Below the pieces are notes generated by a model. The model did no database searches and had not been told where the DNA came from. It saw only the letters and a program-made list of their open reading frames with translations. This document shows positions 1 to 64,000 of a DNA stretch of 64,000 nucleotides, piece by piece. The DNA is from a virus, in IMG/VR virus record IMGVR_UViG_3300036861_000995; one strand, written 5' to 3'. Within the stretch, counting starts at the first letter, position 1, and each line of letters opens with the position of its first letter. The translations under genes and the position numbers were made by a program.

Positions 1-307
1 AGCTCGCGCAGGCGCTGGGCGCACCGCGTGCGGGGAACGTAGATCAGGCGATGGATGGTGGTGGCCGTCGGGCAGCCGGCTCGCTGGAGGACGAGCGCCG
101 CCTTCCCGGTGAAGGTGGCGTATCGCACCGAGCCGTCGGCTCCCTCCGAGGCCGCTCGCGCCAGGGTCGACTTGCCCGTCCCGGCGTACCCGAAGAGGCG
201 AAACACCCCCGGCTCTCGAGACGCGCCGGGTCGCCAGGGGTCCGCGAGCCAGGCGCGAACCCGCTCGAGCGCCTCCGACTGCGACTGCGACCAGGCTACG
301 ACGGTCA
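1..307 (-). CDS. RecD-like / AAA_30 superfamily-I helicase N-terminal part; gene runs off the left edge (3' end truncated)
   Basis: Hand translation of minus strand gives Walker A FGYAGTGKSTLARA and downstream FTGKAALVL...ATTIHRLI (RecD/TraA-type motifs); TTG start overlapping TGA of upstream ORF at ~307; not in ORF track because truncated. Confidence 0.45.
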
Positions 308-504
308 AGTCTTGGTCCCCCGCTCGAGCGCTCGCGCCTCTGTCCTTGAGCTTCGGTACACCGTCCACGAGCCGTCGCGGCGCAGCAGGTGGGTCATCAC
401 CCCGCCATCCGAGCAGGGCGCCCACCAGATGGAGCCGTCGTCGGCGCGAGAGTTCCTGGCCCGAGCTCGCTCGAGAGCCTCGCGCGCTTCCTGCTCATCT
501 GCGG

Positions 505-657
505 TCACTTCCTCGAGCTCTCCTCGACTAGCTTCATCGCGAGATCGACGTCGTTCAGGGTTGCCGCGAGGAAGTGCAGCACCGCGCCGAGCGCGTTGAG
601 CGGCAGGCACATCGCGACCAGAAGCGCCGCGGCCAGAGTCCAGTAGACGATCTTCAT
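505..657 (-). CDS. small hydrophobic membrane protein (~50 aa, MKIVYWTLAAALLVAMCLPLNALGAVLHFLAA...)
   Basis: Internal ATG of track ORF 505..729; single strong TM helix; upstream part of track ORF looks like frame artefact. Confidence 0.3.
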   Translation of the reverse strand: MKIVYWTLAAALLVAMCLPLNALGAVLHFLAATLNDVDLAMKLVEESSRK

Positions 658-736
658 CGAGGAAAGAGGACCGACCCGTCCCCACAACTCTTGCCACCAC
701 GGAGTCACTCCGGAGGCGGGTCGGCCCATAGAATCA

Positions 737-1576
737 CTAGCTGAAGACCTCGTCGCGAGGCGACTCGGCCTCGGGCTCGACGATGCCCTGCTCCGCGGCC
801 TTCACCTTGCCGCTGGAGACGTCCTTGTAGTTCTCGAGCGCCACTCGGGCGAGCGGGTGGTCGGAGGGGATCTGACTCTCCCGCAGGCTCCCCGACATGG
901 GCGCGATGCGGTAGTTGAAGCTCTCGCCGTCGGGACGAGTCTCGAGCGCGGTCGTCAGGCGCAGGCGGTGGGAGAAGAGCGGCGGGATCTTGCCGTTCGG
1001 GCCCTTCATCGTGTAGCAGGGCGTGTAGATGCCCTTCTTGTACGCGGTGATCTTCGTCGAGGTGAAGGGGATGACGACGCCGCCGACGGGCGTCTCCCCG
1101 TCGTCGCTCAGCACCAGGGCGAACACGTAGTACGTCTCCACGATGTTCTCGCCCGTCGGGAGCAGAAGGTGCTTGGACAGCTTCTTCTTCGGGTCGTGGT
1201 TCCGGTCGAAGGCCTCCTGCGCCGTCTTGACGAGCGAGTCCTGCAGCTCCAGGGTCCCGCGGAAGCCGCCGCCGGCGTCCCGAGAGTTCCACTTCGTGTA
1301 GAGGTGCGTGACGAAGAGCGGCACGATCACGATGCCCTTCTGGCCGTCGAAGACCTGGCGCGTCTGGCTGTTCAGGATCATGCCGGCCTCGGCGCCGGGC
1401 ACGTACTTGGCATTCTGCTTCTTCACCTCCGGCGAGTTCGACTGGAGAAGGTTCAGGAACGGCAGCGAGAGGTCCTTCTCGCTCGTGTTCTCGAACCCGG
1501 CGCCGGAGAGCGCGTCGTAGTCGATGATCTGGAGGGCGCCCGGCTCGGGGGCGGGAATGAGGGAGTCGTTCGTCAT
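737..1576 (-). CDS. hypothetical phage protein, 279 aa; possible ssDNA-annealing/recombination protein (position between Gp157/Gam-like gene and helicases)
   Basis: Clean ORF with high GC3, lysine-containing non-Arg-rich composition; synteny only, no motif recognised. Confidence 0.5.
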   Translation of the reverse strand: MTNDSLIPAPEPGALQIIDYDALSGAGFENTSEKDLSLPFLNLLQSNSPEVKKQNAKYVPGAEAGMILNSQTRQVFDGQKGIVIVPLFVTHLYTKWNSRDAGGGFRGTLELQDSLVKTAQEAFDRNHDPKKKLSKHLLLPTGENIVETYYVFALVLSDDGETPVGGVVIPFTSTKITAYKKGIYTPCYTMKGPNGKIPPLFSHRLRLTTALETRPDGESFNYRIAPMSGSLRESQIPSDHPLARVALENYKDVSSGKVKAAEQGIVEPEAESPRDEVFS

Positions 1577-1597
1577 GGGTTCTCTCGTCCAGGGTCC

Positions 1598-2122
1598 TTA
1601 CTTGAACTTCGCCGCGCGGAACGCCCGCGCGCCGAAGAGTTCCAGGGGCGGGGAGGCGCCGTCGTTCAGCGCTCGGCGCAGGAACGCGGCCAGGGAGGTC
1701 GAGTTGACCTCCTCGACCCTCCGAACGCTTCCGGGGTGCGACAGCTCCAGGTGGTCCAGCAGCGCCCTCGCCCTCTCCTCCTGTCCCGCGGCGAAGTCCA
1801 CCTCCACCGTGTTCCGCACGAGTCCGCCCTGGCCATTCTCCCGCAGCCACTGGTGGGCCGCCCCGCGCTGGTGCACGGGCGGCTGCTTCACCTGGACCTC
1901 GTCGCGAACGACGACGGTCACGCCCCGCGAGTCCAGGCGCGTCAGGCCGACGGCGTCCATCGCCTCGGGCAGCCTTCGCTCGACCAGCTCTCTGTGCCTC
2001 TCCTTGGCGAGGCGGAGCTTCTCCTCGGCCGCCTCCACGGCGGCCTCGGCCTCGCGAGTCTCGTCCACTAGCTGCACGACATGGGCGAGCGTCATGGCGC
2101 CCGCCGGGAGGGGAGATTCCAT
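1598..2122 (-). CDS. Gp157-like / Mu Gam-like coiled-coil protein (174 aa)
   Basis: Size and N-terminal coiled coil (EEKLRLAKERHRELVERRL) typical of siphovirus Gp157 / Gam family; next to putative recombinase and SNF2 helicase. Confidence 0.4.
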   Translation of the reverse strand: MESPLPAGAMTLAHVVQLVDETREAEAAVEAAEEKLRLAKERHRELVERRLPEAMDAVGLTRLDSRGVTVVVRDEVQVKQPPVHQRGAAHQWLRENGQGGLVRNTVEVDFAAGQEERARALLDHLELSHPGSVRRVEEVNSTSLAAFLRRALNDGASPPLELFGARAFRAAKFK

Positions 2123-2179
2123 ATGCGTGATCCTATGCTACCTCCTGGATTTCGGGCTCGACCAGTGATTTCGGAGAAA

Positions 2180-3652
2180 TCAGAGGCCGAGCCACTCCCT
2201 CGCCTCGTCCCCCTGGACCTGCGCGGCGAGCTCGCGCTTTCGGGAGAGAGCTTCCAGGATGGACAGGTCGAGCGTCGGGATTTCGGGCGACAGCATGGCC
2301 ACAATGTCCACCACGGAGAGGCGGCAGTCCTGCCCGATGCGATGCGCCCGGTCCTCCGCCTGAATCCGCTGCGAGAGCTTGTACCCGGTGTTGTAGAAGA
2401 TCATGGTCTTCGCCTCGTTCAGGGTCAGGCCCGTGCCGCCCTTGGCGGGGTTCGACACGAAGAACTGGGCCCGCCCGGAGCGGAAGTGCTCGATTGCCTC
2501 GGCGCAGGCCTCCTCGTCGCAGCGGCCGTCGTAGCGTACCGCGCTGAGGCCGACCTCGCGCAGGGCCGCGAGGATCAGGTCGAGATCCTGGGTGAACTTC
2601 GCCCAGACGATCGCCTGGTGGGTCAGACCCTCGGCGAGCTCCATCAGGCAGCGAACCCGGGGGTTCGACTTGCCGAGAGGCATCATCACGCCGTCGAGGC
2701 CGTCGTCCGTCGGCAGGTAGCCGGAGGTCACCTGCTGCATCCGGAGCAGCCGGGTCACCACCAGTGGCGCTGTGACGAGTTCACCGCCGGAGAGGAGCGT
2801 CATGGCCTCCTCCCGCAGCTCCCTGTACGCCCGCCGCTGCTCGCTCGTGAGCTCGAAGTAGCGCCGCGAGTAGACCTTCGGCGGCAGCTCCGAGAGGACC
2901 TGGTCCTTGCGCACCCGGGAGCACCAGCGGGACACGACGTCGCGCATTACGTCGAGGTTCCGGTAGGCGAGGAGCTGGGGGTAGAAGCGCCCCGCCCCGG
3001 CCGACCAGCGCTGCTCCCACGAGCCGAACTGGGCCCGGAAGGCGGCGGCCGAGTCGCAGCCGACCGAGCGCCAGGCGCCCTCGTCCAGGATCTTGATCTG
3101 CGAGTAGACGTCGAACGGCTTGTCGGCCGCCAGGGTGGCGGTCAGGATGCGCCGGTAGGGCGCGTACCGACACATGGCGAGGACCCGCTTCGTGCGCTTC
3201 GCGTCCGGCGCCTTGACCATGTGGGACTCGTCCACGACCAGGAGGCACGGTCGCCCCTCGAGGAAGCGCCGAGCGACCTTGGCGCCCTGCTCGGTCATCA
3301 GGCCGTCGTAGGAGATCAGCAGGATCCCGAACCCCCGGTGGGCCGTCAGGCGCTGGGCCGCGAGCTCGTGCCCGCTCGTCCCGGCCCTCGAGGTCAGCCA
3401 CGTGTGGATCACCGTCCGCTCCAGCAGCTCGGGCGGCAGGTGCTTGGGGATCTCGTCCCCGGACCAGGCTCGGTGCACGCCGTTGGGCGCCACCACCAGG
3501 AGCCCGCCGATCGAGCCGTCGGCCTCCAGCCGGCGGGCGTTCTCCAGGGCCGCGAGCGTCTTGCCCGTGCCGGGGTCCCAGTTGTAGCCCCAGGCGGTCT
3601 TGCGCCAGTGGGATTCGAGTTCCTGAGCCTGAAACGGGAGGAGAGTCGTCAT
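2180..3652 (-). CDS. SNF2-family (SF2) helicase
   Basis: Motif I NWDPGTGKT, DESH box (LLVVDESHMVK), C-terminal helicase motifs (GGTGLTLNEA, QAEDRAHRIGQ). Confidence 0.85.
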   Translation of the reverse strand: MTTLLPFQAQELESHWRKTAWGYNWDPGTGKTLAALENARRLEADGSIGGLLVVAPNGVHRAWSGDEIPKHLPPELLERTVIHTWLTSRAGTSGHELAAQRLTAHRGFGILLISYDGLMTEQGAKVARRFLEGRPCLLVVDESHMVKAPDAKRTKRVLAMCRYAPYRRILTATLAADKPFDVYSQIKILDEGAWRSVGCDSAAAFRAQFGSWEQRWSAGAGRFYPQLLAYRNLDVMRDVVSRWCSRVRKDQVLSELPPKVYSRRYFELTSEQRRAYRELREEAMTLLSGGELVTAPLVVTRLLRMQQVTSGYLPTDDGLDGVMMPLGKSNPRVRCLMELAEGLTHQAIVWAKFTQDLDLILAALREVGLSAVRYDGRCDEEACAEAIEHFRSGRAQFFVSNPAKGGTGLTLNEAKTMIFYNTGYKLSQRIQAEDRAHRIGQDCRLSVVDIVAMLSPEIPTLDLSILEALSRKRELAAQVQGDEAREWLGL

Positions 3653-3743
3653 GGCAAGAGAAGCGAGGCTCCCGCCGGGCGGTTTTCTCGCTCGGCGGGG
3701 CCCCGGTCGCCCCTCCCCCTGGGCGATCTTCTATCCTAGACGA

Positions 3744-4049
3744 TCAGTCTCCAGGGCGCAGGAGGGCCCGCAGGCCCACCCAGAGGGCGCCGGCAGCCGC
3801 GGTCACGAGCAGGCCGATCAGGGCGGCCAGGGCCTTACCGCGCGCGCTTCGAGAGGCCTGGCGCACGTCCCGGAGCCAGGCCAAATCGCGCTGAACCTCC
3901 AGGGGATCGCTCTGGTCAACTCCGATCGAGGTCAGGGTCTCTCGCACCGCCTCGCGCACGAGCGCTCGGACCTCCTCCTCGCACATCAGGGGCGCCCTGG
4001 AGAGGCACTCCTCCACGATCTCCCGAACTTCGTCCCGACTCACCGCCAC
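3744..4049 (-). CDS. small C-terminally membrane-anchored protein (~101 aa) at end of tail operon
   Basis: GTG start after stop of 1119-aa gene; C-terminal TM (ALAALIGLLVTAAAGALWVGL). Confidence 0.35.
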   Translation of the reverse strand: MAVSRDEVREIVEECLSRAPLMCEEEVRALVREAVRETLTSIGVDQSDPLEVQRDLAWLRDVRQASRSARGKALAALIGLLVTAAAGALWVGLRALLRPGD

Positions 4050-4059
4050 GTCGCGCGCC

Positions 4060-7000
4060 TCATACGAACAGGATAGCGTACCCGTCCTGGCCCGCACCGG
4101 GTGCGTTCATGTCGAGCTGCTTCAGGGCCCCGGAGTCGCTGGACAGGTGCCGGACCTCGATCGTGTCGCTGATCGCGACCCCGTTGATCGTGCCGCTGGT
4201 GCCGCCGGCGGCGATCAGGGTCGTCCAGGCCCCGGCGTTGAGTCGGAACTCGACGTCACCGGCCGTGAAGGCCGACGAGAGGGTGAAGGAGTAGTTGCCG
4301 GCGACGGTCGCCGTGTAGAGGTTGGACACGTCGCTCGTGTCCAGGGCCCCGAGGTTGAACTGGCCGCTCAGGGCCGTGGTCACCGAGAAGTCGTGCCGAA
4401 GCTTCGAGCGAGAGTCGTAGGAGACGGACTCGTGAGAGTGGCGGGATGCGACCTCCAGCCGCAGCGTCGTGGGAATGACTCCGTCCGTGGCCTTGAGGAT
4501 CTCGATGCGCCTCACGTCCTTCTGGGTACCGGAGAACGTCGCGGTCGTGAAGAGGAGGGTGTTTGCGCCCGCCGGATCGTTCCGCACGTCGATCAGGTGC
4601 ACGGTGGTATTCGCCGCGGGGAAGTCGGAGAACAGGCTCGCCGCGTCGACCGTCAGGGCCTGCGCCTCGTCGAGCGTCCGGTAGTCCCGCCGGCGAACGT
4701 CGGACACGTCGATCGCGTAGCTCTCGGGCCCGCTGCCGTTCGCCTCCATCGAGGTCGACGAGGACCAGGCGGTCCCGTCCAGCGAGATCCTCGAGGGCGG
4801 GTAGGGCCGCCGGATCCGATTGTCCATCAGGAAGGAGGTCGCGGCGTCCGCCGTGTCCGCGAGCTGGTCGCTGCGGGAGAACGGCAGGAGCTTGACCTCG
4901 ACGTTGTTTCCGGCCGGCACGGGCGAGTCGGAGAGCCCGCCCGCGACGAAGAGCAGGTAGACCGGCGCCCCGGCCGAGTGGGCCTGCTGCACGGAGTCCA
5001 TGACCCCGCGGTAGACGCCGTTCAACTGGACGTTAGCGCCGCTCGTCTGGGCCGAGGTGACGAGCATGAACTCGCCGTCGACCAGGATCAGGTTGACCAG
5101 GTTCGTCCCGAGGTCGGAGGGGTCGGTCGAGTCGGTGAAGAGCGCCTCCAGCGAGTCGCGCAGGTCCGGCCCAGGCGCCATCGTCAGAGACGTCAGGGGA
5201 ACGGCGGAGCCGATCGGAACGGACGACGAGAGCCGACCTACCAGAAAGAGGCCGTACACCGTCGCGACCTCGGCGAACGAGCCGGAGGGCGAGCCGACGG
5301 CGTGGCGCTCCGCGATCTTGAACCCCACCTCGGGGCCGACTCGGCGCGCGCCAGCCCACACCTTGTCGAGGATCTGGCCGCCGGTGAACGGGTCGCGGCG
5401 CACGAAGGCGCGCGGCGCCTCGAACACGGATCGGTAGACGAACGGCGAGAGCACGTCCTGCGGCGGGGCCCAGTCGGTGGGGCCGGGGGGCGCGAAGGAA
5501 CCGGACGCGGTCTGGAACACGTCCTGGATCACGCTGAGCCGGATCCGACCGTCGGACAGCTCTCCGTAGTCGACATCCCCGACGCGCATCGGGAGCTTCA
5601 CGAAGCTCTCACCGCCGATCGCGTAGGTGAGGGCCACGACCTGACCGGGCTGCACGGAGTACGCCGTGCGGTTGGCGACGATGATCGCCTTGGCCAGCGG
5701 GTTCGACTGGGCCCTTAGGCCGCGCCAGGCGAGGTTGTTGGCCAGGGTCGCGTCCTTCACGCCCGGCATGTCGAACTCGACGGGGATGATCCGTCCCTGC
5801 AGGATCTGGATGTTGGCCCCGTCCTGCGCCAGCGCCGACGTCTCCTTGTACTCCTCGGCGCGGTCCACGAACTTCACGCTGACCTGGTTCGTGGTGTCCT
5901 CCCAGGCCCCGCGCGCGAAGGACTCGACCTCCACGATGTTCGCCGTCGTGAGCTGGGGCAGGGCGTTCACGTCGTAGCCGCCGCGAGCCAGGTTGCACTG
6001 CCACTTGCCGGCGAGCTGGTTGAAGAAGACTACCCCGTCGATCTGCTGCTCTATGAGGCGCTTGATCTCGATCGCCGGCGTGGGTCGATCGAGCACCATC
6101 GAGAATCCGTTGCCCTCCGAGGCCAGCGTCGTCGCCGCGGAGGTGAACGAGGACACGTCGATCGAGGAGGCGGACTGCTTCAGGCCCCACTCGACGTTCG
6201 TGAGCAGCTCGTACATCACGTTCATCGGGTTGGCGTCGGCCCCGGCGTTGACCGACGCCGTGCCGAGCCCTAGGCCGTTCGGGATGCGACGCAGCTCGAA
6301 CGCCCAGGGCGCGATGGAGGTGCTGTTGCCGAGATATAGGGCCTCGCCCGAGGGGACGAGGTAGCACGTCCGCCTGTAGGTCGGCGTGACTCCGCCGATC
6401 GACTGAAAGCCCGGAGAGGGCTCGAAGCTCAGGGTGAGGCCCGTGCCGACGCCGGTCAGGCTCGTCGTGGACGCGGGTGCCGTCGGGAAGACCGTGTACT
6501 CGCCGCCGTCGAGGAGCTGGACCGAGGTGACTACGCCGCTGCTGACGATCGCCACGCGAACCTGAGCCTTGCGAGTCGAGGTGCCGCCCTGGACCTCGAC
6601 GATCTCGTCCGCGACGTAGCCTGTGCCGCCGCTCGAGATTTCGGCGCTCGCCAGGGCATTGTCCGACAGGTACGAGGACGCGAGCTGAGTGTCGGTTCCG
6701 CCGAAGAACTGGAGAGTCCCGCCGATCCCGCCGCCGTCGGCCTGGGTGCGCTCCCCGCCGAAGAGCTCGGGGCACTCCACGTCGACGAGTCCCACGTGGG
6801 TTATAGGGCTACCGGACGAGGAGAAGGCCACGGTGGCGCCGGTCCCGCTGCCGCCGGTCGTCGCGGCGGGGCTCGAGGGCAGGGACTGGTAGTCCCCGCC
6901 GTTGACGATCCGGATGGTGAGCGGCCGGCCGCTGCTGTTCACCACCAGCACCTGGACTCTGGCGGGGGTGCCCGTGCCGCCGACGAGCGTCAGGAAGTCC

Positions 7001-7419
7001 CCCACCTTGTAGCCGCTACCCGCGACTCCCGGGAAAGCGTCCTTGATTCCCCCGGCCGTGAAGACCGCGACCTCGTTGATCCAGATAGTCCTGAGGTGGT
7101 CCACGGGTCCGCGGCACAGGGCGAACTGGACGCCGAGGAAGTAGCGGTAGCCGATGACCTGCTCCTCCTTGGAGAAGAGGCCCGTCTTGATCTCCTTGGT
7201 GATCGCCTCCTGGCGGAAGTCGCCGTACCAGACGACGTTCGGCCCGCGCATCTTGACCGTGCCCCAGATGAGGGGGATGACCCTGGACTCCGTCGCCGTC
7301 GGGAAGTCGAAGTCCCCCAGGGCGGCCGGCTTGGCGTCCTCGATCTTCGGCTTAGGCCGCAGGAGCTCCGCGGCCACGAACAAGATCACCTGGACGGCGA
7401 GCCACTCCCAGAATCCCAC
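4060..7419 (-). CDS. large tail fiber / host-specificity (gpJ-like central fiber) protein, 1119 aa
   Basis: Last and largest tail gene downstream of tape measure; hydrophobic N-terminus; two copies of the GGxY..P..P..TGGxGTGAT module also found in the 545-aa tail protein; Gly/Ser/Thr-rich beta composition. Confidence 0.6.
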   Translation of the reverse strand: MGFWEWLAVQVILFVAAELLRPKPKIEDAKPAALGDFDFPTATESRVIPLIWGTVKMRGPNVVWYGDFRQEAITKEIKTGLFSKEEQVIGYRYFLGVQFALCRGPVDHLRTIWINEVAVFTAGGIKDAFPGVAGSGYKVGDFLTLVGGTGTPARVQVLVVNSSGRPLTIRIVNGGDYQSLPSSPAATTGGSGTGATVAFSSSGSPITHVGLVDVECPELFGGERTQADGGGIGGTLQFFGGTDTQLASSYLSDNALASAEISSGGTGYVADEIVEVQGGTSTRKAQVRVAIVSSGVVTSVQLLDGGEYTVFPTAPASTTSLTGVGTGLTLSFEPSPGFQSIGGVTPTYRRTCYLVPSGEALYLGNSTSIAPWAFELRRIPNGLGLGTASVNAGADANPMNVMYELLTNVEWGLKQSASSIDVSSFTSAATTLASEGNGFSMVLDRPTPAIEIKRLIEQQIDGVVFFNQLAGKWQCNLARGGYDVNALPQLTTANIVEVESFARGAWEDTTNQVSVKFVDRAEEYKETSALAQDGANIQILQGRIIPVEFDMPGVKDATLANNLAWRGLRAQSNPLAKAIIVANRTAYSVQPGQVVALTYAIGGESFVKLPMRVGDVDYGELSDGRIRLSVIQDVFQTASGSFAPPGPTDWAPPQDVLSPFVYRSVFEAPRAFVRRDPFTGGQILDKVWAGARRVGPEVGFKIAERHAVGSPSGSFAEVATVYGLFLVGRLSSSVPIGSAVPLTSLTMAPGPDLRDSLEALFTDSTDPSDLGTNLVNLILVDGEFMLVTSAQTSGANVQLNGVYRGVMDSVQQAHSAGAPVYLLFVAGGLSDSPVPAGNNVEVKLLPFSRSDQLADTADAATSFLMDNRIRRPYPPSRISLDGTAWSSSTSMEANGSGPESYAIDVSDVRRRDYRTLDEAQALTVDAASLFSDFPAANTTVHLIDVRNDPAGANTLLFTTATFSGTQKDVRRIEILKATDGVIPTTLRLEVASRHSHESVSYDSRSKLRHDFSVTTALSGQFNLGALDTSDVSNLYTATVAGNYSFTLSSAFTAGDVEFRLNAGAWTTLIAAGGTSGTINGVAISDTIEVRHLSSDSGALKQLDMNAPGAGQDGYAILFV

Positions 7420-7420
7420 G

Positions 7421-8269
7421 TCAGCACGTCTCCGGATCGAGGCCCTGCGAGAAGATGTTGCGCGTCGGCACGAACGCGAAGCCCTGGAAGTCCACCACGC
7501 GGTCGAACTTGTCGGAGCAGGTCTGGATGGAGCGGTCGCAGCCCGCCCTCAGGATCACCTGCTGCCCGAGCATGGGGCTCGTGAAGGCCACGTGCAGCGT
7601 CAGCACGTCGCCGGACTGGGTGATTATCATCCGCGCGTCCAGGCCGCTGAGCAGCTCGACGCGACCTCCCGTGAACCAGTTGGCCCCGAACGCCCCCGCG
7701 CCGGGCACGGTGATGGTGAGCCCGGACTGAGCGGAGACGAGGCCGGTGAACTTGAACGCCGGATCCTCTGGGTTGACCGTGCAGAGCCCGCCCTGCGCCG
7801 CGTCGTATAGGACGTTGTTGCACAGGCTCCGATACGAGAAGCGTGGGATGATGCGCGAGAGGGCGGACAGCGCGGGGTCTACCGCGATCCGAGCAGTCCT
7901 GGCGTCCGAGGCTCCGGCGAACGCGATCGAGCGGACGAAGCCGTCGAAGATCGTGGCGAGCTCGAGGTCAGGGTCCCCCCGGTGGTAGCGCTGGATCACC
8001 AGTCGCGCGCGCTCGGGCGGGACTCCCGTGACGTACCGAGAGGGCAGCTCTCGGTCCGCGGGCATCTCCACCTCGAGCGTGGCGTTGCGCTCCTCCTGGC
8101 CCTGGCTCACCCGCCCGCGACGGATCGCGATCGCCTCGTAGTTGTTCCCGCCGACGACCTGGTCGTCCTCCGCCGACGTGAATCGGTAGGTGCTGAGCGA
8201 TAGCGTGAAGGTGTAGAGCTCTACCGGGCGCCCGGACTCCTGGGAGCCCTCCTGAGAGAGGAAGGTCAC
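7421..8269 (-). CDS. minor tail / baseplate-hub-like protein (~282 aa)
   Basis: GTG start overlapping TGA of upstream gene (GTGA); track ORF 7421..9232 has an Arg-rich artefactual N-terminus; conserved-looking C-terminus (CDRSIQTCSDKFDRVVDFQGFAFVP). Confidence 0.5.
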   Translation of the reverse strand: MTFLSQEGSQESGRPVELYTFTLSLSTYRFTSAEDDQVVGGNNYEAIAIRRGRVSQGQEERNATLEVEMPADRELPSRYVTGVPPERARLVIQRYHRGDPDLELATIFDGFVRSIAFAGASDARTARIAVDPALSALSRIIPRFSYRSLCNNVLYDAAQGGLCTVNPEDPAFKFTGLVSAQSGLTITVPGAGAFGANWFTGGRVELLSGLDARMIITQSGDVLTLHVAFTSPMLGQQVILRAGCDRSIQTCSDKFDRVVDFQGFAFVPTRNIFSQGLDPETC

Positions 8270-9993
8270 TCTAGTACCGTCCGAACAGGCGCGAGGATCC
8301 GCTTCGAGTGCCCGCTGCGCTCGTGGCGGATGACGATCTCGTCGGAGTCGAGTCGCACCTTCTCCACGAACGAGATCATGTCGACCTGAGCGGGCGTCAG
8401 CGTCGAGGGCCAGGCGGAGTCGACGGTGATCGTCTCCTGAATCGGAGTGTTGATCGTCGAGGACAGGATGGTCCTCAGGAACGGCGAGCCGGATCCGGCG
8501 ACCGGCACGACCCGGATCACGTTCTTGGGCTGGCGGCTGCGGACGAAGTTGGTGTAGCCGACGTTCTGGACCGCGAGGGTCGTCTGTCCGCTCGTCATGT
8601 TGGCGAGGGGCACGAGGTCCCGCGAGAACGTGGGCAGGAAGAACGAGAGGCGCCGGCCGCCGAGGAAGTGCAGGAGCTTCCTGACTCGGAACAGGTCCGC
8701 GCGGGTCTTGACCACGAACATCTTGAGAGATCCGCGCCGATGCCGGTCCCAGGGCGAGAACTCGGAGGTCAGGCCGGTCTCCCCGTCCACGACGATCATC
8801 CGCTGGGCAAGGTCCTCCGGAATTACGCCCTGGACGAAGTTGAAGTCGTCGAGCAGCACCTTCGAGGCGAAGGTCGGCCACGTCGAGGCGTCCCCGAGGT
8901 TCGCGTCGTTGTCCTTGATCCGGAACCGCAGCGAGAGGCGATCGAGGCCGGTGCGGTAGCGCTGGCCCCGGGGGTTGCCTACGAGGGCCCCGAGCCTGAG
9001 CGGCGCGGCGACGACGTCCGGGCCCGGAGAGTAGGAGTTCTGCGGCGGGTTCTGCACTACGAGGGTGGTGGCAGTGTGCGAGACGAGGTTCAGCACGTCG
9101 TACTTGGACGCGCTCTCGTAGAGGAGCACCAGCCCGCCGTTGCGGTAGTCGGCATTGTCGGTGGACAGCACCGAGAGCGTGGTCGTGGAGCCTCCCGTCA
9201 CGGACGCCGTTATGGGAGTGTCCTCGTGCCACTGGGGCACGCCGAAGGTTCGGGACTGCCAGTCGAATAGGACGTTCTCGAGCACCGAGCGTTCAAGGCC
9301 GTCGTCGACCAGCACGTCCCAGGCGAAGAGCTGGCGAGGGTTCTTGCGGAGTCCGACGCGCTGCTCCGTCCCGTCGAGGGCGGGCAGAACGTCAGTCAGC
9401 CACTGCAGCGTCTCCTCGAACTCCAGCTCCGGGCGCACGGCGAACAGCACTACGCGCTGGAGCGTGATCGGGATCTGAATCAGACCCGTCACCGTGAAGG
9501 TGTAGTCCAGGGTGCTGTCAACCATCGCAGGCCCCACCAGGTCCACCTGCACCGTGAGCGCCAGGCCCGCCATGGGCTGGAAGGCGACCGGCAAGGTCGG
9601 AAGGCCTACCAGCGTCACGCCCTGACCGGCGTTATTGTCGAAGGCCAGCCAGAACTGAGCGGAGGTTCGGAAGGCAGAGAAGACCTCGATCGCAACGTTC
9701 GTGACGGACAGCACGTTGCCGAGGTCGATGCGGCGCGGGATGACGTGAAAATGCTCGTAGAAGTCGAGTCCGGGCGTCGACGAGTCGCCCACGATTCCCT
9801 TGAATCCGACTCGATCCTCGGTCGGCTCCTGATGCGAGTCGGTCGCCCCGCCGGCGAGCGTGCCGTCCAGGACTAGCGGATCGTCGACGATCAGCTTCGG
9901 CGGCACGGTAGCGAGGGAGTACGCCGCTGCCGCGCGACCGAGGATCTCGGCGCGATCGACGGAGACGGACGAGACCAGTACGCCACTAGCCAT
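8266..9993 (-). CDS. tail protein (~575 aa)
   Basis: ATG (MASGVLVSS) 2 nt after stop of upstream 329-aa gene; in tail operon. Confidence 0.55.
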   Translation of the reverse strand: MASGVLVSSVSVDRAEILGRAAAAYSLATVPPKLIVDDPLVLDGTLAGGATDSHQEPTEDRVGFKGIVGDSSTPGLDFYEHFHVIPRRIDLGNVLSVTNVAIEVFSAFRTSAQFWLAFDNNAGQGVTLVGLPTLPVAFQPMAGLALTVQVDLVGPAMVDSTLDYTFTVTGLIQIPITLQRVVLFAVRPELEFEETLQWLTDVLPALDGTEQRVGLRKNPRQLFAWDVLVDDGLERSVLENVLFDWQSRTFGVPQWHEDTPITASVTGGSTTTLSVLSTDNADYRNGGLVLLYESASKYDVLNLVSHTATTLVVQNPPQNSYSPGPDVVAAPLRLGALVGNPRGQRYRTGLDRLSLRFRIKDNDANLGDASTWPTFASKVLLDDFNFVQGVIPEDLAQRMIVVDGETGLTSEFSPWDRHRRGSLKMFVVKTRADLFRVRKLLHFLGGRRLSFFLPTFSRDLVPLANMTSGQTTLAVQNVGYTNFVRSRQPKNVIRVVPVAGSGSPFLRTILSSTINTPIQETITVDSAWPSTLTPAQVDMISFVEKVRLDSDEIVIRHERSGHSKRILAPVRTVLE

Positions 9994-10975
9994 TGTCGCG
10001 GCGGTAGGCGATCCCCTGGTTGTTCGTCCCGGTCGCGCTGGAGCCGACCGACTTCTGCTGAGACGGGAAGACGTACCAGTCCGAGCCGCCGATGTTGACC
10101 ACGTCGCGAGGCGCAAAGAGCCTTATGTTCACGCCACGGACGTCCTTCATTCGACCGAGGTAGTACACGCGGGAGTTCGCCACGTCCTGGTAGTAGAGCT
10201 CGATCGGATACATCGGGATTCCTCCGGACGCCGACCCGGCCGAGTACCTTCCGAAGGGAGATGCGGTGGGGCCTCCGCGAAAGCCACCCTGTACGTTGAC
10301 CTTCGCCTTCGGAACCGTCTGGTTGTCGTTCTCGGCGCCATTGTCGCGCCCCCAGACATTACCCCACTTGCCGCCCGCTACCTGGTTGGGCAGGCTCTCG
10401 AGGTGCAGAGTTGCGGCTCGCGACTCCTGCGCCGAGGCCACGTCGGCGAAGAGCCCGTCGAGCAGCATCGTGTCGGTAGTCGCGATCGCGCCGTTGGCAA
10501 CCTTCAAGTGGCCGTAGGCATACTCTCCGCCCGTCCAGTCGCCCGTCTTGTCGAGCGCGCCCCACCCGAAATGCTTGAACACGTCCGCGGAGGACTCCAC
10601 GACGACGTGCACGTAGTAGTCCTGCTCGAAGAACCAGTAGGTGTAGGGCCCGTTCCCGAGAGCGTTGACGTGGCGCTCGTCGTCCAGAACGGCGTTCGTG
10701 CTGCCGACCGCGCCGTTGCCGCTGTCGTCGGGGTGCTGGCCGGGCTGGTTTCCGCCCGTGTAGCCGAGCGCCTGGTAGATCCCGAGATGGTTGGGAGATG
10801 AAGTATCCCAGCGAACGCTCAGGAAGAGCGAGACTCCGGTCGCGGTGCGGTGCCACGCCGCCTGGCCGGATCCGGTGTTCAGTTGGTCCTGGGTCCAGCC
10901 GTTCGCGACCATGAAGCTGTCGAGAGCGGTGACGAGAGCCGCCATGTTGGTGGAAGTGCCGGTCGAGAACGCCAT
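9986..10975 (-). CDS. tail protein (329 aa)
   Basis: Tightly packed between 545-aa and 575-aa tail genes; Gly/Trp/Tyr-rich. Confidence 0.55.
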   Translation of the reverse strand: MAFSTGTSTNMAALVTALDSFMVANGWTQDQLNTGSGQAAWHRTATGVSLFLSVRWDTSSPNHLGIYQALGYTGGNQPGQHPDDSGNGAVGSTNAVLDDERHVNALGNGPYTYWFFEQDYYVHVVVESSADVFKHFGWGALDKTGDWTGGEYAYGHLKVANGAIATTDTMLLDGLFADVASAQESRAATLHLESLPNQVAGGKWGNVWGRDNGAENDNQTVPKAKVNVQGGFRGGPTASPFGRYSAGSASGGIPMYPIELYYQDVANSRVYYLGRMKDVRGVNIRLFAPRDVVNIGGSDWYVFPSQQKSVGSSATGTNNQGIAYRRDNG

Positions 10976-10979
10976 TCGA

Positions 10980-12617
10980 CTACTTCTCCCTCAGGGCGAA
11001 GTACGTGTAGTCCAGGGCCCTGTTGCCGCTCTTGAAGACGCGGTATCGATCCGTCCCCACGTCGATGAAGTCCTCCGACGTTAGCGGGGTCGTGACGTCC
11101 GCCGCGCTGACCCAGAATACTCCGTCCGGCTCACCGAAAATGTCCTTCTCGACGGGCGGGCCGTTCAGCGCGAAGATCGAGGTCGCGGGAAAGAGTCGTC
11201 GCAGCGCGCCCCCCGTATTCGGCGTCGGGTGCAGGGTCTTGTCAGGAACTCCCGGGAGGTTGTTCGTGGGAACAAGGATGTTGGTCCCGACGTTGCCCGC
11301 GAACGAGAAGCCGCCGTTCGCGGCGGTCGGCGTATCGGTGATGTTGTCGTCGGAGTCCACGCCGGGGTTCGTGCTGCTGAGCGCGATCATTCCGGAGGGA
11401 AACAGGATCCGATCCGTCTCCGAGGACCGCGACGGCGAGCTCTCGTCGTTCGAGACTCGGCTGTTGTTGATCCCGACCCAGGTGCCGTCCGCGCGCCGGT
11501 AGAACGCGGGACCTCCGTTCGCCTGCGCGGCGATCAGCTCCACGATGCCGCTGACGTACGTGACGATCGTGGAGTCGAAGAGGGCCCGGACTCGCGTCGT
11601 GCATCCCGAGATCAGGAGCGGATAGGGCCACTCGCTGGGGCTGCCAAATCGGTTCACGAACCCCAGGTAGAACGAGGCGTAGTGTGTGACGGTCGCGTTC
11701 CTGATCTTCACCACTCCGACGATCCTGTTCGTAGTGACCGAGAACCAGAAGTCGAGCGGGAACGAGCCGCCGCTGTCGTGGAGCGGGACGTAGGCCCCGA
11801 GCGTCCCGGTGGCGACCGTCGGATCTCCCGGACTCTTTCCCGCCTGCGCGTCGAACGTCAGGCCGTCGTTGAACGCGGTGAAACCGAACAGGGCCCAGTT
11901 GCGGGCGGTGTTCGCGCCGTTGACGGCGGTGTAGGTCCTGATCCCGACGAGTATCTGGTCCGACCCGCCGCCGGTCCCCTGGAGGATCGCTACCTGCTCC
12001 TGCGCGGTAGGCGAGACGTAGGTCACGTTCAGGGTGGCGCCCGAGAGGCCGGCCCCGGTCACGGCGACCGGGTTGGTCGGCGGCTTCTCGTAGAGACCCG
12101 CCGTGACGACGCCCAGGACGGCCGTGATCGCGCCGCCCGAGACGGTCACGGAGAACTGCGCGCTCGTGGTCACGCCGACCGCGCCGACGGTGCTGAGCGT
12201 CACGGTCTGCGTGCCGTTCGTGCCGCCCGAGCCGCCGCTGCCGACCGTGGCCGAGGCGGCCTCCTTCGAGCGCCGCTTCTCCGTCCACCCGTTGGAGGCC
12301 ATCGTCAGGTTGAAGGTCGCGCCGGTGCCGCCTCCGCCCGTCACCGAGACCGGGTTCGTCGGGTTGACCGAGTAGGACCCGCCCTCGTGCACGACGACCC
12401 CGGTGATGTTGCCGCCCGAGACCGCCGTAACCCTGAGCTTCGCCGCGAAGTAGGCCGTGCCGCCTGAGACCGTCAGCACGTCCCCCACGACGTAGGCGCC
12501 CGTGGTGGCCGTGCCGCTCTGGATGGCGACCGACGTGACGCCGTTGCCGATCGCGGAGTTGATGAGCTTCGTGAGCAGATCGAAGCGGTCTGTCGCGCTG
12601 CCTGTGATCCAGGACAT
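10980..12617 (-). CDS. tail protein immediately downstream of tape measure (distal tail / fiber-like, 545 aa) with internal repeat module
   Basis: Start overlaps tape measure stop; two copies of ~28-aa module (SVNPTNPVSVTGGGGTGATFNL / EKPPTNPVAVTGAGLSGATLNV). Confidence 0.6.
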   Translation of the reverse strand: MSWITGSATDRFDLLTKLINSAIGNGVTSVAIQSGTATTGAYVVGDVLTVSGGTAYFAAKLRVTAVSGGNITGVVVHEGGSYSVNPTNPVSVTGGGGTGATFNLTMASNGWTEKRRSKEAASATVGSGGSGGTNGTQTVTLSTVGAVGVTTSAQFSVTVSGGAITAVLGVVTAGLYEKPPTNPVAVTGAGLSGATLNVTYVSPTAQEQVAILQGTGGGSDQILVGIRTYTAVNGANTARNWALFGFTAFNDGLTFDAQAGKSPGDPTVATGTLGAYVPLHDSGGSFPLDFWFSVTTNRIVGVVKIRNATVTHYASFYLGFVNRFGSPSEWPYPLLISGCTTRVRALFDSTIVTYVSGIVELIAAQANGGPAFYRRADGTWVGINNSRVSNDESSPSRSSETDRILFPSGMIALSSTNPGVDSDDNITDTPTAANGGFSFAGNVGTNILVPTNNLPGVPDKTLHPTPNTGGALRRLFPATSIFALNGPPVEKDIFGEPDGVFWVSAADVTTPLTSEDFIDVGTDRYRVFKSGNRALDYTYFALREK

Positions 12618-15600
12618 CAGCCTAGGGCCCTCTTCGCCCGGTTGGGGTTCTTCTCGATCGCGTTCAGGATCACGCGGTGTCCGGCGGGGGAGTCCATCGT
12701 GTCGAGCGCCTGATCGGGATCCGTCACGTTCACCACGGAGACCCGCACCTCCGGCGGAGGCACCACGACCTGGGACGCTCCGCCCCCCGCTCCAGAACGA
12801 GCCAGGGCCTCCACGACCTGATCGTTCGGGACCACGCTTCCGGACCTACCAGGCACGAACAGCTCGGGACCGCGCTCTCCGACTATGTACGGCTGGTTTT
12901 CTCTGACCGGACCACCCTCCTGCCGACCGTCAAAGCCGGAACCCGTGAAGGTCACGAGGCTTCCGGCGAAGTTGGAGCCGCCCTGCGACTCGCCCTCTCC
13001 GGCGATGGCCTTCGCCGCCGCCAGCACGAGGTACTGGGTGATGAGCTTGCTCAGCTCGGCGATGATGTTCAGGGCGTACTGCTTGAAGTCGACGGTGCCG
13101 GTGCGGACGAACTCCGCCGAGGCGTTGCCGAGCGCATCCAGGACGCCGTTGAAGGCCGCTGCTCCGATCCTGGCGCTCGTGATGGACGCCTCCGCCTCCC
13201 TGAAGGCGACCACGATCCCGTCGGAGAAGTCGGTGCTGAGCTGCTGGGCGCGGAAGGAGAGCTCGCGCATTGCTACGGCGTACTGCTCCGCTGTGATGGC
13301 CCCAGTCGCCATCAGCACGTTCACCCGCTGGATCTGGTCCGCGACCTCCTTCTGCCGCTGAGCCAGGGCCAGGCTCGGCTCAGTGAGTCCGTTCAGGATT
13401 CCGCCCAGCTCCTGGAGCGAGGCGTTACGTCGAATCTCCCCGGCCCGGGCCGCCTGGTCCGTGGCCGTGAGGTTCAGCTCGCGCAGCCCCTGGATCTGAC
13501 GCTCGACGTCCTGCTGGAAGTCCGGCAGGAGCGCCACCTGCGCCTGGTCCGCGAGGTCGCGCTCGAGCTGCAGCCGCTGCTCCTCGAGATCGAGCTGGCG
13601 TGCCAGCTCGTTGTTCTGACGAATCTGGATCTCTAGGCCGGAGCGAGCGTTCTCGATCTCCACATCAGTTCTGCCCTTAGCCCGCAGCTCGTCTAGCTTC
13701 TGAGCGAGCTGGACCTGCACCTCGCGCTCTCGATTGGCGGCGCGAAGATCCTCCAGCCTGCCCGAGGCGTCGGTCCCCGCGCTCTTCTGACCTGCCCTGC
13801 CGAGTAGCTCCGGCACGCTCTGAGATAGCTCCTTGAAGCGTCGCTGAAGCTCGCCGAGGCTCGTGGCGAGAGGCGAGTTGTCCAGCCGACGCTGCTCCAG
13901 TATCGCCATGGCCCGGTTGAACTGGTCCGCCGACAGGTTGGCCTCCTCGAGCAGAGCCACGGTCCGATCGAACTCAAGATCAGGCGGCTCTATCTCGTCG
14001 AGTATCCGGGCCAGGTCCTCCGCCGCCTGGCGCTCGAGAACAGCCTTGCGCAGATCGTCCTCCTGTCCGGGCGCCAGCTTGGTCTTGCTCTCGCGCTCGA
14101 TTCTCCGCCTCTCGTTGAGCACGTCGAGCTCGAGCTCTCGCTCGTGCCGAGACTTCGCGAGCAGCGCCGTCTCCTCCCTGATCGCGGCGAGGCGCCTGGT
14201 GAAGCTCGTCTCTATCTCCTTCTGCCTCTTGTCCGTCCCCTGGATCCTCTTCGCCTCCTCGACGAGCTGCGCGAGATTCGCAGTGACTTGCTTTATCGTC
14301 TCGGCAGTGCTCGGGTCTCCCGTGCGCTCGAACTCCTCGTTGAGCTTCTTCAGGGCCCTCTGACTCGCGAGGATCTCCTCGCCAAGAGGGGCGATGGCGC
14401 GAGCCTCGTTCAGCGCGTCCTCTGACTCCTTGACTTTGTCAAAAGCCCGCTTGAGCTGACCCAGAGCTACCGCGAGAGACACCACCGCCGCTGCCGTAAT
14501 GAGTATCCCGGAGGTGACTCCGGCGAACACCGCGCCGGCGGTTCCGAAGACCAGCGCAAACTTGCCGATCGTCTGGAGTCCCTGCCCCACTCCGGGCAGG
14601 GAGGACGCAACCTCCCTCACCGCGTCGGCCATCGCCGAGAGGGCAGACACGACGAGCTGGACGCCGTCCAGGACCGTGGCGAGTAGCTCACGAGTACCGA
14701 CCAGCGCCGCGACGAGAGCGCCGACCCCGACTGCGGCGACGCCGAAGGGATTGGCCCTAAGGACGGCGAAGAGCCTCGAGAAGAGACCGCCGCCGGTCGC
14801 GAGCGTTCCGTTGAGCGTCTTCTGCGCCGCGGCCAGGGCCGCGTCCTTGGCCACGAGCTGCGTGTCCAGCGCGACGATCTCCGCGGTCGCGAGAGCGCGC
14901 CCCTGCTGCGCTGCGGCTGCGGCGGCGCTCGCCTCGGCGAGGGCGGTCTCCGCCGCGGCGGCCTGCGCCGTCGCGATCTCGCCGCGGACCCGGAGTGCTA
15001 GCAGCTCCTGCTCGACCAGCAGCAGGACTCGCTCCTCCTCGGCCAGCACTCCCACAGCCTGGGCGCGGGCCAGCTCGGCCTCGAGTACCGAGGTCTGCGC
15101 CTGCACCGAGCGAAGGTCGGCCTGGGCAGCTCGCAGCGCGATTGCCGCCTGGGCGATCTCGGCCTCACCCGCCTCGGCTACGGCGAGGGCCTTGGCGTGC
15201 TGGGCCTCGGCGGCGACCAGGGCCGTCTCGGCCAGTTGCACGTCCGCCTCGGCCGCGGCTGCGGCGATCTGGGCCTCCTGGAGTTGGGTAGATCCAGCCA
15301 GCACTCCGGCCGCGATCTGCGCTCTCGTCGCCTGCTCGAGGGCCCTAGACTCGCGAGCGGCGTCGAAGAGCCCCTGCACGTAGACCGCGATCCGTCCGGC
15401 GCTCAGAGCCGCGGGCAGGGCAAGTCCGGCGGTGATGACCAGGCCCAGGTTGCGGCTGAGCAGCACCAGTGTAGACGCGAGCACTCTCGAGGCGCCCGTC
15501 GCCTTGTTCAGCTCGCCGACGGTGACGACGACGTTGTTCCGCAGGATCTGGAACGCCTGCGAGATGGTCGGGACGGTCCTGGCAAATCGCTTCTCGATCT

Positions 15601-16261
15601 CCTCTCGGGCGTTCCTGAAGCCGTCGAGGATGACCTTGGCTCCGATCTCCCCGTCGCGGCCCAGCTCGCGCAGCTCGCCTCGGGTGACGCCGAGCTGCCG
15701 AGCGATCACGTCCGCCACCACGGGCAACTGCTCGAGCACCGATCTCAGCTCGTCCCCGGCGAGTCGGTTGGAGGCGATGGCCTGCGATAGCTGAATCAGG
15801 CCGTTGTTGGCCTCCTTGGCGGAGGCTCCGGACAGGATGATGGCCTTGTTGATCGTCTCGGTGGTCGAGAGGAGGTCGGTCTGGCTGATTCCGAGCTCGC
15901 GCGTGGCCAGCGCCGTGCGAGCGTAGAGCTTGGCAGTCTCCTCGAAGCCGCTCCGGCTGCGGTTGGCGATGCCGAGGAGCGCCACGGTCGTCTGCTCAAG
16001 CTCCCGCGTGCCGCGAGTGACGATCGCGAGCTGGTTCTGCACCTGGACGTAGCCGTCCGCGTACTCCGCCAGCGCCGAGGCCGCCCGCTGAATCAGGAGC
16101 GTGGCGGATCCGATGCCGGCGATCTGCAGCGCTCCCTTCAGGAGACTGTTCGTGGAGGCGGCCGTCCGGTTGAGCTCCTCCAGGCGATCGTCGACGCGGG
16201 CGATGCCCGCCTCGGCCTGCCGAGGCGAGGCGACGATCTCGATTCTGAAGGTCTCAGTCAC
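12617..16261 (-). CDS. tail tape measure protein (1214 aa)
   Basis: N-terminal tape-measure domain (LSQAIASNRLAGDELRSVLEQLP...), long Ala/Glu coiled-coil, central TM segments, C-terminal domain; position after chaperone pair. Confidence 0.9.
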   Translation of the reverse strand: MTETFRIEIVASPRQAEAGIARVDDRLEELNRTAASTNSLLKGALQIAGIGSATLLIQRAASALAEYADGYVQVQNQLAIVTRGTRELEQTTVALLGIANRSRSGFEETAKLYARTALATRELGISQTDLLSTTETINKAIILSGASAKEANNGLIQLSQAIASNRLAGDELRSVLEQLPVVADVIARQLGVTRGELRELGRDGEIGAKVILDGFRNAREEIEKRFARTVPTISQAFQILRNNVVVTVGELNKATGASRVLASTLVLLSRNLGLVITAGLALPAALSAGRIAVYVQGLFDAARESRALEQATRAQIAAGVLAGSTQLQEAQIAAAAAEADVQLAETALVAAEAQHAKALAVAEAGEAEIAQAAIALRAAQADLRSVQAQTSVLEAELARAQAVGVLAEEERVLLLVEQELLALRVRGEIATAQAAAAETALAEASAAAAAAQQGRALATAEIVALDTQLVAKDAALAAAQKTLNGTLATGGGLFSRLFAVLRANPFGVAAVGVGALVAALVGTRELLATVLDGVQLVVSALSAMADAVREVASSLPGVGQGLQTIGKFALVFGTAGAVFAGVTSGILITAAAVVSLAVALGQLKRAFDKVKESEDALNEARAIAPLGEEILASQRALKKLNEEFERTGDPSTAETIKQVTANLAQLVEEAKRIQGTDKRQKEIETSFTRRLAAIREETALLAKSRHERELELDVLNERRRIERESKTKLAPGQEDDLRKAVLERQAAEDLARILDEIEPPDLEFDRTVALLEEANLSADQFNRAMAILEQRRLDNSPLATSLGELQRRFKELSQSVPELLGRAGQKSAGTDASGRLEDLRAANREREVQVQLAQKLDELRAKGRTDVEIENARSGLEIQIRQNNELARQLDLEEQRLQLERDLADQAQVALLPDFQQDVERQIQGLRELNLTATDQAARAGEIRRNASLQELGGILNGLTEPSLALAQRQKEVADQIQRVNVLMATGAITAEQYAVAMRELSFRAQQLSTDFSDGIVVAFREAEASITSARIGAAAFNGVLDALGNASAEFVRTGTVDFKQYALNIIAELSKLITQYLVLAAAKAIAGEGESQGGSNFAGSLVTFTGSGFDGRQEGGPVRENQPYIVGERGPELFVPGRSGSVVPNDQVVEALARSGAGGGASQVVVPPPEVRVSVVNVTDPDQALDTMDSPAGHRVILNAIEKNPNRAKRALG

Positions 16262-16736
16262 TGCCCTTGCCCTCCGCCGCCTTCCGCCTCCTCGTCGCGT
16301 GCTCTAGGTACGCGCCGTCGAGGGCCCTGATGACCGACCGGAAGAGCTCCATGCTACCACCCTGGAGCCCCACGCGGATCCCGTGCTCGCGCACTCGCGA
16401 CTCCGGGATCGGGCCCAGGACCTGCCCCACCTGGCGCTCGGTCGAGAGCTCCCAGAAGGCGGTCAGGTAGCTCCGAGTCGACTCCCTCGGGATCGGCTCC
16501 CTCAGGAACCACTCCGGGAGCGGAGCGGAGCGCGCGGCCTTGGCGAGCACCTCGTAGCCCCTGGTCTGCCACTCGAGCTCCCACTTGAGCCTGGCCACGG
16601 CCGCCCGCGACGCGCCCTCGACCTCCGCCCTGGACAGCTCCGGGTCAGACCCGAAAGTTGCCGAGGTTCTGCGCGTGACGGCGGATCCGGTCGTAGAGGT
16701 CTGTCGGAAGCTGCCTGACGAGGACCAGCCTGTCAT
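16254..16736 (-). CDS. tail assembly chaperone, downstream partner (possible frameshift extension, T-like)
   Basis: Overlaps upstream 144-aa ORF by 92 nt in +1 frame; sits directly before tape measure. Confidence 0.45.
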   Translation of the reverse strand: MTGWSSSGSFRQTSTTGSAVTRRTSATFGSDPELSRAEVEGASRAAVARLKWELEWQTRGYEVLAKAARSAPLPEWFLREPIPRESTRSYLTAFWELSTERQVGQVLGPIPESRVREHGIRVGLQGGSMELFRSVIRALDGAYLEHATRRRKAAEGKGSD

Positions 16737-17079
16737 CCTGAGAGAGCGGCATAGGAACGTCCTGTCCGGTCTCGTCGTCTAGCCAGCCCCCGCCGTTGCC
16801 GGTCAGCACGTGCTGGGCGTAGAGCGGGTACGACTCGGCCCGATCCTTCTCGAGGTCCTCGACCATGAGGCCGTTCCGCAGCACCTCCTGCGGGTTCTTG
16901 GCCTGCGACCGCATGAGAGCGTTGAAGAAGGCCCGGTTCGCCTCGGCGGCCGGCCGGACCTCGAGCCACGGCACGACCTGGCGCCCCTCGGGGTCGAGGG
17001 GTCCGGCGATCTCAGGGAAGTGCACGCGGGAGACGGACTGGGGCCCGATCTGGGCCTCGGAGAGGTTCTTGAAGCGCAT
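16645..17079 (-). CDS. tail assembly chaperone (G-like, 144 aa)
   Basis: Position between major tail and tape measure; size. Confidence 0.5.
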   Translation of the reverse strand: MRFKNLSEAQIGPQSVSRVHFPEIAGPLDPEGRQVVPWLEVRPAAEANRAFFNALMRSQAKNPQEVLRNGLMVEDLEKDRAESYPLYAQHVLTGNGGGWLDDETGQDVPMPLSQDDRLVLVRQLPTDLYDRIRRHAQNLGNFRV

Positions 17080-17118
17080 TGGGGAGTAGTTCTAGTCCGG
17101 GGAAGATCCCCGATACCG

Positions 17119-18612
17119 TTACGCGGGCACGGTGGGGAAGAGACTGATGCCGATCGAGGTGCCGAAGAAGCTGTCCTGGAACGCCTCGCCGCTCAGGGCC
17201 ATGGTCACGGACTCGTTCACCGGGAAGCTCAGGGCTCCGTCGCCGAGGGTGAGCGACGGGAGGTCGATGCCGATGGCGCCGTCGTCGTTCTTGAGCAGCG
17301 TGTCCATCGTCACCGTCTCGTTGTTCCGGATGGCCGACGCGACCGCGACGGATGTGAAGAGGATCTCTCCCTCCAGGTCGACGAGGAAGAGTCCGTTGTT
17401 CATAAAGACGGCGCCGAGGGTCCCGATGCACTTCTCGGGGGCGACCTCGTTGTTCAGGGTCAGCGATACTTCCTTGAAGCATGTCGTCAGGCCCGTCTCG
17501 TCGACCTTCTGCACCCGCAGGCGCAGCACGTCCGAGGAGGTGTTGTAGGCGCCCGTCTGGAGCGGCTGAACGGGCGTCGAGGCGTTGGTCGCTCTGGTCG
17601 TTGTCGGCGCCGGGGTGTCGGTGCCGACGAACCCGAACTCCACGGTAGCCTTGTCGGCGAGCTGTAGGTTCAGGACCATCTCGTTCGCGAGATTGCCCTT
17701 CGGGTAGATGTAGGCGTCCGCCGGGCCGATCTCGACGTTCAGGTTCGGCAGGGCGAGCTCGAACGTGAAGCTGCGCGTCAGGAAGCTGGCGCTCGCCGTC
17801 GAGACGTTCTTCAGGAAGAGCCCGAAGAGCAGGTCGACCGTGTCGCCGGTGCCATTGTCCGCGGCCAGCGTGCTCGAGAGCTTGTCCAGGGTCAGGACGG
17901 TCGCGGAGACCGTGCGCACCCGTCCGTAGCCCTTCCCGGCGGAGAACTGGTTGGCCGAAAGTAAGCCCCCCACGTGGATCAACTGACCGACCTGAATGCC
18001 CATCGCGGAGAAGTCGGTCGTCCCGCTGAGGCGCGTGATGGTCGCGATTCCGGAGGAGATCGCGATGTCGATCGCGGAGGTCGCGAAGCGGAACCCGGCG
18101 ACCTCTAGCAGGGCGTTGGCCGGCGGAGTCTCGGTGACGAGACCTCCGCCGAGGATCGGAATGCTTGTCGTGGTAGCCCCGGTCGTCACCCGCTTCAGGC
18201 CGTTGTTCGCGGAGTTCGTGAACCCGCGGGCGAACACCAGATGTCCGTCCAGGAGCGTGGGACCGGCGGGAACCGTGTAGGCGGTCGTCGATACGGCCGT
18301 AGGGCGTCCGATCGGTCCGTAGTTCGTTCCGCTCCCGTACGTCGCGAAGACGAAGGCCTCCGAGAACAGCACGAAGACGTCCCGAGTCAGGTCGTGCTCG
18401 AAGTTCGCCTGCGAGTCCAGGTCGGTGGTCGTTCCCTTGCGCCGCTGACGATTGGCGCTGATGGGGCGCCGCGGCGTGGTCGTGATCGTGGCCCCGAAGT
18501 CGCCGATGTCGTTCGGCTCCAGGAGGAACCACGTCGGCGATCCCGGCAGTACGCCGAGCGACGACTCGACCGCGACCGCGAGGCTGACGTTGTTTGTCTT
18601 GACTTGTCCCAC
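17119..18612 (-). CDS. major tail (tube) protein, 497 aa, Thr/Ser-rich
   Basis: First large gene after connector genes and before chaperones; no separate sheath gene. Confidence 0.6.
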   Translation of the reverse strand: MGQVKTNNVSLAVAVESSLGVLPGSPTWFLLEPNDIGDFGATITTTPRRPISANRQRRKGTTTDLDSQANFEHDLTRDVFVLFSEAFVFATYGSGTNYGPIGRPTAVSTTAYTVPAGPTLLDGHLVFARGFTNSANNGLKRVTTGATTTSIPILGGGLVTETPPANALLEVAGFRFATSAIDIAISSGIATITRLSGTTDFSAMGIQVGQLIHVGGLLSANQFSAGKGYGRVRTVSATVLTLDKLSSTLAADNGTGDTVDLLFGLFLKNVSTASASFLTRSFTFELALPNLNVEIGPADAYIYPKGNLANEMVLNLQLADKATVEFGFVGTDTPAPTTTRATNASTPVQPLQTGAYNTSSDVLRLRVQKVDETGLTTCFKEVSLTLNNEVAPEKCIGTLGAVFMNNGLFLVDLEGEILFTSVAVASAIRNNETVTMDTLLKNDDGAIGIDLPSLTLGDGALSFPVNESVTMALSGEAFQDSFFGTSIGISLFPTVPA

Positions 18613-18621
18613 TGCTTCCTC

Positions 18622-19038
18622 CTACTTCGTCTCGTCGTAGGTGCACCGCACCTCGACGTTGAACTGCCTGCTCTTCTCGCCCCTTCGCAGGGGAATCTCG
18701 CTCACCTGGCCGTCGTCGAACTCCACTCCGCTCACGCGGCGCCCTTCCAGGATAGCACGCGCGTCGTGGGCGAGCGAGGCTCCGAGCCTCATGCCGCCCT
18801 GCGTCGCGGGCACGAAGACCTGCACGAAGGCGCCGGCTCGGCGACGATACTTCCTCGATCCAGTCGGCCCCAGCGTGAGCTGCCCACCGCCGAGCTGGCG
18901 GAAGCTCAGTCGCGCCCAGGACGCGCCCGGACCGGGCTCCTTGAAGGGCTCGCCCTCGAGCTCCAGCGCGGCCACGCCCTGGTCCCACTGGTCCAGAAAC
19001 TCGTCGTAGATCGCCCTGCGAGCCTCGTCGGGCGTCAC
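18622..19038 (-). CDS. tail terminator / tail completion-like protein (138 aa)
   Basis: Synteny directly upstream of major tail protein. Confidence 0.4.
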   Translation of the reverse strand: MTPDEARRAIYDEFLDQWDQGVAALELEGEPFKEPGPGASWARLSFRQLGGGQLTLGPTGSRKYRRRAGAFVQVFVPATQGGMRLGASLAHDARAILEGRRVSGVEFDDGQVSEIPLRRGEKSRQFNVEVRCTYDETK

Positions 19039-19424
19039 GCGCGCGTCTCCTCGAGGCCGCGAACGATCGCGCGCTGAACGAAGGTCGCGGGCGCCTGCGC
19101 GGAAGTGCCGCGGTTCAGGGAGTGCTCGACGTAGTCGACGTTGTTGGTGTCGTAGAGGTCGCCCTGAGAGAGCTCGTAGGCGCGAAGCGCGGCGACTCCC
19201 TCGGCCTGCGGCGCAAGATTCAGCCTTCCGGACTCGGCCTCCTCTCTTGTGCCCGCGAGCTCGAGACGAGGCTCACCCACGGACGGAATCCAGTTGGTCA
19301 CGGCGAAGCCCGTGTCGACCGGCGTGTCCTCCTGGAGGTTGGCATGAATGTTCAGCATCAGCCGACGCGCCACCTTGGTCAGAGAGCGCCGGAGCCCGAG
19401 GACTACCGCGACCCTGTCGCTCAC
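19035..19424 (-). CDS. HK97 gp10-like head-tail connector protein
   Basis: VDTGFAVTNW motif resembling DTGxLRxS of HK97 gp10 family; synteny. Confidence 0.45.
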   Translation of the reverse strand: MSDRVAVVLGLRRSLTKVARRLMLNIHANLQEDTPVDTGFAVTNWIPSVGEPRLELAGTREEAESGRLNLAPQAEGVAALRAYELSQGDLYDTNNVDYVEHSLNRGTSAQAPATFVQRAIVRGLEETRA

Positions 19425-19660
19425 TCGTGCGCCGAGGCCTCGATGTCCGAGAGGGCCTCGTCCTTCTTCGACTCGGCCGGGAGGCAGTCGACGTAGCGCG
19501 CCTCCCAGAGCTGCCGCAGCCTACGCTCGTCGCACTCCGCGTCGCGCGGGTCGAATCGGTCGCCGTTCTGGTAGTGGCGACCGTTGGCGTAGAAGGCACA
19601 CCGAACCACGAAACCCCGCTGGGGCTCGTAGTTCGGTCGTCCGAGATCGAGGGAGACCAC
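19421..19660 (-). CDS. head-tail adaptor-like small protein (79 aa)
   Basis: Synteny directly after major capsid gene. Confidence 0.3.
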   Translation of the reverse strand: MVSLDLGRPNYEPQRGFVVRCAFYANGRHYQNGDRFDPRDAECDERRLRQLWEARYVDCLPAESKKDEALSDIEASAHE

Positions 19661-19668
19661 GGATCAGG

Positions 19669-20676
19669 TCACGCCAGGGTGTTGCTGAAGAACACGCCGA
19701 GGTCCGCGGCGACGAGCTTCGAGGCGTAGGCGCTCTCGATCTCGACGCGCCTGGACTCCAGGTGATCCATCCGGAAGCGCTTGATGCGGATGCCAGCGGC
19801 GTTGCTTCCGAGGAAGCCGCGCCACGCGAACGTGAGGCCGGCGGTAGCCGCGTAGCGACCGACGTTGGGGCTCACGTAGGCGAGCAGGGCGTTGTCCCCG
19901 AGGATCGGGCTGTGCGCGTCCGCGGCGCCCTCGGCCGCGGTGTTCTGGACGCCCTCCCCGACCACGATGCGATCGAGCTCCATCAGGGCGGCCACGGACT
20001 CCTTCATCACCATCGCCGGGCCGGAGGTCTGGCCGCGGTTGATGCGGTCCAGGATAACGGGGTGGTTCTTGAGCGCGCCCCAGGTCAGGCGATCCACGAC
20101 CAGCACGTTCGGCCGAGGGAGTCCGAGGTTGATGCGATTCGCCATCCACTTCTCGATGTCCCTCAGGGGGTTCGAGTTGACGTAGTCGTCCCAGAAGATG
20201 AACTGGGTAGACGTGGGAGACGACGCGACGCCGCTGACATCCTGTCCCCACTTGCCCGTGCCCCAGTAGCGGGAAGACCAGTCGACCTCGCGGTTGATCT
20301 TCGCGGCCGTGGTCAAGAGGATCATCGCCTCCCTGTCCAGGTCGAACTGCTCGTCCGCGTTGGCCTCGTCCTGGTCCGCGATGTCGACGTGCAGCGCGAA
20401 GACGTCGCAGAAGAAACTGTCCTCGGACACCTCGTATCCGACTCCGGCCGACTCGGTCCCGGGCGCCCGCTTCTTCATCGGGTTCCGGTTGAAGTGACCT
20501 CTCGGATACACGGTGTACTTGTCGGAGCGCTTGTCGACGGGCAGCGTCGGGAACAGGCGATCGTGGACGAATCCGTCCAGGCTCTGGAACAGGGCCTGGC
20601 TCATGTTGGTGAGCGGCCGATTGGTGTGGAGCGTCCGGCCGTCCGGCTGGCCCTTGCGAATCATGGTCTGGGTCAT
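19669..20676 (-). CDS. major capsid protein, lambda gpE-like (336 aa)
   Basis: ATG (MTQTMIRK) with GGGAGAG RBS; size and block-wise resemblance to gpE; preceded by decoration-like gene; upstream part of track ORF is artefact. Confidence 0.75.
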   Translation of the reverse strand: MTQTMIRKGQPDGRTLHTNRPLTNMSQALFQSLDGFVHDRLFPTLPVDKRSDKYTVYPRGHFNRNPMKKRAPGTESAGVGYEVSEDSFFCDVFALHVDIADQDEANADEQFDLDREAMILLTTAAKINREVDWSSRYWGTGKWGQDVSGVASSPTSTQFIFWDDYVNSNPLRDIEKWMANRINLGLPRPNVLVVDRLTWGALKNHPVILDRINRGQTSGPAMVMKESVAALMELDRIVVGEGVQNTAAEGAADAHSPILGDNALLAYVSPNVGRYAATAGLTFAWRGFLGSNAAGIRIKRFRMDHLESRRVEIESAYASKLVAADLGVFFSNTLA

Positions 20677-20693
20677 GGTTGTCTCTCCCTGGA

Positions 20694-21071
20694 TCAGGCC
20701 AGCAGGTGGTGACTCGAGTCGAGCAGGACCTCGACCAGCTCGTTCGCCGCGCCGACCGAGTTCATGGCTCGGCCGAGCACATGATGCCCCGACGCGGCCG
20801 TCTGGGCCAGGCCGGAACCGTTCGAAGACACCTTGGAGCCCTGCGTGATCGCCGCAGCGGCCTTCACCTTCGCGATTCCAGCGACAGCGACCTGCGCCGC
20901 GCGACCCGCGGCGTCCGGCTGGTTCTGCAGGACGCCGTCGGCGTCGCCGCCGTTCGCCCCGACGGGGTCGATCTGGCCGTCGCTGGCCTCGACCACGAAC
21001 TTGAACTGGTGCGTGCTCAGGTCGGCCCCCGCCTCCATGCTGATGCACTCGATTTTCTCTTGCCGAGCCAT
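20694..21071 (-). CDS. head decoration-like protein (DUF2190-like, 125 aa)
   Basis: Small Ala/Gly-rich protein immediately upstream of major capsid gene. Confidence 0.4.
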   Translation of the reverse strand: MARQEKIECISMEAGADLSTHQFKFVVEASDGQIDPVGANGGDADGVLQNQPDAAGRAAQVAVAGIAKVKAAAAITQGSKVSSNGSGLAQTAASGHHVLGRAMNSVGAANELVEVLLDSSHHLLA

Positions 21072-21097
21072 TGTCTCTCCCTCTGGTTAGCGCCCTA

Positions 21098-22117
21098 TCA
21101 GGCGCAGGCTTCGGCGTAGAGTCTTCGCCCCTCGGGCGTGCCGAGCACCGCCTCGTAGGCCTTGGAGATGTCGACGCCCTTCGCCTTCGCGTGATCCTCG
21201 GCGAGCTTCTGGAGCTGCGCCTCTGCACCGTCCGTGATCGCGGGTCCGCTCGACGTCCCGCGCTCGCGGAACGCCGGCTCCAGGGAGTCGTTGCCAGCCT
21301 TCACGATCGCCTTGACAGCGTCGCGAGTGGCCGCGTCGCCGATCCCGTCGACGACCTTGAGCAGCGCGACCTTGGCCGCGGAGTCGCCGGGATAGTTCTT
21401 CAGCTCGACCTCGGCGCGCTTCGAGAACTCCGCGGTCTGTCGCGCGGACTTCTCCGCGAGCAGTGCGGCTCGATCCTCATCGGCGCTCTTCGCCATGGCG
21501 ATCATGCGCGGGTCGTCGTTCTTGCGGAACGTCTGGCCCTTCAGGTCGGTGTAGACCACCGGGTTCTCGTCCTGACTGAAACGGACGCGCTGGGCGCGCT
21601 CCTGGACCGACAGCTTCAGGAAGGACTCTCGTCCCCGCTCGTCCAGGGACTTGTGATAGGCCTTCTCGGCGTCGGACAGCTCGCCGAACGCCTTGGCGAT
21701 GTTGAGCTCGGCCTGCAGGGCCGTGAGCTGCTTCTGCACCGCCTCGAGCTGCTCGGCGGGGGTCTTGTCCGTCATGGTTCTGGTTCCTTGCTCTCCCTCG
21801 ATGGACTTCCCGAAGCTCTCGGGAATCAAGTCCTTACGGCCCAATGCTACTGCCCTGGACCTGATGTGCGCAATGGCCCTCTCGCGGTCAGAGGCGCGAC
21901 CGATGGCCTGGATGGCGTTCTGAAGATCCTGCTCGTTCTCGATCGGGAACGACCCATCAGGCAGGGCGTGACCGGCCTGAGCCGACTCGCGCCGCTCCTC
22001 AGCTCCGAACGCGCGCTTGAAGATCACGGCCCTGGCCCCCACCTGGGCAGGATTGTCCACTCCGCTGATCTCGTCGATCTCGTCGATCTCGAGCACGTTG
22101 TAGCCGGTCTTCCTCAC
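21098..22117 (-). CDS. capsid scaffolding-like coiled-coil protein (339 aa)
   Basis: Long charged helical regions; between putative protease and decoration/capsid genes. Confidence 0.45.
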   Translation of the reverse strand: MRKTGYNVLEIDEIDEISGVDNPAQVGARAVIFKRAFGAEERRESAQAGHALPDGSFPIENEQDLQNAIQAIGRASDRERAIAHIRSRAVALGRKDLIPESFGKSIEGEQGTRTMTDKTPAEQLEAVQKQLTALQAELNIAKAFGELSDAEKAYHKSLDERGRESFLKLSVQERAQRVRFSQDENPVVYTDLKGQTFRKNDDPRMIAMAKSADEDRAALLAEKSARQTAEFSKRAEVELKNYPGDSAAKVALLKVVDGIGDAATRDAVKAIVKAGNDSLEPAFRERGTSSGPAITDGAEAQLQKLAEDHAKAKGVDISKAYEAVLGTPEGRRLYAEACA

Positions 22118-22512
22118 GCGGCGGGCTCCACCCGGCGCCGACGCCCCCGGCCCCCGATCGAGAAGCCGCGCAGCTCGCCGCTCCGGAACTTGGCGAGCAT
22201 CGAGGGCTCGGGGCGCATCCCAACGAGCATCCCGGTCCTCCTGGACTGCACGCCGACCGCCTTCGCGATGTCCGCAGTCATCGGCCAGACGAAGAGCACC
22301 GTGCCGGCAGGCGCGCCGCGGTGCATCTCCTTCGCGACCCTCTCGCCGTGGGCGAACGCCGCCGCGGCCTTGAGCATGGTCGCCTCCTCGATGTGGTCGT
22401 CCTGCAGGTCGACGTAGGGCTCACCACCCTCCGTGCACACGATCCCCCAGCCAAAGACGACCCCGATAGAGTCGTCCACCTTGGCCACCTCGCAGGTCAG
22501 CTCGAAGTCCAT
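22114..22512 (-). CDS. putative prohead protease-like protein (132 aa)
   Basis: Position; weak HK97-protease-like features; low certainty. Confidence 0.3.
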   Translation of the reverse strand: MDFELTCEVAKVDDSIGVVFGWGIVCTEGGEPYVDLQDDHIEEATMLKAAAAFAHGERVAKEMHRGAPAGTVLFVWPMTADIAKAVGVQSRRTGMLVGMRPEPSMLAKFRSGELRGFSIGGRGRRRRVEPAA

Positions 22513-22523
22513 CTCCCCGACGA

Positions 22524-23426
22524 TCAGGCTACGCCCTCCGTCGCGGGGGCGCTAGCCCTCGTGACGACGCGGCAGCGGCACCCGAAGCGATCCTCGCCCG
22601 GGGCGAGAGGATCTCCGGGGAACCGTAGCTGGTTCCCGAGCCCGGACACGAACGGCTCGTCTCCCTCTCGCTCCTGGCCCTCCATGGCTCGGTGGTGCCC
22701 TCGAACCTTCGAGTCTCGACGAGTCCGCCAGCGCCTGGTGACCGACTCCGCCTCGATCAGGCCCGCGTCCACGGCCTGCCGGAGGGCCTCCCGGAGGCCG
22801 CCGTTGATCGCGGCCTGGCCCTCGGCGAGGGCCAGCGAGGAGGCGCGAGCCAGCAGCAGGCTCGCCGCCTGAGACTCGAGCATCCTCGCCGTCGGCGGCC
22901 GGCGCTCGACCTCGCCCTCGAGGGGGCGGTCCAGAACGCCCGCGAACCGGGAGAGCGACTCCACCTGCGGCGCCGTCAGCCCTACGGACAGGACGACCAG
23001 GAGCGCCACTCGCTCGAGGGGCGCGGTCGCTCCGGACGAGGACAGGGCGGCGCGGACAGCCTCCCTCTGGGCGACCGAGAGCCCGGACAGGATCCTGTCC
23101 GACTCCTCGCGGAGCTCTCGCGCCAGCTCGTCGACCGAGTGGTCCAGGGCGGGCAGCTCCCCCATCTGACGGGCGACCTCCTCGGCCGTATCCCGGAGGA
23201 CGGCCAAATAGGCCGCCTGGTAGGCGGACACCACGAGGACCGCCGCGTCCCCGAAGCGGTCCGCGATCTCCTCCTCGCGTCCCAGGGCCACGAGCCTCTC
23301 GACCTCGCGCAGGTCGAGGCCCTCTCGGGCGGACCTCGCGGCCCGGACCACCGCGCGGCGAATCTCGATCTCGGCGCGCGCCAGGAGGCGCTCGAGGCGC
23401 TCCTCGGAGTCGACGAAGTCGGTCAT
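22524..23426 (-). CDS. phage head morphogenesis protein, Mu F / SPP1 gp7 family
   Basis: C-terminal signature RTRRDSKVRGHHRAMEGQ...FPGDP...CRCRV typical of Phage_Mu_F. Confidence 0.8.
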   Translation of the reverse strand: MTDFVDSEERLERLLARAEIEIRRAVVRAARSAREGLDLREVERLVALGREEEIADRFGDAAVLVVSAYQAAYLAVLRDTAEEVARQMGELPALDHSVDELARELREESDRILSGLSVAQREAVRAALSSSGATAPLERVALLVVLSVGLTAPQVESLSRFAGVLDRPLEGEVERRPPTARMLESQAASLLLARASSLALAEGQAAINGGLREALRQAVDAGLIEAESVTRRWRTRRDSKVRGHHRAMEGQEREGDEPFVSGLGNQLRFPGDPLAPGEDRFGCRCRVVTRASAPATEGVA

Positions 23427-23800
23427 CCTCGGCAGGCGCAGAGGTAAACGGCCCGAGCGGGGTCGGTGGAGACGCCGTCGCCCACGATCTCGAGCTGCTC
23501 GCCCAGGATCTTGATCCGATCTCCCGGGGCGGGGGTGATCCCGCGCGGCAGGGTGTCACCCACGATCAGGACCAGTCTCCCGGACTGCTGGGTCTCCGAT
23601 CCCTGCCTCCGCGTCTCCTCGGAGTTGTCCTCCAGGGCGCGGCAGGGGTAGGTCTTGTACGAGATGGCGAGGCCGGCCGTGGAGTCCGCCGAGTCGCGCT
23701 GCCCCGCGACCTGCTTCAGGAGCTGGGCCCGCGGCAGGCCGCGCGCCACGGCACGCCGAACCTGACCGCTGACGTCCTGGCCGAACAGGCGAACTCCCAC
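23423..23800 (-). CDS. hypothetical protein (125 aa)
   Basis: ORF with codon bias in late operon. Confidence 0.4.
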   Translation of the reverse strand: MGVRLFGQDVSGQVRRAVARGLPRAQLLKQVAGQRDSADSTAGLAISYKTYPCRALEDNSEETRRQGSETQQSGRLVLIVGDTLPRGITPAPGDRIKILGEQLEIVGDGVSTDPARAVYLCACRG

Positions 23801-24388
23801 CTACGGGAGCCCTCCGAGCAGGCTGAACTGGTCGTCGTCGTCGAACTGGGAGCAGTCGCAGGTCCCGAAGTCCTCGGCAGCGCCCTCGCTCGTAGCCGCG
23901 CCGGATCCGGCGAGGAACGGGGCGAGCAGGTCCTGGATCCGGGGCGGGAACCGCGTGATCGGCAGGAAGGCGCCCGGGGCGAAGTTCTCCACCTCGACCG
24001 AGCCGGCCCTCACGCGCCTGACCGCGGTCGCGGCCGAGCTGATCTGGGCCTCGAGCTCCGGGTCCTGCGAGACCTCGAAGGTGAGGAGGGCGTGGGCCTG
24101 CCTCACGTCCTCGGGCGTAGTGTTCGCCGCCAGGGCGGTGCCGTATCGGTCGGTCAGGCCATCGCGCGGAAAGGCCCTGGTCTGGGTCGGCGGCTGGCTG
24201 GTCGGCGTGCCCTCGTACCGAACCTGGTCCATCAGCAGGGTGGCCGAGATCGCCGAGCGAATCTGGTCGTCGGGATCGACGGACTCCCACAGGGCCGCGG
24301 CCCGGATGGAGTCTCCGAGCCTCGTGTTGAGGGCCGCGATCAGGTTGTAGGTGTTCCCCGCGGGACCGTCGTTCAGGGGCGTGGGCAT
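23801..24388 (-). CDS. hypothetical protein (195 aa)
   Basis: ORF with codon bias in late operon. Confidence 0.45.
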   Translation of the reverse strand: MPTPLNDGPAGNTYNLIAALNTRLGDSIRAAALWESVDPDDQIRSAISATLLMDQVRYEGTPTSQPPTQTRAFPRDGLTDRYGTALAANTTPEDVRQAHALLTFEVSQDPELEAQISSAATAVRRVRAGSVEVENFAPGAFLPITRFPPRIQDLLAPFLAGSGAATSEGAAEDFGTCDCSQFDDDDQFSLLGGLP

Positions 24389-24392
24389 AAGA

Positions 24393-24800
24393 TCAGGCGT
24401 TGGTCACGTTGGGCAGGACCGAGAGGACCCCCGTCGCGGCTACGACCGGGTTCCCGAGCGAGTCGAACACCTCGAGCTCGTGGTAGTAGTCCCGGGGAGC
24501 GGAGAGATCGTCGGTGTCCGTTTCGTCCAGGATCACCTCGAGCTTCCCCTGCGTGGCGTCCGTCTTGACGACCTTCGTCGGGTGCGTCGTGGAGTTGAGG
24601 TCGATCACCGGGGTCGCCACGATCGGATCGCCCTGCGCGTTCAGCCGGGCGATCGCGTACTTGATGAGGTAGGTCGTGATGTCCAGGGGCGGCTCCCCCG
24701 CCGCGTCCTCATCGAGGACCGTGAACCGCAGCACCACGCGGTTGTTCCTGTAGATCGTCGCGTCCTGGCCAGTCTTCGCCACCTCAGAAGCTCCCCTCAA
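24393..24800 (-). CDS. hypothetical beta-rich protein (135 aa)
   Basis: ORF with codon bias. Confidence 0.45.
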   Translation of the reverse strand: MRGASEVAKTGQDATIYRNNRVVLRFTVLDEDAAGEPPLDITTYLIKYAIARLNAQGDPIVATPVIDLNSTTHPTKVVKTDATQGKLEVILDETDTDDLSAPRDYYHELEVFDSLGNPVVAATGVLSVLPNVTNA

Positions 24801-25958
24801 GATCGTAGACGGACTGCCTGGAGGCGTCGAGGGACGCCGTCCCGAGCCGTCCGGCGAGCAGCGCCGTCGCGAGGCGACGGCCGGCCTCCAGGACGACGAG
24901 GTCGAAGATGGCCTGGGCGTCCGTCCCGAAGAGCACCGCCTCCGGCACGGTAACCTGCCCGGTCGCGACGAAGCGCTCCAGGGCGGCGCCGGACAGCAGG
25001 GCCCTCGGCACGACTAGCCCGCCCTGGGCCCGGAAGATCAGGAGGGCCGACCCCGCCAGAGCCGCCCGGGTCGCTGCCAAGGCTCCCGAGCTCGAGAACC
25101 TCTCGGCCGCGGAGCCGGCCACGATCGCTCCGTCGAAGGCGAGCGCTCCGGAGGCGGAGAACCTCTCGAGCGCGGAACCGGAGAGGACCGCGTCGAAGGA
25201 CGCAGCTCCTGAGGCGGAGAACCTCTCCAGGGCCATCCCCGAGAAGGCCGCGGGCCCGGCGCTGAGACTCCCCGTCGCGGAGAAGCGCTCGAGGGCGACG
25301 GCCGACAGCACGACGACTCCGACCGAGATGCCTCCCGCCCCCGTGATCTGATCTCCGACCGTCGTGGTGGCCTGTCCCGAGAGCGCGGTCGGCGGCTCGG
25401 TGATGGAGCCGCTGGCCAGGAACTTCTCTAGGGCCTGACCGGAGAGGACCGTAGGCGACTGAGAGAGCGATCCCGAGGCGAGGAACCTCTCCAGAGCCTG
25501 ACCGGAGAGGGCCGTCGGCGACTGAGAGAGCGCTCCGCTGGCGAGGAATCTCTCCAGCGCCTGACCAGAGAGCGCGGTCGGCGGCTCGGTGATGGAGCCG
25601 CTGGCCAGGAACTTCTCTAGGGCCTGACCGGAGAGCCCGGTCGCGGCCTGCTGGAGGCCGCCCGAGGCCGCGAATCTCTCCGCCGCCTGGCCGGCGAGCA
25701 GGGCCGGCGACTCCTGGATGGAGCCAGAGGCGGAGAACCTCTCCGCCGCCTGTCCGGCCAGCGCAGCGACTGCCAACTGAGTGGCTCCGGAGGCGGAGAA
25801 CTTCTCCGCGGCGGAACCCGACAGGGCCGCGGGGCGAGCGGTAATCCCGCCGTCGGCGGAGCGGGGCGGCTTCGGGGAGAAGTTCCCCGTGCCCCTCTGA
25901 ACGCCGCGGTTCCGCCTGACCGTCGGCGGTCGGCGGTGGACCCAGGCCCGGAAGAACA
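24784..25958 (-). CDS. tandem-repeat fibrous protein, about 16 units of a 21-aa repeat (consensus SGQALERFLASGSxSxxPTAL)
   Basis: GTG start right after stop of upstream gene with GGAGG RBS; DNA shows near-identical 63-nt tandem units (e.g. copies at 25379 and 25568, 189 nt apart). Confidence 0.6.
25020..25830 (-). repeat. 63-bp (21-codon) in-frame tandem repeat array inside the repeat-protein gene
   Basis: Direct reading: repeated ...gagagcgcggtcggcggctcggtgatggagccgctggccaggaacttctctagggcctgaccggagag... units. Confidence 0.7.
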
Positions 25959-26414
25959 CTACACCTCCGCGAAGGTGACGCGGGCGGTCAGCGTGATGCC
26001 GTCGGCGACGGAGGGGATCCTGAAGGCGATGATGCCTCCAGGGGGCACGTAGATGCGCTCCTCGGGGATCGGCTGGTAGAACCACCCGTTCGCCACGGGA
26101 AAGCTCTCCTCGATCACCTCGGTCACCGTGCCGCCCGCGGTCGTATTACTGACCTCGGCCGTGGCGGACGAGGCCGGGTCGTTGCTGTTGTGCTTGGCGG
26201 GGGTCTGGGACGATCCGTTGGAGCCGGAGGTGGCGTAGCGGCGAATCAAGATCCGCAGGTGCTCCGCGTTGGCGTCTCCAGCGTCAGCCGTGCCGACCTG
26301 CCCGATGAAGGCGGACAGGATCAGGACGCCGGTCGTTGAGCCGGCCGTGATCTCGACCATGTCCTGGGCACCCGAGACGGCGACGTTGGGCTGGGTGACC
26401 GTGTAGACGCGCAT
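25959..26414 (-). CDS. hypothetical protein (151 aa)
   Basis: ORF with codon bias; stop abuts GTG of repeat protein. Confidence 0.45.
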   Translation of the reverse strand: MRVYTVTQPNVAVSGAQDMVEITAGSTTGVLILSAFIGQVGTADAGDANAEHLRILIRRYATSGSNGSSQTPAKHNSNDPASSATAEVSNTTAGGTVTEVIEESFPVANGWFYQPIPEERIYVPPGGIIAFRIPSVADGITLTARVTFAEV

Positions 26415-26474
26415 TCTCTCTCCTCTCGCTCCTGGACTCCAGGGTACTTCCGATTGACCGCTCCAGGGAGGGAC

Positions 26475-27752
26475 CTACATGCGACCAAGAGGGCCGATCG
26501 GCCGCCTCAGGAATGGCGCCGGACTTACCCTGGACTCCCCGATGGCCAACATCGCGATGAACCGAGTGGCGCTGACCGCGTCGTTCACGTTGATCCGAAC
26601 GCCCGTCGAGATGAAACTGACGAGGGACGCGGCCCAGTCGTGGTCCGTGTCGGAGTTCAGGATGTCGACGACGTTCGAGTTCGAGGCGATGTCCTGCGAG
26701 TCGGACACGGACTGGTTGTCTCGCGAGTTCATCCCGACCGAGGCGGCGGCCGAGGCCGAGCTGGCCCCGCCGAGGCTGAGATTGCCCTGGCCGCTGCCAA
26801 TCGTGTTCACCGACGCGACGCGGACCGCTCCGAGGAGCATCGCAATAGGCTTGAAGCCGGGATCGGTGATGTCCTTGTCCCCGCTCGTGGCCGTCAGGCT
26901 GGGGGCGCCTGCCCAGCAGGGCAGCCCGCCGACCGCCAGGGCGAGGTACATCGCCTGCATGGCGACGGCGGCGTTCCGGGTCGTGATCGTGTACGTGGTG
27001 GTGTCGAAGCTGGCCTCGAGCCGAGTGCCCTCAGTCACGGTGCCGCTCGAGGACGAGAGCTTCGTCACGATCGCGTCGTTCCGTATCAGGACGCCCATCG
27101 ACGTCGCCGTGCTGAAGTCGTTTTCCGCGACCCAGGCGCTGCACGCCTGAGTAACCGAGCTCAGTCTCCCGGCGTAGCCGACCGAGATCATCCCTCCGGC
27201 CCCGTTCCCGTCGGCGACGAAGTCCTGGCCGACGGAGACTCCGATCAGCGCGTCGGGCTGGAACCCCGGCGCTGAGGCCGGATTCGCGGTGCCCCCAATG
27301 GAGGACGAGGACGCGAAGCTCGCGACGTGGACCTGAAGGTCGTCGCCGTAGAAGAGGATCACGAAGCCGCGCAGAGTGGTCGCGGCCGACCAGTTGATTA
27401 CGACCTCGTCGAGTCCGAAGCTGACCCACGCCGCCTCGACGTCCAGGCTTCCTCCGCCCGTGGCGGGCATCTGAAGAATCGTCGCCGTGTCGATTCTGTA
27501 CGCCGAGTCGGCCACTGCGGCCAACTGAGTATTCTCGGCCATGACGCCTACCGATCGCTGAGTCGTCCCGTCCGTCATGCCGACGCTGACGCGCGCCGAG
27601 CTCCCGACGATCGTGTCCAGCGATGTCGCGCCCGAGAGGAAGAAGACGGCGGCCTTCGGCGTCTTACCGAGCGCGGCCGAATCCGTGATGGTCTGGTTCC
27701 CGCTCGCGTTGTTGCCCTGGAAGGGGACTACGCTGACGAAGACGTCCGTCAC
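26475..27752 (-). CDS. hypothetical Ser/Thr/Gly-rich beta-type protein (425 aa), possibly structural
   Basis: Composition; located in late operon. Confidence 0.5.
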   Translation of the reverse strand: MTDVFVSVVPFQGNNASGNQTITDSAALGKTPKAAVFFLSGATSLDTIVGSSARVSVGMTDGTTQRSVGVMAENTQLAAVADSAYRIDTATILQMPATGGGSLDVEAAWVSFGLDEVVINWSAATTLRGFVILFYGDDLQVHVASFASSSSIGGTANPASAPGFQPDALIGVSVGQDFVADGNGAGGMISVGYAGRLSSVTQACSAWVAENDFSTATSMGVLIRNDAIVTKLSSSSGTVTEGTRLEASFDTTTYTITTRNAAVAMQAMYLALAVGGLPCWAGAPSLTATSGDKDITDPGFKPIAMLLGAVRVASVNTIGSGQGNLSLGGASSASAAASVGMNSRDNQSVSDSQDIASNSNVVDILNSDTDHDWAASLVSFISTGVRINVNDAVSATRFIAMLAIGESRVSPAPFLRRPIGPLGRM

Positions 27753-29074
27753 GGCAGCACGGCCGAGTCTGACCAGGACCGCATTGAGGCAGCGTCGGCC
27801 AGATACGACGAGTCCAGGATCCGGTTCACGAGCTCGGAAGGGTCGAGGGCTAGGTCGTAGAGCTCCTCGCGGTCGAAGCTCTTGTCACCGTCGTCGTCCA
27901 GTCGCCGAAGCTTGAGCTGGTGACCGACCGCCGTGGCGCCCGACCGAGCGACGACTCCCACGTCGCCCTCGGGCTCGCCCCACTTGGCCCCGCACAAGAC
28001 CATGTCGTGCGGTGGCGCGTGTGCTAGGCCGTCCAGGATCGGTACCAGCGAGACCGAGGCCGTGGGGAACGGCAGACCCGTCGGGAGCGAGTACCCGCCG
28101 AGCTCGATGATCGTGGACCAGAGGTCTACGGCGTGCACGAGCTCGCCGCTGACGACGCCCTGGAGCACGGGCCCTCCGCAGACGACCAGCGGGACTCGCA
28201 CTCCGCGCTCGAAGGACGTCGCCTTGGCCTTGCCGGGATCTGGAGCGACCTGCGGCGGCGTGCCGTTGTCCCCCACCACGATGACCACGGTCGTCTGCAG
28301 GTCGACGAGGCCGAGCATCGCCGCGAGCATCCGGTCGTAGGCAACGATCATCGCCTCGAAGCGCTGGCGCTGCGTCGTCGGCGGTGGGTAGCCGATCGGC
28401 AGCATGTCAGGCGGCGGGACGTGGAAGGGAGAGTGCGCCAGGTTGCAGCAGACGACTGTGAGGCTCGGCTGCGGCGCCGAGGGGAAGCCGGAGATGAAGG
28501 AGTCGCGGAGCGCCCTGGGCTCGTAGACCAGTGAGCGCACCTCGGCGCACGTCGGCGGAGAGACGCGGCCGGTGACCCGGTCCCAGCTCATGTAGCTGGT
28601 GCCGTTGCACGCCTGGACGTTTCCCCGGATTCCCTGCAAGTGGAACTGGTAGCCGTCCTCGATCGCGGCGCACAGGGCCTGCCCAGTGATGGGCCCGACG
28701 CCGAGGTGCCACTTGCCGAAGATCGCGGACGAGTGGAGCGGCATGGCCTCCGGCAGGAAGACCTCGCTAGCGAGGGGCGTGTTCGGCTCGATCCCGTCCG
28801 AGCATCCCTCTCCGTTGCCCGTGGCCCACCAGTGCCCGGTCTGGATCATCCTCCGCGTGGGAGAGCATGTCGGGGAGGCGTAGGCGTCGTCGAAGCGGAC
28901 TCCAGCGCCAGCGAGCGCCTCGATGTTGGGAGTCGAGACCGGACCGCCGTAGAGGGCCAGGTCGGCCGCCGCCACGTCGTCGAGCACGACGAGGACGACG
29001 GAGAACGCGGGTCCCGGGGACGACCGAGCCACCTCGCCGCGTGCGGCGAGGGCCAGCATCGCGGCGGCGAGCAC
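27749..29074 (-). CDS. secreted formylglycine-type (Cys-type) sulfatase
   Basis: N-terminal signal peptide; metal-binding VVLDD; signature CSPTRRMIQTG (C-x-P-x-R...TG); conserved GKWHLG. Confidence 0.8.
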   Translation of the reverse strand: MLAAAMLALAARGEVARSSPGPAFSVVLVVLDDVAAADLALYGGPVSTPNIEALAGAGVRFDDAYASPTCSPTRRMIQTGHWWATGNGEGCSDGIEPNTPLASEVFLPEAMPLHSSAIFGKWHLGVGPITGQALCAAIEDGYQFHLQGIRGNVQACNGTSYMSWDRVTGRVSPPTCAEVRSLVYEPRALRDSFISGFPSAPQPSLTVVCCNLAHSPFHVPPPDMLPIGYPPPTTQRQRFEAMIVAYDRMLAAMLGLVDLQTTVVIVVGDNGTPPQVAPDPGKAKATSFERGVRVPLVVCGGPVLQGVVSGELVHAVDLWSTIIELGGYSLPTGLPFPTASVSLVPILDGLAHAPPHDMVLCGAKWGEPEGDVGVVARSGATAVGHQLKLRRLDDDGDKSFDREELYDLALDPSELVNRILDSSYLADAASMRSWSDSAVLP

Positions 29075-29077
29075 GGC

Positions 29078-29500
29078 TCAGGACTCCGGGACCGTCACCG
29101 TGAAGGACGTGACCGAGACGATCGCGCCCGACGATATGGCCGTGGAGTTGAAGTTGAGCTCGGAGCCGCTGACGGCACACGCGCCCTGGATCTCGCTCGT
29201 GCCGTCCGACTGAACCATCCGGAAGAACGTCGCCGTGCCGGTGGCGTTGGCCGAGGTGTCGTCCGAGATGGCAGACGCCGTGGCCCGCGCGCCGGGGTTG
29301 AGATCGGCCGCCGCCCCGAAGGCCGGGTCCGACATGGTCAGCTCGGCGAGCAGGGTCTGCGCTCCGAGCGCGGCGTCGGCATCCGCCGGGACTGACCCGG
29401 CGTAGATCCTCAGCAGCGCCGCGCCGGTGCCCAGGTCCAGACGATCGACGATCGCGTCGCAGGCCGCCTTGGCGGCATTGTTCGAGATGAAGCCGGTCAC
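29078..29500 (-). CDS. hypothetical protein (140 aa)
   Basis: ORF with codon bias. Confidence 0.4.
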   Translation of the reverse strand: MTGFISNNAAKAACDAIVDRLDLGTGAALLRIYAGSVPADADAALGAQTLLAELTMSDPAFGAAADLNPGARATASAISDDTSANATGTATFFRMVQSDGTSEIQGACAVSGSELNFNSTAISSGAIVSVTSFTVTVPES

Positions 29501-29736
29501 TTGGAGTCACCGCCCTCCGCGAGGAGAGCCGCGATCTCGGCGGCCCTGGGGTGGTCGGCGGGGATCCGCAGCACGGGGACCGGCCTGGAGGCCGGAAGGG
29601 CGCCCGTCCCGGCGCAGCGGTCGCACTGCGCGGGGCCCTCGTAGGCCGGCGCGTCGCCGTGAGCCTCCGAGCGAGCGATGATCGCCTGGTTACGGCCCGT
29701 GGCCCCGCAGTCGGGGCAGGGAATCTCTCTCCTCAC
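29497..29736 (-). CDS. small CxxC...CxxC zinc-ribbon protein
   Basis: CPDC...CDRC. Confidence 0.4.
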   Translation of the reverse strand: MRREIPCPDCGATGRNQAIIARSEAHGDAPAYEGPAQCDRCAGTGALPASRPVPVLRIPADHPRAAEIAALLAEGGDSK

Positions 29737-29962
29737 GTAGTCTCTCCTCCTCGTCGATCCTGGCTCTCGCCTCCGCGTACCCCGGGTCGCCCGGGTTCAG
29801 CACGCAGACTGTACCACTCACGCGCACCTCCGGGCAGTGCACGTCTCCCTGGACCAGGCCGAGGCCCGCGCACACGTCGCAGGCGCGAACCGTCTGGGTT
29901 CCAAGGATCACGTCGATGTCGCGAACGCGACCAGAGCCACGGCAGGCGGGGCAGCTCCTCAC
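29690..29962 (-). CDS. small zinc-ribbon protein
   Basis: CPAC...CDVC...C. Confidence 0.35.
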   Translation of the reverse strand: MRSCPACRGSGRVRDIDVILGTQTVRACDVCAGLGLVQGDVHCPEVRVSGTVCVLNPGDPGYAEARARIDEEERLREERDSLPRLRGHGP

Positions 29963-30164
29963 GTCGGCACGTCCTCCGCCCCGGGGTAGGAGGCGAGGCG
30001 CCGAAGCGTCTCCTCAGTGAGGTGCTCGCGGTCGACCACGAGGAGACGCTCGGCTCGATGCCGGTAGCTTCGCGGGAACGCGGTAGCCACCACGGCGCCA
30101 GACAGCTCCTCGCGGCTGGAGCGCAGGGCGCAGGCCTGCTCGAACGTTGGCGCGAGTATGAGGA

Positions 30165-31589
30165 TCATTCTTGGGGTCCTTGAATTGGTGATGGCTCCGG
30201 ACGGAGCGAGGGCGCCCCGGCCACCGCCTGCTCGGCGGCGAGCTCGGGGTCCGGGATCGTGATAGGGTCCTGAAGGCCCAGGATCTGGCGCACGTCGTGC
30301 ACCGCCGGGTCGTCCGGCATGATCGTGGCTCCGGCGCGAGCGAGTCGCTCGAGGGCGGCCGTGACCTCCTCGACGTCGCGGAACTCGAGCCGATCGGTCT
30401 TGATTCTCGGTCGAGACTCGTCCGGCCAGCCGTTCAGGCGCCAGATCGGCCCGATCACGTCCTTCTCGAACTGCTGGCGCATCTCCTGCAGGGCCGAGTC
30501 GATGACGATCGCGAAGTTGCGCGACTTGTCCTTGCTCATCGCGAAGGAGCCGACGCCGTTGTCGCCGAGCAGGAGCTGCTCGATGCCGAGCACGCGCGCG
30601 ATCTCGCGATTGACGCGCTCGATCGCGCGAAGGACCTCGGGCTGGCTGGTCGCCTCGGCCCGCAGCAGGTCCACGTCCCACTTGCGCTCGGAGGAGGGCC
30701 GCCGCGTCTCGAGGTCCTCGTAGGTGACCGAGTCCAGCAGGAGGCCGAGCGCCGGGTTGCGCACGTGCCCCTGGAGGAACTTGCGCAGGCCGGAAAGGGC
30801 CTCATCAGCCTGCGCGTCGTTGATCTCGCCTGACTTGACCAGCTCCTGCAGCTTCGCGAGCGGGGCCCGTCCTACCGGGATGCCGCGCAGGTCGGTCTCG
30901 AACCCCCAGCCCTCGAGCTGCTCGTAGCGCTTGAGCCTGCGCACGGACTCGACGATGTGCCGGAAGAGTCCCGCGCCCTCGGGCGAGTCCGAGATCGAGT
31001 CGTCGACGAGGTAGACGAGCTTCCAGCGCGGGAGGTAGATGTCGAGGCCGGTGCTCGGGGAGCGCTGAACGACGCCGAAGACCTCGCCGTGCTCGCCCAC
31101 GTCCCACTGCTCGATCGTCGACTGCGGGCGAGCGGCGATGTTCCTGACGCCCACGGCGCCGTCCGGCCGGCGGTAGGCCGTCCACTCCTGCACGCTGAAC
31201 CCGTGGAACCTGTACAGGGCCGCGCGTCGCACGACCTTCTGCCAGGGCGTGCTCATGTCCGGCGAGTGGAGCATGTCCGTCGCCCGCTCGGCCAGAAGAT
31301 CCGCCCCGGCGACGCCCTCGGGCGGCTCGAGCCGCCACTCCGGGCGGCTGACGAGGTTCAGGAAGTACCGCACGCCGGCCGCCACGATCGATACGTTCGC
31401 CAGCGCGTTCGCGTACGTGCGGTACTTGTTCGACCCGACGAGCTCGCTGCTCGACTCGTTGTCCTGGATGTAGCCGCCGAGGACGGCGGTCCCCGAGACG
31501 CCCGTCTCCGCGAGCGGAAAGCTGCGCGGCTCGCCCCGTATCGAGGGCGGCACCCGAGAGATGTCGGGCGTCGACGGTATCTGGGGCAT
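30165..31589 (-). CDS. portal protein (474 aa)
   Basis: Size and position downstream of terminase large subunit; call is by synteny. Confidence 0.6.
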   Translation of the reverse strand: MPQIPSTPDISRVPPSIRGEPRSFPLAETGVSGTAVLGGYIQDNESSSELVGSNKYRTYANALANVSIVAAGVRYFLNLVSRPEWRLEPPEGVAGADLLAERATDMLHSPDMSTPWQKVVRRAALYRFHGFSVQEWTAYRRPDGAVGVRNIAARPQSTIEQWDVGEHGEVFGVVQRSPSTGLDIYLPRWKLVYLVDDSISDSPEGAGLFRHIVESVRRLKRYEQLEGWGFETDLRGIPVGRAPLAKLQELVKSGEINDAQADEALSGLRKFLQGHVRNPALGLLLDSVTYEDLETRRPSSERKWDVDLLRAEATSQPEVLRAIERVNREIARVLGIEQLLLGDNGVGSFAMSKDKSRNFAIVIDSALQEMRQQFEKDVIGPIWRLNGWPDESRPRIKTDRLEFRDVEEVTAALERLARAGATIMPDDPAVHDVRQILGLQDPITIPDPELAAEQAVAGAPSLRPEPSPIQGPQE

Positions 31590-31597
31590 CTAAGGCC

Positions 31598-32119
31598 CTA
31601 CGACTTCTCGGACGCCGCCTCTGACTCGGGGCTCGAGTGACGAGCGCCGAGGCCCTTGAGCAGGTCTCCGGCGGCGACCAGGATCTGCCCCCTGGAGATG
31701 CTCCTGACGGCGCTCCCGTAGTGGCGACGCACGCGGCGAGACCCGGCCACCTTGAGCAGCTCCACGGCCACGGCCCCGAGGCCGTAGGGAAGAAGCCCGT
31801 TGAGCGGCTGAGCGCGGCCCTCGATGACCTTCGACTCGACCTGCGCGAGCTGGGCCTCCGCGTCGCTCAGGCGCCGGCCGGCCTCCTCCTGAAGCCCGGC
31901 GGCCTCCTGGTCGTCCTCGTCGCCGGGAGTCAGAGTGGCCTCCTCGGCCAGAGCCTGGGCCGCTCCCAGGTCCCTCTCGGCCTGCTCCGCGGCCTGCTGG
32001 GCGGCGTCGAAGGCCTGGAGCAGGTCGGGGCGCTCCTCGCGAACGTCGTCGCGGACTATCGAGCACGCGACGAGGGCCAGGAGGAGAGGGAGAGCGAGCG
32101 CGACGAGGGGGATCTTCAT
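31598..32119 (-). CDS. lipoprotein (lipobox LVAC) with coiled-coil region, inserted between terminase and portal
   Basis: MKIPLVALALPLLLALVAC signal/lipobox; ATG 11 nt after TerL stop. Confidence 0.55.
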   Translation of the reverse strand: MKIPLVALALPLLLALVACSIVRDDVREERPDLLQAFDAAQQAAEQAERDLGAAQALAEEATLTPGDEDDQEAAGLQEEAGRRLSDAEAQLAQVESKVIEGRAQPLNGLLPYGLGAVAVELLKVAGSRRVRRHYGSAVRSISRGQILVAAGDLLKGLGARHSSPESEAASEKS

Positions 32120-32129
32120 CAGGGCGATC

Positions 32130-33665
32130 CTATTCGATGGGCTCCAGGGGGACAAGCTCGGCCGCGGCGCCCACGGACGCGACTCGCGTCCTCAGGAGCC
32201 TCGCGTAGGCCCGGGAGGCGGCGTCCACCTGGTCCTTGAACTGGCCGGCGGGGAACACGGCGAGCTCCGACAGGAACCTGTCGGTCCAGGGCGCGCTGAC
32301 CACGAGCACGTTGCCGATCTCGACCTGGCTGGCGAGCGGCCTGGCGCGGTCCTCCTTGGAGCCGGACTCCAGGGAGAAGTGGAACGAGTAGCCGTCGAGT
32401 AGCTGGGCGAGGTCCGACTTCTGGGCCAGGCCGGCCTGCCCGGGGTCCTGCGGGATGTCCTGCACGCAGCCGCGGCCGTCCCTCTCGGCGCAGCGCCGGA
32501 TCAGCGAGCGCACCTCGCCCGGGGAGAGCCTGTCGCGGACGACGTCCGTGACGTAGTAGCGGACGCGGCCGTCCTGCACGACCCGACGCATCTTGAGGCC
32601 GACGGTGTAGGCGGCGCGGCCGTCCTTGCTCGCGGCGAGGTCCCAGCCGCGGACGTCCTCTCCGGGGGGAACCTCGTGGGCGTGGACCCTCTGGACCTGG
32701 TCGCGCTTGAACATGCCGCCGCCCCTGGGGGCGGGTCGCTGCTGGAGCTGGCCGGAGATCGCGTACTCGCCGCCCCACGAGCGCAGCGTGGGCTTCAGGT
32801 TCGTCTCGAGGTAGTCCCTCGGGAATCGCTCTGGGAAGAGGAGCTCGCCCTCCTTCGTGCGCGGGTCCCTGAAGTTCAACCTCGTGCGCGAGGGGTGCGG
32901 GTGATCGGGCTCGTGCTCCATCGGCAGGATCAGGCGGTCCCAGATGCCGGCGGGGTCGTTCGCGAGCACGTGCCCGGGAATGTCGCGCTCGTCGAGGCGC
33001 TGAGCGATGACGACCATCGCCGACGTGGCCGCGTCGTTGATGCGCGTGGGAATGACCTCGGTCCACCACTGGAGCATCTCGGCGATCTTCGCGTCGGAGC
33101 CGGCGTCCGCCGCCGAGAGCGCGTCGTCGACGATGACGCGGTCGCCACGCTCGCCCGTGCCCGTGCCGCCGACGGAGGTCGCGAGCTTCCAGCCGGTCTG
33201 CAGGGTGTCGAACTTCGTCTTCGCGCGCTGGTTCGGGTCGATCTGGACCCTGTCGCCCCAGAGCCGCCGGTAGCTCGGCGACTCGAGGATCGCCAGGCAC
33301 TTGCGGTTGTCGCGGATCGTGAGGTGCTCGGCGTAGGCGGCCGTGAAGTAGCGGTGATGCGCCAGGTTCCTCGGTCCCATCTCCCACGCGGGCCAGAAGA
33401 CGTTGGTCAGGAGCGACTTCGAGAATCCCGGGGGCACGCAGATCAGGAGGTGCCGGATGAGGCCGTCGGTGACCGCCTCGAGGTGTCGGGCTATCGCCTC
33501 GAGGGCCCAGCCGCGCACGAGTCTCCTCCCGGGCTCGACCACGGGCCACATGAGCTCCATGAACTCGATCAGACTTCGCTCGGCCCTCGGGCGGGCGAGC
33601 ATCAGGCGCGCGTCGTCGGGATTGGCCGCGGCCCAACGGAGTATCTGGTCGGGCGACGGGCTCAC
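32130..33665 (-). CDS. terL: terminase large subunit
   Basis: Walker A VPPGFSKS, Walker B VIVDD, C-terminal nuclease region. Confidence 0.9.
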   Translation of the reverse strand: MSPSPDQILRWAAANPDDARLMLARPRAERSLIEFMELMWPVVEPGRRLVRGWALEAIARHLEAVTDGLIRHLLICVPPGFSKSLLTNVFWPAWEMGPRNLAHHRYFTAAYAEHLTIRDNRKCLAILESPSYRRLWGDRVQIDPNQRAKTKFDTLQTGWKLATSVGGTGTGERGDRVIVDDALSAADAGSDAKIAEMLQWWTEVIPTRINDAATSAMVVIAQRLDERDIPGHVLANDPAGIWDRLILPMEHEPDHPHPSRTRLNFRDPRTKEGELLFPERFPRDYLETNLKPTLRSWGGEYAISGQLQQRPAPRGGGMFKRDQVQRVHAHEVPPGEDVRGWDLAASKDGRAAYTVGLKMRRVVQDGRVRYYVTDVVRDRLSPGEVRSLIRRCAERDGRGCVQDIPQDPGQAGLAQKSDLAQLLDGYSFHFSLESGSKEDRARPLASQVEIGNVLVVSAPWTDRFLSELAVFPAGQFKDQVDAASRAYARLLRTRVASVGAAAELVPLEPIE

Positions 33666-33672
33666 GGGCTCG

Positions 33673-34236
33673 TCAGCTAGCGCCGCCGCGCCTCTCGGCC
33701 TCGTCCTGAGCGCGCTGGGCGAGGAACTTCTCGAGCAGCTCCCTGGCCGCGGGGCTCAGGGCGTCGAGGTCCTGCTGAGTGACCGAGGAGGTCTTCTGCT
33801 CCACCACCTGGTGCGGTCGGAAGCGCTTGTCGTGAACCTCGAGGAGGCGCATGAGGAGGCCGTCGGAGTAGCTGCGCTTGCCGGCGGGGATCTCGTTGCC
33901 CTTCTCGTCGATGTCCTTGGCCCGGCGGCCCTGGAAGTAGACGGGCTCGACCACGCCCTCGACCGCGCGCTCCTGGGCGCTGGGCAGCAGGACGCAGTCC
34001 TTGTAGTCCTCCCAGGCGTCCTCCAGGAGGCCGCCGTAGTCGGGATCCTCCCTGGCGAGCCTCCGCACGTGGCGCGGCTCGGTGCTGGCCCGAGCGGCGG
34101 CGCGCCGAAGGTTGCCGGAGCGAGCGATCTCCTCGCAGATCGCCGCCCACTGGTCCGGTCCGATGTCGGCGGAGAGCCCGGCCCTGGCCCGCTCCTCGCC
34201 GATGATCCTGGCTCTGTCCTCGTAGCTCGCCCCCAT
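33673..34236 (-). CDS. putative terminase small subunit (187 aa)
   Basis: Immediately upstream of TerL (8-nt gap); ATG MGASYEDRAR; upstream part of track ORF is Arg-rich artefact. Confidence 0.45.
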   Translation of the reverse strand: MGASYEDRARIIGEERARAGLSADIGPDQWAAICEEIARSGNLRRAAARASTEPRHVRRLAREDPDYGGLLEDAWEDYKDCVLLPSAQERAVEGVVEPVYFQGRRAKDIDEKGNEIPAGKRSYSDGLLMRLLEVHDKRFRPHQVVEQKTSSVTQQDLDALSPAARELLEKFLAQRAQDEAERRGGAS

Positions 34237-34252
34237 GTCGGGGGCGATTGTA

Positions 34253-34937
34253 CTACGGACGATCGATCGTCGGTCGGAGGTGGTCGGGAACGCCGGTCCC
34301 GTCGACCGGACGCAGCTCCTCGCGCTGCTGCTGGTCCAGGAACTGATCGTAGGCCCGGTGGGTCCGGCCTCGCACGAGGCGGATTGCCTCCGGCGTGCAG
34401 TCCCACCACTCGGCGAGCACCTCGTCCGTCTCGTACCTCCGGCGGATGCCCTCGCGCTCCTCGTCGGAGAACGGGAACTGGTTGGGCAGGGCGAGGCGCC
34501 TCCTCGCCTCGACGCGCGCCGCGCGCCTCTCGGCGGCGGACTCCGCGGCCTCGCGCTTCGCCTCGGCCTCCAGGGCGACCCTGCGCTCGTCGATCCTCCT
34601 CTGCAGCTCCGCCTGGCGCTCCAGCCGCAGGCGCTCGCGCTCGACTCGGGCGACCTCCTGCTCCCGCCGGCGCTCGGCGGCGCGTCGGTCCCGCTCGGCG
34701 TCCTGCTCCCGCCTGCGCTCGTCGGCGCGGCGGTCGCGCTCGGCCTGCGCCTCGGCTCGGGCGGCGGCGGCGACCTGGGCCCGGACGGCGTCCCTGAAGG
34801 CTCGCTCGGCGAACACGAGTCTCCGGTTGGCCTCGGCCAGGCGACTCTGCGCCGCCTCCCAGGCGATTCGCGCCTCGTCCCTCTGCTCCAGGGCGGCCCG
34901 GTAAGCACTCTCTAGGTCGCTGATGTCTTGGCTCATG
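34253..34937 (-). CDS. Glu/Arg-rich coiled-coil protein (~227 aa)
   Basis: Start MSQDISDLES; long ERRREQ repeats; palindromic operator-like site ~50 nt upstream. Confidence 0.5.
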
Positions 34938-34985
34938 GCGGAAGGGTACCTCGCCGGGGACCCAGGTGGGCGAGGGGTCTTGGGG

Positions 34986-35005
34986 AGTCCCAAGACTGGG
35001 ACTCA
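34986..35005. promoter_or_regulatory. perfect palindrome GAGTCCCA-AGAC-TGGGACTC (8-4-8), candidate operator upstream of gene starting 34937
   Basis: Read directly from the sequence. Confidence 0.4.
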
Positions 35006-35049
35006 CAGAATGCACCCTCACCGATGGGGGGTCAGGGGTCGTGCTTCCA

Positions 35050-35704
35050 GCGAAACATGGCATCCTTTATATGGGACTGTAGGCGGTGCGGTAGGCGGGG
35101 GTGGTAGGGGGGTGGGCATGGGCGGGTAGAATGGGGATACCTGGGCCTGTAATATTTACCTTCTTCTAATAGTAATAAGAGGTGATACTGGTGATAGGGG
35201 TTCAGGACCTTATCTGACAAGGACTTGCGACGACACCACCATTCACCGACGTCACAGAAAAACGAAACGAGAAGCGTAATCGAATTGTAAAAAAATGTGA
35301 AAAGTGGCAATTGTGCAACGACCTGGACCACGCAAGGCCCGCCGGGGGTGTTCGATCTCTAGGAAAATCCTTCCAGTTCGGAAGCCTTTTCTCACTCGAG
35401 ACCAAAGGAGTTACGTCGCTCGGAAATCCTAAGGACGGCTCATTGGCATGGTATTTGAGTATGCCGCTTGCGTTACCATCCGCTCGGATGGTAACAGGCC
35501 TGGGACTAGCGCCGTGGCCGATCTTCGCCCCTTGCGATGCTGACGGCTCATGTCGTGCCAGGCCTTGGGAAGGAATGCTAGTCCGGCCCGATGTTTCGCG
35601 ATGAGTGACTCCTAGGGCAGGGCGAGGCCTCCATGGGCAGGGGGGAGGGGGTACTTCCCCCTCTCTTCCTCGCTGGCATCGACCCATCTCCAACTTCCGT
35701 TGCA
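35050..35704 (-). ncRNA. candidate large structured noncoding RNA in a ~1 kb low-GC island, transcribed from the CCGATATTAG motif at 35704-35717
   Basis: ~55% GC versus ~69% elsewhere; no GC3 bias in any frame; multiple perfect hairpins (e.g. 35472-35495 gttaccatcc/ggatggtaac); upstream promoter motif shared with four genes; flanked by terminator (36001-36043) and next gene's operator. Confidence 0.25.
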
Positions 35705-35717
35705 TTCCACTAATATC
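35704..35717 (-). promoter_or_regulatory. conserved motif copy 1 (minus strand CCGATATTAGTGGAATG)
   Basis: Member of 5-copy family CCGATAT(A/T)AG. Confidence 0.4.
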
Positions 35718-36000
35718 GGCCTTAGCGATACCGCCAAGGCCGATTTCGCCCGAGGAGCCGTAATGGGGGATTGGGGCCTATTGACGTTCTCTCCTTCCCT
35801 ATAGGCTCACTGCCAGGCTACTAGTAGCGGAGAGGGTACTGGGTCAGGAACAATCACCAATGGCGACTCCTCGAAATGGAGGAGAGAGACGCCAACTAGC
35901 ATTACCGAGCCCCGTTTTCCCTCCGTTTCCTCGCACTAGCCCCTGGTACACCACGGGCCCCCACTACCCCACAACGCTCGCCCTAGGCTCGCCAGACGAC

Positions 36001-36043
36001 CCAAAATGCAAGAAGGGGCTGGAGACCCAACGTCTCCAGCCCC
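36001..36043 (-). terminator. rho-independent terminator: 12-bp GC stem (GGGGCTGGAGAC/GTCTCCAGCCCC) then TTCTTGCATTTTGGG
   Basis: Read on minus strand downstream of 68-aa gene. Confidence 0.65.
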
Positions 36044-36063
36044 TCCCATGGGCGAGCTCGGCG

Positions 36064-36270
36064 CTAGACCAGGAACACGGGCACGCGTCCCTCGCCCCTG
36101 TCGCTCCGCTCCGTCTCCTCCTCGCGGGTCCGCATCCTCTTGATGCGCCGGCGCATGTCGAGCTCGGCCAGCACGGCCTGGCGCTCCGTGCGGTTCTGGG
36201 CTTCACAGAAGTCGATGTCCGCCAGCATCCGCTCGAGGTCTCGCGCGTCCCGGATCGTGTACTTGACCAT
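36064..36270 (-). CDS. small charged helical protein (68 aa, MVKYTIRDARDLERMLADIDF...)
   Basis: ATG with GGGAGCCTAGAC RBS motif and CCGATATAGTGG motif 39 nt upstream; followed by terminator. Confidence 0.55.
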   Translation of the reverse strand: MVKYTIRDARDLERMLADIDFCEAQNRTERQAVLAELDMRRRIKRMRTREEETERSDRGEGRVPVFLV

Positions 36271-36308
36271 GTCTAGGCTCCCTTGTGTGGTCGCACGATT
36301 GCGACGTC

Positions 36309-36320
36309 CCACTATATCGG
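36309..36320 (-). promoter_or_regulatory. conserved motif copy 2 (CCGATATAGTGG)
   Basis: ~39 nt upstream of ATG at 36270. Confidence 0.45.
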
Positions 36321-36472
36321 TCGGGCCCCCTGGAGGTTGGAGGAATCCTCCATTTTCCGAAGGCCGCGCGAACGCCCCCGCTGCAGCTACCGTCGCGCCC
36401 GCCTTGGGCCAGGCCTACGGGGCGGAGCGAGGAGCGAGAGTAGCAGAGCGACGATAGCCCGTCCTAGCGAGC

Positions 36473-36745
36473 TCACGACTCGTGCTCCTCGGATCCCTCG
36501 GATCCCTCGTCTCCCCATGCCTCTGGCGTTTCCCCGTTCGCGCCATAGGCCAGGCAATCCACGCACACTAGTAGGTGCCCGATCCTTTCGCCGTACATGT
36601 AATGCGCCGGGTACCTGTCTCCACTGAGACTCGACTCGCACACGTCGCATGACGACCAGGAGAAGCTCCCCTGGTCCGCAATGGCACGCGCAGTCTCTGG
36701 CTCCGGGTCCCATGCGAGAGCGATGGTCCATGCCAGTACATCAAT
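36473..36745 (-). CDS. possible TraR/DksA-like C4 zinc-finger protein (start uncertain)
   Basis: CDVCESS...(18)...CVDCLA pattern in C-terminal half of track ORF 36473..36970. Confidence 0.3.
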   Translation of the reverse strand: MDVLAWTIALAWDPEPETARAIADQGSFSWSSCDVCESSLSGDRYPAHYMYGERIGHLLVCVDCLAYGANGETPEAWGDEGSEGSEEHES

Positions 36746-37076
36746 AGTCTCGGGGACTTCTTTCCCGTGAGCCAGAGGAATCCGGAGTAGCTGCCCTCCG
36801 TTCGGATCCTCGGCCGCGAGAGGCGAGGATAACCCCTCGTTCGATGGTACTCCGCTGGAGCGCGCGTGTATGCACTCTGCGAGCTCTCCCTCGGGCGCCC
36901 GCGGATCGGACCGGCACTCAGAGCTGCAGCCCTGTGCCGACCTGGTCCGAGCAGAGCTCGGGCTGTTCACTCCCTACCCCGTCGGCACCCTAGCAGTACG
37001 GCCAGGATGAGCGCCAGGATTGCCGCCAGGGCGTACACCCCGGCTCCGAGGCGGTCGGGCGCGCGCTTCTGGAGAC

Positions 37077-37316
37077 TCATTCGGTCCTCCGACAAGCTCG
37101 AAGGCCGATCGCCTCCATCGCCTCCGCGTCCGAGCAATACAGGGGATTGGGCCCTCCCCGACTCTCGGGCAGACCGGCTCGAAGAGCATCCCCGCGCCTG
37201 GCCGAGAGCTCGAGGCGCGCGCATGTGGCCGCCTCGCCGAGCCTGCCGGCCGACAGCCACTCCCCGGCGGCCCTGGCCCACTCCATGCGCGCCTCCGCCT
37301 CCCGCGCCACGCGCAT
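37077..37316 (-). CDS. hypothetical small protein (~80 aa)
   Basis: Internal ATG of track ORF 37077..37418. Confidence 0.3.
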   Translation of the reverse strand: MRVAREAEARMEWARAAGEWLSAGRLGEAATCARLELSARRGDALRAGLPESRGGPNPLYCSDAEAMEAIGLRACRRTE

Positions 37317-37354
37317 CGCCTCCGCCCTCGGGCGCTCCCTCGGCTGGCGGTAGC

Positions 37355-37627
37355 TCACGGAGAACCTCTCGATCGAGCTCGCGCGAGTCTCTCGAGCTCC
37401 GCCACGGTCTGGACGCAAGGCCCGTGGTTCCCCCTCGCCAGGATCCGCGCTGCCTCAACGGTCCGAAATGGCCCGACTACGTAGACGGTTCCGGCTCGAA
37501 GATCCTCCGGAAGATCCGAGAGCGATTGGGGATCACGGGGTGCGCGGAAAAGGCGCCCAAGAGGCAGCTCGGGCCGCTCCGGATCCGGCCCCGCGCTCGG
37601 CATCGCGACGTAGAGGCGCCTCCTCAT
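37355..37627 (-). CDS. hypothetical small protein (90 aa)
   Basis: ORF in early-left operon. Confidence 0.3.
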   Translation of the reverse strand: MRRRLYVAMPSAGPDPERPELPLGRLFRAPRDPQSLSDLPEDLRAGTVYVVGPFRTVEAARILARGNHGPCVQTVAELERLARARSRGSP

Positions 37628-37833
37628 GACCCGCCTCCTTCTGGTCGCAGGAGCTCGAAAAACGACGCGAGAGCTTCGTCATATTCGGTTACCGCCTCGC
37701 GAAGGTCCTCCGCGTGGGCGCGGATCATCTCGAAGTCCCCTACGTGGGCCTGCAGCCGTCGTGCCGACCTGTGCGCAGTATCTCTTAGCGATCCTATCGC
37801 CTTCGACACTCGCACTATTTCTTGATTTTCCAT
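37624..37833 (-). CDS. hypothetical small helical protein (~69 aa, MENQEIVRVSK...)
   Basis: Internal ATG of track ORF 37624..37965. Confidence 0.35.
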   Translation of the reverse strand: MENQEIVRVSKAIGSLRDTAHRSARRLQAHVGDFEMIRAHAEDLREAVTEYDEALASFFELLRPEGGGS

Positions 37834-37841
37834 GCCTAAGC

Positions 37842-38270
37842 CTACGTCTTTCTCATCTTTGCCGCCCCCGGTCGCTCGACTGCCGTCGCCCAACTGGGTC
37901 CGACCCCGTAGCTCGGCCGCGGCCTGTAGCATCCCTGTCCCAGCCCCATTTCCAGCCGCCGGCACTCTAGCATCGCCTCAGCTAGAGATCGGTAGTATCC
38001 GCACCCGTAGTCAGCTCCGACTCGGGCCACCGTCCAACCGTCGGGGAACATCTCCACGGCGTCCCCCGGCACGAGGACGTAACGGTGCGCCAGGTCGTGA
38101 GCGAGGATGTTGTCCCCGCCCGCGAGCCGAGATGCGCTCGCCACGGCCCAGAGAACCTCGCCTCTGTACGGAACGGGCACGCACACGCTCCCCGCGGGAA
38201 CCGTGACCGTGCGAGCTAGCCCCCCGGCCTGCAGAGTGACGACTACCTCGCGAATTGTTCGAGCGCCCAT
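37842..38270 (-). CDS. hypothetical protein (142 aa)
   Basis: ORF in early-left operon. Confidence 0.4.
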   Translation of the reverse strand: MGARTIREVVVTLQAGGLARTVTVPAGSVCVPVPYRGEVLWAVASASRLAGGDNILAHDLAHRYVLVPGDAVEMFPDGWTVARVGADYGCGYYRSLAEAMLECRRLEMGLGQGCYRPRPSYGVGPSWATAVERPGAAKMRKT

Positions 38271-38271
38271 G

Positions 38272-38814
38272 CTAGCGACCCTCTCCGGCGGTGGCGGCCG
38301 AGGGGCCGCGCCACGTCGTCGAGTCCGACAGGTCGAATCCCTCGGGCAGCCCTAAGCCATCCGGTGGGTAGTTCACCAGGGTCTCGAGCGTTTCCCGCAC
38401 GTCCGCCCGCATGGCGTAGTAGGCCCGCGCGCCGACGTCCGCCCGGGCCTCGCCCGTCTCCTCCTCCAGCGCGTCCTCATTGTTGGACGCCAGTAGCGCG
38501 CACTTCGCCTTGTGGGTGTAGATCACGACGTCGCTCTGGTCGATCGTCTCGTGGAGCCACTGTTCCAGCGCATCCTCGTCCTCGAGCTCGCCCGAGAGAA
38601 TCTGCCCCAGCGCATCCTCGGTCACGTCCCGCACTCGCCCGTAGTACCAGGCGCGCAGCCGAGACGCGGCCAGCGAGAGGAGATCCTCCTCCCCGTGCTC
38701 GCTCGCGATCCGCTCGGCAAGTTGCGGACCCGGCGCCTCTGACCTGCGGAGGCGATCGAGGATCGTCTCGCGCTCCTCGTCCGATAGCTGTATGTGATAG
38801 TGTCTCGTTCCCAT
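38272..38814 (-). CDS. strongly acidic 180-aa protein; candidate DNA-mimic / anti-restriction-type protein (inference)
   Basis: Very high Asp/Glu content (EDEDALEQWLHETIDQSD, EDALEEETGE...); early operon; conserved GGGAGCCTAGAGC RBS motif and structured leader. Confidence 0.55.
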   Translation of the reverse strand: MGTRHYHIQLSDEERETILDRLRRSEAPGPQLAERIASEHGEEDLLSLAASRLRAWYYGRVRDVTEDALGQILSGELEDEDALEQWLHETIDQSDVVIYTHKAKCALLASNNEDALEEETGEARADVGARAYYAMRADVRETLETLVNYPPDGLGLPEGFDLSDSTTWRGPSAATAGEGR

Positions 38815-38844
38815 GCTCTAGGCTCCCTTCGTCCCTAGGCTCCC

Positions 38845-38878
38845 GCGGTAGGTGCCGCCCACCGGGGAGCCTAGACCT
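38845..38878 (-). promoter_or_regulatory. perfect 10-bp stem hairpin (CCGCCCACCG...CGGTGGGCGG) in the leader of the acidic-protein gene; the ~15-nt loop contains another GTCTAGGCTCC copy
   Basis: Read directly; three GGAGCCTAG copies between 38815 and 38870. Confidence 0.4.
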
Positions 38879-38936
38879 CGGTGGGCGGCCGGCTTCGGGT
38901 TTGACCCTTAGCCCTGTCGGCATCGTATCGTCTTGG

Positions 38937-39542
38937 TCAGGCCTCCGGCTTGCTCGAATCCTGCTTTTCCGGCGCTGGGTAGCGCTCGGGATTCAGCGAC
39001 CATGCCCCGAAGTCGCTCGACGCAACGCTCGCCTTGATCCAGCCCGGGAGCGAGACACCCGGAGGCAAGTCATCCGACAGACCGACCCCACTCCCGAGCG
39101 CTTGCATCGCCAGGCAGTGCGCGAAGCGCTCCCCGCCAGAATAGTAGGTGTGCAACGTCGCCGCGTACTCGATGGGGTGTAGTTTGCCGTGGGCGCCGGT
39201 GAAGCCGGCCGGTGGCGCGCACTCTGACGATGCGTCGCGAGCTCGCTCGTCGAACGCGTCCACGATCCGCCGCGCCTCCCTCTCCGCGTCCGGGTCCTGC
39301 ATGTAGAGGATGCCCTTCCCGTTGCATGTCGGACATCTCCTCTCGTCTAGGCCGACATCACCTAGATAGGTTCTCCCGTCGCATTCCGCGCAGAAAAGCC
39401 ACGAGAGAGGAGCTACGTCTTCCCAATCGCCCCCGCCCCCGGGCTTGTTTCCTTTGATCTCTCCCGACTCCACCCCATCCGCCCACGCGCACATGAATAG
39501 GGTCCGGGCAACGTCCTGAATGATCTCCTCTCGAGTGGCCAC
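38937..39542 (-). CDS. zinc-ribbon-containing protein (201 aa, CAECDG...CPTCNGKG)
   Basis: ORF with codon bias; CxxC...CxxC. Confidence 0.5.
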   Translation of the reverse strand: MATREEIIQDVARTLFMCAWADGVESGEIKGNKPGGGGDWEDVAPLSWLFCAECDGRTYLGDVGLDERRCPTCNGKGILYMQDPDAEREARRIVDAFDERARDASSECAPPAGFTGAHGKLHPIEYAATLHTYYSGGERFAHCLAMQALGSGVGLSDDLPPGVSLPGWIKASVASSDFGAWSLNPERYPAPEKQDSSKPEA

Positions 39543-39543
39543 G

Positions 39544-39816
39544 CTACAGCTCCTCCCCCGCGAGCACGCGGCATCCCGCCGTCGCCCGAGAGTACTCGTC
39601 GAAGTCCGAGACCCCGAGAGGCTCGATCCCCGCGAGCGACGCCAGCTTGTGGGCGAATAGGACGGAGATCGGGTGGCGCGCGAGCTCCTTAGTCCCGAGC
39701 TGCAGCTCCATCCTCAGGGCCATCAGGGCCTCCACGTACGACCGCGCGACTCCCGACACGTTGCACGCATCCTGTACCTGCAGCGCGTCCCGCGCCGCCT
39801 GCCTCACCTTCGACAT
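39544..39816 (-). CDS. first gene of leftward early operon (90 aa), possible small DNA-binding regulator (Cro/CI-like by position)
   Basis: ATG with GAAGGGAGCCTAGA RBS motif and CCGATATAGTGG motif 44 nt upstream; borders divergent regulatory region. Confidence 0.5.
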   Translation of the reverse strand: MSKVRQAARDALQVQDACNVSGVARSYVEALMALRMELQLGTKELARHPISVLFAHKLASLAGIEPLGVSDFDEYSRATAGCRVLAGEEL

Positions 39817-39859
39817 TCTAGGCTCCCTTCGTCTGGGCCGGGGAGTATCCCCCGACGAA

Positions 39860-39871
39860 CCACTATATCGG
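39860..39871 (-). promoter_or_regulatory. conserved motif copy 3 (CCGATATAGTGG)
   Basis: 44 nt upstream of ATG 39816. Confidence 0.45.
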
Positions 39872-40280
39872 CCGCTACCTGGGCGGGTCGGGGGAAAATG
39901 GAGGATTCGCCCCGGGAAGAAGAAATCGGGACGCCCGGCCGGCGGCAGGAGTCGTGCCGTGGGGAGGCCGGGCGCCCGATCGCTCGCGGAGTGCGTCTTC
40001 CTAGGGGTCCCTCCGCGAACACCCCCAGACTACCCCGACCTGTCGTCGGAGGGGGCCGAATCCGCGATCCCCCACCGAAGGGCCGAGCGCCCTCGTTCCC
40101 TTCTCGAGCGCCGGCGCCAGGCCATCCCGCGATTGCAGAGGCGTGCTAGGGCCCCACGAGCTCGCCAGCTCGAGAGGCCGGAGGCTCGCCGGATCCACGC
40201 CAGAGCCACCCCAGAGGGCCCCGCGACCTCGAGGACGGAGAGTATTGCGTCCTCGTCAGCCCTGGCTCGAGCCCCAATCC

Positions 40281-40425
40281 CTATTCGGCATTCGGCACCC
40301 TCGGCCCCAGAATCTCCATTCGGCATTCGGCACCCTACGGTCGTAGGGGCGCAACGCTACCACGAATCAGCATTCGGCACTCGAGCAATACCTTAGTAAC
40401 TAGCATTTCGATCTACATTCGGCAC
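40281..40425. repeat. direct-repeat (iteron/operator) array: CATTCGGCAC x4 positions, two as 20-bp doublets (ATTCGGCATTCGGCACCCT)
   Basis: Copies at ~40283, 40317, 40371, 40416 in the divergent intergenic region upstream of the rightward operon. Confidence 0.6.
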
Positions 40426-40519
40426 CCGTGGCACGACGAAGCACAGCGTCGCACGCTGGACGGTGATTGTGCCGTCCGGCGTAAGATGAAAACTTTTACC
40501 TTAGATTGGAGCCAACCGA

Positions 40520-40717
40520 ATGAAGAATCGAATCAACGAGGACCAGGACCGAGAGCCCAGCATCCGCCGGGACCACTACGATGCCCTCGAGGACGAGGTG
40601 GCGAGCATCATGGGAGAGCTCGGGGTCGCGCCGAAGCCGCCGCTGCCCAGGCGGGACCGCCAGCGCATCAGGGGCTTCATCGTGATCTTCGATCACGAGA
40701 AGAAGGAGGCAGCCTGA
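40520..40717 (+). CDS. small charged protein (65 aa), first gene of rightward operon
   Basis: GGAG RBS 8 nt upstream; stop overlaps next ATG (TGATG). Confidence 0.45.
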   Translation: MKNRINEDQDREPSIRRDHYDALEDEVASIMGELGVAPKPPLPRRDRQRIRGFIVIFDHEKKEAA

Positions 40718-41502
40718 TGAGCCCCTACCACTGGCTGGCGGTGCTCGCCGCTCTCTCCCCCTGCTGCTCGACCTCGTCGAAGCTGCGGGCGTCTGCCGGG
40801 ATTCCCGGCGTCGCCTCGATCGACTACGAGGGCAGCTCGAGCGGGTCGGGCGCGGGGGGCGACGGAGAGGTCTGTTACCTCCTGACGTTCTTCGACGAGG
40901 ACGGGGACCAGATCGGCCCCCCGATCATGGGTGGAGACCTACCGATCGGCGCCCCGGTACCGAAGGGATCCAAGTCCGTGACCGTGACGGAGGTGCCCTG
41001 CCCCGACAAGGAGAAGCCGAGCCCGGACGATCGGGAGCAGCTCGTAGTCTCTCCGATACGACTAGCGCTGATCGCGCCGGCGGCGGAGCTCGACGGGTTT
41101 CGCGATCGCTTCGCCGCGATCTCGGCGCCCGAGGCGGAGCTCGGACGCGTGACCGAGGAGCTCCGGAAGGGCTGGATGTACCTTCCTCCCCCGAGCGGGG
41201 CGGAGGTGCACTACGCCTTCTTCGTCTCGGCGGTCTCGGACGGTCTCCTGATCGTGCTCGGGAGCGACGAGCGCATGGAGAGGCTGGACCTCCTTTTCAA
41301 CGGTCACCGGCACGTGCTGCGGCAGCAGTTCCACGGCGGCGGCTGGTACAGGACGCTGGTCCTCGTCCCGTGGAGCGAGGTCGACCGGACCCTCAGGGCC
41401 GGCCGCAACGACCTCAGCTTCACGCTCGACACCGAGGAGGAGCAGGGCCTGCGGTTCGAGGGCTCGTACGAGTGGCCGGCACCGGGGCCGATGAACGACT
41501 GA
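40717..41502 (+). CDS. secreted/membrane-anchored protein (261 aa); candidate superinfection-exclusion or lysogenic-conversion protein
   Basis: AAGGAGG RBS; N-terminal signal-like hydrophobic segment with Cys pair; followed by strong terminator. Confidence 0.55.
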   Translation: MSPYHWLAVLAALSPCCSTSSKLRASAGIPGVASIDYEGSSSGSGAGGDGEVCYLLTFFDEDGDQIGPPIMGGDLPIGAPVPKGSKSVTVTEVPCPDKEKPSPDDREQLVVSPIRLALIAPAAELDGFRDRFAAISAPEAELGRVTEELRKGWMYLPPPSGAEVHYAFFVSAVSDGLLIVLGSDERMERLDLLFNGHRHVLRQQFHGGGWYRTLVLVPWSEVDRTLRAGRNDLSFTLDTEEEQGLRFEGSYEWPAPGPMND

Positions 41503-41524
41503 CAGGGTGGCGACTCGGCCCCCA

Positions 41525-41558
41525 GGACCCCCGCCCGCGCGGGGGTCCTTCTTTTTTT
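41525..41558 (+). terminator. rho-independent terminator (GGACCCCCGC-CCGC-GCGGGGGTCC then TTCTTTTTTT)
   Basis: Read directly. Confidence 0.8.
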
Positions 41559-41598
41559 GGCTAAAGCATCTGCCTCCGTCGTCCGACGATGGAGACTG

Positions 41599-41784
41599 AT
41601 GAGACCCCTACTCCGAGCCCGAGAGGCCGCCGTGCTCCTGTCGATCTCGCCGCGAAAGCTCTGGGAGCTCACCAATCGAGGAGTCATACCCTCGATCCGC
41701 ATAGGACGGTCCCTGCGCTACCGGCACGAGGACCTCCGCGCGTGGGCAGAGCGCCAGGCCAGCGAGAGGAGGAAGACGGGCTAG
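41599..41784 (+). CDS. xis: excisionase / AlpA-like HTH protein
   Basis: LLSISPRKLWELTNRGVIPSIRIGRSLRYRHEDLRAWAE is classic Xis/HTH_17; adjacent to integrase. Confidence 0.65.
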   Translation: MRPLLRAREAAVLLSISPRKLWELTNRGVIPSIRIGRSLRYRHEDLRAWAERQASERRKTG

Positions 41785-42116
41785 ACCCTCAGCGAGTACC
41801 GCGTCCCCCGGCGTTCTCCGGTTCTCCGGATCTTCTTGTCGCTCCGCAACCTGTTGAGAGTTGGACGGAGGATGTCGGGGGTCGCGCCTAGAGCCTCTCC
41901 GATCTCGCTCGCCGCCACGCCGTCCGGGCGAGTCTGCAGGAAGGCGATGATCGACTCCTCCGACGGGGCCGACTCGGCCCGTCGCGGAGAGCGAGAGCCG
42001 CTCTCGAACGACAGCATCCCCCTGAGCTCCTCCACTATGCTGCGCCTGACGGCGAGCGAGAGCTTGCCGGCGAACTGAGTGATCTCGTGCTGGATGTAGT
42101 CGTCTAATTTGTTCAT
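41781..42116 (-). CDS. winged-helix transcriptional regulator (111 aa), candidate repressor
   Basis: GGAGAAAAC RBS; C-terminal wHTH-like segment; between xis and int. Confidence 0.55.
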   Translation of the reverse strand: MNKLDDYIQHEITQFAGKLSLAVRRSIVEELRGMLSFESGSRSPRRAESAPSEESIIAFLQTRPDGVAASEIGEALGATPDILRPTLNRLRSDKKIRRTGERRGTRYSLRV

Positions 42117-42169
42117 TCGGTGTTTTCTCCTTAGCCCTCGTGAGGCTTACGGCGATACCCTACCTGTCC

Positions 42170-43264
42170 ATGGCGTGGCTCTTCAAGCGGGACTCTAGGG
42201 GCCCCTACCTGGTGCGCTGGTACGACGAGCTCGGCCGAGTCAAGGAGCGCTCGTCGAGAACCACCGACCGAAGGGCGGCCGAGCGGATCGCAGCCCAGAT
42301 TCAGGCGAACGTCTCGCTGAGGCGCGAGGGCGTCGTCGATCCCGCCCTCGCTATGGTCGCGGAGGAGTCTCAGCGGCCCCTTCAGGAGCACGTCGACGAA
42401 TACCTCGCCCACCTCGAGCGCGGCCGGCGCTCGCCGCGAACGATCGCGGACGCGCGCCAGCACCTCGCGTGGCTCAGGGCGAGTACCCGTGCCACGCGCC
42501 TCTCCGACCTCACCCTCGACAAGGTGGAGCGTGCCCTGGGCCTTCTTCAGGCGGAGAACCTCTCCGCCAGGACGTTCAACCACAAGGCCGGATCGGCCAG
42601 GTCTTTCCTCAACTGGGCGGTCAAGGCCGGCCGACTCGAGCGAAACCCGCTTCGGCACCTGCCGCACCTCTCTGAGTCCCAGGACCGTCGCCGCGAGCGC
42701 CGACCGCTCGACGACGACGAGCTGGAGCGCCTCTTCGAAGTCGCTCGGGCCAGGGGCCGGGAACTCTGGTACGCCCTGGCCTACTGGGCCGGCCTCCGAC
42801 TCTCGGAGTTGAGGCGCCTCGCGTGGGAGGACCTAGACCTGGCGAGGGGAGTCCTGGTGGTGAGTCAGGGCAAGGCGCGGAGGGTGGATGAGGTTCCGGT
42901 CCACCCAGAGTTGGTCAGACTTCTAGAGGAGAGAGGCCGCGCCTTGCGGGGACCAGTCTTCCGGACGGCCGTCACCAATGCAACCAGAGTGAGGGATTTC
43001 CGCGCGGCCGGAATCGGAGTCAGGGACGGCCGCGTGGCCGACCTCCACTCCCTCCGAGTCACCCTGGCGACGAACCTGGCCCGCGCCGGCGTTCAGCCCC
43101 AGGTCGCCCAGCGCCTCCTGCGCCACTCCGACTACCGGACCACGGTCCGCTTCTACACCAAGCTCTCCTCCACGGATACTCGCGGGGCTCTCTCCCAGTT
43201 GCGAGTTCCTCACGCTAGACGACACCTACGGGAGCACGGTTCGGCGCGAGATGCTACATCCTAA
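42170..43264 (+). CDS. int: tyrosine recombinase / phage integrase
   Basis: N-terminus MAWLFKRDSRGPYLVRW; C-terminal catalytic HS-LRHT...Y region (LLRHSDYRTTVRFY); immediately followed by tRNA-derived sequence. Confidence 0.9.
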   Translation: MAWLFKRDSRGPYLVRWYDELGRVKERSSRTTDRRAAERIAAQIQANVSLRREGVVDPALAMVAEESQRPLQEHVDEYLAHLERGRRSPRTIADARQHLAWLRASTRATRLSDLTLDKVERALGLLQAENLSARTFNHKAGSARSFLNWAVKAGRLERNPLRHLPHLSESQDRRRERRPLDDDELERLFEVARARGRELWYALAYWAGLRLSELRRLAWEDLDLARGVLVVSQGKARRVDEVPVHPELVRLLEERGRALRGPVFRTAVTNATRVRDFRAAGIGVRDGRVADLHSLRVTLATNLARAGVQPQVAQRLLRHSDYRTTVRFYTKLSSTDTRGALSQLRVPHARRHLREHGSARDATS

Positions 43265-43307
43265 TGCGACGTAGGATGCGCTCTCGGCCCCGAGCGGGCC
43301 GAAAAGG

Positions 43308-43356
43308 TGGAGGCGGCAGTGGGATTCGAACCCACGATAGCGGATTTGCAATCCGC
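43308..43356 (-). tRNA. partial tRNA-Cys(GCA): anticodon stem-loop, variable loop, T-arm, acceptor 3' strand and CCA only; probable attP/att core
   Basis: Minus strand reads GCGGA-TTGCAAA-TCCGC TATC GTGGG-TTCGAAT-CCCAC TGCCGCC T CCA; no matching 5' acceptor strand or D-arm upstream. Confidence 0.55.
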
Positions 43357-43471
43357 GACCTCAGCGACGCAACTCCCATTCTGTAAACGACTTACGAAGC
43401 GACTCTATTCGATCCCCACGCCTAACGACATCTACTTGAAGCATCGCTCCTCATCGAATAGCACAGTCGGC

Positions 43472-43738
43472 GTGAGCGACCTCCCCTACCAGGTGCGCGG
43501 CTGGCATCCCAGCCTGGCCTCTCCGCCTCGCTCCGAGCTGTCCTTCCTGCGCGACTACGCGACGCTCGCCGGCGCGACCCGGAAGTTCGAGTCGCTCAGG
43601 GACGCGGGCCTCGCGGCGGCCGTCCTCGAGCGTCGAAGCGAGGACGGACTCGTGAAGCTCGTCGTGGTCCTCTCGTGGCACCCGGCCGAGCTGATGGCGC
43701 AGAAGCTCGGCCGCTTCCTTCGGGGACTGGGACGTTGA
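43472..43738 (+). CDS. small hypothetical protein (~88 aa) translationally coupled to helicase-methyltransferase
   Basis: GTG start; TTGA stop/start overlap with next gene. Confidence 0.3.
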   Translation: MSDLPYQVRGWHPSLASPPRSELSFLRDYATLAGATRKFESLRDAGLAAAVLERRSEDGLVKLVVVLSWHPAELMAQKLGRFLRGLGR

Positions 43739-45966
43739 GCGACTACGGAGCCTTCCTCTCCTCCAAGTCTCGGGAGGTCGAGCCCCATGGTCCGGAGCCG
43801 GGCTCAGTGCACCCCTCGCTCTTCCCGTTCCAGGCCGACCTGACCCGGGGCGCGATTCGTCGCGGTCGCGCCGCGGTGATGGCCGACACGGGCCTCGGGA
43901 AGACGAGAATCCAGGTCGAGTGGTCGCGCCTCGTGACCTCGGAGCGCGCGCTGATCCTGTGCCCGCTCGCTGTGGCTCGCCAGACCGCGCGCGAGGCGGC
44001 CCTCCTGGGCGTCGGCGCCACGGTCGCTCGAGACCGGGCGGAGGCCCTTCGCGGAGAGCGCCTGACGATCTCAACCTACGAGCGGCTCGCGAGGCTGGAC
44101 CCCGGCGACTACGACGCCGTCGCTCTCGACGAGTCGCAGATACTCAAGGCCTTCGGCGGAAGCACTCGTCGCGCCCTCATCGACGCCTTCGTCGGCACCC
44201 GCTACCGCCTCGCCTGCAGCGCGACGCCGGCCCCCAACGACGTTCTGGAGCTCGGGGGACACTCCGAGTTCCTCGGGGTGCTCCCCCACCGCTTGACGGT
44301 CGCCCGCTGGTTCGTGCCGGACAAGGCCCGCACCGGGAACCACCGCCTGAAGGGACACGCCGAGGCCGACTTCTGGTCCTGGGTCGCCTCCTGGGCTGCC
44401 GCTTGTCGCCGCCCCTCCGACATCGACCCCTCGTACGACGACTCCCCCTTCGAGCTGCCGGCCCTCGAGTGGTGGCACCACCCCCTTGGCCCCGAGCGCC
44501 CCTCCCCCTCGGCGACGCGCCTGTGGGCGGAGAAGCGCCTGACCCTGGCCGAGCGCTGCGAGCGCGCCGCCGAGATCGTCGCCTCGAGGCCGCGCCGTCC
44601 GTGGGTCGTCTGGTGCGACTCGAACGAGGAGAGTCGCCTGCTCGCGCGCCTCGTTCCGGGGGCCGTCGAGGTGCGCGGCGACATGCCGACGGAGTCGAAG
44701 GAGGAGCGGCTCCTCGCGTTCACGGACGGCGAGGCGCGGGCCATCGTCACCAAGGCGTCGATCGCCGGCCTCGGTCTCAACTGGCAGCACTGCTCGGACT
44801 TCGTCCTGGTCGGCCTGAACTACAGCTTCGAGCGCATGTACCAGCTCGCGCGGCGCCTCTGGCGCTTCGGCCAGTCCCGGACCGTCCGCGGGCACCTGGT
44901 CGTGGCCGGCGCAGAGCGCGGGGTCGTGGAGGCCCTCGAGCGGAAGAGGGAGGAGCACGAGCGCACGGCGGAGGAGATGGTGCTGGCTACTCGCCGCAGT
45001 CGAGTCCCGTCGTCCCCCGTCGAGCTGCCCGCGGCGTCGTCGGAGGTCGCCGAGGGTCCCGGCTGGCGGCTCCTGCTGGGCGACTCGGTGGAGGCTCTGC
45101 GGCAGGTCGAGGCAGGCTCGGTGGACCTCTCGATCTACTCGCCCCCGTTCGCTAACCTCTACGCCTACTCGGACGACCGGAGGGACATGGGGAACTCCGA
45201 GGGGCGAGAGCAGTTCCTCGAGCACTACCGCTTCCTGCTGCCGGAGCTGCTGCGCGTCACCCGTCCCGGGCGCCTGTGCGCCGTGCACTGCCGCGACCTG
45301 CCGCTCTACGCCCACCGCGACGGCCGGGCGGGGCTCTACGATTTTCCGGGCGCGCTGGTCCGTGAGCACGAGTCCGCGGGCTGGACGTTTCACTCCCGGA
45401 TCACGATTCGCAAGGATCCGAAGACCGAGGCCGTGCGAACGTGGAACCATGGCCTCCTCCACAAGAACTTCGCCGCGCGCGCCGAGGTCTGTCGCCAGGC
45501 TACGCCCGACCAGGTCCTTGTCTTCCGACTCTGGGCGAGGGACCAGGAGGGAGAGCATGTGCGCCACGACCTGGGTCAGCGATCCATCGAGGTCTGGCGC
45601 CGCTACGCCGAGCCGATCTGGACGGACATCGACGCCACCGACGTCCTTCCCTATCTCGGCGCCCGCGAGAAGCGCGACGAGCGCCACATAGCTCCGCTGC
45701 AGCTCGGAGTGGTTGAGCGCTGCGTCGAACTCTGGTCGAATCCGGGAGAGCTGGTCTTGTCACCGTTCGCCGGCGTTGGCAGCGAGCTCGTGGTTTCGAT
45801 TCGGCTCGCCAGAAGGGCCCTCGGCATCGAGCTCAAGCGATCGTACTGGGAGCAAGCGATCAGGAACCTCAGTTCAGGCACGGCGTCTCGCCGCGCACGT
45901 AGACGATCCGGTACTCCGCGCACGGCCGCGTCCGGTAGACGTGGAGCCGCAGGACGCTGCTCTTGA
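43736..45966 (+). CDS. fused SF2 helicase / DNA N6-adenine or N4-cytosine methyltransferase (~743 aa)
   Basis: N-terminal helicase motifs (ADTGLGKT, DESQ, SAT); C-terminal MTase motif IV SPPF and AdoMet-binding region (FAGVGSE). Confidence 0.8.
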
Positions 45967-46051
45967 ACTGCTCGGAGTACAGGACGACCCAGCCGCTGAG
46001 GCACGAGAGCGATTCGGCGCACCAGCAGTCACCGAGCGAATCCCAGTACAC

Positions 46052-46261
46052 CTACGGCCTCCTCAGGATGAGCAGCACCGATCGGTCGCCAAGCCTCTCG
46101 ACGGACACCACTTCCTGCCGAGTCGGTCGTCCGTAGGGTCGCGGCGACTCCGGGGTCGGCGCTGAATCCTCCCGGCGGCAGCCGAACGCGAGGAACGCGA
46201 GCACCAGCGTCGCCAGGCAGAGCAGGACGAGCGAGGTGAGGGATCGTAAGCGATTGTTCAT
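46052..46261 (-). CDS. small secreted/lipoprotein-like peptide (69 aa) coupled to serine recombinase (ATGA overlap)
   Basis: Hand translation MNNRLRSLTSLVLLCLATLVLAFLAFGC... Confidence 0.35.
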   Translation of the reverse strand: MNNRLRSLTSLVLLCLATLVLAFLAFGCRREDSAPTPESPRPYGRPTRQEVVSVERLGDRSVLLILRRP

Positions 46262-46887
46262 GCGGCCCTCCGGACCATCGAGCGCACGACCTTGGCCGAC
46301 CACCGGGCCCCGGTGACGGTGGCGTGTCCCTCGTCCGACAGCCGGGCGGCGATCGCGCGCAGCGACAGGCCCTGACCTCTCAGCTCCGCTGCGCGCGCGG
46401 CGGCGACAGGCGAGGAGGTCTCTCGGTAGGAGACGCGCAGGCCCCGCCGCGCCATGTGTCGCAGGACCTCGCTCGTGCGCTCCGCGATCTGGTCGCGCTC
46501 GAACTCGTCCAGAGCCGCGCGGAATCGGAAGAACAGTTTGCCGGTTGCGGTCGAGGTGTCGATCTTCTCGTTCAGCACGACGAGGTCGCAGCCGTCCGCC
46601 TCGAGCCGCGCGGCGAGATCGAGCATCCCTCTGGTGGAGCGCGCCACCCGGGACAGGGAGTAGGCCACCAGGGCCCCGCCCCTGCCGCACAGGGCCAGGG
46701 CTCGCGTCAGGCCTGGGCGGTCCATCCTGGTGCCCGTGCTCTCGTCGGGCTCGACCACGAGCTCCCGGCCGTCCCCGTGCAGCTCGTGCCAGGCCCGGAT
46801 CTTAGCCTCCTGGGCCTCCAGCGACATCCCGTCCCTGGCCATCTCCTCCTTGGAGACTCTCACATACCCGACGACTGTCTTCACCAT
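46258..46887 (-). CDS. serine recombinase (resolvase/invertase family, ~209 aa)
   Basis: N-terminal catalytic VVGYVRVSKEEMARDGMSLEAQ; C-terminal HTH; start at internal ATG MVKTVVGY. Confidence 0.8.
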   Translation of the reverse strand: MVKTVVGYVRVSKEEMARDGMSLEAQEAKIRAWHELHGDGRELVVEPDESTGTRMDRPGLTRALALCGRGGALVAYSLSRVARSTRGMLDLAARLEADGCDLVVLNEKIDTSTATGKLFFRFRAALDEFERDQIAERTSEVLRHMARRGLRVSYRETSSPVAAARAAELRGQGLSLRAIAARLSDEGHATVTGARWSAKVVRSMVRRAA

Positions 46888-46965
46888 GACGAACTCTATC
46901 GACCAGTCGAGGGCTCGGACTGCACCATCCTCCATATTCCCACGACGAGGAGGACCGACGGTAGG

Positions 46966-47373
46966 ATGGCTACCGTGAGGGGGGTGTTCCTGCTGCTGGC
47001 GGCCCTGGCCGCCTCCTGCGCCGCGTACCCGCGCCACGACCCTCCCCTTGCGGAGCCACCTCTACAGGACCTCCCGAGCCCCGGCCTGGACGTCGAGATT
47101 CGCGTGGCGGATCTCGATCCGCAGGGACTGCTCGGTCAGTCCGAGCTCATCGACGGAAGATTCGTCATCACCCTGGACGACGACCTGTCGCCCGAGATGC
47201 GCACCGAGGTCCTAGTGCACGAGTGGGCGCACCTCCTGGTGTGGGGAGCCAGCGACCAGTTCGGCGATCACGGCCCGACCTGGGGCGTCGCCTACGCTTG
47301 GGTCTACAGGTGCGTCGTCGATCCGGATCCAGGGCGCGGCGGCAGCGGCGAGTCCGAGGGAGAGAGCGAGTAG
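46966..47373 (+). CDS. small lipoprotein/secreted protein with HExxH zinc-metallopeptidase motif (HEWAH)
   Basis: Signal peptide MATVRGVFLLLAALAASC; GAGGAGGA RBS; divergent from recombinase. Confidence 0.5.
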   Translation: MATVRGVFLLLAALAASCAAYPRHDPPLAEPPLQDLPSPGLDVEIRVADLDPQGLLGQSELIDGRFVITLDDDLSPEMRTEVLVHEWAHLLVWGASDQFGDHGPTWGVAYAWVYRCVVDPDPGRGGSGESEGESE

Positions 47374-47543
47374 TGCGCGGCGAAGCGCTCAAATAGCTCC
47401 TCGCCCTCGGGACCTAGGCTGATCGCCGCCTCTCGTGCTTGTCGGCAGCTCTCCCTTCCCCGTCGGTAGGCACCCGGATCGTCCGACATGGCGTAGTACC
47501 AGTCGAGCGTCATCAGGTGATCGTACAGCTCGACCAGGGTCAT
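47304..47543 (-). CDS. hypothetical small protein (79 aa)
   Basis: ORF with codon bias. Confidence 0.3.
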   Translation of the reverse strand: MTLVELYDHLMTLDWYYAMSDDPGAYRRGRESCRQAREAAISLGPEGEELFERFAAHYSLSPSDSPLPPRPGSGSTTHL

Positions 47544-47773
47544 CCGTTGCTCCTGCGCCTTTGATTGATCTCGTCCTGCGTCAAGAGCGCCGCGCGAGTC
47601 GCCTCTCGCGAGGAGAGAAGAGTCTGCGTCAGCGCCAGGGCTTCTAAGCGCTCGAGGCCGTTGGAGACCAGCGACTTGAACACGGCCGCGTAGAAGCCGA
47701 CCACCTGGTCGCAGTACGCGGCCTGGGCCTGGTCGTTCTGCGCCGCGAGGCGCGCGATGTCGTCGGGCGTCAT
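47540..47773 (-). CDS. hypothetical small protein (77 aa)
   Basis: ORF with codon bias, stop/start overlap with neighbours. Confidence 0.35.
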   Translation of the reverse strand: MTPDDIARLAAQNDQAQAAYCDQVVGFYAAVFKSLVSNGLERLEALALTQTLLSSREATRAALLTQDEINQRRRSNG

Positions 47774-48075
47774 GGTCCTACCTCCGCGTACTCATCCTGA
47801 TCGTCTGCGCCGGCCAGCATGATCCTCACCCAGCCCTCGGCTCGTCCCGGGGTGACCCAAGGAAGGTATAAATGTACCTCGGCCACCCTCTCGGTGCAGA
47901 AGTCCCCTCGGATCTGCACGTAGTCGCCCACCCTGGGAACCACGTGCCACGCCCCGCGCCAGACGCACTTTGCGTCCGGCGAGCCCAGCTCGCGTCGTAT
48001 CCAGAACTCGAGGAGCACCGCACTCAATCCCCCCGCGCAGCGCGTGCCTTGGGCAGAGTCCTCGACAGGTCGCAC
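47770..48075 (-). CDS. hypothetical protein (101 aa)
   Basis: ORF with codon bias. Confidence 0.35.
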   Translation of the reverse strand: MRPVEDSAQGTRCAGGLSAVLLEFWIRRELGSPDAKCVWRGAWHVVPRVGDYVQIRGDFCTERVAEVHLYLPWVTPGRAEGWVRIMLAGADDQDEYAEVGP

Positions 48076-49385
48076 GACTCGAGTAGTCCGAACACGTCGA
48101 CCCGCGGGTCGGTCGGCTGCTGGCTAGTCGCGGCGGAGTACCAGCACAGCAGGTCTACTCCCGACGCCTCGGCCGTCCTGCGGATGCCTCGGTAGAGCTC
48201 TCCCATCCACTCCGTTCGCTGCGCGTCGATCGCCGCTCGGCGCCAGGGGTGGGAGCCGGCTATGAGCGACTGCCCGGCCTCGTAGCATGCGAAGTAGGGC
48301 ACGTCGTAGGCTTGGCGGATCTCGTCGTGGCGCTTCAGCGGGCCACCGTTCTCTCCGATGTCCTCCAGACGAGCGAGGCAGCTTGAGCGTAGCTCGTCCT
48401 GCGTCGGAATGGCCCCAGTGGCCTCCCACTCCTCCTTGTGGGCCTTCAGGGGAGTCACGTAGAGCGCCGGGCCGGCGAGGTCGGGGGTAATTCCGCGAAC
48501 CTGGAGAGCAGAGAGTATTCGGTCCAGGTGGGACGGCACAGCCAGTTGACCGCCGACGAACAGGTAGTAGTTCTTCTGCCCCAGAAGGTCCGGCTCGCCG
48601 AAGACTCGGTCGGCGACGCGCTTCATCATCGTGATCTCGTCCGCGGCGCGGTCATACCAGGTATAGCCCGAGATTGAGTAGCCGTCTCGCAGCCAGCGTT
48701 GGACCGGGAACGCAGAGTTCCAGAGCTCGTTCCCGTACTCTAGGATCGGAGGTCGGCTCAGCATCCCGTCGATCGACCGCAGTAGCTCCTCGAGTCGGCG
48801 CTCGTACTCCTCCGCGGGTAGATCGTAGCGAGGGGGCGCGTTCCACCAGAGCGAGCACTGGAGGATCCTCGCAGCGTGGGCTTGCATTGTGGCGGCCATT
48901 CCTCGGTCTCCGCCCTGCAGCGCGTCGCTGGAATTCACGCTGCTCGCGGACCAGTCAGTCTTTCGATTTACCATCGACCAGTCGAGCGTGCGCAGGACTC
49001 TGGGTCGAAAGTAGGCCAGAGCCTCCACGGACGGTCGATGCCACCAGCCTGTACTCTCGGACCGAGGATAGAGGCCGCGAGGCCTCTCGATCCCGCGCCA
49101 GTACAGGTAGTAGGCCTCGCCCTGGCGCATCCGTACCGACCCCCCGTAGCCGGACGCGATCTCGAGGTCCGGCATGGTGCCCTCCATGTCGCCGAACACC
49201 CGGACGCCGTTCCAGCGACCGTCGTCGACGGGCCAGCCGTCCGCGCCGAGCGTGGAGGGCTCGCCTGTCGGGGTGCCGTCTTCTCGGAAGACCTCGAACA
49301 TCCTCCCGCGCCTCACCGGGTTCGCGAAGAGGGGAAGTCTCGAGGTCCAGCCGCAGAAGGACGGGTTCAGGCCGTAGTGCGTCAT
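48024..49385 (-). CDS. putative TIM-barrel glycoside hydrolase (clan GH-A-like, ~453 aa)
   Basis: Start MTHYGLNPSF; candidate acid/base motif YGNELWN and later CYEAGQ; Trp/Tyr-rich. Confidence 0.4.
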   Translation of the reverse strand: MTHYGLNPSFCGWTSRLPLFANPVRRGRMFEVFREDGTPTGEPSTLGADGWPVDDGRWNGVRVFGDMEGTMPDLEIASGYGGSVRMRQGEAYYLYWRGIERPRGLYPRSESTGWWHRPSVEALAYFRPRVLRTLDWSMVNRKTDWSASSVNSSDALQGGDRGMAATMQAHAARILQCSLWWNAPPRYDLPAEEYERRLEELLRSIDGMLSRPPILEYGNELWNSAFPVQRWLRDGYSISGYTWYDRAADEITMMKRVADRVFGEPDLLGQKNYYLFVGGQLAVPSHLDRILSALQVRGITPDLAGPALYVTPLKAHKEEWEATGAIPTQDELRSSCLARLEDIGENGGPLKRHDEIRQAYDVPYFACYEAGQSLIAGSHPWRRAAIDAQRTEWMGELYRGIRRTAEASGVDLLCWYSAATSQQPTDPRVDVFGLLESCDLSRTLPKARAARGD

Positions 49386-49549
49386 TCGGAGATCGCGTTG
49401 GAGAAGCAGTCGGAGCAGAGGCGCCGCGTCACCCACTCGCCGAGCTTCTTCGTTCGGACCAAGTAGCCGTGCCCGACGGTCCGTCGGCAGTCGTCGCAGT
49501 CGAGCAGCCCGAGCAGCAGCGTGCCCTGGATGATCTGGCCGTGGCACAT
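49381..49549 (-). CDS. small zinc-ribbon protein (56 aa, MCHGQIIQG...CDDC...CSDC); paralogue of 59410-59733
   Basis: Hand translation; ATGA coupling to downstream hydrolase; below the track's length cut-off. Confidence 0.35.
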
Positions 49550-49553
49550 CGCG

Positions 49554-49958
49554 CTAGAACGCGGAGTCGTCGACGGCGGGCTTGGTGGTAGGTTCTGCGT
49601 CGTCAGACGACGCGGGAGCGGAGCCGGTGGACATGAACTCCCACTCCTCGACCGTCACCTTCAGCCTGGAGCGCTTCTGTCCGGTCGTCTTGTCGTTCCA
49701 CTCGTCGAGCGTGAGCCTGCCGCGCAGCAGGGCAGGGCTCCCCCTCTTGTGGTACCTGGCGAAGGCTTCTCCTGTCTTGCCCCAGATGGTGAACTCCACG
49801 AAGACGGCCTCCTCGACCCACTGCTCGCCGCGCTTCGTCTGTCGGTTGGAGGCTATCGAGCCCTCGCAGATCGCGGTCCCAGTCTGGAGGAACCGCACCT
49901 CCGGGTCTCTCGTCAGGTTTCCCGTCAGGAGGACTAGGTTCGTGTTCTTCTTGCTCAT
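49554..49958 (-). CDS. ssb: single-stranded DNA-binding protein
   Basis: OB-fold pattern (LVLLTGNLTRDPEVRFLQTGTAI...FVEFTIWGK), acidic C-terminal tail DDSAF. Confidence 0.8.
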   Translation of the reverse strand: MSKKNTNLVLLTGNLTRDPEVRFLQTGTAICEGSIASNRQTKRGEQWVEEAVFVEFTIWGKTGEAFARYHKRGSPALLRGRLTLDEWNDKTTGQKRSRLKVTVEEWEFMSTGSAPASSDDAEPTTKPAVDDSAF

Positions 49959-50302
49959 GGCGTCACCAGCTTCGGCACGTGGATTTCGGTGCCGATGTCT
50001 CGCAGCACTAGCGCGTGGATCTCGTCGGCCGGCCCGACCTGCTCGCCCCTTGCGGAGGTCAGGATGGCCTGCAGACCGCTGAACGTGCGGCACACGCCGT
50101 CGCGGGCGAGCTCGAGGTGTATTGCGGGCACGGCGCCGAGCGGGCCAGCCCAAACCTCCTCGACCACGACTAGGCCGGAAGTCCGACCTCCGGGATCGAC
50201 GAGTTCCAGCCTGGACCCGCGCTCCACCATTGTCGGCCCTAGCCCGAAGATCACGGAGACCTTACGACTGTGACCTACCTGGTCGGTAGACAGGCGCTTC
50301 AC
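49955..50302 (-). CDS. hypothetical protein (115 aa)
   Basis: ORF with codon bias; coupled to ssb. Confidence 0.4.
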   Translation of the reverse strand: MKRLSTDQVGHSRKVSVIFGLGPTMVERGSRLELVDPGGRTSGLVVVEEVWAGPLGAVPAIHLELARDGVCRTFSGLQAILTSARGEQVGPADEIHALVLRDIGTEIHVPKLVTP

Positions 50303-50670
50303 GAGGCGGTCGAGGGCCTGCCGACGGGTCGCATCCGAGCTCCGCCGCGCCTCGCGATCTCGCGCACCGTGTCTCGGCCGATCCCGTGCTGAGCTGCGAT
50401 CATGTCTAGGGGCTCCCCCGCTTCGTATCGAGCGGTGATCCCGATGGCCTCGTGAGGGGTCACCCGCCTGTAGGCGCGGGCCTTCCTGGTCTTTCTTGCG
50501 TTCGTCTTCACGTTTCCCTGGTCTGGATGGAATCGGGCCGAGGTGATGGAGACGCGATGCGGGCCCGAACGGCCGCGTCCTTGGACTCTAGCAGCTTGCG
50601 CAGAGCGACGTCGCGCTCGGCAGATGGCTCGAGGATCGAGTCGAGCCACTCCGCGACCTTCCTGTAGCAC
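50299..50670 (-). CDS. possible small HTH DNA-binding protein (start uncertain)
   Basis: C-terminal EPLDMIAAQHGIGRDTVREIARRG helix-turn-helix-like; overlaps 76-aa ORF in another frame, so one of the two may be spurious. Confidence 0.3.
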   Translation of the reverse strand: MLQEGRGVARLDPRAICRARRRSAQAARVQGRGRSGPHRVSITSARFHPDQGNVKTNARKTRKARAYRRVTPHEAIGITARYEAGEPLDMIAAQHGIGRDTVREIARRGGARMRPVGRPSTAS

Positions 50671-50738
50671 CCGGAGACTTCCTGCAGGTGCGGGGGCAGG
50701 TGGGCGTACTCGAACCAGCGGAGCAGCGGGTCAGTCAC
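50508..50738 (-). CDS. hypothetical protein (76 aa)
   Basis: GTG start with GGAGG RBS, GTGA overlap with upstream gene. Confidence 0.4.
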   Translation of the reverse strand: MTDPLLRWFEYAHLPPHLQEVSGCYRKVAEWLDSILEPSAERDVALRKLLESKDAAVRARIASPSPRPDSIQTRET

Positions 50739-51013
50739 GGGTTAGCCTCCTGCACCATCTCGACGTTTCTCGCGTAGCCGCAGATGTCCACGAGATTGTC
50801 GCGGTTCGCCTTGTTCGCGTCGCGGCTGACCTTGAGCAGCACCATCATCAGGCAGATGTCTCGGGCCGTCAATTCTAGGTGGACGCCGAACCTGCGATGC
50901 AGGTATGAGGCCCAGAAGGACGCGATGTTCCCGTGGTTATCTCTCGGGTGGCCGTAGTAGCGCTGCCGGTCCTCGGCGGTGATCTGGGCCGCCTCCTCCA
51001 GGATGTTTACCAT
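50735..51013 (-). CDS. hypothetical protein (92 aa), apparently leaderless
   Basis: ATG directly abutted by conserved CCGATATAGTAATAGTGGA motif. Confidence 0.5.
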   Translation of the reverse strand: MVNILEEAAQITAEDRQRYYGHPRDNHGNIASFWASYLHRRFGVHLELTARDICLMMVLLKVSRDANKANRDNLVDICGYARNVEMVQEANP

Positions 51014-51014
51014 T

Positions 51015-51032
51015 CCACTATTACTATATCGG
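51015..51032 (-). promoter_or_regulatory. conserved motif copy 4 (CCGATATAGTAATAGTGGA), 2 nt from ATG
   Basis: Read directly. Confidence 0.45.
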
Positions 51033-51070
51033 CGAGGCTCGCTCGACGGTCGAGGAAAATCCGCTCTTCT

Positions 51071-51652
51071 TCACTCAGCGACGTGAGGTGCGTCCAGATG
51101 ATCCAGGGAGCCGGGACGACCGCTCAGGTGGACGGCGCGTACTCGCGCGAAGTCAGCGAGCCTCAGTCGCAGCACCTTGACGCCGTACGCCTGGAGCCAC
51201 CTCTGCGCCTGACGTGTGAGGCGCAGGTCGATGGCCTCGGGCGCGTCGCACAGGGCGGCGCGCTCCTGCTTCATCACCACTCGACGGATGGCTGCCGAGC
51301 CGACGGCCCGCACGGCCTCCCAGCCGCTCTCGGTCTGCGCCAGGAAGAGAATGGCGTCCTGGATCTCGAACTCGAGCACGCCGCTCGCCGCCACCGTCTG
51401 GTCGTCCGCGGTCTCGAGGAGCTGCGTCGGGATGGAGATCACCTGCCGCACGACCGGGCAGTACTCGATCGGCGACATCAGCGGCCAGTAGAGGTGCCGA
51501 CCCGGGGCCAGCAGTATGGGAGTGTGCCCGTTCTTGTACTTCACGGCTCGGTGCGAGGACTGGACCACCAGGAGCCTTGGGAACGTGGAGCCGAGGAAGC
51601 GCGCGAGGTCCCCGAGCCAGGAGAGGGCAGACTCGATCATGTCGGGTCCCAC
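51071..51652 (-). CDS. hypothetical protein (193 aa)
   Basis: ORF with codon bias. Confidence 0.5.
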   Translation of the reverse strand: MGPDMIESALSWLGDLARFLGSTFPRLLVVQSSHRAVKYKNGHTPILLAPGRHLYWPLMSPIEYCPVVRQVISIPTQLLETADDQTVAASGVLEFEIQDAILFLAQTESGWEAVRAVGSAAIRRVVMKQERAALCDAPEAIDLRLTRQAQRWLQAYGVKVLRLRLADFARVRAVHLSGRPGSLDHLDAPHVAE

Positions 51653-51659
51653 CAGTTCT

Positions 51660-53027
51660 TCACTTCCCGATCCCCCACCGCTTCCGCCAGAACTCCCGCG
51701 TCTCCTGGAGTCCCTCCGGCAGTCGGCCCGTCGCCTCGTAGCGCCAGCCTTGCGCCATCGCGACCCCGCCCTGTACCGGGACCGGCGTCAACTGGAGCGC
51801 TCCGCCGTGCACCTCGACCAGGCCCCAGCCGCGGCTCCAGGCGGGGTTTGGGCCCTCGACGTAGTGGCGCGCGGCCTGGTCGATCACGCCGCCCGGCAGC
51901 GTCATCCACTGCTCGTCCCTGAGGGCGAAGGTGGCTCCCATCGCGAGCTGGTGGCGGTGCACGTGGCCGCTGACGCCGGACTGGCCCCAGGAGGCAAGCT
52001 CTCCGTGTGCGGGGTGAGTGCCTAGCCGAGTCCCGTGCGTCACGAGCAGGCGGTCCCACAGGCGCAGGGCGGGACGCTGGTCCTCCCCCGGGGCGAGGAA
52101 GGAGCCGGACGGGGCCAGCTCGACGTCGAGTCCCTGGAGATCCATCAGCTCGTCGATCCGCATCGACCGCAGGTTCGCTAGAGCCGGCGCGACCTGGGTC
52201 AGGTACGAGACCATGCGCTTCCAGAAGTGGTTGTCCGGCACGAGCACGAACCGCGACCCTGGGCAGGCCTCCCGCATCTCGCGCATCGCGCCGCGCTGCG
52301 CGTCGAGCTCCTCCTGCAGCGGCACGGTGAACCCCGGGACCTTCGGGTGGCGGCTGATCTCGGAGCCGTCGACGTGGTCTCCGACCCAGAGCACGGCGTC
52401 CGGCTGCGCGTCCTCGGCGAACGCGAGCGCCGATAGCCAGGCCGCGGGATCCATCAGAAGCGAGTGCGTGTCCCCGATCGCCAGCGCGAGCCGGGAGCCC
52501 GAGGTCGCCCGCGAGAGTTCCGGGAACTTGTCGACGTGCGGCAGGAGCCAGCGCCGTGCGTAGCGCGCGTCGTGCGCCTTCTGGGACTTCTCGGTGCGAG
52601 CCGCGAGCAGCGCTCGGTCGCCCGTAGTCTGGGCGAGCCCGGCCATCTGCTTGACGTGCTCGAAGCGTCCGTGCTCGAGGAGGAACTCTACCGGGAAGTG
52701 GCCGTAGAGCTCGTACCGTCTCCTGGAGATGGCGCGGAACTCGTGCCAGGGGTTGGTGTCCTCATCCTCGGCCACCCGCACCACGTCGGCGAGGATGTCC
52801 TCCAGCGAGGGCCTGCTTCTCGACTTGCCGGCCCTCTCTCGCTCGATTCGCGCCTCGTCGCGGGCTTTTCTGTCCTTGAGCTTGGCCAGCTCCCTGGGGT
52901 TCTTGACGACCTCCTCGGGTGCCGAGAGGAATCTCTCGGCTATGCTCTTTTTCCTAGTGGATTTTCCAGCCAAGGCAGCTCTCGAGGTGCCGAAGGATTG
53001 ACTTGTACTGCCTGACCGGACCCCCAA
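51660..53027 (-). CDS. calcineurin-like metallophosphoesterase (start possibly downstream)
   Basis: Motifs IGDTHS, VGDHVDG, VPDNHF, GHVHRHQ. Confidence 0.75.
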   Translation of the reverse strand: MGVRSGSTSQSFGTSRAALAGKSTRKKSIAERFLSAPEEVVKNPRELAKLKDRKARDEARIERERAGKSRSRPSLEDILADVVRVAEDEDTNPWHEFRAISRRRYELYGHFPVEFLLEHGRFEHVKQMAGLAQTTGDRALLAARTEKSQKAHDARYARRWLLPHVDKFPELSRATSGSRLALAIGDTHSLLMDPAAWLSALAFAEDAQPDAVLWVGDHVDGSEISRHPKVPGFTVPLQEELDAQRGAMREMREACPGSRFVLVPDNHFWKRMVSYLTQVAPALANLRSMRIDELMDLQGLDVELAPSGSFLAPGEDQRPALRLWDRLLVTHGTRLGTHPAHGELASWGQSGVSGHVHRHQLAMGATFALRDEQWMTLPGGVIDQAARHYVEGPNPAWSRGWGLVEVHGGALQLTPVPVQGGVAMAQGWRYEATGRLPEGLQETREFWRKRWGIGK

Positions 53028-53223
53028 GCTCTCTCAGAAGTAGGCGCAGGAAGGTGCTCCACTGCGCCGAGGACCCGCCGCGCCTGGCCTCGTTGAATAG
53101 CCGGCACTCCCTCTCCAGGGTAGCTCGACCCCTGAAGGCGCACGACCGGCACTTCGCCCCGCCGTAGTCGGGCGCGGCCGAGGCGGAGTCCAGGAATCTT
53201 CGCGCGAGGGAGCGGGGAGCCAC
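52954..53223 (-). CDS. hypothetical Cys-containing small protein (89 aa)
   Basis: High GC3 (~85%) by hand count. Confidence 0.4.
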   Translation of the reverse strand: MAPRSLARRFLDSASAAPDYGGAKCRSCAFRGRATLERECRLFNEARRGGSSAQWSTFLRLLLRELGGPVRQYKSILRHLESCLGWKIH

Positions 53224-53247
53224 GTCGACCTGGAGAATACCACGATA

Positions 53248-53799
53248 CTAGAATCTAGGCCAGCAGCGCGTCTCGGCGACGCCCTCCCACGTCTCGGGCG
53301 GCGTCACCTCGGGCAGTCTCGGCCTCAGCGGAGCTTCCATCTGGCCCAAGATCCTGGAGAAGAAGGCCGTCGCCCGGTGTCGGTTGTCGACATTGTTCCA
53401 CCACCGCGACCGACCCGAGGGGTGCGGCGCGATCCAGACCCTGCAGATATCCCACCCTCCTCGCCCGTTCGGGACCGTCGGGCAGACCGAGGAGAAGTAC
53501 GGCGCAGCGTGCAGCGCGTCGAGGTGCGGCGACAGGCCGGCGAAGGAGCGAGCCACTCGCCTGCCCAGCAGGAGGACCTCGCGCGAGGCGATCACGCTCT
53601 CGTAAAGCTGTCGGGCCGAGGCCCTGGCGAGGGACGCGGGCCAACCAGACGCGGAGTCCGGCGCCCTGGACACCAGGTTGATGGCGTCGAAGCTCTGCCC
53701 GTGCATCAGCCTCTCGATCCTGGCCCCCGACGCGGTCGTCGGCTCGAGCACCCCGCTCCTCGCGTCCGAGGGCGACTCCCCGATTATTAGGACGCGCAC
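53248..53799 (-). CDS. uracil-DNA glycosylase-superfamily-like protein
   Basis: Motif A-like VLIIGESPS and motif B-like IAPHPSGRS. Confidence 0.45.
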   Translation of the reverse strand: MRVLIIGESPSDARSGVLEPTTASGARIERLMHGQSFDAINLVSRAPDSASGWPASLARASARQLYESVIASREVLLLGRRVARSFAGLSPHLDALHAAPYFSSVCPTVPNGRGGWDICRVWIAPHPSGRSRWWNNVDNRHRATAFFSRILGQMEAPLRPRLPEVTPPETWEGVAETRCWPRF

Positions 53800-53804
53800 G
53801 ACGA

Positions 53805-54362
53805 CTAGTGCCCCTCCATGATTACGGGCATTATGGCCCCGCGCTCCGGTCCGCCACCCGCCGGGGAGACCTCCGCAGGCTCGGGACCCGCCCTGCCCTT
53901 CTCGTCCGCCACGAACCGAATCCTCAGCTCGTCGGACCCGAGAGCGCGCGCGAGTCGGTAGAGCGCCTCCGCGTCGAGTGTGATCTCGACGGAGCCCGCC
54001 AGGCTCTCCTCCGCGAGCTGAATGAGGAGCTCGGCGCTCGGCACCTCCAGGGTAGAGCTGGCGGAAGGGGGGAATGACATCCGAGGACCGTCGACGCCGC
54101 TCGTCGCTACCTGCCTGCCGTCTGGCTCCAGTCTCAGGGTCCCGGTCCCCCGCGAGCCTCGAGCCGCGTGCTCCCAGGCGCGCGGCGAGATCAGGGTTCC
54201 GTCGGCCAGGTTCTCACCGGGCTCGATGCCCGCGGGTACCGAGGCGGCTATCGTGCCGTCCGTGGCCAGGATCCTGCCTTCGGCGACTCTCAGGACGTTG
54301 AGCCGGAGCTCCGCGTCCTCGCCGGCGGCGAGGTGGAGCTTGTGTCGCTTCTCGACCCTCAC
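53805..54362 (-). CDS. hypothetical protein (185 aa)
   Basis: ORF with codon bias. Confidence 0.45.
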   Translation of the reverse strand: MRVEKRHKLHLAAGEDAELRLNVLRVAEGRILATDGTIAASVPAGIEPGENLADGTLISPRAWEHAARGSRGTGTLRLEPDGRQVATSGVDGPRMSFPPSASSTLEVPSAELLIQLAEESLAGSVEITLDAEALYRLARALGSDELRIRFVADEKGRAGPEPAEVSPAGGGPERGAIMPVIMEGH

Positions 54363-54922
54363 AGGCCGATTCCCAGGCTGACCAGGAACGCGCCGGAGTC
54401 CAGGTCGGTGTCCTCGTCGTCGTCCCCGAGCTCCTCCTCAACGCCGGCCGTTCGGCGGTAGGAGAACCCGAGCAGGAGCCCGCTCGAGAGCGCGAACTCG
54501 ACCCCCGCCCCCACGTACACGCCGGGGATGACGGCCGTCGCCGAGGACGCCTCGTCGTCGAGGTGGATGCGCTGAATCGTGACGCCGAGGCCGGCGAACG
54601 GTCGGTAGAAGTCGGAGCCGGAGTCGACGTAGAGGCGCGTTCCGACGTCCAGCTCGATCCGGCTTCCGGTCAGGTCCGCGGCTCCGAGGTCGTCCTGGAT
54701 CCTCGTCCCGCGCAGCGCCATGTCCGCGACCCAGCCGAGAGGTCGAGTCGAGTCTCGGAAGCTCAGGCCGACCCCCGCCGTCTGCTGGGAGCTCACGCCC
54801 CCCTCCTCGGTGAAGTCCGCTACGCCAGCCTCCGCGCGGGCCTGAAGGTGTCCAGGGGAGCTGCAGCCCGTCGGTACGGCCGTCAGCAGCAGGGCGATCA
54901 GCTCGTGTCTCTCCACTCTCAT
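54359..54922 (-). CDS. outer-membrane beta-barrel (OmpA/OmpW-like) protein with signal peptide
   Basis: N-terminal signal (LIALLLTAVPTGC); alternating hydrophobic beta-strand pattern; Gly/aromatic-rich. Confidence 0.45.
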   Translation of the reverse strand: MRVERHELIALLLTAVPTGCSSPGHLQARAEAGVADFTEEGGVSSQQTAGVGLSFRDSTRPLGWVADMALRGTRIQDDLGAADLTGSRIELDVGTRLYVDSGSDFYRPFAGLGVTIQRIHLDDEASSATAVIPGVYVGAGVEFALSSGLLLGFSYRRTAGVEEELGDDDEDTDLDSGAFLVSLGIGL

Positions 54923-55008
54923 TCGCGTGTACTCCTTTTCTCCTGTAAGAGGGCGGTCAAATCGTACCCTCCATTTTCGGACAACGCGGGGGCTCGACTG
55001 TTGGCATT

Positions 55009-55302
55009 TCAGGATCCGCGCGCGAGCTTCTTGGAGCGGCGCCTGACCTCTCGGCGAGTCCTGCCGAGGGCTCGGGCGAGCTGAAGATCAGGAAGCACTC
55101 CCATGTTCCTCCGGAGGAAGGCGTCCTCGGGAGCAGTCCACGGAAGGCCCCTTCTGGGATCGTCGGGCTCGACGATCCCCAGCTCCCCGGCCACGAATCG
55201 AAGCTCCACCGGGGACATCTCGAGGGACTCGGCGAGCACCTCCAGCGGCGCTCTGCCCCACCACTCCCTCAGGTAGCGGACTTCTTGGTAGTCGAGAGGC
55301 AC
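55009..55302 (-). CDS. hypothetical small protein (97 aa)
   Basis: ORF. Confidence 0.3.
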   Translation of the reverse strand: MPLDYQEVRYLREWWGRAPLEVLAESLEMSPVELRFVAGELGIVEPDDPRRGLPWTAPEDAFLRRNMGVLPDLQLARALGRTRREVRRRSKKLARGS

Positions 55303-55763
55303 TCTGACTCGAACTCCTCGAGGGTCCTGCCGGACTCGGTAGTCCAGCTCGCGAAGACCTTTCCCCTCCCGTCGTGAAGCTTTCCGTCGGAGTCGATGGG
55401 TCCCAGTCGCCGAAGGCGTACCGCCAGGCCCTGCAGCCGAGAGTCGCGCATCGAGGGTCCTCTGGCCATGCGCACGGCGGACAGGGCGGCTTCCGCCGGT
55501 GAGTCGGCAGTGAACACGCAGGTCTCGTACTCGATGAAGTCGTCCAGTCCAGTAGCGAAGGTCGCCTCGAAAACGTGCGACCTCCTGAAGCCGATGCGCT
55601 CCAGGAACGCGGGCACGTCCGGCTCAAGACCTACCTCGCAGGCCCCGAGGAAGAGGACAACAAGCTGGTGGCCCTCCTTGGGTCTGATGTCGCCGGCGGT
55701 CGAGCGCAGGCGCTCGACGCAGTACACGTCGCCCTGCCGAGGAATGTTGCTAGAAGTGGTCAT
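55269..55763 (-). CDS. hypothetical protein (164 aa)
   Basis: ORF with codon bias. Confidence 0.4.
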   Translation of the reverse strand: MTTSSNIPRQGDVYCVERLRSTAGDIRPKEGHQLVVLFLGACEVGLEPDVPAFLERIGFRRSHVFEATFATGLDDFIEYETCVFTADSPAEAALSAVRMARGPSMRDSRLQGLAVRLRRLGPIDSDGKLHDGRGKVFASWTTESGRTLEEFESECLSTTKKSAT

Positions 55764-58116
55764 CGGTCCTCATCTCCTGAACCGTCTCGAGCTGTCCGCC
55801 CCAGTTGAAGGAGCCGCCGAACAGCTCGTTCCAGCGCTGTCGGGCACGCTCTATGGACGGGAGCATGTACACGCGCGGTCGGTCGACAGACCGGATCCTC
55901 CCGTCGGGACCGACGGAATCGACTCGCCTACCGAGCTGGCCGCGCCTGCAGCCGGCGCGCTCGAGCAGCTTGGTCAGTCGGACCCTGCTGCAGCGCTGCC
56001 CGCGCCCCCACCCGAGCACGTAGGACTGGAAGTCCAGGGCGAGCTCCTCGCAGGTCAGCCACTCAGGCCACCCGCGACCGGGCGCTGCCTCCCCGGAGTA
56101 GAGCTTGGAGTGCCACCACTCCTCCTCCGGCGACAGCGAGTGCTCCTTCTGCTCCTGGAGGGCCTCCGTGCCCGGGACCACTCGGGGATTGAAGGACGCT
56201 ATGTCGAGGCTCAGCAGGTAGTGCAGCAGGGCCTCGCGCCCTCCCGCCCTCATCTGCTCGTTCAGGGGCCCAAAGAACGTCCCATCCTGCAGCTTGTCGC
56301 TGGACACGTCCAGCACCAGGAATCGGCGCTCGTGCCTGCCGGCAGGGACGACCCAGTCGCTGTTCGTCGCCATGATGATGTGCAGGCAGTTTCGCCCGGA
56401 CTCGGTGCCGAGGAACTTGCCCTCGAGCGTCAGCAGCTCCTCCGTCACGAGCCCCTTCAGCACCGCCTCGTGCCGCTTGTCCCCGGCGTAGAAGGCCTCG
56501 TCCGCGAACAGGACCACGGTGTCTCGCAGGTGTAGGTTGAACTGCCCCACCAGGTGGATCGGGTTCGTGCACGGCATGAAGTGGCGACCGAAGAGCGATC
56601 CGAAGTGCTTGGTGAACTCGCCCTTCCCGACGCCGCGCTCGCCGCGCATGACGAGCGCCACCTGGCCGGGCTCCCCGGGCATCTGCACCGCTCGCGCCAT
56701 CCAGGAGGTTACGTACCCGTAGAGCCTCTCGTCGCCCCGGCAGATGTTCTCTCGGACGTGGCGCAGGTACAGGGAGCAGTCACCCGGACGAGCCTCGCAG
56801 GCGAACCCGCGCCACAGGTTGTAGCAGCCGGGCGGGTCCTGGCCGGGAGCGAACAATACCCTCTCGTAGTACCGTCGGCGGGGATGAGAGAGCCACCAGT
56901 CGCCGAGGGTTCTGAGCTTCTTCTTCTCGGCGTCGGGCTGCTCGGGCGTCCTGTTGGAGTAGCGGTTGCGGATGTCCTCGAAGGTGGCGTAGGAGACGTG
57001 CGGGCGGCCGAGGAACTCGTCGAAGGACTCCGAGAGGACGCGGCACTTTCCGCCGAGATCGCCTATGACCGCGTGTCGCCTGTTCATCTCCGACAGGAGC
57101 GGGTCGGAGCAGTGCTCGCGCGCGTGCTCGATCTGCTGGAGAGCGTAGCGCTCGGCGCGCGCGCCCTTCTCGCGGACCGACTCGGATATGCCGAAGTCGG
57201 GGTCGGTGATGATCGAGTAGATCACCTCGTCCGGCACCTCGCGCCTCAGCAGCTCGCAGACGACGTAGAAGAGCGGCTCCGAGCGCGAGGGCCAGCGCTT
57301 CGGGTCGTCTGGGTCCTTCCCCACGTTGATGACTACCTTGAGGAAGTCTGGAACGTCGAGCTCGTCGAGCGACCGCAGTCGACGCACGTTGCCCGTGTCG
57401 ACCACCGGCCTCGTCTCTAGGTCCGACAGGCCCCCGTCGCCGATCTGCACGCGGGGCGCGGCGGCGAACTTCGACAGGGGCAGGGCGTGGGCCGGATCCG
57501 ACGACAGGACCACCGCCATCCTCGGAACGCGCCCGGCCGACCGCTTGCGCTCGTCGGGCCAGTTGATCGTCCCCGGCAGGCGCATGATCCGGTCGACGTT
57601 GTGGCAGGAGTCGGCCCCGAACGTGATCTCGAGCTGCTGGTTGTAGCGCTTCGCCTCCTCGTAGAGCTCCGGCCTGCCGTCTATTCGGACCGGGCGAGAG
57701 AGTCGCCAGAATGCCTGAATCCCGCCGCCGGAATCGACGATGACGGACGGACGAGGAACAGTGGCGGGGAACTCTTCCCCGAAGAGTCGCTGCAGGCGAG
57801 CGCGCTCCTCGGGGAGCGGCTTCTGCTTGTCGGGGTCCACGTCGACGTGGAGGTACTCCATCGCCGCGATGTCCTCGCGGCTGGGCTTCTTCGCGAGTGG
57901 CCTGGCCGTCGCGTTGACGGTCCAGTAGACGTTTCGTCCGGCCTGGTTCCAACGCTCGATCCAGTCGGCGGCCTGCGTGCCCTCTCCCGCCGCGAAGCTG
58001 CGAGTCTCTATGTCCCCGGCCGCCCCGTCGGGCTGGATCGCCACGAGGACCCAGAACCCGCTCGGTCGTACCGACCTCAGGAAGCGGACGGAATCGGAGG
58101 GGTCGGGTCTGAGCAT
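55750..58116 (-). CDS. bifunctional primase-polymerase (PrimPol) / P4-family SF3 helicase
   Basis: N-terminal Prim-Pol domain; C-terminal NTPase with Walker A GERGVGKGEFT and D5-like region. Confidence 0.85.
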   Translation of the reverse strand: MLRPDPSDSVRFLRSVRPSGFWVLVAIQPDGAAGDIETRSFAAGEGTQAADWIERWNQAGRNVYWTVNATARPLAKKPSREDIAAMEYLHVDVDPDKQKPLPEERARLQRLFGEEFPATVPRPSVIVDSGGGIQAFWRLSRPVRIDGRPELYEEAKRYNQQLEITFGADSCHNVDRIMRLPGTINWPDERKRSAGRVPRMAVVLSSDPAHALPLSKFAAAPRVQIGDGGLSDLETRPVVDTGNVRRLRSLDELDVPDFLKVVINVGKDPDDPKRWPSRSEPLFYVVCELLRREVPDEVIYSIITDPDFGISESVREKGARAERYALQQIEHAREHCSDPLLSEMNRRHAVIGDLGGKCRVLSESFDEFLGRPHVSYATFEDIRNRYSNRTPEQPDAEKKKLRTLGDWWLSHPRRRYYERVLFAPGQDPPGCYNLWRGFACEARPGDCSLYLRHVRENICRGDERLYGYVTSWMARAVQMPGEPGQVALVMRGERGVGKGEFTKHFGSLFGRHFMPCTNPIHLVGQFNLHLRDTVVLFADEAFYAGDKRHEAVLKGLVTEELLTLEGKFLGTESGRNCLHIIMATNSDWVVPAGRHERRFLVLDVSSDKLQDGTFFGPLNEQMRAGGREALLHYLLSLDIASFNPRVVPGTEALQEQKEHSLSPEEEWWHSKLYSGEAAPGRGWPEWLTCEELALDFQSYVLGWGRGQRCSRVRLTKLLERAGCRRGQLGRRVDSVGPDGRIRSVDRPRVYMLPSIERARQRWNELFGGSFNWGGQLETVQEMRTDDHF

Positions 58117-58526
58117 CCGGAGAGGAGTTGGAGGAGCCCGGCCCTGCAGTCCGCCTTGCCGTGCCAGGTCGCGGTCGCCGCGAGGGTCAGCGCCCTTCTA
58201 GTCGCTCGCCCAATCATCTTCGCCGCGGTCGCCCCCTGGAGCAATAGGTAGTCTCGATCCTCGCAGGCCTCAAGCAGGAGCCAGGTCTCTCCTCCCGCCC
58301 TGGTTCGACGGATGTGGAACACCCTCTGCTGCGGCGTGAAGTGGTCGACGCGGACGATCGTCTGGTGCCGAGCGGGCCAGCGCTCGATGCACTTCAGCTC
58401 GATCCAGCCCTCGACGTAGTTCACGTCGGGAGTCCCGGGCAGTATCGGATTCTCGACGGATATCGCTCCGAGAGGCTCCAGGGCCTCGACTACGGACTGG
58501 CGCAGAGCGCCCTCCCGCCTTCCCAT
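58077..58526 (-). CDS. PD-(D/E)xK nuclease (VRR-NUC/Hjc-like, ~149 aa)
   Basis: GTPDVNYVEGWIELKC matches PD...ExK; start MGRREGAL coupled to MazG stop. Confidence 0.5.
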   Translation of the reverse strand: MGRREGALRQSVVEALEPLGAISVENPILPGTPDVNYVEGWIELKCIERWPARHQTIVRVDHFTPQQRVFHIRRTRAGGETWLLLEACEDRDYLLLQGATAAKMIGRATRRALTLAATATWHGKADCRAGLLQLLSGCSDPTPPIPSAS

Positions 58527-58894
58527 CAGAACGCCTTGCCGTGCTTCACTGGCCGAGTGAGGTTGAACTCGTGCTTGCGGAGCGCGACCTCCATTAGGTC
58601 GATCCCGCGCCGCTCGGCGAGGTCGAACAGCCTGAGCAGGATGTCCCCCATCTCCTCCTCCTCGCGCGACAGGGGGATCGGCTCTCGACCTTTGAGGCTG
58701 CCGTCCCGCCACTTGCCGCACTGGGCGGTCGGATCCTCGCGGTAAGCCTCCAGGAGTTCGGAGACCTCGGAGTGGATCAGGGCGACCTTGGAGGCCAGGA
58801 GCTCGGGCGCGTCCTCGCCGTCCAATTCGGGGCAGGGCCAGAATCCCTTGGCGATGGAGTTATCGTAGGCGGCCCGCTGGAGGGGATGAGTCAT
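58526..58894 (-). CDS. MazG-like nucleotide pyrophosphohydrolase
   Basis: EVSELLEAY...EEEEMGDILLRLFDLA helical-pair motifs. Confidence 0.6.
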   Translation of the reverse strand: MTHPLQRAAYDNSIAKGFWPCPELDGEDAPELLASKVALIHSEVSELLEAYREDPTAQCGKWRDGSLKGREPIPLSREEEEMGDILLRLFDLAERRGIDLMEVALRKHEFNLTRPVKHGKAF

Positions 58895-59068
58895 AGGGAG
58901 AGAGTCGAAAGGAGGCGATGAGGAACAGTGGACCTGCGAGCACCTGAAAGTTCAGGTGACCGAGGTCTCGGTTGACGGCTATCCCGGCCACGAGCTGGCC
59001 GAGGTCTACTCCGACGCAGAGCTGGCCGAGCTGGGTTCGTGCGATCCTGAGGAGAAGGCGCGTGGACA

Positions 59069-59413
59069 TCAGGCGATCCTCCGTATCGTCACGCCTGTCT
59101 GCTCGGCTCGCAGGATCATGTCCGCGGTGCCACTGCCGCCGGGGAAGGCGACGACGAGGTCGGGCCTCACGTCTACCAGCATCCGCTGATTTCTCATCGG
59201 GCCGGCAAGTCGACCGTAGGCCTTCCAGTCGGCGTAGAAGGTGCCGGTCTCGACGCCCATCTCACGGGCCCACTCCTTGGCGAGCGCGTCGGCGCCCGAG
59301 GCGCCGCCCTGTGCGACTAGATCGATCTTTCGTTCCTGGTGCAGAGCGTCCAGGGTCTCGAAGACTCGCTGACGGTTCTGGTAGGCGCGACCGCCGCAGA
59401 CGATGATCTTCAC
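59069..59413 (-). CDS. DUF2493 / SLOG-family Rossmann-like protein (~114 aa)
   Basis: KIIVCGGRAY ... VVAFPGGSGTADM; GTG start with GGAGAGG RBS. Confidence 0.5.
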   Translation of the reverse strand: MKIIVCGGRAYQNRQRVFETLDALHQERKIDLVAQGGASGADALAKEWAREMGVETGTFYADWKAYGRLAGPMRNQRMLVDVRPDLVVAFPGGSGTADMILRAEQTGVTIRRIA

Positions 59414-59733
59414 TTGAACCTCTCCATCGCCTTGCGCACCCAGGCGCGCACGGCGCGCGCCGTCTCGGAGCCGCCGGCCTGGATCACCTCGCGCAGGTTC
59501 TCGCGGACCTCGCCCAGCGTCCAGCAGGCGTCCGGGCCCTCGTTTGCCAGCGCCATGCCAAGAGCGCAGCATGTCGGGCAGGTGGTGCTCTCCTCAAGGG
59601 GCTCGCCGCGCGACTCAATGTATATGAAGCGTCGGTACTTCTCGCCCGGCTCGATGGTGCGCCCGCACTCCTCGCAGCGGCGGGGCTTCCGAGCGCGGCG
59701 GATCGAGTCGCCGAGGATCTGGCCATGGCACAT
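59410..59733 (-). CDS. zinc-finger protein (107 aa, MCHGQILGD...CEECG...CPTCC); paralogue of 49381-49549
   Basis: ATG preceded by GCCGATATAGCC motif that spans the polA stop codon. Confidence 0.5.
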   Translation of the reverse strand: MCHGQILGDSIRRARKPRRCEECGRTIEPGEKYRRFIYIESRGEPLEESTTCPTCCALGMALANEGPDACWTLGEVRENLREVIQAGGSETARAVRAWVRKAMERFK

Positions 59734-59734
59734 G

Positions 59735-59745
59735 GCTATATCGGC
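59735..59745 (-). promoter_or_regulatory. conserved motif copy 5 (CCGATATAG, overlapping polA stop codon)
   Basis: Read directly. Confidence 0.3.
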
Positions 59746-61694
59746 TCCGTGTGCCCCCAGTCGGGCCCCAGCTCGGGCTTCACTAGGTGAGGGACGGTGC
59801 ACGGCACGGCACTCAACATTACCTCGGCGAGATTGCGCGCGCGGCGCTCGTCGCCGGACTCGTCGAGCTCGTCGTGTACCTGGAGCAGCAGCGGGTGTCC
59901 GGCCGCGTCGGCGTCCACCATGGCCTTCTTGACCTGGTCGGCCGAGGATCCCTGGACGATCTTGTTGACCGCCGTGTGGAGCCAGTCGTACCCGGGCGCT
60001 CCGCTCTGCGGGCGCGGGAAGTGCAGTCGTCTCCCGAGGGTCGTGCGCACGAAGCCGTTGGCGTTGGCGACTTCCTGCGCCTTGGCGTCGAGCTCGCGGA
60101 TGAACGGGGCGCCGTGGAAGAAGTCGTCCATCACGGCCTGGGCCTCGTCGCCGGCCACCTCGATCCATCGCCCCGACCTCGCCTGGATCCACTTCGTCGG
60201 CAGGCCCAGGGCCCTCGCCAGCTTAGGACCTCCCATCCCGTATCCCAGGCCGAGGTAGATGATCTTCGTCCGGTCTCGCCCCTCGTCCCCGGACCAGCCG
60301 ATCTTGTCCCTCATCAGGGCGTACAGGTCCAGACGATGGTTCAGGTGATACAGCTCTCGCAGCTCCGCAGCGCCCGTGCACCCGGTCTCTGCCGCGAAGT
60401 GGACGTGCCAGCGCGGCTCCTGGTTGGAGAGGTCGCAGGTGATCCAGTCCTCGCCGTCCTCCGGCAGGTAGATCGCTCGCCAGAGAGGTCCTATCTCGGG
60501 GTCCTTCGTGGGCTGCTGCTGCAGGTTCGGGTCGCAGGAGGATAGCCGGCCGGAGATGGTCCCCGACTCGTCGTCCTCCTCCTCGGAGCCTCGCCTGAGC
60601 TGGTTGAAGGTCGTGTGAACTCGGCCCCGGACCTGGTGCTCGCGGATTCCTTCGACGAAGGTCGTGCGCAGCTTGGAGAAGCGTCGGGCTCGCAGGTAGA
60701 GGTCGACCGTGGGGTGGCGCAGGCCCCTCAGGAACTTGGCGTCGACCCTGGGCACCTGCTTCTTCGCAGTTCTTGCGAACTTGAGGCCCGTAACCTGCTC
60801 GAGGATCGGGCCCATGAGCTGGGTCTTGCCGAGGTCCCGAGGGGTCAGCGGCATGGCCACGGCCGCGGCGAAGGCCGCCGCGGAGTCCTCCTCCTCTCGG
60901 ACGCAGCGCGCATCCACGACGTCGAGGTGCCCGATGTCCACCCGGACCCCTCGACGCCGCATTCGCAGGAGGACGGGCAGCAGCCGAGACTCTAGGTCCC
61001 ACAGGGACCAGAGCGACCTTGCCCTGCCCTCCTGAACCCGAGGGTCTCCCGAGTCGATGGCCCGAATACGGCGCTCCTGGGACGCGAGTATTCGCAGGGG
61101 CAGACGAGCGTCCTGCTCGGCGTAGGGCCCCACGTGCTGCGCCGGAAGGCGCCAGAGGCCGGCCTTGGTCTCCACGCCGAAGTGACGCGCAGCGCGCTCG
61201 AGCATCTCCTGGTCCTTGCCGGGGAGCCCGTTGCGCTCGGCCACCGCGTCCAGGGAGTAGCTGTACTGGAGCTCGTCGAGGAGCGGCTCGGCGAGCTGGA
61301 CGTCGCGGAAGAAGGAGGGTCGGAACTCGATCCCCAGCTCGAGGAGGAAGTCGAGGTCGTACTGCAGGTTCGCCCCGACTATCTCGCCTCGGTACTCTCG
61401 AGCCTGCTCCCGCAGGTACGAGAGAACCGCTCCTCGGTCTAGGTTGCCTCCGCCCTCGTGGCGGATCGGGAGGTAGAAGGACTCGGCCTTCTCCGGATCG
61501 GGTCGTCGCGCGAGGGCGAAGCTGATCCCGACGACGTAGGCCCCGCGGCGCACCCCGGGCCCTAGCTTCCTAAGGTCTGGATCGCGGGTCTCGATGTCGA
61601 TCGCGACGCGCGCGGCGCCGCGCCAGGGGGGCAGCGTCGAGAGCTCCGGAGGTCGCCATCCGGTTAGGGGAGCGAAGGCGCGAAGCTGGACCAC
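59736..61694 (-). CDS. polA: family A DNA polymerase (Pol I-like) with 3'-5' exonuclease domain
   Basis: Exo I IDIET; motif A CDLSNQEPR; motif B RDRTKIIYLGLGYGMG; motif C QVHDELD. Confidence 0.9.
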   Translation of the reverse strand: MVQLRAFAPLTGWRPPELSTLPPWRGAARVAIDIETRDPDLRKLGPGVRRGAYVVGISFALARRPDPEKAESFYLPIRHEGGGNLDRGAVLSYLREQAREYRGEIVGANLQYDLDFLLELGIEFRPSFFRDVQLAEPLLDELQYSYSLDAVAERNGLPGKDQEMLERAARHFGVETKAGLWRLPAQHVGPYAEQDARLPLRILASQERRIRAIDSGDPRVQEGRARSLWSLWDLESRLLPVLLRMRRRGVRVDIGHLDVVDARCVREEEDSAAAFAAAVAMPLTPRDLGKTQLMGPILEQVTGLKFARTAKKQVPRVDAKFLRGLRHPTVDLYLRARRFSKLRTTFVEGIREHQVRGRVHTTFNQLRRGSEEEDDESGTISGRLSSCDPNLQQQPTKDPEIGPLWRAIYLPEDGEDWITCDLSNQEPRWHVHFAAETGCTGAAELRELYHLNHRLDLYALMRDKIGWSGDEGRDRTKIIYLGLGYGMGGPKLARALGLPTKWIQARSGRWIEVAGDEAQAVMDDFFHGAPFIRELDAKAQEVANANGFVRTTLGRRLHFPRPQSGAPGYDWLHTAVNKIVQGSSADQVKKAMVDADAAGHPLLLQVHDELDESGDERRARNLAEVMLSAVPCTVPHLVKPELGPDWGHTEPI

Positions 61695-62054
61695 TCAGTC
61701 GTCTCGGTCGCGGTTATCCCACTCAGTGCGGAAGCGCTGGATCGCGTCGGCCGAGTAGCCGAGTAGTAGGCCTACGATCTCGTGCCAGCGCGAGCTGGGA
61801 GCCGACTCGGCGGCCCACCTCAGCAGCTCTACGGCCCACGGCGTCGAGGCGTAGCCGACGAGGACTCGCCTCCCGCTCTTGAGCGCGAACGGGATGGCGC
61901 TGTTCTGCGAGTACCTTTCGAGGAAGGCGAGCACGTCCGGCAGCATCTTCTCGTCCGCGCTCGCGTCGAGCAGAGACACGGCGCGGACCCCTCGCGACAC
62001 GAGGTATGCGGCGTTCTCGGCCTGCGCCTGCAGGTAGTCGAGGTCGGAGACCAT
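61695..62054 (-). CDS. hypothetical protein (119 aa)
   Basis: ORF with codon bias. Confidence 0.45.
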   Translation of the reverse strand: MVSDLDYLQAQAENAAYLVSRGVRAVSLLDASADEKMLPDVLAFLERYSQNSAIPFALKSGRRVLVGYASTPWAVELLRWAAESAPSSRWHEIVGLLLGYSADAIQRFRTEWDNRDRDD

Positions 62055-62068
62055 CGCGGGGTGCCGAG

Positions 62069-62446
62069 CTACTCGAACCGGATCGTGGCCCTCTTTGGGA
62101 AGCTGCGTTGCGGCGTCTCCTCGTGCCGCATCAGCTCATCGAGGTCGACCTTCTGGCCGCATCCGACCATCATCAGCTTCTTCAGATGACCATAAAACGA
62201 TCTATCCTGCTCCACCTGCAGGAAGTTGCCCAGGGTAGCGTTTGGCCACCGGACGGCGACTAGGGCGACCCGCAGCGCGGGACAGACGATGCACTCGATC
62301 GTGCGTCCCGCGTCGAACTGGGCCGACAGGTACTCGCGCAGCGAGACGGAGCCCGGGTTCAGGACGTGTCCGCTCGATGAGCCGACCATCGCGACCCAGA
62401 GTATGTCGCCCTTCTGGTCGAGGTACGAGTGAGGGGAGTCGCTCAT
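62069..62446 (-). CDS. hypothetical protein (125 aa)
   Basis: ORF with codon bias. Confidence 0.45.
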   Translation of the reverse strand: MSDSPHSYLDQKGDILWVAMVGSSSGHVLNPGSVSLREYLSAQFDAGRTIECIVCPALRVALVAVRWPNATLGNFLQVEQDRSFYGHLKKLMMVGCGQKVDLDELMRHEETPQRSFPKRATIRFE

Positions 62447-62536
62447 GCCCTAGACTCTACCCCAATTTGCGACTTCCCTGGAGAATGATCTCCAGGAGGC
62501 CGAGGGGACTCGCAGTATCAGGGCGGCAAGTGGAGG

Positions 62537-63217
62537 GTGGCTCGGCACTTCGCGCCGGTGATCCGCTCGGCCCTCGTCGGGGCGAGCTGCCTCGTCGAGC
62601 CGTTCGTGGGCGGCTTCCACGTCGTGCCGGAGGTTCGGCCTGACCAGGGCGTGGCGGTCCTGTGCAGCGACCTGCACCCTGGACTCGAGCCGCTCTACAG
62701 GGCCGTGGCGGGCGGCTGGGAGCCACCCCTCGGGCTCTCCAGGGCGACGTGGGAGCACCTCCGGAGGACTCGAGCGTGGGAGGACCCGCGCACCGGGTTC
62801 GCCGCGTTCGGCTGCTCGTACGGCGGAAGGGAGTTCCAGGGGTACGCCAAGGCCAACGCCCGGGGCTACCTGACCGGGGACTCAACCGCGCGGCGGCTGG
62901 TCAGGGTTCGGCCCTGGCTGGCGCGGTGCCGGTTCCGCACCTGCGGCTACCACCAGGTCGAGGTGCCGCTCGGGGCGGTGGTCTACTGCGACCCCCCCTA
63001 CGGGGAGTGCAAGCCGTACGAGGGCCTGCCCCAGTTCGACCGAGCCGCCTTCTTCGCCTGGTGCGAGGCGGTCGCGTACCGGCGCTCGGCGACCGTCCTC
63101 GTCTCGGAGTTCCAGGGCGGCCTGCCGTCGCACTGGGAGGTGCTCTGGAGTCGCGAGAGGGTGCGCGAGCTCGGGCCGCGGGTGAGGAAAACAGAGATTC
63201 TCGCTCGCGCCCGCTGA
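62537..63217 (+). CDS. dam: Dam-like N6-adenine DNA methyltransferase (D12 class)
   Basis: Motif I EPFVGG; motif IV VVYCDPPYGE. Confidence 0.75.
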   Translation: MARHFAPVIRSALVGASCLVEPFVGGFHVVPEVRPDQGVAVLCSDLHPGLEPLYRAVAGGWEPPLGLSRATWEHLRRTRAWEDPRTGFAAFGCSYGGREFQGYAKANARGYLTGDSTARRLVRVRPWLARCRFRTCGYHQVEVPLGAVVYCDPPYGECKPYEGLPQFDRAAFFAWCEAVAYRRSATVLVSEFQGGLPSHWEVLWSRERVRELGPRVRKTEILARAR

Positions 63218-63274
63218 CCCTGGATCGTAGGGTGCGCCCTTTGAACCCCCGATTACGGGGAAAGGAGCTTGCCT

Positions 63275-63760
63275 ATGATCGCCAAGAACGTGACCAGTGC
63301 CGACGTGCGTCGAGCCCTCGCCGCCGCCAACGAGTTCTACGACGGGAACTTGATCTTCGCCTCCGGGCCGAAGGTAGTGGCCGGGGGAGGGGTTCGGTTC
63401 CGCTTACGTGTCCGGGACTCGGAGGGGCCCGGTGCGCGACTAGGGAAGCCGCGGCGCGACGGTCGACCGGGGATGCGCCTGGCGTTCGCCTGCTGGCACG
63501 CGCACGGCCGCTTCTTCGACGCGCTCTTCGCCGCCTCGCAGGAGGCCGAGGTCACGTCCAAGCTCGGTCCGGTGTCGCCCGGCATCGGCTGGGTGGACCT
63601 GGTCGTGCCGGGCCACGACGAGCTGAAGCTGTCGGACCTCTGCGAGTGCCGCGGCGAGCGCCGCCGGCGGGGCGCGGTGATCTTCGGCCGAAAGCCGAGC
63701 GACAAGCCGGCATCAAGGCGACGAGTCGGCGTCAAGGCGCGCGGGAGCCTCCTGGGCTAG
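63275..63760 (+). CDS. hypothetical protein (~161 aa)
   Basis: ATG with AAAGGAG RBS at 7-nt spacing. Confidence 0.45.
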   Translation: MIAKNVTSADVRRALAAANEFYDGNLIFASGPKVVAGGGVRFRLRVRDSEGPGARLGKPRRDGRPGMRLAFACWHAHGRFFDALFAASQEAEVTSKLGPVSPGIGWVDLVVPGHDELKLSDLCECRGERRRRGAVIFGRKPSDKPASRRRVGVKARGSLLG

Positions 63761-63975
63761 CTCGGAGTCACGGTCGCGTACACGTAGGCGTCCTCGCCAT
63801 CCGTGGCGCTGGCTGTCGTGCGCCACTTGATCGAATCTATCGTGTGGAACTGCTCGTTCACCTCGACGTTGCGGCCGACGGTGCACACCTCCTGCAGCAG
63901 GTAGGACGTGTTCTGCAGCTCTACGTAGGTGCCGATTGCGCTCTGACGCAGGTAGAACTTCAGGGGGATTCGCAC
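63757..63975 (-). CDS. hypothetical small protein (72 aa)
   Basis: GTG with AAAGGAG RBS. Confidence 0.4.
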   Translation of the reverse strand: MRIPLKFYLRQSAIGTYVELQNTSYLLQEVCTVGRNVEVNEQFHTIDSIKWRTTASATDGEDAYVYATVTPS

Positions 63976-64000
63976 GGAATGATCTCCTTTCGGTGGCTCG

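Follow-up and report, generated by a model that had tools for sequence, protein, structure and literature searches.

The open reading frame at 27749..29074 on the minus strand is, judged by its sequence, a catalytically competent S1 sulfatase of the formylglycine-dependent type, carried in a virion-structural operon. The DNA analysed, called the window here, is a 64,000-nucleotide stretch of IMG/VR virus record IMGVR_UViG_3300036861_000995. We hold with moderate confidence that the predicted enzyme is expressed late, is exported, and acts on sulfated glycans of the host surface or surrounding matrix, in concert with a fibre or lectin-like protein of the virion.

Identification of an S1 sulfatase gene

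The gene (441 aa, GTG start) was found in the open reading frame list at exactly the coordinates given in a preliminary description of this DNA, which had called the product a secreted Cys-type sulfatase. The enzyme identity was borne out. Pfam PF00884 (Sulfatase) matches the ORF far above chance (68 bits, E 1.2e-18; gathering score 25), and the match spans residues 26-328, corresponding to profile positions 3-301 of 301. A weak Pfam match to SGSH_C was also seen. The motifs quoted earlier are all present: DD at residues 32-33, CSPTRRMIQTG at 70-80, and GKWHLG at 120-125. Residues 1-24 form a hydrophobic leader, and residues 25-441 make up the two-domain sulfatase fold.

The formylglycine motif, C-S-P-T-R (residues 70-74; 28853..28867, minus strand), contains C70, the predicted site of conversion to the catalytic aldehyde. 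In 33 sulfatase family members, C70 and R74 never change, and P72 is kept in at least 90%. Across these relatives, which are 36-54% identical, ten catalytic and metal-binding residues (D32, D33, C70, R74, K121, H123, H214, D269, N270, and K284) do not vary, and all 18 viral copies carry the same ten. A phmmer alignment places D32, D33, D269, N270, K121, H123, H214, and K284 on the motifs of the sulfatase PsS1_19B. The two features whose absence would have refuted the preliminary description, a Pfam sulfatase match and conservation of the catalytic Cys and metal ligands, are both present.

The AF2 model of the protein has a pLDDT of 93.8 and a pTM of 0.92. Foldseek matched it over its full length to PsS1_19B (6psm, TM 0.75) and, at TM 0.70-0.75 over ~460 columns, to many other S1 structures; the top structural neighbours were all carbohydrate or aryl sulfatases. 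Identity to any solved enzyme is 18-24%, and structures from subfamilies S1_19, S1_15, S1_16, and S1_8 gave similarly weak sequence matches (E about 1e-13 to 1e-15). The ORF also matches phrog_19870 (E 9.5e-23), a family without functional annotation. This match lies mainly in the N-terminal 105 residues, suggesting that phrog_19870 brings viral sulfatase-like proteins together only loosely.

The sulfatase gene lies in an accessory block of the late operon

The sulfatase gene is part of a 5.8-kb accessory block (24393..30165) between a portal gene and an adaptor-like gene, and the genes of the block and its flanks are all on the minus strand. Upstream, the block is flanked by the portal gene (30165..31589; PF06074 Portal_Mu, 69.6 bits; phrog_113, E 5.4e-49). 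Downstream of the block are a head-tail adaptor-like gene (23801..24388; phrog_477, E 3.1e-24; homologous to S0112_066), a MuF-like head gene (22524-23426), and an HK97-like major capsid gene (about 19669-20676) that matches the capsid gene of Shewanella phage S0112. The earlier placement of the sulfatase between portal and head genes on the late strand is therefore correct.

The first genes of the block are two overlapping small ORFs (29497..29962; 79 and 90 aa). CxxCxGxG zinc-finger motifs are visible in the translations, two per ORF; PF00684 (DnaJ_CXXCXGXG) scores 24 bits, under its cut-off. Directly upstream of the sulfatase is the gene for a 140-aa protein (29078..29500; phrog_3758, E 5.1e-34). 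Its homologues found by tblastn, which are Send513 gp34, Milano gp127, and a structural protein of Vibrio phage CKB-S1, are annotated as "virion structural" or "virion-associated", and a homologous gene is also directly upstream of the sulfatase in two other loci (L002 and L003). Neither the Milano nor the 7-7-1 structure gave a place for the 140-aa protein: the Milano paper makes no assignment for its homologue, and for 7-7-1 the capsid-fibre protein has yet to be named.

The sulfatase is followed by the partner gene described below and then by three further genes. The first of these encodes a beta-rich protein of 151 aa (25959..26414), the second a protein with ~21-aa tandem repeats (24784..26085; TRF period 63 nt, 4.4 copies; repeat family D1/D2), and the last a protein of 135 aa (24393..24800; phrog_1084, unknown function, E 4.9e-07) that has no homologue in S0112. 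The true start of the repeat gene is probably downstream of 25959, and its product is possibly fibrous. Neither the 151-aa protein nor the repeat protein matched Pfam or PHROG.

S0112 is the closest isolate (identity to the window: TerL 44%, portal 51%, tube 47%), and in this phage the portal gene is followed directly by the adaptor-like gene with no insert. The 5.8-kb block is an insertion relative to this nearest isolate. In L004, which has the same backbone as the window, nothing interrupts the portal/adaptor junction either, and the sulfatase and partner genes are found elsewhere. A check of whether relatives carry the sulfatase at the same locus, proposed earlier, thus came out negative for both S0112 and L004. 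We regard the block as mobile.

The sulfatase gene is closely fitted into the operon. Its GTG start lies 3 nt past the stop of the upstream gene with a GGAG 9 nt upstream, and its stop overlaps the start of the partner gene (GTGA). A simple consensus scan of 23500-32500 found no promoter-like sites. In the same kind of scan for terminators, minus-strand candidates appeared only inside coding sequence downstream of the pair. The lack of a promoter and terminator of its own suggests that expression of the sulfatase follows the late structural genes rather than lysogeny.

A jelly-roll partner gene is linked to the sulfatase

The product of the partner gene (26475..27752) is 425 aa long and is built from three jelly-roll domains in tandem. 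This internally triplicated pseudo-trimer resembles single-chain C1q/TNF trimers and also matches tail-fibre and tailspike domains. The protein is leaderless and has a basic C-terminal tail. Its family is very large (7,294 clusters), and no Pfam match was found in the members tested, including the long ones; in 137 of 152 members the module is N-terminal and is followed by a C-terminal extension whose length varies. From these sequence features, the partner is most likely a virion fibre or lectin-like protein. Two other identities were ruled out. The major capsid protein is encoded by the HK97-like gene already mentioned, and a formylglycine-generating enzyme (FGE) or anSME does not agree with an all-beta jelly-roll that has only two Cys and no Pfam match.

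A partner homologue adjoins the sulfatase in 12 of 17 distinct phage-type loci, compared to 0 of 80 cellular loci; the other five phage-borne copies are without it. The pairing persists in phages that share nothing else with the window, and the pair occupies different sites in phages of the same backbone. Most members of the partner family are presumably not accompanied by a sulfatase, as there are 7,294 clusters and only a few hundred sulfatases. Homologues of the 151-aa protein, found by jackhmmer, are directly downstream of the partner gene in four other loci (L008, L010, L117, and L120), and the 151-aa gene follows the jelly-roll gene even in one phage that has no sulfatase. This small protein is not itself a single copy of the jelly-roll (hhalign probability <1%). 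Just upstream of the partner gene in L120, and separated from it by a 73-aa gene, is a gene that matches Metallophos and pectate-lyase weakly. The location of the sulfatase in a structural operon, together with its linkage to the partner, argues for a role in infection rather than in metabolism.

Predicted export of the sulfatase

The N-terminal leader of the sulfatase, MLAAAMLALAARGEVARSSPGPAF (residues 1-24; 29003..29074, minus strand), is signal-peptide-like except that it has no basic n-region. Its core of ~10 hydrophobic residues is kept throughout the family and is followed in this protein by Arg12 and Arg17. In the AF2 model, residues 2-18 form a separate helix with a pLDDT of 50-70. 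It is plausible that this leader is a signal peptide, although the missing basic n-region and the Arg residues after the core count against export, as do a phage copy with no leader (L019) and a lipoprotein-like one (L010). Two pairs of cysteines offer a second indication of where the enzyme resides. Among the 33 relatives, C91 and C156 are both present in 32 and both missing in one, while C135 and C176 are both present in 16 and both missing in 17; a single member of either pair was never seen. This perfect covariation predicts two disulfides, which are typical of extracytoplasmic proteins, and the prediction comes from sequence covariation rather than bond geometry. Taken together, the hydrophobic leader and the two covarying pairs point to an extracytoplasmic enzyme and argue against assembly of the sulfatase in the cytoplasm.

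A different explanation, which we consider rather unlikely, is that the sulfatase stays in the cytoplasm and docks non-covalently onto the partner, the capsid, or the neck. The particle would then desulfate its receptor glycan at adsorption much as a depolymerase would, and the N-terminal helix would be the docking element. The virion operons in which the sulfatase is found, the overlap of its stop with the start of a putative fibre gene, and the virion annotations of the homologues of the 140-aa protein are all consistent with this. For a signal peptide, the leader motif ML/IAALLLxLAQ shows unusual conservation, and basic residues are missing from it in most phage copies. However, the same leader occurs in a clearly cellular relative (L006) that adjoins a nuo operon, and some relatives have a canonical signal (P0011/L008) or a lipoprotein-like one (L010). 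The two disulfides would not form in the cytoplasm. In addition, the mature protein is the sulfatase fold only, with no domain for anchoring to the particle in the AF2 model and Foldseek matches, and no fusion of sulfatase and partner was seen among 272 proteins.

Giant proteins found elsewhere also favour a particle-borne enzyme. In three unrelated viral contigs (L032, L033, and L034), an intact sulfatase domain is part of a giant protein, and the giant genes lie in a single block of genes that is conserved among the three. The giant protein of L033 matches phrog_19870 (E 3.2e-11), and the two genes after it match baseplate-wedge families. These proteins are a precedent for sulfatases in tail-type gene blocks, and they were found only in this distant lineage. 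For the window, our preferred reading is still an exported enzyme. The preliminary description had offered two options, a virion-associated or co-expressed enzyme acting on sulfated glycans and a moron. A co-expressed enzyme with such a target fits best, and the coupling to the partner and the giant proteins elsewhere support it. An exported sulfatase and a leaderless partner would be in separate compartments until lysis, which leaves their tight coupling without a mechanistic explanation.

Distribution and origin of the sulfatase

A tblastn search of 50,697 deposited phage records returned only three weak matches to the N-terminal part of the sulfatase, none of them in a convincing phage. Isolated phages gave no megablast match for 24 kb of the window and no match to the partner. 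A pattern-limited scan of IMG/VR found 26 sulfatase loci. The earlier statement that sulfatases are rare in phages therefore holds for the deposited records, yet phrog_19870 and the 26 IMG/VR loci exist. The clade to which the sulfatase belongs is mostly phage-borne, and the nearest cellular relatives are mostly from Planctomycetota and Verrucomicrobiota. The age of this clade, its mainly viral distribution, and its conserved partner suggest that the sulfatase is not a recent one-off capture.

Judging by sample and contig names, groundwater or lake metagenomes are the source of several family members. The only host hint among the source names is a Planctomycetota bin label for P0002. The backbone relatives of the window infect Proteobacteria.

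These data also bear on whether the gene is a metabolic passenger, an auxiliary metabolic gene or moron that would help an infected cell or lysogen to use sulfated polysaccharides or organosulfates for carbon or sulfur. The sulfatase would then be unrelated to particle function, and its neighbourhood would be a permissive insertion site. We judge this to be improbable. The block is inserted relative to the nearest isolate, the phage is temperate-like (an integrase and, next to it, a tRNA-Cys at 43308-43374 are in the window), the nearest cellular relatives belong to polysaccharide-degrading phyla, and a review includes a sulfatase among the viral auxiliary metabolic genes of deep groundwater (PMC10029852). 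On the other hand, expression appears to be tied to the late structural genes, the jelly-roll pairing is kept across otherwise unlike phages and insertion sites, and the clade is mostly phage-borne. GC across the block is 0.67-0.71 (0.65-0.72 for the window) and GC3 is 0.89 (0.84-0.95 in neighbouring genes), so there is no compositional anomaly and the sequence is fully ameliorated. No convincing direct or inverted repeats flank the block, and the 63-nt array inside it was all that the search brought up. Neither a transporter nor a glycoside hydrolase is encoded alongside, as judged by Pfam and PHROG. The suggestion of a moron from a sulfatase-rich lineage was therefore upheld by the insertion relative to S0112 and by the cellular relatives, but not by the promoter, terminator, or composition anomaly that might mark one. 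If the sulfatase were only a metabolic passenger, the strict gene pairing would still need explaining.

Formylglycine enzymes of the sulfatase fold include promiscuous phosphonate-monoester hydrolases. It is very improbable that the protein belongs to the alkaline-phosphatase superfamily without being a sulfatase (for instance as a transferase or as a hydrolase of phosphonate monoesters or phosphodiesters, with phosphorylated envelope components as its target) or that it is a catalytically irrelevant structural protein. In favour of this reading, there is no NCBIfam equivalog (the best, choline-sulfatase, scores 49.7 bits against a cut-off of 433), and solved sulfatases are only about 20% identical to the protein. 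Against it, the full sulfatase residue set is invariant, including the sulfate-binding K121, H214, and K284, the closest folds are all those of sulfatases, and a purely structural role is opposed by the strict conservation of catalytic residues.

Proposed role of the sulfatase and its partner

With the reading of a late, exported sulfatase that acts alongside a virion protein, events in the infected cell might be as follows. Transcription of the sulfatase gene would come with that of the late virion operon, in which it lies within the mobile accessory block. Cys70 would be converted to formylglycine by an enzyme of the host, as the phage encodes no maturase: neither FGE nor anSME was found in the window by Pfam and PHROG searches that covered nearly every ORF 120 aa or longer. 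This supports the earlier expectation that host maturation is needed. The short hydrophobic leader would then direct the protein out of the cytoplasm, and the two disulfides would stabilise it. Once outside, it may remove the sulfate esters of a glycan in the host envelope or the surrounding matrix. The jelly-roll partner would be displayed on the particle, probably with the 140-aa virion-protein homologue, and may bind the same sulfated glycan. The two proteins would in this way constitute a binding protein plus a receptor-modifying enzyme, which could aid adsorption or prevent progeny from becoming trapped on debris at release.

By analogy, we tentatively go one step further and propose, as a possibility with rather less than an even chance, that the sulfatase and the triplicated jelly-roll are a two-part system against a sulfated glycan receptor, in which the partner would bind the receptor and the sulfatase would destroy or edit it. 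If this is true, then, taken with the giant sulfatase-domain proteins of unrelated phages, sulfate-ester hydrolysis would be a previously unrecognised class of phage host-recognition enzymology, and sulfated surface glycans would be phage receptors in uncultivated freshwater and groundwater bacteria. More generally, sulfated glycans could be receptors or barriers for phages of poorly studied bacteria. The locus would also provide the first functional handle on the jelly-roll family and compact sulfatases for the enzyme toolbox. It is a testable case of an intact sulfatase lineage living mainly in phage genomes, and it offers a conserved partner from a very large family, independent giant-protein versions of the enzyme, and dependence on the formylglycine machinery of the host.

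Comparison with known systems

The predicted enzyme has the same two-domain fold as PsS1_19B, an exo-4S-kappa-carrageenan sulfatase (6psm/6prm), human N-acetylgalactosamine-4-sulfatase (1fsu), and Pseudomonas aeruginosa arylsulfatase (1hdh). It shares with S1 sulfatases the C-x-P-x-R motif, the metal ligands, and the catalytic Lys/His set. Most bacterial S1 sulfatases are exported, as is predicted here. At about 416 aa in its mature form, it is among the smallest S1 members. Unlike known S1 sulfatases, it has a dedicated partner gene, and its own gene is part of a phage virion operon.

Phages are known to cut or modify the surface sugars of their hosts with glycosidases, lyases, and esterases, and the glycan-modifying enzymes associated with phage particles include tailspike or tail-fibre depolymerases and de-O-acetylating esterase tailspikes. 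Like these, the window enzyme is encoded in a late operon, has a host-glycan substituent as its predicted target, and has a fibre-like neighbour. In contrast to them, it is a stand-alone protein with an export-type leader, has no virion-anchoring domain, and needs a host maturase.

In the literature searched, no phage sulfatase is described in a structural module or as a host-glycan enzyme, nor is sulfate-ester hydrolysis described for any phage enzyme. For deep-groundwater viromes, the word "sulfatase" is entered in a list of viral auxiliary metabolic genes (PMC10029852), and for Pseudoalteromonas phages a formylglycine-generating enzyme is listed (PMC10232697). Both are list entries without locus analysis, and they resemble the window in placing sulfatase-pathway genes on viral contigs. 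The window phage differs from these lists in having a sulfatase without a maturase and in having the gene embedded in a structural operon.

For the partner protein, the comparison is with jelly-roll trimers of the C1q/TNF type and with the receptor-binding heads of phage fibres. For the partner and sulfatase together, the proposed analogue is influenza virus, in which receptor binding is paired with receptor destruction.

A sulfatase gene in the late operon

The minus-strand open reading frame at 27749-29074 encodes a protein of 441 aa. It begins with GTG, has GGAG 9 nt upstream, and starts 3 nt after the stop codon of the preceding gene. The preliminary description had claimed a sulfatase signature for this gene; its ends proved exact and every cited motif was found (DD at residues 32-33, CSPTRRMIQTG at 70-80, and GKWHLG at 120-125). 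The proposed search against Pfam PF00884 (Sulfatase) gave 68 bits against a gathering score of 25 (E value 1.2e-18), with the whole profile covered (3-301 of 301). PHROGs places the protein in phrog_19870, whose function is unknown. Named sulfatases in NCBIfam matched only far below threshold, so the protein is not the equivalog of a characterized enzyme.

The preliminary description would have abandoned this assignment if the active-site or metal residues were not conserved. Instead, D32, D33, C70, R74, K121, H123, H214, D269, N270, and K284, the complete canonical S1 set, are invariant in an alignment of 33 family members with 36-54% identity, and P72 is kept in at least 90% of them. All 13 copies linked to the downstream partner gene described below have these ten residues, as do five other copies on viral contigs. 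An AlphaFold2 model built on this alignment (pLDDT 93.8, pTM 0.92) can be superposed along its entire length on solved structures of carbohydrate and aryl sulfatases. The best structural match was PsS1_19B, an exo-4S-kappa-carrageenan sulfatase (TM 0.75, 22% identity), followed by human 4-sulfatase, an S1_16 enzyme, and E. coli 3ed4. Since identity to solved enzymes is about 20%, no substrate can be inferred. Domain and PHROG scans found no FGE or anSME domain in any scanned ORF of the window, so maturation must come from the host, as had been anticipated.

A short hydrophobic leader occupies residues 1-24 (MLAAAMLALAARGEVARSSPGPAF); in the model it appears as a detached helix of low confidence. 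A similar ML/IAALLLxLAQ leader is found in nearly all relatives, phage-borne and cellular alike. Some family members have a clearly canonical signal peptide (e.g. MPRSAVLALLALLAWLMGATAAHAQRR), the leader of the L010 copy looks lipoprotein-like, and the phage copy at L019 has none. The signal peptide claimed at first is therefore plausible rather than proven: the hydrophobic leader is near family-wide, but the basic n-region is absent from the window protein. In the 33-member alignment, C91 and C156 are both present in 32 sequences and both absent in one, while C135 and C176 are both present in 16 and both absent in 17; neither pair ever occurs as a single cysteine. This covariation is the pattern expected of two disulfide bonds and lends independent support to a predicted extracytoplasmic location.

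Genome context and the inserted block

The window is a phage genome read mainly from the minus strand. On that strand lie the large terminase (32130-33665), a Mu-type portal (30165-31589), the sulfatase, an adaptor-like gene (23801-24388), a head-closure-like gene (23423-23800), a MuF-like head morphogenesis gene (22524-23426), the major capsid gene (about 19669-20676), the tail terminator (18622-19038), a 497-aa tail tube (17119-18612), the tape measure (12617-16261), and distal tail genes (4060-12617). The gene map thus bears out the placement on the late strand, with the portal on one side and the head genes on the other. The window also encodes a primase, a DNA polymerase, a serine recombinase (46258-47037), and a plus-strand tyrosine integrase (42140-43264) immediately followed by a minus-strand tRNA-Cys (43308-43374). 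The region 42140-43374 is likely the attachment-site region and is a possible handle for finding the host. Between it and the serine recombinase lies a plus-strand gene for a 763-aa protein (43675-45966) that combines helicase-family and DNA-methyltransferase-family PHROG matches. At 35000-37000, between the terminase and integrase sides of the genome, confident ORFs are few and local G+C falls to about 0.61, compared with 0.65-0.72 in other regions.

The backbone resembles siphophages of Proteobacteria, and its relatives have proteobacterial hosts. The closest isolate, Shewanella phage S0112, is 44% identical in TerL, 51% in the portal, and 47% in the tail tube. The tail tube is also 48-49% identical to those of Roseobacter phages RDJL Phi 1, Phi 2, and RDJL6, and 47% to those of Pseudomonas phages KPP23 and RSP. 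The S0112, RDJL Phi 1/2, and R6L records label this 500-aa tail-tube homolog "major capsid protein", and the S0112 record has two genes of that name; an annotation error has probably been passed from record to record. An outer-membrane beta-barrel gene (54359-54922; OMP_b-brl, 35 bits) implies a diderm host, and its product may alter the host surface. An SPFH/Band-7 protein is encoded at 51071-51652.

In S0112, the adaptor-like gene directly follows the portal gene, whereas in the window 5.8 kb (24393-30165) separates the two genes. This block contains two CxxCxGxG ORFs, then genes for a 140-aa protein, the sulfatase, a 425-aa partner protein (26475-27752, minus strand), a 151-aa protein, a repeat protein, and a 135-aa protein. 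Its base composition matches the rest of the genome, and no flanking repeats mark its ends. In a simple consensus search, nothing in the block resembled a promoter, and no terminator was convincing. The two small overlapping ORFs at its head (29497-29962) have two DnaJ-type CxxCxGxG zinc-finger motifs apiece. A third ORF, in the early region (38937-39542), is zinc-finger-like and has a weak GRXCR1/2_C Pfam match. No homologs of these ORFs were found in related loci, and they could be folding or assembly helpers.

The 140-aa protein belongs to phrog_3758, and its homologs are annotated as virion structural or virion-associated. The homolog adjoins minor-tail genes in Mycobacterium phage Send513 and a putative tail-fiber gene in Agrobacterium phage Milano, where the structure paper does not resolve its particle position; in phage 7-7-1, the capsid-fiber protein is still without identification. 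The repeat ORF (24784-26085) has about 16 copies of a 21-aa unit (..LSGQALERFLASGS..) with a 63-nt period. It has no match in databases and could encode a fibrous protein. As annotated, its 5' end runs into the 151-aa gene, so translation probably begins at a codon farther downstream.

The sulfatase travels with a jelly-roll partner

The exact sulfatase is present on a 72.9-kb JGI contig, and about 75 proteins are at least 40% identical to it, nearly all with coverage of at least 88%. Many are on contigs of 45-66 kb. Neighborhoods of homologs are phage virion modules from independent samples, and in nearly all of them a partner homolog is immediately downstream of the sulfatase. Loci were collected by peptide-pattern searches of viral and genome data, and all 120-odd fetched loci were screened with a partner profile. 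Among the matches listed, the partner adjoins the sulfatase in 12 of 17 distinct phage-type loci with a family-level sulfatase (directly downstream on the same strand in 10 of the 12), compared with none of 80 loci from species-representative bacterial and archaeal genomes.

Most phage loci have no other detectable protein in common with the window, where the two genes overlap at GTGA. In L004, a contig with the window's backbone, the portal/adaptor junction is intact and the pair is found further downstream, after the head genes and before the tail-completion gene. L002, which shares tube and tail genes with the window, has the pair at this same downstream position. Both run Portal_Mu, Mu_F, sulfatase, tail terminator, tail tube, and tape measure, with other genes between. 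The differing sites indicate that the pair moves as a unit. L008, L010, L117, and L120 likewise have the 151-aa gene after the partner, and L120 does so without a sulfatase. The core therefore appears to be the jelly-roll gene plus the 151-aa gene, with a sulfatase often added upstream. In L120 (5575-10469), a 73-aa gene separates the partner from an upstream 718-aa gene with weak Metallophos and pectate-lyase matches, and a BNR/sortilin-repeat protein is encoded downstream. This hints that glycan-active enzymes often accompany the jelly-roll gene.

The partner has no Pfam or PHROG match, nine scanned family members have no Pfam match, and no relatives were found in deposited phages. A full HMMER scan of 1.84 billion representatives returned 7,294 clusters (defined at 50% identity), 2,274 of them at E ≤1e-30. 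The module of about 410 aa is N-terminal in 137 of 152 sampled members, whose lengths run from about 410 aa to more than 2,400 (about 2,500 at most), and internal in one giant of 5,429 aa. AlphaFold2 on a 9-sequence alignment gave an all-beta model of three tandem jelly-roll domains (pLDDT 84.3, pTM 0.88), and profile-profile comparison backs the triplication (96-98% probability). The single-chain triplication resembles C1q/TNF trimers in fold, which is not membership of that family. The partner is probably a pseudo-trimeric binding or anchoring module displayed on the particle.

Origin of the sulfatase, and sulfatase domains in very large viral proteins

In a crude, distance-based neighbor-joining tree of 105 sequences, one clade holds 11 of 12 partner-linked and four of five other viral copies, apart from the bulk of cellular Planctomycetota/Verrucomicrobiota enzymes. 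A few MAG contigs fall inside it, and all that they share with the phage loci is the sulfatase. Three of them are labeled Planctomycetota (L035, L036, L043). Another, the 214-kb bacterial MAG contig L006, carries a tandem pair (10001-12455) near a nuo operon, adjoining thioredoxin/TPR and 2OG-Fe(II) oxygenase genes. Both enzymes have the same short leader, are 38% and 48% identical to the window's, and are a cellular foothold of the otherwise phage-borne clade. The lineage is therefore mainly phage-resident, with some exchange with cells.

Three low-GC IMG/VR contigs encode proteins of 1,754, 1,708, and 1,523 aa (L032:387-5648, L033:7262-12385, L034:7835-12403) that carry a Pfam Sulfatase domain (102-104 bits) of a lineage distant from the window's. 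Their motifs are intact (CSPTRAAILTGK or CSPSRAAIMTGK, GKWHLGEW, and MDD in L033). The L033 gene is directly upstream of gp25-like and gp6/J-like baseplate-wedge-family genes, and L032 and L034 have homologs of both, so some phages have the domain within large proteins encoded in a tail-type gene block. Conservation between L033 and L034 is 39% over the C-terminal 800 aa, which include the sulfatase, whereas the N-terminal part and gene position differ, a contrast that reads as the domain shuffling typical of fiber proteins. These giants may represent sulfatases carried on the particles of an unrelated group of phages.

Possible roles of the sulfatase

On computational grounds, we rate at about an even chance that the sulfatase would be expressed late, matured by the host, and exported, and would work together with a fiber- or lectin-like protein of the particle to act on a sulfated glycan in the host's envelope or matrix. 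Such action would be receptor-modifying or receptor-destroying. The main rival, a good deal less probable, is that the sulfatase is a component of the particle, attached by way of the partner protein. We consider it unlikely that the gene is a metabolic passenger, which would fit the insertion of the block and a temperate lifestyle, but is at odds with the conserved sulfatase-partner pairing and with purely late-operon expression. A non-sulfatase activity of the same fold is the least likely explanation, and very improbable.

Full-text literature searches turned up no account of a sulfatase within a structural module of a phage. A sulfatase is named only in a list of auxiliary metabolic genes of groundwater viruses (PMC10029852), and an auxiliary FGE gene has been reported from Pseudoalteromonas phages (PMC10232697).

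Follow-up and report, generated by a model that had tools for sequence, protein, structure and literature searches.

Copies of the motif and the module around them

The window, as the whole stretch of 64,000 nucleotides analysed here is called, belongs to an uncultivated phage that is temperate and siphovirus-like. Exactly five copies of the heptamer CCGATAT are present in the window, each on the minus strand (first C at 35719, 36320, 39871, 51032 and 59744), which in all five cases is the coding strand. Four of the copies have a called start codon no more than 45 nt downstream, and the zone so defined is estimated to make up about 4% of the sequence; the remaining copy is in a non-coding island. 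The recount agrees with the original prediction of five minus-strand copies at gene junctions, with the corrections that the first copy runs from 35706 to 35719, about 2 nt from the position given (35704-35717), and that the formula CCGATAT(A/T)AG is not to be read literally, four sites having CCGATATAG and one an extra T.

The motif is real. Chance, previously judged an unlikely explanation for 12-18-mers, does suffice for the 7-mer taken alone (5 observed, 2.5 expected) but not for the 9-mer CCGATATAG. Of the latter an order-3 Markov model predicts 0.068 copies where the window has four (p 8e-7), and together with its reverse complement it is tied for second place among the over-represented 9-mers of the window. 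Similarly, CGATANAGT was observed five times against 0.71 expected, a count reached in none of 100 shuffles. With up to three mismatches allowed, the 12-mer core occurs in the window as often as chance predicts, and there is thus no cloud of weaker, core-only copies.

Judged by its sequence context, the motif is probably the -10 part of a promoter module of roughly 55 bases. The order of elements is two A/T patches (GGAAAAT and GGATT), CCGACC, 14 nt, CCGA and the hexamer TA(T/G)AGT, often followed directly by GG. The A/T-rich patches (near -54 to -49 and near -46 to -41) would occupy the positions of UP-element subsites, CCGACC (-36 to -31) would serve as a -35-like element, and the 18-bp spacer would end in CCGA, so that -14 is a G, as it is in extended -10 promoters. 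While the original prediction had found the 12-nt core, it missed this upstream half as well as two members of the set, at 46902 and 62459. The upstream sequences of 36320, 39871 and 51032 are similar in register (family D15), with a permutation p of 0.002 for the trio. In kind the module is ordinary; its exact sequence is previously undescribed.

Table 1. Coordinates of the predicted module sites, their weaker copies and the associated terminator
Feature	Position	Strand	Elements and context
Predicted promoter P36320	36309..36359	-	GGAAAATGGAGGATTC 36358-36343; -35-like CCAACC 36340-36335; CCGA 36320-36317
P36320, putative -10	36316-36311	-	TATAGT; GGGA discriminator next; predicted start near 36304
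Predicted intrinsic terminator	36011..36047	-	16-pair stem, then T-rich tail; after 68-aa gene
Predicted promoter P39871	39860..39908	-	GAATCCTCCATTTTCC 39908-39893; -35-like CCGACC 39891-39886; CCGA
P39871, putative -10	39867-39862	-	TATAGT; predicted start near 39855
Predicted promoter P51032	51014..51065	-	GCGGATTTTCC; -35-like TCGACC 51053-51048; CCGA; TATAGT 51028-51023; AATAGTGGA; ATG 51013
Predicted promoter P46902	46885..46941	-	GGGAATATGGAGGAT; TCGA 46902-46899; TAGAGT 46898-46893; tcgtc; ATG 46887
Probable leaderless promoter	62446..62461	-	GG-TAGAGT 62459-62454; ctagggc; ATG 62446 of 125-aa gene
Partial copy	59735..59764	-	CCGACT 59764-59759; CCGA; TATAGC 59740-59735; R2 only E 2.4
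Degenerate copy	35706..35719	-	CCGATATTAGTGGA in non-coding island; then ATG 35705

Conservation of the module in related phages

Two related phages from other metagenomes, L061 and L063, whose terminases are 61-63% identical to that of the window phage, carry three module copies each, all six in intergenic gaps and on the coding strand. A scan of closer relatives for short strings (CGATAT, TATAGT, TAGTGG) missed the module, and a gapped pattern was needed, with which CCGATAGAGT was recovered. When a profile (R2) built solely from the six sites of L061 and L063 was searched over 128 kb, four matches had E below 0.01, all of them on the minus strand, and among the ranked sites were 36320 (1st, E 2e-5), 51032 (2nd, 0.004) and 39871 (4th, 0.009). 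The description of the motif as phage-specific holds insofar as a limited set of related phages share the module, which did not turn up in relatives further removed.

Searches for further carriers were made at several levels. No near-identical phage was found by Megablast with two segments of the window as queries against GenBank phages, protein-seeded scans of collections of viruses, genomes and metagenomes yielded distant relatives only (in which the CCGATAT matches were taken as in-gene chance matches), and the isolated phages closest to the group have only about 45% protein identity. Of the IMG/VR patterns, CCGATATAGTGGNNCGTCG gave no exact match, CCGATATAGTGG...GGGAGCC matched one unrelated contig of 43% G+C, and CGACY-N14/15-CCGATATAGT gave 76 single matches attributed to chance, one of them a coding repeat in L073. 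Among the strain variants L150-L152 the 36320 site is identical, but so are the surrounding 750 nt, and its sameness there carries no information.

A position table was compiled from 11 sites in the three related phages. All 11 are on the coding strand, ahead of genes and at plausible heads of transcription units, 10 in intergenic gaps and one across the polA stop codon. C-15, G-14, T-12 and A-11 are invariant, A-13 and T-7 are each kept in 10 sites, and position -10 itself is variable (T in 6, G in 5). A-9 and G-8 are found in 8 and 9 sites, G-17 and C-16 in 9 and 8, and in the -35-like element C-36 is kept in 10, C-35 in 9 and C-32 in 11. The hexamers represented (TATAGT, TAGAGT, TAGGAT, TATGCT and TATCGT) reduce to TANNNT, with A-11 and T-7, whereas the window copies at 59744 (TATAGC) and 35719 (TATTAG in register) depart from it. 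Since T-12 and A-11 are fixed and T-7 nearly so (10 of 11) while position -10 varies, the pattern is that of a -10 element of the sigma-70 family and not of a fixed operator, in line with the earlier suggestion that the embedded TATAGT resembles such an element. What can be regarded as established is the sequence, its enrichment, its strand and position, its conservation across phages and this pattern of variation.

Placement of the sites relative to genes

Two sites precede genes led by a Shine-Dalgarno (SD) block. The cores at 36320 and 39871 both read CCGATATAGTGG, and are followed after 38 nt by ATG 36270 of an SD-led 68-aa gene and after 43 nt by ATG 39816 of a 90-aa gene, respectively. 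The latter gene begins an operon headed by P39871, in a divergent region adjoining the lysogeny module. The 16-mer upstream of 39871 is that of 36320 inverted, at the same distance from the core. Transcription would start 6-8 nt past the hexamer, and transcripts from the two sites would have leaders of 33-38 nt ending in the Shine-Dalgarno block AAGGGAGCCTAGA; 5' hairpins predicted after the presumed starts were no better than in shuffled sequence (z -0.1 and -0.9), which counts against the promoter reading. The terminator listed in Table 1 is predicted to end the P36320 transcription unit. A 319-aa plus-strand ORF of the public assembly (36866-37825) looks like a high-G+C artefact (codon-position GC 0.64/0.72/0.69), and the idea that 36320 too lies in a divergent region was therefore dropped.

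At a second group of sites the start codon lies 5-9 nt past the hexamer with no Shine-Dalgarno sequence, namely at 51013 (9 nt), 46887 (5 nt), 62446 (7 nt) and position 2253 of L061 (5 nt). At 51032, which reads CCGATATAGTAATAGTGGA-ATG, a start at 51016-51013 is predicted and the leader would be 0-3 nt long, and messengers from 46902 (and 62459) would likewise begin at the start codon or no more than 3 nt from it. In the ORF of the 92-aa DUF6378 gene no start is possible ahead of ATG 51013, the Pfam domain begins at residue 3 and no Shine-Dalgarno sequence precedes the gene. The site at 46902, overlooked earlier and matched by R2 only at E 1.2, fronts a serine recombinase (resolvase) whose N-terminus, MVKTVVGYVRVS, holds the catalytic-serine motif and whose start has here been corrected to 46887. 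In L061 the homologous resolvase is preceded by CCGA-TAGAGT-tcggc-ATG. The site at 62459 has the -10 part alone, with no similarity upstream, and is probably a further member. Phages of this group are thus predicted to set some genes directly at transcription starts.

Leaderless transcripts had been proposed for three of the original copies. In only one case, that of the 92-aa gene with ATG 51013, is a near-leaderless geometry plausible, and the other two fail. At 59744 the sequence CCGATATAG-CC-ATG overlaps the end of polA, CCG ATA TAG being its last two codons (P-I) and stop (59738-59736), and the hexamer ends 1 nt before ATG 59733 of the zinc-ribbon gene, so that no start site can precede this codon; with GGAG 11 nt upstream, ordinary coupled translation explains the gene. 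This copy also has C in place of T-7, and its -35-like bases encode a conserved P-D of the polA C-terminus. Chance is an unlikely explanation for its placement at a gene junction, and the copy is best described as a partial member of uncertain function. No terminator was found ahead of 51032 or 59744, which would make these internal promoters.

At 35719 the supposed gene start, ATG 35705, opens a non-coding ORF with flat codon-position GC (0.56/0.59/0.52), a candidate -10 (GATATT) standing 6 nt ahead of it. The terminator at 36047-36011 lies upstream of this copy, which was detected by neither profile R1 nor R2 at E up to 10. In strain variants L151 and L152 it reads CCTATGCTAGGGGA, with 4 of 13 bases changed, to give TATGCT with the A and T of the key hexamer positions kept. 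The copy is probably a decaying or weak member. There is also an upstream-half-only copy inside an ORF at 48467-48496. In-gene GNTAKAGT matches at 37964, 50585 and 52685 and the plus-strand CCGATAGAGTCG at 22463 have neither similarity upstream nor a following start codon, and were taken as chance.

Promoter types and alternative functions

The placement at junctions on the coding strand and the conservation in relatives bear out the original view of the motif as a minus-strand transcription signal. Taken together, the module sites are probably promoters of the sigma-70 family at which the host RNA polymerase transcribes early or middle (non-structural) genes. Inferences here are the binding of polymerase, the sigma factor used (with the primary one as the most likely), and where and when transcription starts. 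A simple scan with an E. coli-type promoter consensus gave no match at the module sites. CCGACC stands 18 bp upstream of the -10 hexamer and, on its sequence, is a poor match to TTGACA, with which it has only GAC in common. It also counts against the primary-sigma reading that CCGA and the preceding G are kept as strongly as T-12 and A-11, something that contacts of a primary sigma do not demand.

Promoters of this general type are known elsewhere. Thermus phages have middle and late promoters of the extended -10 kind. The module resembles these and the -10/GGGA 'basal' promoters (PMC3526302) in its strong -10, G-14, GG(G/T) discriminator, weak -35 and partly leaderless output, but lacks TG at -15/-14 and has in addition a -35-like element and A/T patches; no phage factor redirecting polymerase, as in Thermus phages, is known for the window phage. 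The optimal discriminator is GGGA (PMC3526302), and this sequence follows the hexamer of P36320. In Corynebacterium glutamicum, sigma-A promoters have TTGNCA at -35 and the extended -10 consensus GNTANANTNG (PMC3917453), and GATATAGTGG fits every specified base of the latter. The likeness extends to all six specified bases, to the keeping of G-14, T-12, A-11 and T-7 and to a weakly consensus-like -35; the module differs in also keeping CC at -16/-15 and A-13, and in having CCGACC instead of TTGNCA. As in bacteria rich in leaderless mRNAs, some of its promoters abut start codons.

The boxes of Bacillus sigma-D and epsilon-proteobacterial FliA read (G)CCGATAT, and the sites could instead be promoters for a group 3 sigma factor of the sigma-28/FliA kind, either the host's or one encoded in the approximately 9 kb of the phage outside the window, GCCGATA then being a composite -10 and CCGACC the -35 element. 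We regard this as unlikely. Sigma-28 promoters (FliA, SigD, WhiG) have the form TAAA-N15-GCCGATAA (PMC12784957), with GCCGATAT as another version of the -10 element, and GCCGATA, present in 8-9 of the 11 sites, matches 7 of 8 bases of the consensus (-15)GCCGATAA(-8). It lies 13 nt downstream of CCGACC, close to the sigma-28 gap of 14 nt between -35 and -10, and a -35 with CC where TTGACA has TT would be unexpected for a primary sigma. However, the sigma-28 -35 element (TAAA or TCTAAAG) is missing from all 11 sites, where the bases are CTCCGACC-like, the eighth base of the box is T or G and never A, and there is no link to flagellar genes. A-9, G-8 and T-7, kept in 8, 9 and 10 sites, lie outside the sigma-28 element and fit TANNNT, neither the window ORFs scanned (roughly 60) nor the precomputed Pfam lists of the relatives' loci showed a Sigma70 domain, and it would be unusual for early phage genes to depend on a flagellar sigma. 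Slightly more doubtful is a class of promoters peculiar to these phages and their hosts, which would combine a sigma-28-like -10 (GCCGATA) with a CCGACC -35 or rely on a dedicated factor that binds the upstream 16-mer, itself found in either orientation. The overlap of TANNNT and GCCGATA makes the choice of sigma experimentally decidable.

A role chiefly as the site of a phage regulator, such as an immunity repressor, with the likeness to a -10 secondary, seems improbable. Cluster A mycobacteriophages silence lytic transcription in the prophage through more than 20 near-identical asymmetric 13-mer stoperators, dispersed across the genome and bound by a monomeric repressor of the L5 gp71 type (PMC9283540). 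The window phage is likewise temperate (a tyrosine integrase and an attP-looking tRNA-Cys 3' fragment are present), and its sites are short and asymmetric, share a single orientation with respect to the direction of transcription and lie in short gaps between genes or across start or stop codons, as stoperators do (PMC9283540). Furthermore, CC and GG around TATA form a weak pseudo-palindrome, 59744 retains CCGATATAG despite poor placement for a promoter, and the upstream 16-mer is found in both orientations at the same distance from the core, as a protein-binding site would be. The module is longer and promoter-like, though, and its variation across phages falls exactly where a -10 element tolerates it and spares the bases that one needs. 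There are only 5-7 sites, none on the coding strand of the 35-kb structural module, and candidate regulators gave no match to an L5-type or other repressor in Pfam, PHROGs and PDB sequence searches, which a divergent repressor could escape. L151 and L152 have lost the 35719 core while keeping that of 36320 intact, and 35719 is thus dispensable as a specific binding site. The pattern of variation speaks against an operator as the main function, and such a role may exist in addition.

That the copies are functionless relics of duplicated DNA or a chance cluster is very improbable indeed. The 7-mer count within chance, the decay of the 35719 copy in sister strains and the upstream half standing alone at 48467-48496 would all fit, but the 9-mer enrichment, the exclusive placement on the coding strand at gene junctions and the conservation of the module, though not of its 14-nt spacer, in phages with terminases so far diverged all speak against it. 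Promoters of a T7-type single-subunit polymerase, on the plus-strand reading CCACTATA, can be ruled out, as the original prediction had already argued: no RNA polymerase gene is found among the window ORFs scanned, and the motif is not followed by genes on the plus strand. A promoter of that type would have about 23 bp of conserved sequence directed at genes, but the plus-strand bases ahead of CACTATA (would-be -17 to -8) differ between sites.

For this group of uncultivated temperate phages the analysis gives a testable promoter consensus of about 55 bp. Rfam gave no match within the window, the tRNA-Cys fragment is uninformative on the host and the planctomycete promoter literature held nothing usable. 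An actinobacterial host is probably to be discounted, given a gene for an outer-membrane beta-barrel-like lipoprotein and integrase homologues from Planctomycetes MAGs; these named homologues, with a sulfatase in the virion module, hint at a planctomycete. In that case the module would supply some of the first candidate promoter elements of a poorly studied phylum, of use in annotation and as genetic parts, and, should the host have a dimorphic life cycle, a FliA-like sigma would link early phage transcription to its motile stage.

Architecture and conservation of the motif

The original prediction described a motif recurring at five minus-strand gene starts, and all five copies were confirmed in the window with their sequences and start-codon distances, apart from small coordinate slips. 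The heptamer CCGATAT, whose first C names each site, occurs five times in the window and on the minus strand only. The motif consensus is CCGATATAG(TGG), from which the copies at 35719 and 51032 depart by a one-base and a six-base insertion, respectively. The 9-mer CCGATATAG was observed 4 times against an expected 0.068, and CGATANAGT 5 times against 0.71, a count of 5 being reached in 0 of 100 shuffles. The confinement of the motif to the coding strand and to gene junctions cannot be due to chance.

A repeat search (family D15) found the sites at 36320, 39871 and 51032 to be alike in register across 35 nt. These three have in common an A/T patch ending in TTCC and CCGACC-like bases 14 nt ahead of CCGATAT, and a permutation test of the upstream 45 nt gave p 0.002 for the trio and 0.03 for all five sites. 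The 16-mer GGAAAATGGAGGATTC lies at equal distance but in opposite orientations at 36320 and 39871.

Relatives were identified by a terminase search of a large protein collection (61–78% identity) and six contigs were examined; three contigs at 68–73% identity are late-region DNA only and uninformative on the module. A first scan did not find the literal motif core in the relatives' contigs. With a gapped pattern, three copies of the module architecture were identified in each of the related phage contigs L061 (61%; full contig 70.5 kb) and L063 (63%; full contig 20.4 kb), all six in intergenic gaps and on the coding strand. An example from L063, GGAAATACGGAATTGGCTCCGACC-N14-CCGA-TAGAGT-GGAGCGTCGG, aligns base for base with the site at 36320, GGAAAATGGAGGATTCCTCCAACC-N14-CCGA-TATAGT-GGGACGTCGC. 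A profile made from the relatives' six sites alone (R2), and so independent of the window's own copies, was run on the whole window with filters off and gave four matches at E < 0.01, all four on the minus strand (see Table). A profile also including the window copies (R1) detected nothing in ~30 more distant loci. Judged from these comparisons, the motif belongs to a putative promoter family that three related phages have in common.

Coordinates of module sites and other features in the window
Feature	Position	Strand	Detail
Module site	36320	minus	R2, E 2e-5
Module site	51032	minus	R2, E 0.004
Module site	39871	minus	R2, E 0.009
Module site, new member	46902	minus	R2, E 1.2
Module site	59744	minus	R2, E 2.4
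Upstream half of module	48467-48496	minus	GCGGAATTACCCCCGACC, inside ORF, no -10 element after; R2, E 0.006
Further leaderless candidate	62446		GG-TAGAGT-ctagggc-ATG
Start-associated block (A)AGGGAGCCTAGA	36271-36283, 38815-38845, 39817-39829	minus	directly before starts 36270, 38814, 39816
Additional start-block copy	38845-38835	minus	GGGAGCCTAGG
Long hairpin	38812-38940	minus	gap between 201-aa and 180-aa genes; -59 kcal/mol, z -3.1
Repeats GTGCCGAATG	40289-40425	minus	four copies, two extended to GGGTGCCGAATGCCGAAT
CCGATAGAGTCG	22463-22474	plus	antisense inside head-module gene
Packaging, head and tail module	3-34936		terminase, Mu-like portal, tape measure, tail tube
Non-coding island	34937-36063		1.1 kb, ahead of packaging genes
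Replication and accessory genes	36064-64000		polA, primase, SSB, phosphoesterase, methyltransferases
Lysogeny patch	inside 36064-64000		tyrosine integrase, excisionase-like HTH, serine recombinase
Integrase	42170-43264	plus	
111-aa winged-helix protein	41781-42116		
tRNA-Cys call (ARAGORN)	43308-43374	minus	adjoins integrase
Serine recombinase (resolvase)	46258-46887	minus	
Sulfatase-domain protein	27749-29074	minus	public gene calls; within virion module
187-aa protein	54359-54922	minus	lipoprotein-like signal (…PTGC)
391-aa structural-module gene	24784-25959		tandem 63-nt (21-codon) repeats at 25068-25830

Base conservation and the likely reader of the module

The alignment comprised 11 sites, of which the window supplied five and the relatives six. 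Every site has C-15, G-14, T-12 and A-11, while A-13 and T-7 are each kept in 10 of the 11. Position -10 is split between T (six sites) and G (five), and the -10 hexamers include TATAGT, TAGAGT, TAGGAT, TATGCT and TATCGT. CCGA is conserved to the same degree as the hexamer itself. Conservation is missing in the 14-nt spacer and is found upstream at C-36, C-35 and C-32 (CCGACC) and at A-51, G-53, G-46 and T-42/-41, the latter group falling at UP-element subsite positions. As read from the alignment, the pattern is TANNNT with G at -14, the positions that sigma regions 2 and 3 would contact. GATATAGTGG matches the extended -10 consensus of Corynebacterium sigma-A, GNTANANTNG, wherever a base is specified (PMC3917453), and the GGGA behind the hexamer at 36320 is the optimal discriminator (PMC3526302); both are resemblances and not host assignments.

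A scan of ~60 ORFs gave no Sigma70 or RNA polymerase domain, and such domains were absent from the precomputed Pfam lists for the relatives' loci, so the host polymerase is the likely reader of the module. Reading by the primary sigma is ranked first and we consider it probable. A sigma-28-like alternative factor is ranked second and seems rather unlikely. Sigma-28-type factors likewise use as their -10 box the G-C-C-G-A-T-A conserved here; in Pseudomonas fliC the box is (-15)GCCGATAA(-8), paired with (-36)TCTAAAG(-30) (PMC12784957). However, a -35 element of this class is missing in all 11 sites and the A-G-T after the box is conserved, fitting TANNNT, and for these two reasons the primary sigma is placed above it. 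An unusual sigma specificity is a minority possibility.

The core could instead be a regulator-binding site of the stoperator kind (PMC9283540), with which it shares asymmetry, orientation and junction placement; this would account for the copy at 59744, where CCGATATAG is retained over the stop codon of polA. We consider it improbable, as the number of sites does not fit, the core variation is of the hexamer type and the strain variants L151/L152 lose the core at 35719 yet keep that at 36320. These variants, on contigs from sister samples (97.7% identity to the window; L147 and L148 have 94 and 91%), leave 36320 unaltered, but within a 750-nt change-free block that makes it uninformative. At 35719 they read CCTATGCTAGGGGAATG, inside a cluster of 12 substitutions in 62 nt; the CCGATAT identity is gone and a new hexamer, TATGCT, keeps TA...T six bases ahead of the same ATG. 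In a comparison of low power, this change is more in keeping with a generic -10 element, or with a copy in decay, than with a sequence-specific operator. Over 36508-35756 and 35495-35133, L151/L152 show no difference from the window; the 260 nt of the non-coding island at 35496-35755 hold 25 (23 substitutions and two 1-nt deletions), and this interval, which includes the 35719 copy, is a mosaic or hypervariable patch. A T7-type promoter reading was rejected, each defining feature failing.

The GTGCCGAATG repeats, candidates for operators or iterons, lie where the early operon and the genes on the lysogeny side diverge. The plus-strand CCGATAGAGTCG has no module-like sequence upstream of it and probably arose by chance. 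At the start of the related contig L070 (1-100) there are three tandem 35-nt units, GGCAGGCTCGACCAGGGTAGTGGGCTGGCCCAGGG, each with CGACC and TAGTGGG; these are possibly related elements, or else an artefact of assembly.

Gene starts downstream of the module

Leaderless mRNAs had been proposed where an ATG closely follows the motif. For the DUF6378 gene starting at 51013 a 0–3-nt leader is plausible, as TATAGT ends 9 nt upstream; there is no Shine-Dalgarno sequence (SD), this is the ORF's first possible start, and its Pfam domain extends from residue 3. The ATG at 35705 does not start a gene, codon-position G+C being flat (0.56/0.59/0.52). Nor is 59733 leaderless, as its hexamer, TATAGC, stops 1 nt short of the ATG and leaves no room for a preceding start site; with GGAG 11 nt and the polA stop 2 nt upstream, coupled translation suffices.

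The best leaderless candidate from sequence is the resolvase start at 46887, absent from the original prediction, which reads TCGA-TAGAGT-tcgtc-ATG without an SD; in L061, CCGA-TAGAGT-tcggc-ATG precedes the homologous resolvase. The gene most likely begins at this ATG, 5 nt past the hexamer, with the canonical N-terminus MVKTVVGYVRVS. Starts at 46842 (crude gene call) and GTG 47037 (longest ORF) were set aside in its favour.

A separate start-associated block is reminiscent of sequences of this kind in Cluster K mycobacteriophages, and GGGAGCCTAG was observed 5 times against an expected 0.075. The hairpin at 38812-38940, matched by 0 of 200 shuffles, has in its 5' arm TCTAGGCTCCC, the complement of an SD block, which when folded pairs with GGGAGCCTAGG; an alternative partner could be the GGGAGCCTAGA block immediately ahead of the start at 38814. 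It may serve translational or processing control.

Genome setting and possible host

The window, part of a 72.9-kb JGI metagenome contig of which ~9 kb lies outside it, has a G+C of 68% and carries almost all of its genes on the minus strand. No near match was found among GenBank phages, the best protein identities (~45%) being to Pseudomonas, Shewanella and Rhizobium siphoviruses. In the non-coding island, a block of CACCTC, an A/T-rich stretch and a C-rich run (~35230-35090) recurs at the same place in relatives (L061 ~8400-8500, L063 ~7450, L068 80-170, L069 470-580, L070 610-700) and is a possible cos/pac site or late promoter. Within the tRNA-Cys call, only the anticodon arm through to the CCA end is tRNA-like, and this 3' fragment looks like the core of an attP site that would serve integration into a tRNA-Cys gene of the host.

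A planctomycete is a possible host. Every integrase homologue for which an organism is named derives from a Planctomycetes/Planctomycetota MAG (44–53% identity), and a sulfatase-domain protein is listed in the window's virion module and is also present in L061. The 187-aa protein, annotated publicly with an outer-membrane beta-barrel domain, points to a host that has an outer membrane.

Follow-up and report, generated by a model that had tools for sequence, protein, structure and literature searches.

The 49 nucleotides at positions 43308-43356 of the window (by which is meant the whole 64-kb stretch of viral DNA analysed here) are, with a probability of about 0.85, the attP of a temperate siphovirus, probably one of high-GC Planctomycetota, with the 3'-terminal 49 nt of the tRNA-Cys(GCA) gene of its host as the core. 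An attP taken from the 3' end of a tRNA gene is the ordinary means by which a temperate phage inserts into a chromosome without destroying the tRNA gene of its host. The preliminary description of this DNA had already proposed an attP for integration into the 3' end of tRNA-Cys, a reading that is borne out by an integrase gene lying 43 bp away, a true 3' fragment of the tRNA gene, relatives of the integrase found in the integrated state and phage DNA on both sides of the fragment. The window represents 64 kb of a 72,929-bp contig, of which ~8.9 kb, contig ends included, lies outside the sequence examined.

Direct reading of the minus strand from 43356 to 43308 gives GCGGA-TTGCAAA-TCCGC-TATC-GTGGG-TTCGAAT-CCCAC-TGCCGCC-T-CCA, in exact agreement with the stem-loop with anticodon GCA, variable loop, T arm, acceptor 3' strand and CCA that had been announced for this place (Table 1). 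A variable loop of 4 nt is typical of tRNA-Cys. The 49-mer occurs a single time in the 64-kb window, and none of 100 shuffles contained a match. No 12-mer of the segment 43200-43700 recurs suggestively in the window, and neither a second att copy nor terminal repeats were found in its 64 kb.

The extent of the homology was established by comparison with authentic tRNA-Cys genes sharing the T arm and acceptor of the core. The 3' part of the core is identical at 44 of 46 positions to the intact tRNA-Cys genes of L029 and L071, and 46 matching positions are also found between the core and the 3' parts (47 and 48 nt) of the tRNA-Cys genes of L053 and L012. These two genes share the G27-C43 pair with the core, the only difference being one or two additional bases in the variable loop. 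On the other side of the boundary, the 25-27 nt upstream of the core agree with a real tRNA-Cys 5' half (GGCGGCAUAGCCAAG...) in no more than 4-7 positions; among random window 40-mers, 79% give an alignment to this half that is equally good or better. The 5' acceptor strand GGCGGCA expected from the tRNA-Cys of this clade is not present beside the core. Because the 5' neighbour of the core shows chance similarity, homology to the host tRNA-Cys ends at position 27/28, that is, at the 5' edge of the anticodon stem.

Table 1. Features in and around the attP, with the PaMx11 positions to which window genes correspond (positions refer to the window unless marked otherwise).
Feature	Position	Strand	Details
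HTH_17 (excisionase/AlpA-type) gene	41632-41784	+	50 aa; upstream of int; Pfam PF12728, E 7.4e-11
Tyrosine integrase gene (int)	42140-43264	+	374 aa as longest ORF; PF00589 E 3e-20, PF02899, phrog_1 E 7.5e-47
Direct repeat CACGCNNRACGACAYCTAC, int-proximal copy	43211-43229	+	19 nt; inside int 3' end
attP core	43308-43356	-	3' 49 nt of tRNA-Cys(GCA), position 27 to CCA, without 5' half
CCA	43310-43308	-	
Discriminator U73	43311	-	
Acceptor 3' strand	43318-43312	-	
T arm	43335-43319	-	perfect
Variable loop	43339-43336	-	4 nt
Anticodon stem	43356-43352 / 43344-43340	-	perfect
Anticodon loop TTGCAAA	43345-43351	-	between inverted 5-bp stem halves GCGGA/TCCGC
9-bp inverted repeat CTATTCGAT ... ATCGAATAG	43405-43413 and 43453-43461		encloses distal direct-repeat copy
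Direct repeat CACGCNNRACGACAYCTAC, distal copy	43417-43435	+	19 nt
88-aa ORF	43472-43738	+	first gene beyond attP; called at equivalent position in L001 and L002
Helicase-DNA methyltransferase (N6/N4) fusion	43876-45966	+	PF01555, PF00271; phrog_16, phrog_62, phrog_67
Small serine recombinase	46258-47037	-	up to 259 aa, 209 aa as called in L082; Resolvase domain
Window tail genes	PaMx11 18961-25036		
Window helicase	PaMx11 28695-30233		
Two genes after window helicase (gp40, gp41 homologues)	PaMx11 30849-32089		
DNA polymerase (window right side)	PaMx11 43391-45304		
Primase (window right side)	PaMx11 46550-48895		

A tRNA search, one of the checks suggested in the preliminary description, for which an intact tRNA with a non-canonical D arm would have counted as a refutation, gave a divided outcome. 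ARAGORN does report a tRNA-Cys of 67 nt at 43308-43374, its sole tRNA-like call in the 64 kb, with the anticodon at position 26 instead of ~34, but the Rfam tRNA model (RF00005) assigns this span 26.0 bits against a gathering score of 29. According to the same model, the 67-nt call contains the non-pairs A1-C72 and U4-C69 in its acceptor stem, together with a D stem of 2 bp and a D loop of 4 nt. An intact, non-canonical tRNA-Cys with a reduced D arm could appeal to the ARAGORN call itself and to an acceptor in which 5 of 7 positions are pairable once two G-U pairs are counted. It is nevertheless ruled out, to the point of being barely conceivable, by the Rfam score, the mispaired acceptor, the 2-bp D stem, a 5' part resembling no tRNA-Cys of the matching clade beyond chance, and the lack of any ARAGORN call at the fragment in the ~96%-related contigs L001 and L002, whose putative 5' strand differs. 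The earlier statement that neither a 5' acceptor strand nor a D arm accompanies the fragment consequently holds, given the chance-level similarity of the upstream 25-27 nt and the sub-threshold Rfam score.

Phages often carry tRNA genes, and the fragment might alternatively be a decayed, phage-encoded tRNA-Cys pseudogene that has lost its 5' half for reasons unrelated to integration, a view with which the truncated ARAGORN call and a degenerate second T-arm-like stretch at 43406-43421 would be compatible. Decay of this kind is nonetheless very improbable, considering that the 49 nt are structurally perfect while the adjoining 27 nt are at chance similarity, the break falling exactly at the edge of the anticodon stem. 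With respect to int, the fragment also has the position, strand and spacing of intact tRNA-Cys genes beside homologous integrases. Moreover, the fragment is kept in the ~96% relatives L001 and L002 with one change only (C43 to T, compatible with the stem as a G-U pair), while the nearby intergenic DNA farther along is more divergent.

A third possibility is that a separate tRNA-like RNA is expressed from the fragment, in place of an attP function or in addition to it, for instance as a decoy for a host nuclease directed at tRNA anticodon loops. Nothing direct speaks for it; the fragment does retain a perfect anticodon arm and T arm, and a CCA is encoded in the phage copy and missing from the best-matching host genes. 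Such a role seems highly implausible, as no promoter-like site was found in 41500-44000, and an attP accounts for all the features and for the geometry shared with integrated relatives.

The degenerate variable-loop/T-arm copy at 43406-43421 lies on the minus strand (CGTGGGGATCGAATAG, compared with CGTGGGTTCGAATCC in the real one) and shares bases with the left arm of the inverted repeat of 9 bp; it could be the relic of an older att core or a mimic that binds the integrase. The hexamer TCGAAT is also locally frequent, with 3 of its 16 occurrences in the window falling within 136 bp (43324-43459).

The attP reading of the fragment finds its counterpart in the adjacent gene, which encodes an intact tyrosine integrase. 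The active-site residues R220, K245, R306, H329 and Y339 are invariant in an alignment of 7 homologues, and the window protein has the LHSLR motif. A near-identical relative has been called from a Met at ~42170 (364 aa). The protein matches XerC/XerD/Int structures and is ~30% identical to Gordonia phage integrases, being only distantly related to characterised integrases. The int gene stops 43 bp before the CCA end of the fragment; the two are encoded on opposite strands and are thus convergent. A terminator hairpin in this interval was considered and rejected, the scan reporting no terminator between int and the CCA end. The HTH_17 gene upstream of int encodes a candidate recombination directionality factor (Xis), and HTH_17 genes occupy a similar place upstream of homologous integrases in L001, L003, L005, L008, L078 and L080.

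Metagenomes commonly contain homologues of the integrase with 55-61% identity, several of which carry the name Planctomycetes in their source records. The integrated state is best illustrated by a 188-kb contig (L005), in which a homologue of 55% identity (P0024) ends at a distance of 81 bp from an intact tRNA-Cys(GCA); the tRNA is on the other strand, its 3' end faces int, and host genes for citrate synthase, peptidase M17 and ETF-QO follow beyond it. The same layout beside an intact tRNA-Cys is seen for P0007 (57%; L080/L081), host synteny after int is again the same in the contig of P0004 (59%), and P0009 (56%; L003) presents the same arrangement at a tRNA-Arg(UCU). This is the layout expected of the integrated counterpart of the window, in which the 3' part borne by the element would lie beside int, fused to the 5' half of the host gene. 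The attR direct repeats of the integrated relatives L005, L080 and L003 were not found within the flanks examined, and the sublocation of the crossover is for this reason a predicted one.

Two further truncated tRNA sequences were encountered. On a contig with a T7-type RNA polymerase and a 56% integrase homologue (L008), ARAGORN calls a 69-nt tRNA-Arg(acg) at 3682-3750 on the minus strand with the anticodon at position 28, which may be another truncated-tRNA attP. In the MAG CSMAG_1063 (L070), an isolated tRNA-Cys 3' fragment starting from the anticodon loop (TTGCAAATCCGTTATCC GTGGG...) lies at ~835-879 on the plus strand with no ARAGORN call, and is probably an att site of another element.

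In the window, the identity block starts at the anticodon stem, which we take to be the anticodon-loop sublocation class, of which phages P22, HP1 and mycobacteriophage L5 are examples. This class is said to be class I among the sublocation classes of tRNA-integrating elements distinguished by Williams in Nucleic Acids Res in 2002. The likeness to an attP of this class comprises a tyrosine integrase gene beside a phage-borne tRNA 3' part that runs from the 5' side of the anticodon stem to the 3' end, a tRNA convergent with int, and its regeneration on integration, with which the homology boundary and the relatives described here fit. The differences are that the crossover and the arm-type sites are predicted in the present case, that the integrase is a distant one, and that the target is a tRNA-Cys of Planctomycetota type.

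In the mechanism that we propose, integrase monomers would bind the inverted anticodon-stem halves GCGGA/TCCGC both in attP and in the chromosomal tRNA-Cys (attB), and strand exchange would take place across the 7-nt anticodon loop TTGCAAA, the predicted overlap segment with core-type Int sites. The host copy of positions ~27-76 would give way to that of the phage, which would be joined to the host 5' half, an intact tRNA-Cys remaining beside int, and the displaced host 3' part would mark the far end of the prophage, next to the helicase-methyltransferase. Assembly of the intasome and control of the direction of the reaction would fall to the flanking repeats together with the HTH_17 protein. 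Recombination of attP with attB by this integrase is a prediction made from sequence.

Among the repeats that flank the core, the 19-nt direct repeat CACGCNNRACGACAYCTAC has only two matches in the 64 kb even when 2 mismatches are allowed; both flank the core and both are conserved in L001. The two copies are candidate arm-type sites for the integrase, the one inside the 3' end of int representing the putative P'-arm site and the distal one the putative P-arm site. The preliminary description had instead pointed to a 9-bp inverted repeat near ~43408 and ~43455, which is indeed present at nearly these positions (Table 1). When the 207-bp intergenic region is shuffled by dinucleotides, 3.5% of the shuffles contain a perfect inverted repeat of at least 9 bp, making this one marginally non-random. 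Both of its arms are located on one side of the core; in L001 and L002 they persist as a repeat of 8 bp, where the spacer diverges. Its role as an arm-type site is putative, and we consider the 19-nt direct repeat the better candidate.

The genes on either side of the attP have the order of a single phage. On the int side, small genes are followed by terminase, portal, head and tail genes, with an SNF2-type helicase at the left end of the window. On the far side, domain and PHROG searches retrieved the helicase-methyltransferase, serine recombinase and replication genes as first described, the serine recombinase being followed by metallophosphoesterase, primase and DNA polymerase. Host chromosomal genes immediately beyond the core would have spoken against an attP in phage DNA; both flanks carry phage genes. 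GC content is uniform at ~0.65-0.72 across the window (~68% for the phage).

The gene order was compared by tblastn of the window proteins against the first 50 kb of the 59.9-kb record of Pseudomonas phage PaMx11. As in the siphoviruses of the PaMx11/Ab18 type (Mesyanzhinovviridae), the tail genes, helicase, gp40/gp41 homologues, DNA polymerase and primase are collinear, with 23-47% amino acid identity, and the DNA polymerase and primase are ~46-47% identical to those of Pseudomonas siphoviruses of this type; the terminase has its closer relatives in Shewanella and Rhizobium phages. On the PaMx11 map, the left end of the window (helicase, gp40/gp41 homologues) leads into its right end (DNA polymerase, primase). 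The window is, by this collinearity, a circular permutation of a single PaMx11-type map, broken between the gp41-like gene and the polymerase and not at the att site. Between its early genes and the terminase, the window has an int/attP cassette; in the PaMx11 stretch compared, no tblastn match to the window integrase and no annotated integrase or tRNA were found.

The integrase and the helicase-methyltransferase are recorded together on one 72,929-bp JGI metagenome contig, and the int-fragment-helicase junction recurs in three further contigs, identically in L082 (run SRR11742962) and at ~96% in L001 (JGI 3300036859) and L002 (SRR11829739). The protein clusters at least 90% identical to the integrase comprise only two others, both in the attP state. 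No contig joining the integrase of this phage to host DNA was found, and a megablast search of 40000-47000 against GenBank phages returned no match. The phage flanks and the presence of the same junction in other samples indicate the attP of a phage that is not integrated at this site. With the site unrecombined, the evidence supports a phage genome that is free, replicating or circularly permuted, and speaks against a prophage end. This is also what had been suggested at the outset, and the permuted PaMx11-type map, broken away from the att site, and the 72,929-bp metagenome contig agree with it.

The internal junction of two tandem elements at a chromosomal tRNA-Cys, that is, the int of one element, the tRNA 3' fragment and the far end of a second element, would produce locally the same picture of int, fragment and foreign DNA. 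Members of the integrase clade are indeed found in small islands at tRNA-Cys, and 8.9 kb of the contig lie outside the sequence examined. However, the 64 kb contain no second fragment, no intact tRNA-Cys and no second tyrosine integrase; replication genes occur only on the right and structural genes on the left, adding up to the PaMx11 order; the GC content is uniform; and the same junction is present in three further contigs, with none showing a host junction. We therefore think it most unlikely that two elements meet here, and retain the attP of a single phage genome.

Some features of the surrounding DNA deserve mention in their own right. The 88-aa ORF beyond attP gave no match in a Pfam search. 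The helicase-methyltransferase is called by its source as a 719-aa protein starting at ~43807, and a protein 100% identical to it (P0121) is the one recorded on the 72,929-bp JGI contig. It is a DEAD/Helicase_C, SNF2-like protein with >5,700 homologues at E<=1e-30. One of 50% identity (P0174) is recorded on a JGI contig of 15,673 bp. The T7-like phage contig underlying L078, on which a 60% integrase homologue is encoded, has the same length; if the two contigs are one, int and the helicase-methyltransferase may constitute a shared module.

The small serine recombinase, 3 kb away from attP, could function as an invertase or resolvase. Large serine integrases are ~450-600 aa in length and have recombinase and zinc-ribbon domains. 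The window protein was rejected as an integrase, being too small and of resolvase/invertase size; it has only a 43-residue piece of PF07508, below the family cut-off, and its best PHROGs are invertase and integrase N-terminal.

Elsewhere in the window, the interval 35001-36000, just upstream of the terminase module, has a GC content of 0.565 compared with ~0.68 elsewhere; it might have a regulatory or packaging function, or have been acquired recently as an insert. In the head-gene region, tandem repeats of ~63 nt (5-8 copies, 60-90% identity) at 25068-25829, inside an ORF on the minus strand (24784-26085), imply a repetitive 21-aa protein motif. Upstream of the plus-strand cassette that contains int, a 26-nt direct repeat, AATCYCYATTCGGCATTCGGCACCCT, is found at 40276-40301 and 40311-40336 (92% identity, 35-nt spacing) and could be an operator or an iteron-like site.

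The identity of the host was approached through the tRNA sequence carried in the attP, the preliminary description having proposed a comparison of the 49-nt core with candidate host genomes. An exact attB was not obtained, the 49-mer having no match in 185,579 species genomes, IMG/VR or JGI metagenomes, but searches with a 25-mer and with a degenerate 45-mer did lead to intact tRNA-Cys genes. The 25 nt formed by the T arm, acceptor and U73 are found exactly in 62 of the 185,579 species genomes, ~55 of which are labelled Planctomycetota, Phycisphaerae, Planctomycetaceae, Pirellulales or similar; Sedimentisphaerales are represented too, as are a few Chloroflexota. The 45-mer of the L001 variant (positions 28-73) recurs without mismatch (45/45) in 8 intact tRNA-Cys genes, that of L029 and those of 7 metagenome contigs. 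L029, a Planctomycetaceae MAG, has a GC content of 71% at this locus, as compared with 68% for the phage. On these sequence grounds, the phage probably has its host among the high-GC Planctomycetota.

The best-matching host tRNA-Cys genes (L071-L077 and L029) have A27/U43 and do not encode CCA, in contrast to the phage copy, which has G27, C43 and CCA; it follows that the exact host tRNA is still unsampled. It is expected to have G27-C43, possibly with an encoded CCA, and was not among the genomes searched; a fully matching host tRNA-Cys would carry GCGGATTGCAAATCCGCTATCGTGGG.... Whether the window may be regarded as the near-complete genome of a temperate, ~73-kb PaMx11-like siphovirus of an uncultured high-GC Planctomycetota lineage, its host pinned by the tRNA-Cys attP, is in our estimation a matter of roughly even odds.

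Two other groups of elements resemble the phage of the window in its use of tRNA genes. Pelagiphages reportedly integrate into tRNA genes, tRNA-Cys included, according to a bioRxiv study. They share with the window phage an attP core derived from the host tRNA-Cys, which has been used likewise to infer lysogeny and host. They are, however, low-GC podoviruses of SAR11 (Alphaproteobacteria) with unrelated integrase and tRNA sequences, whereas the window represents a siphovirus-like genome of 68% GC. Closer in their integrases (55-57% identical, 59% for P0004) are the small islands L003, L005 and L080/L081 on metagenome-assembled bacterial contigs, composed of HTH_17, DUF3987 or Prim-Pol, and int. 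As in the window, HTH_17 lies upstream of int, and the tRNA 3' end of the islands faces the int stop at a distance of 36-82 bp. Unlike the element of the window, which is a full phage in the unintegrated state, these islands at tRNA-Cys or tRNA-Arg are integrated, measure 5-8 kb and have no virion genes, an intact tRNA and host genes lying beyond.

In summary, the attP marks the phage as temperate and the assembled DNA as unintegrated. The feature is of an ordinary, well-understood kind, and the mechanism is textbook, nothing new being learned about integration itself. The attP core provides, nevertheless, a host assignment at the sequence level to the Planctomycetota, apparently to Phycisphaerae- or Planctomycetaceae-like MAGs. 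Few phage-host links exist for Planctomycetota to our knowledge, and the added value of the present one is only modest. If the window is indeed the near-complete genome of such a Planctomycetota phage, lysogeny would rewrite the 3' two-thirds of the host tRNA-Cys and could add an encoded CCA or alter the 27-43 pair, and integration into a tRNA-Cys gene lacking CCA would turn it into a CCA-encoding gene. The integrase clade recurrently targets tRNA-Cys and tRNA-Arg in these bacteria, which could help to delimit prophages and islands in their MAGs.
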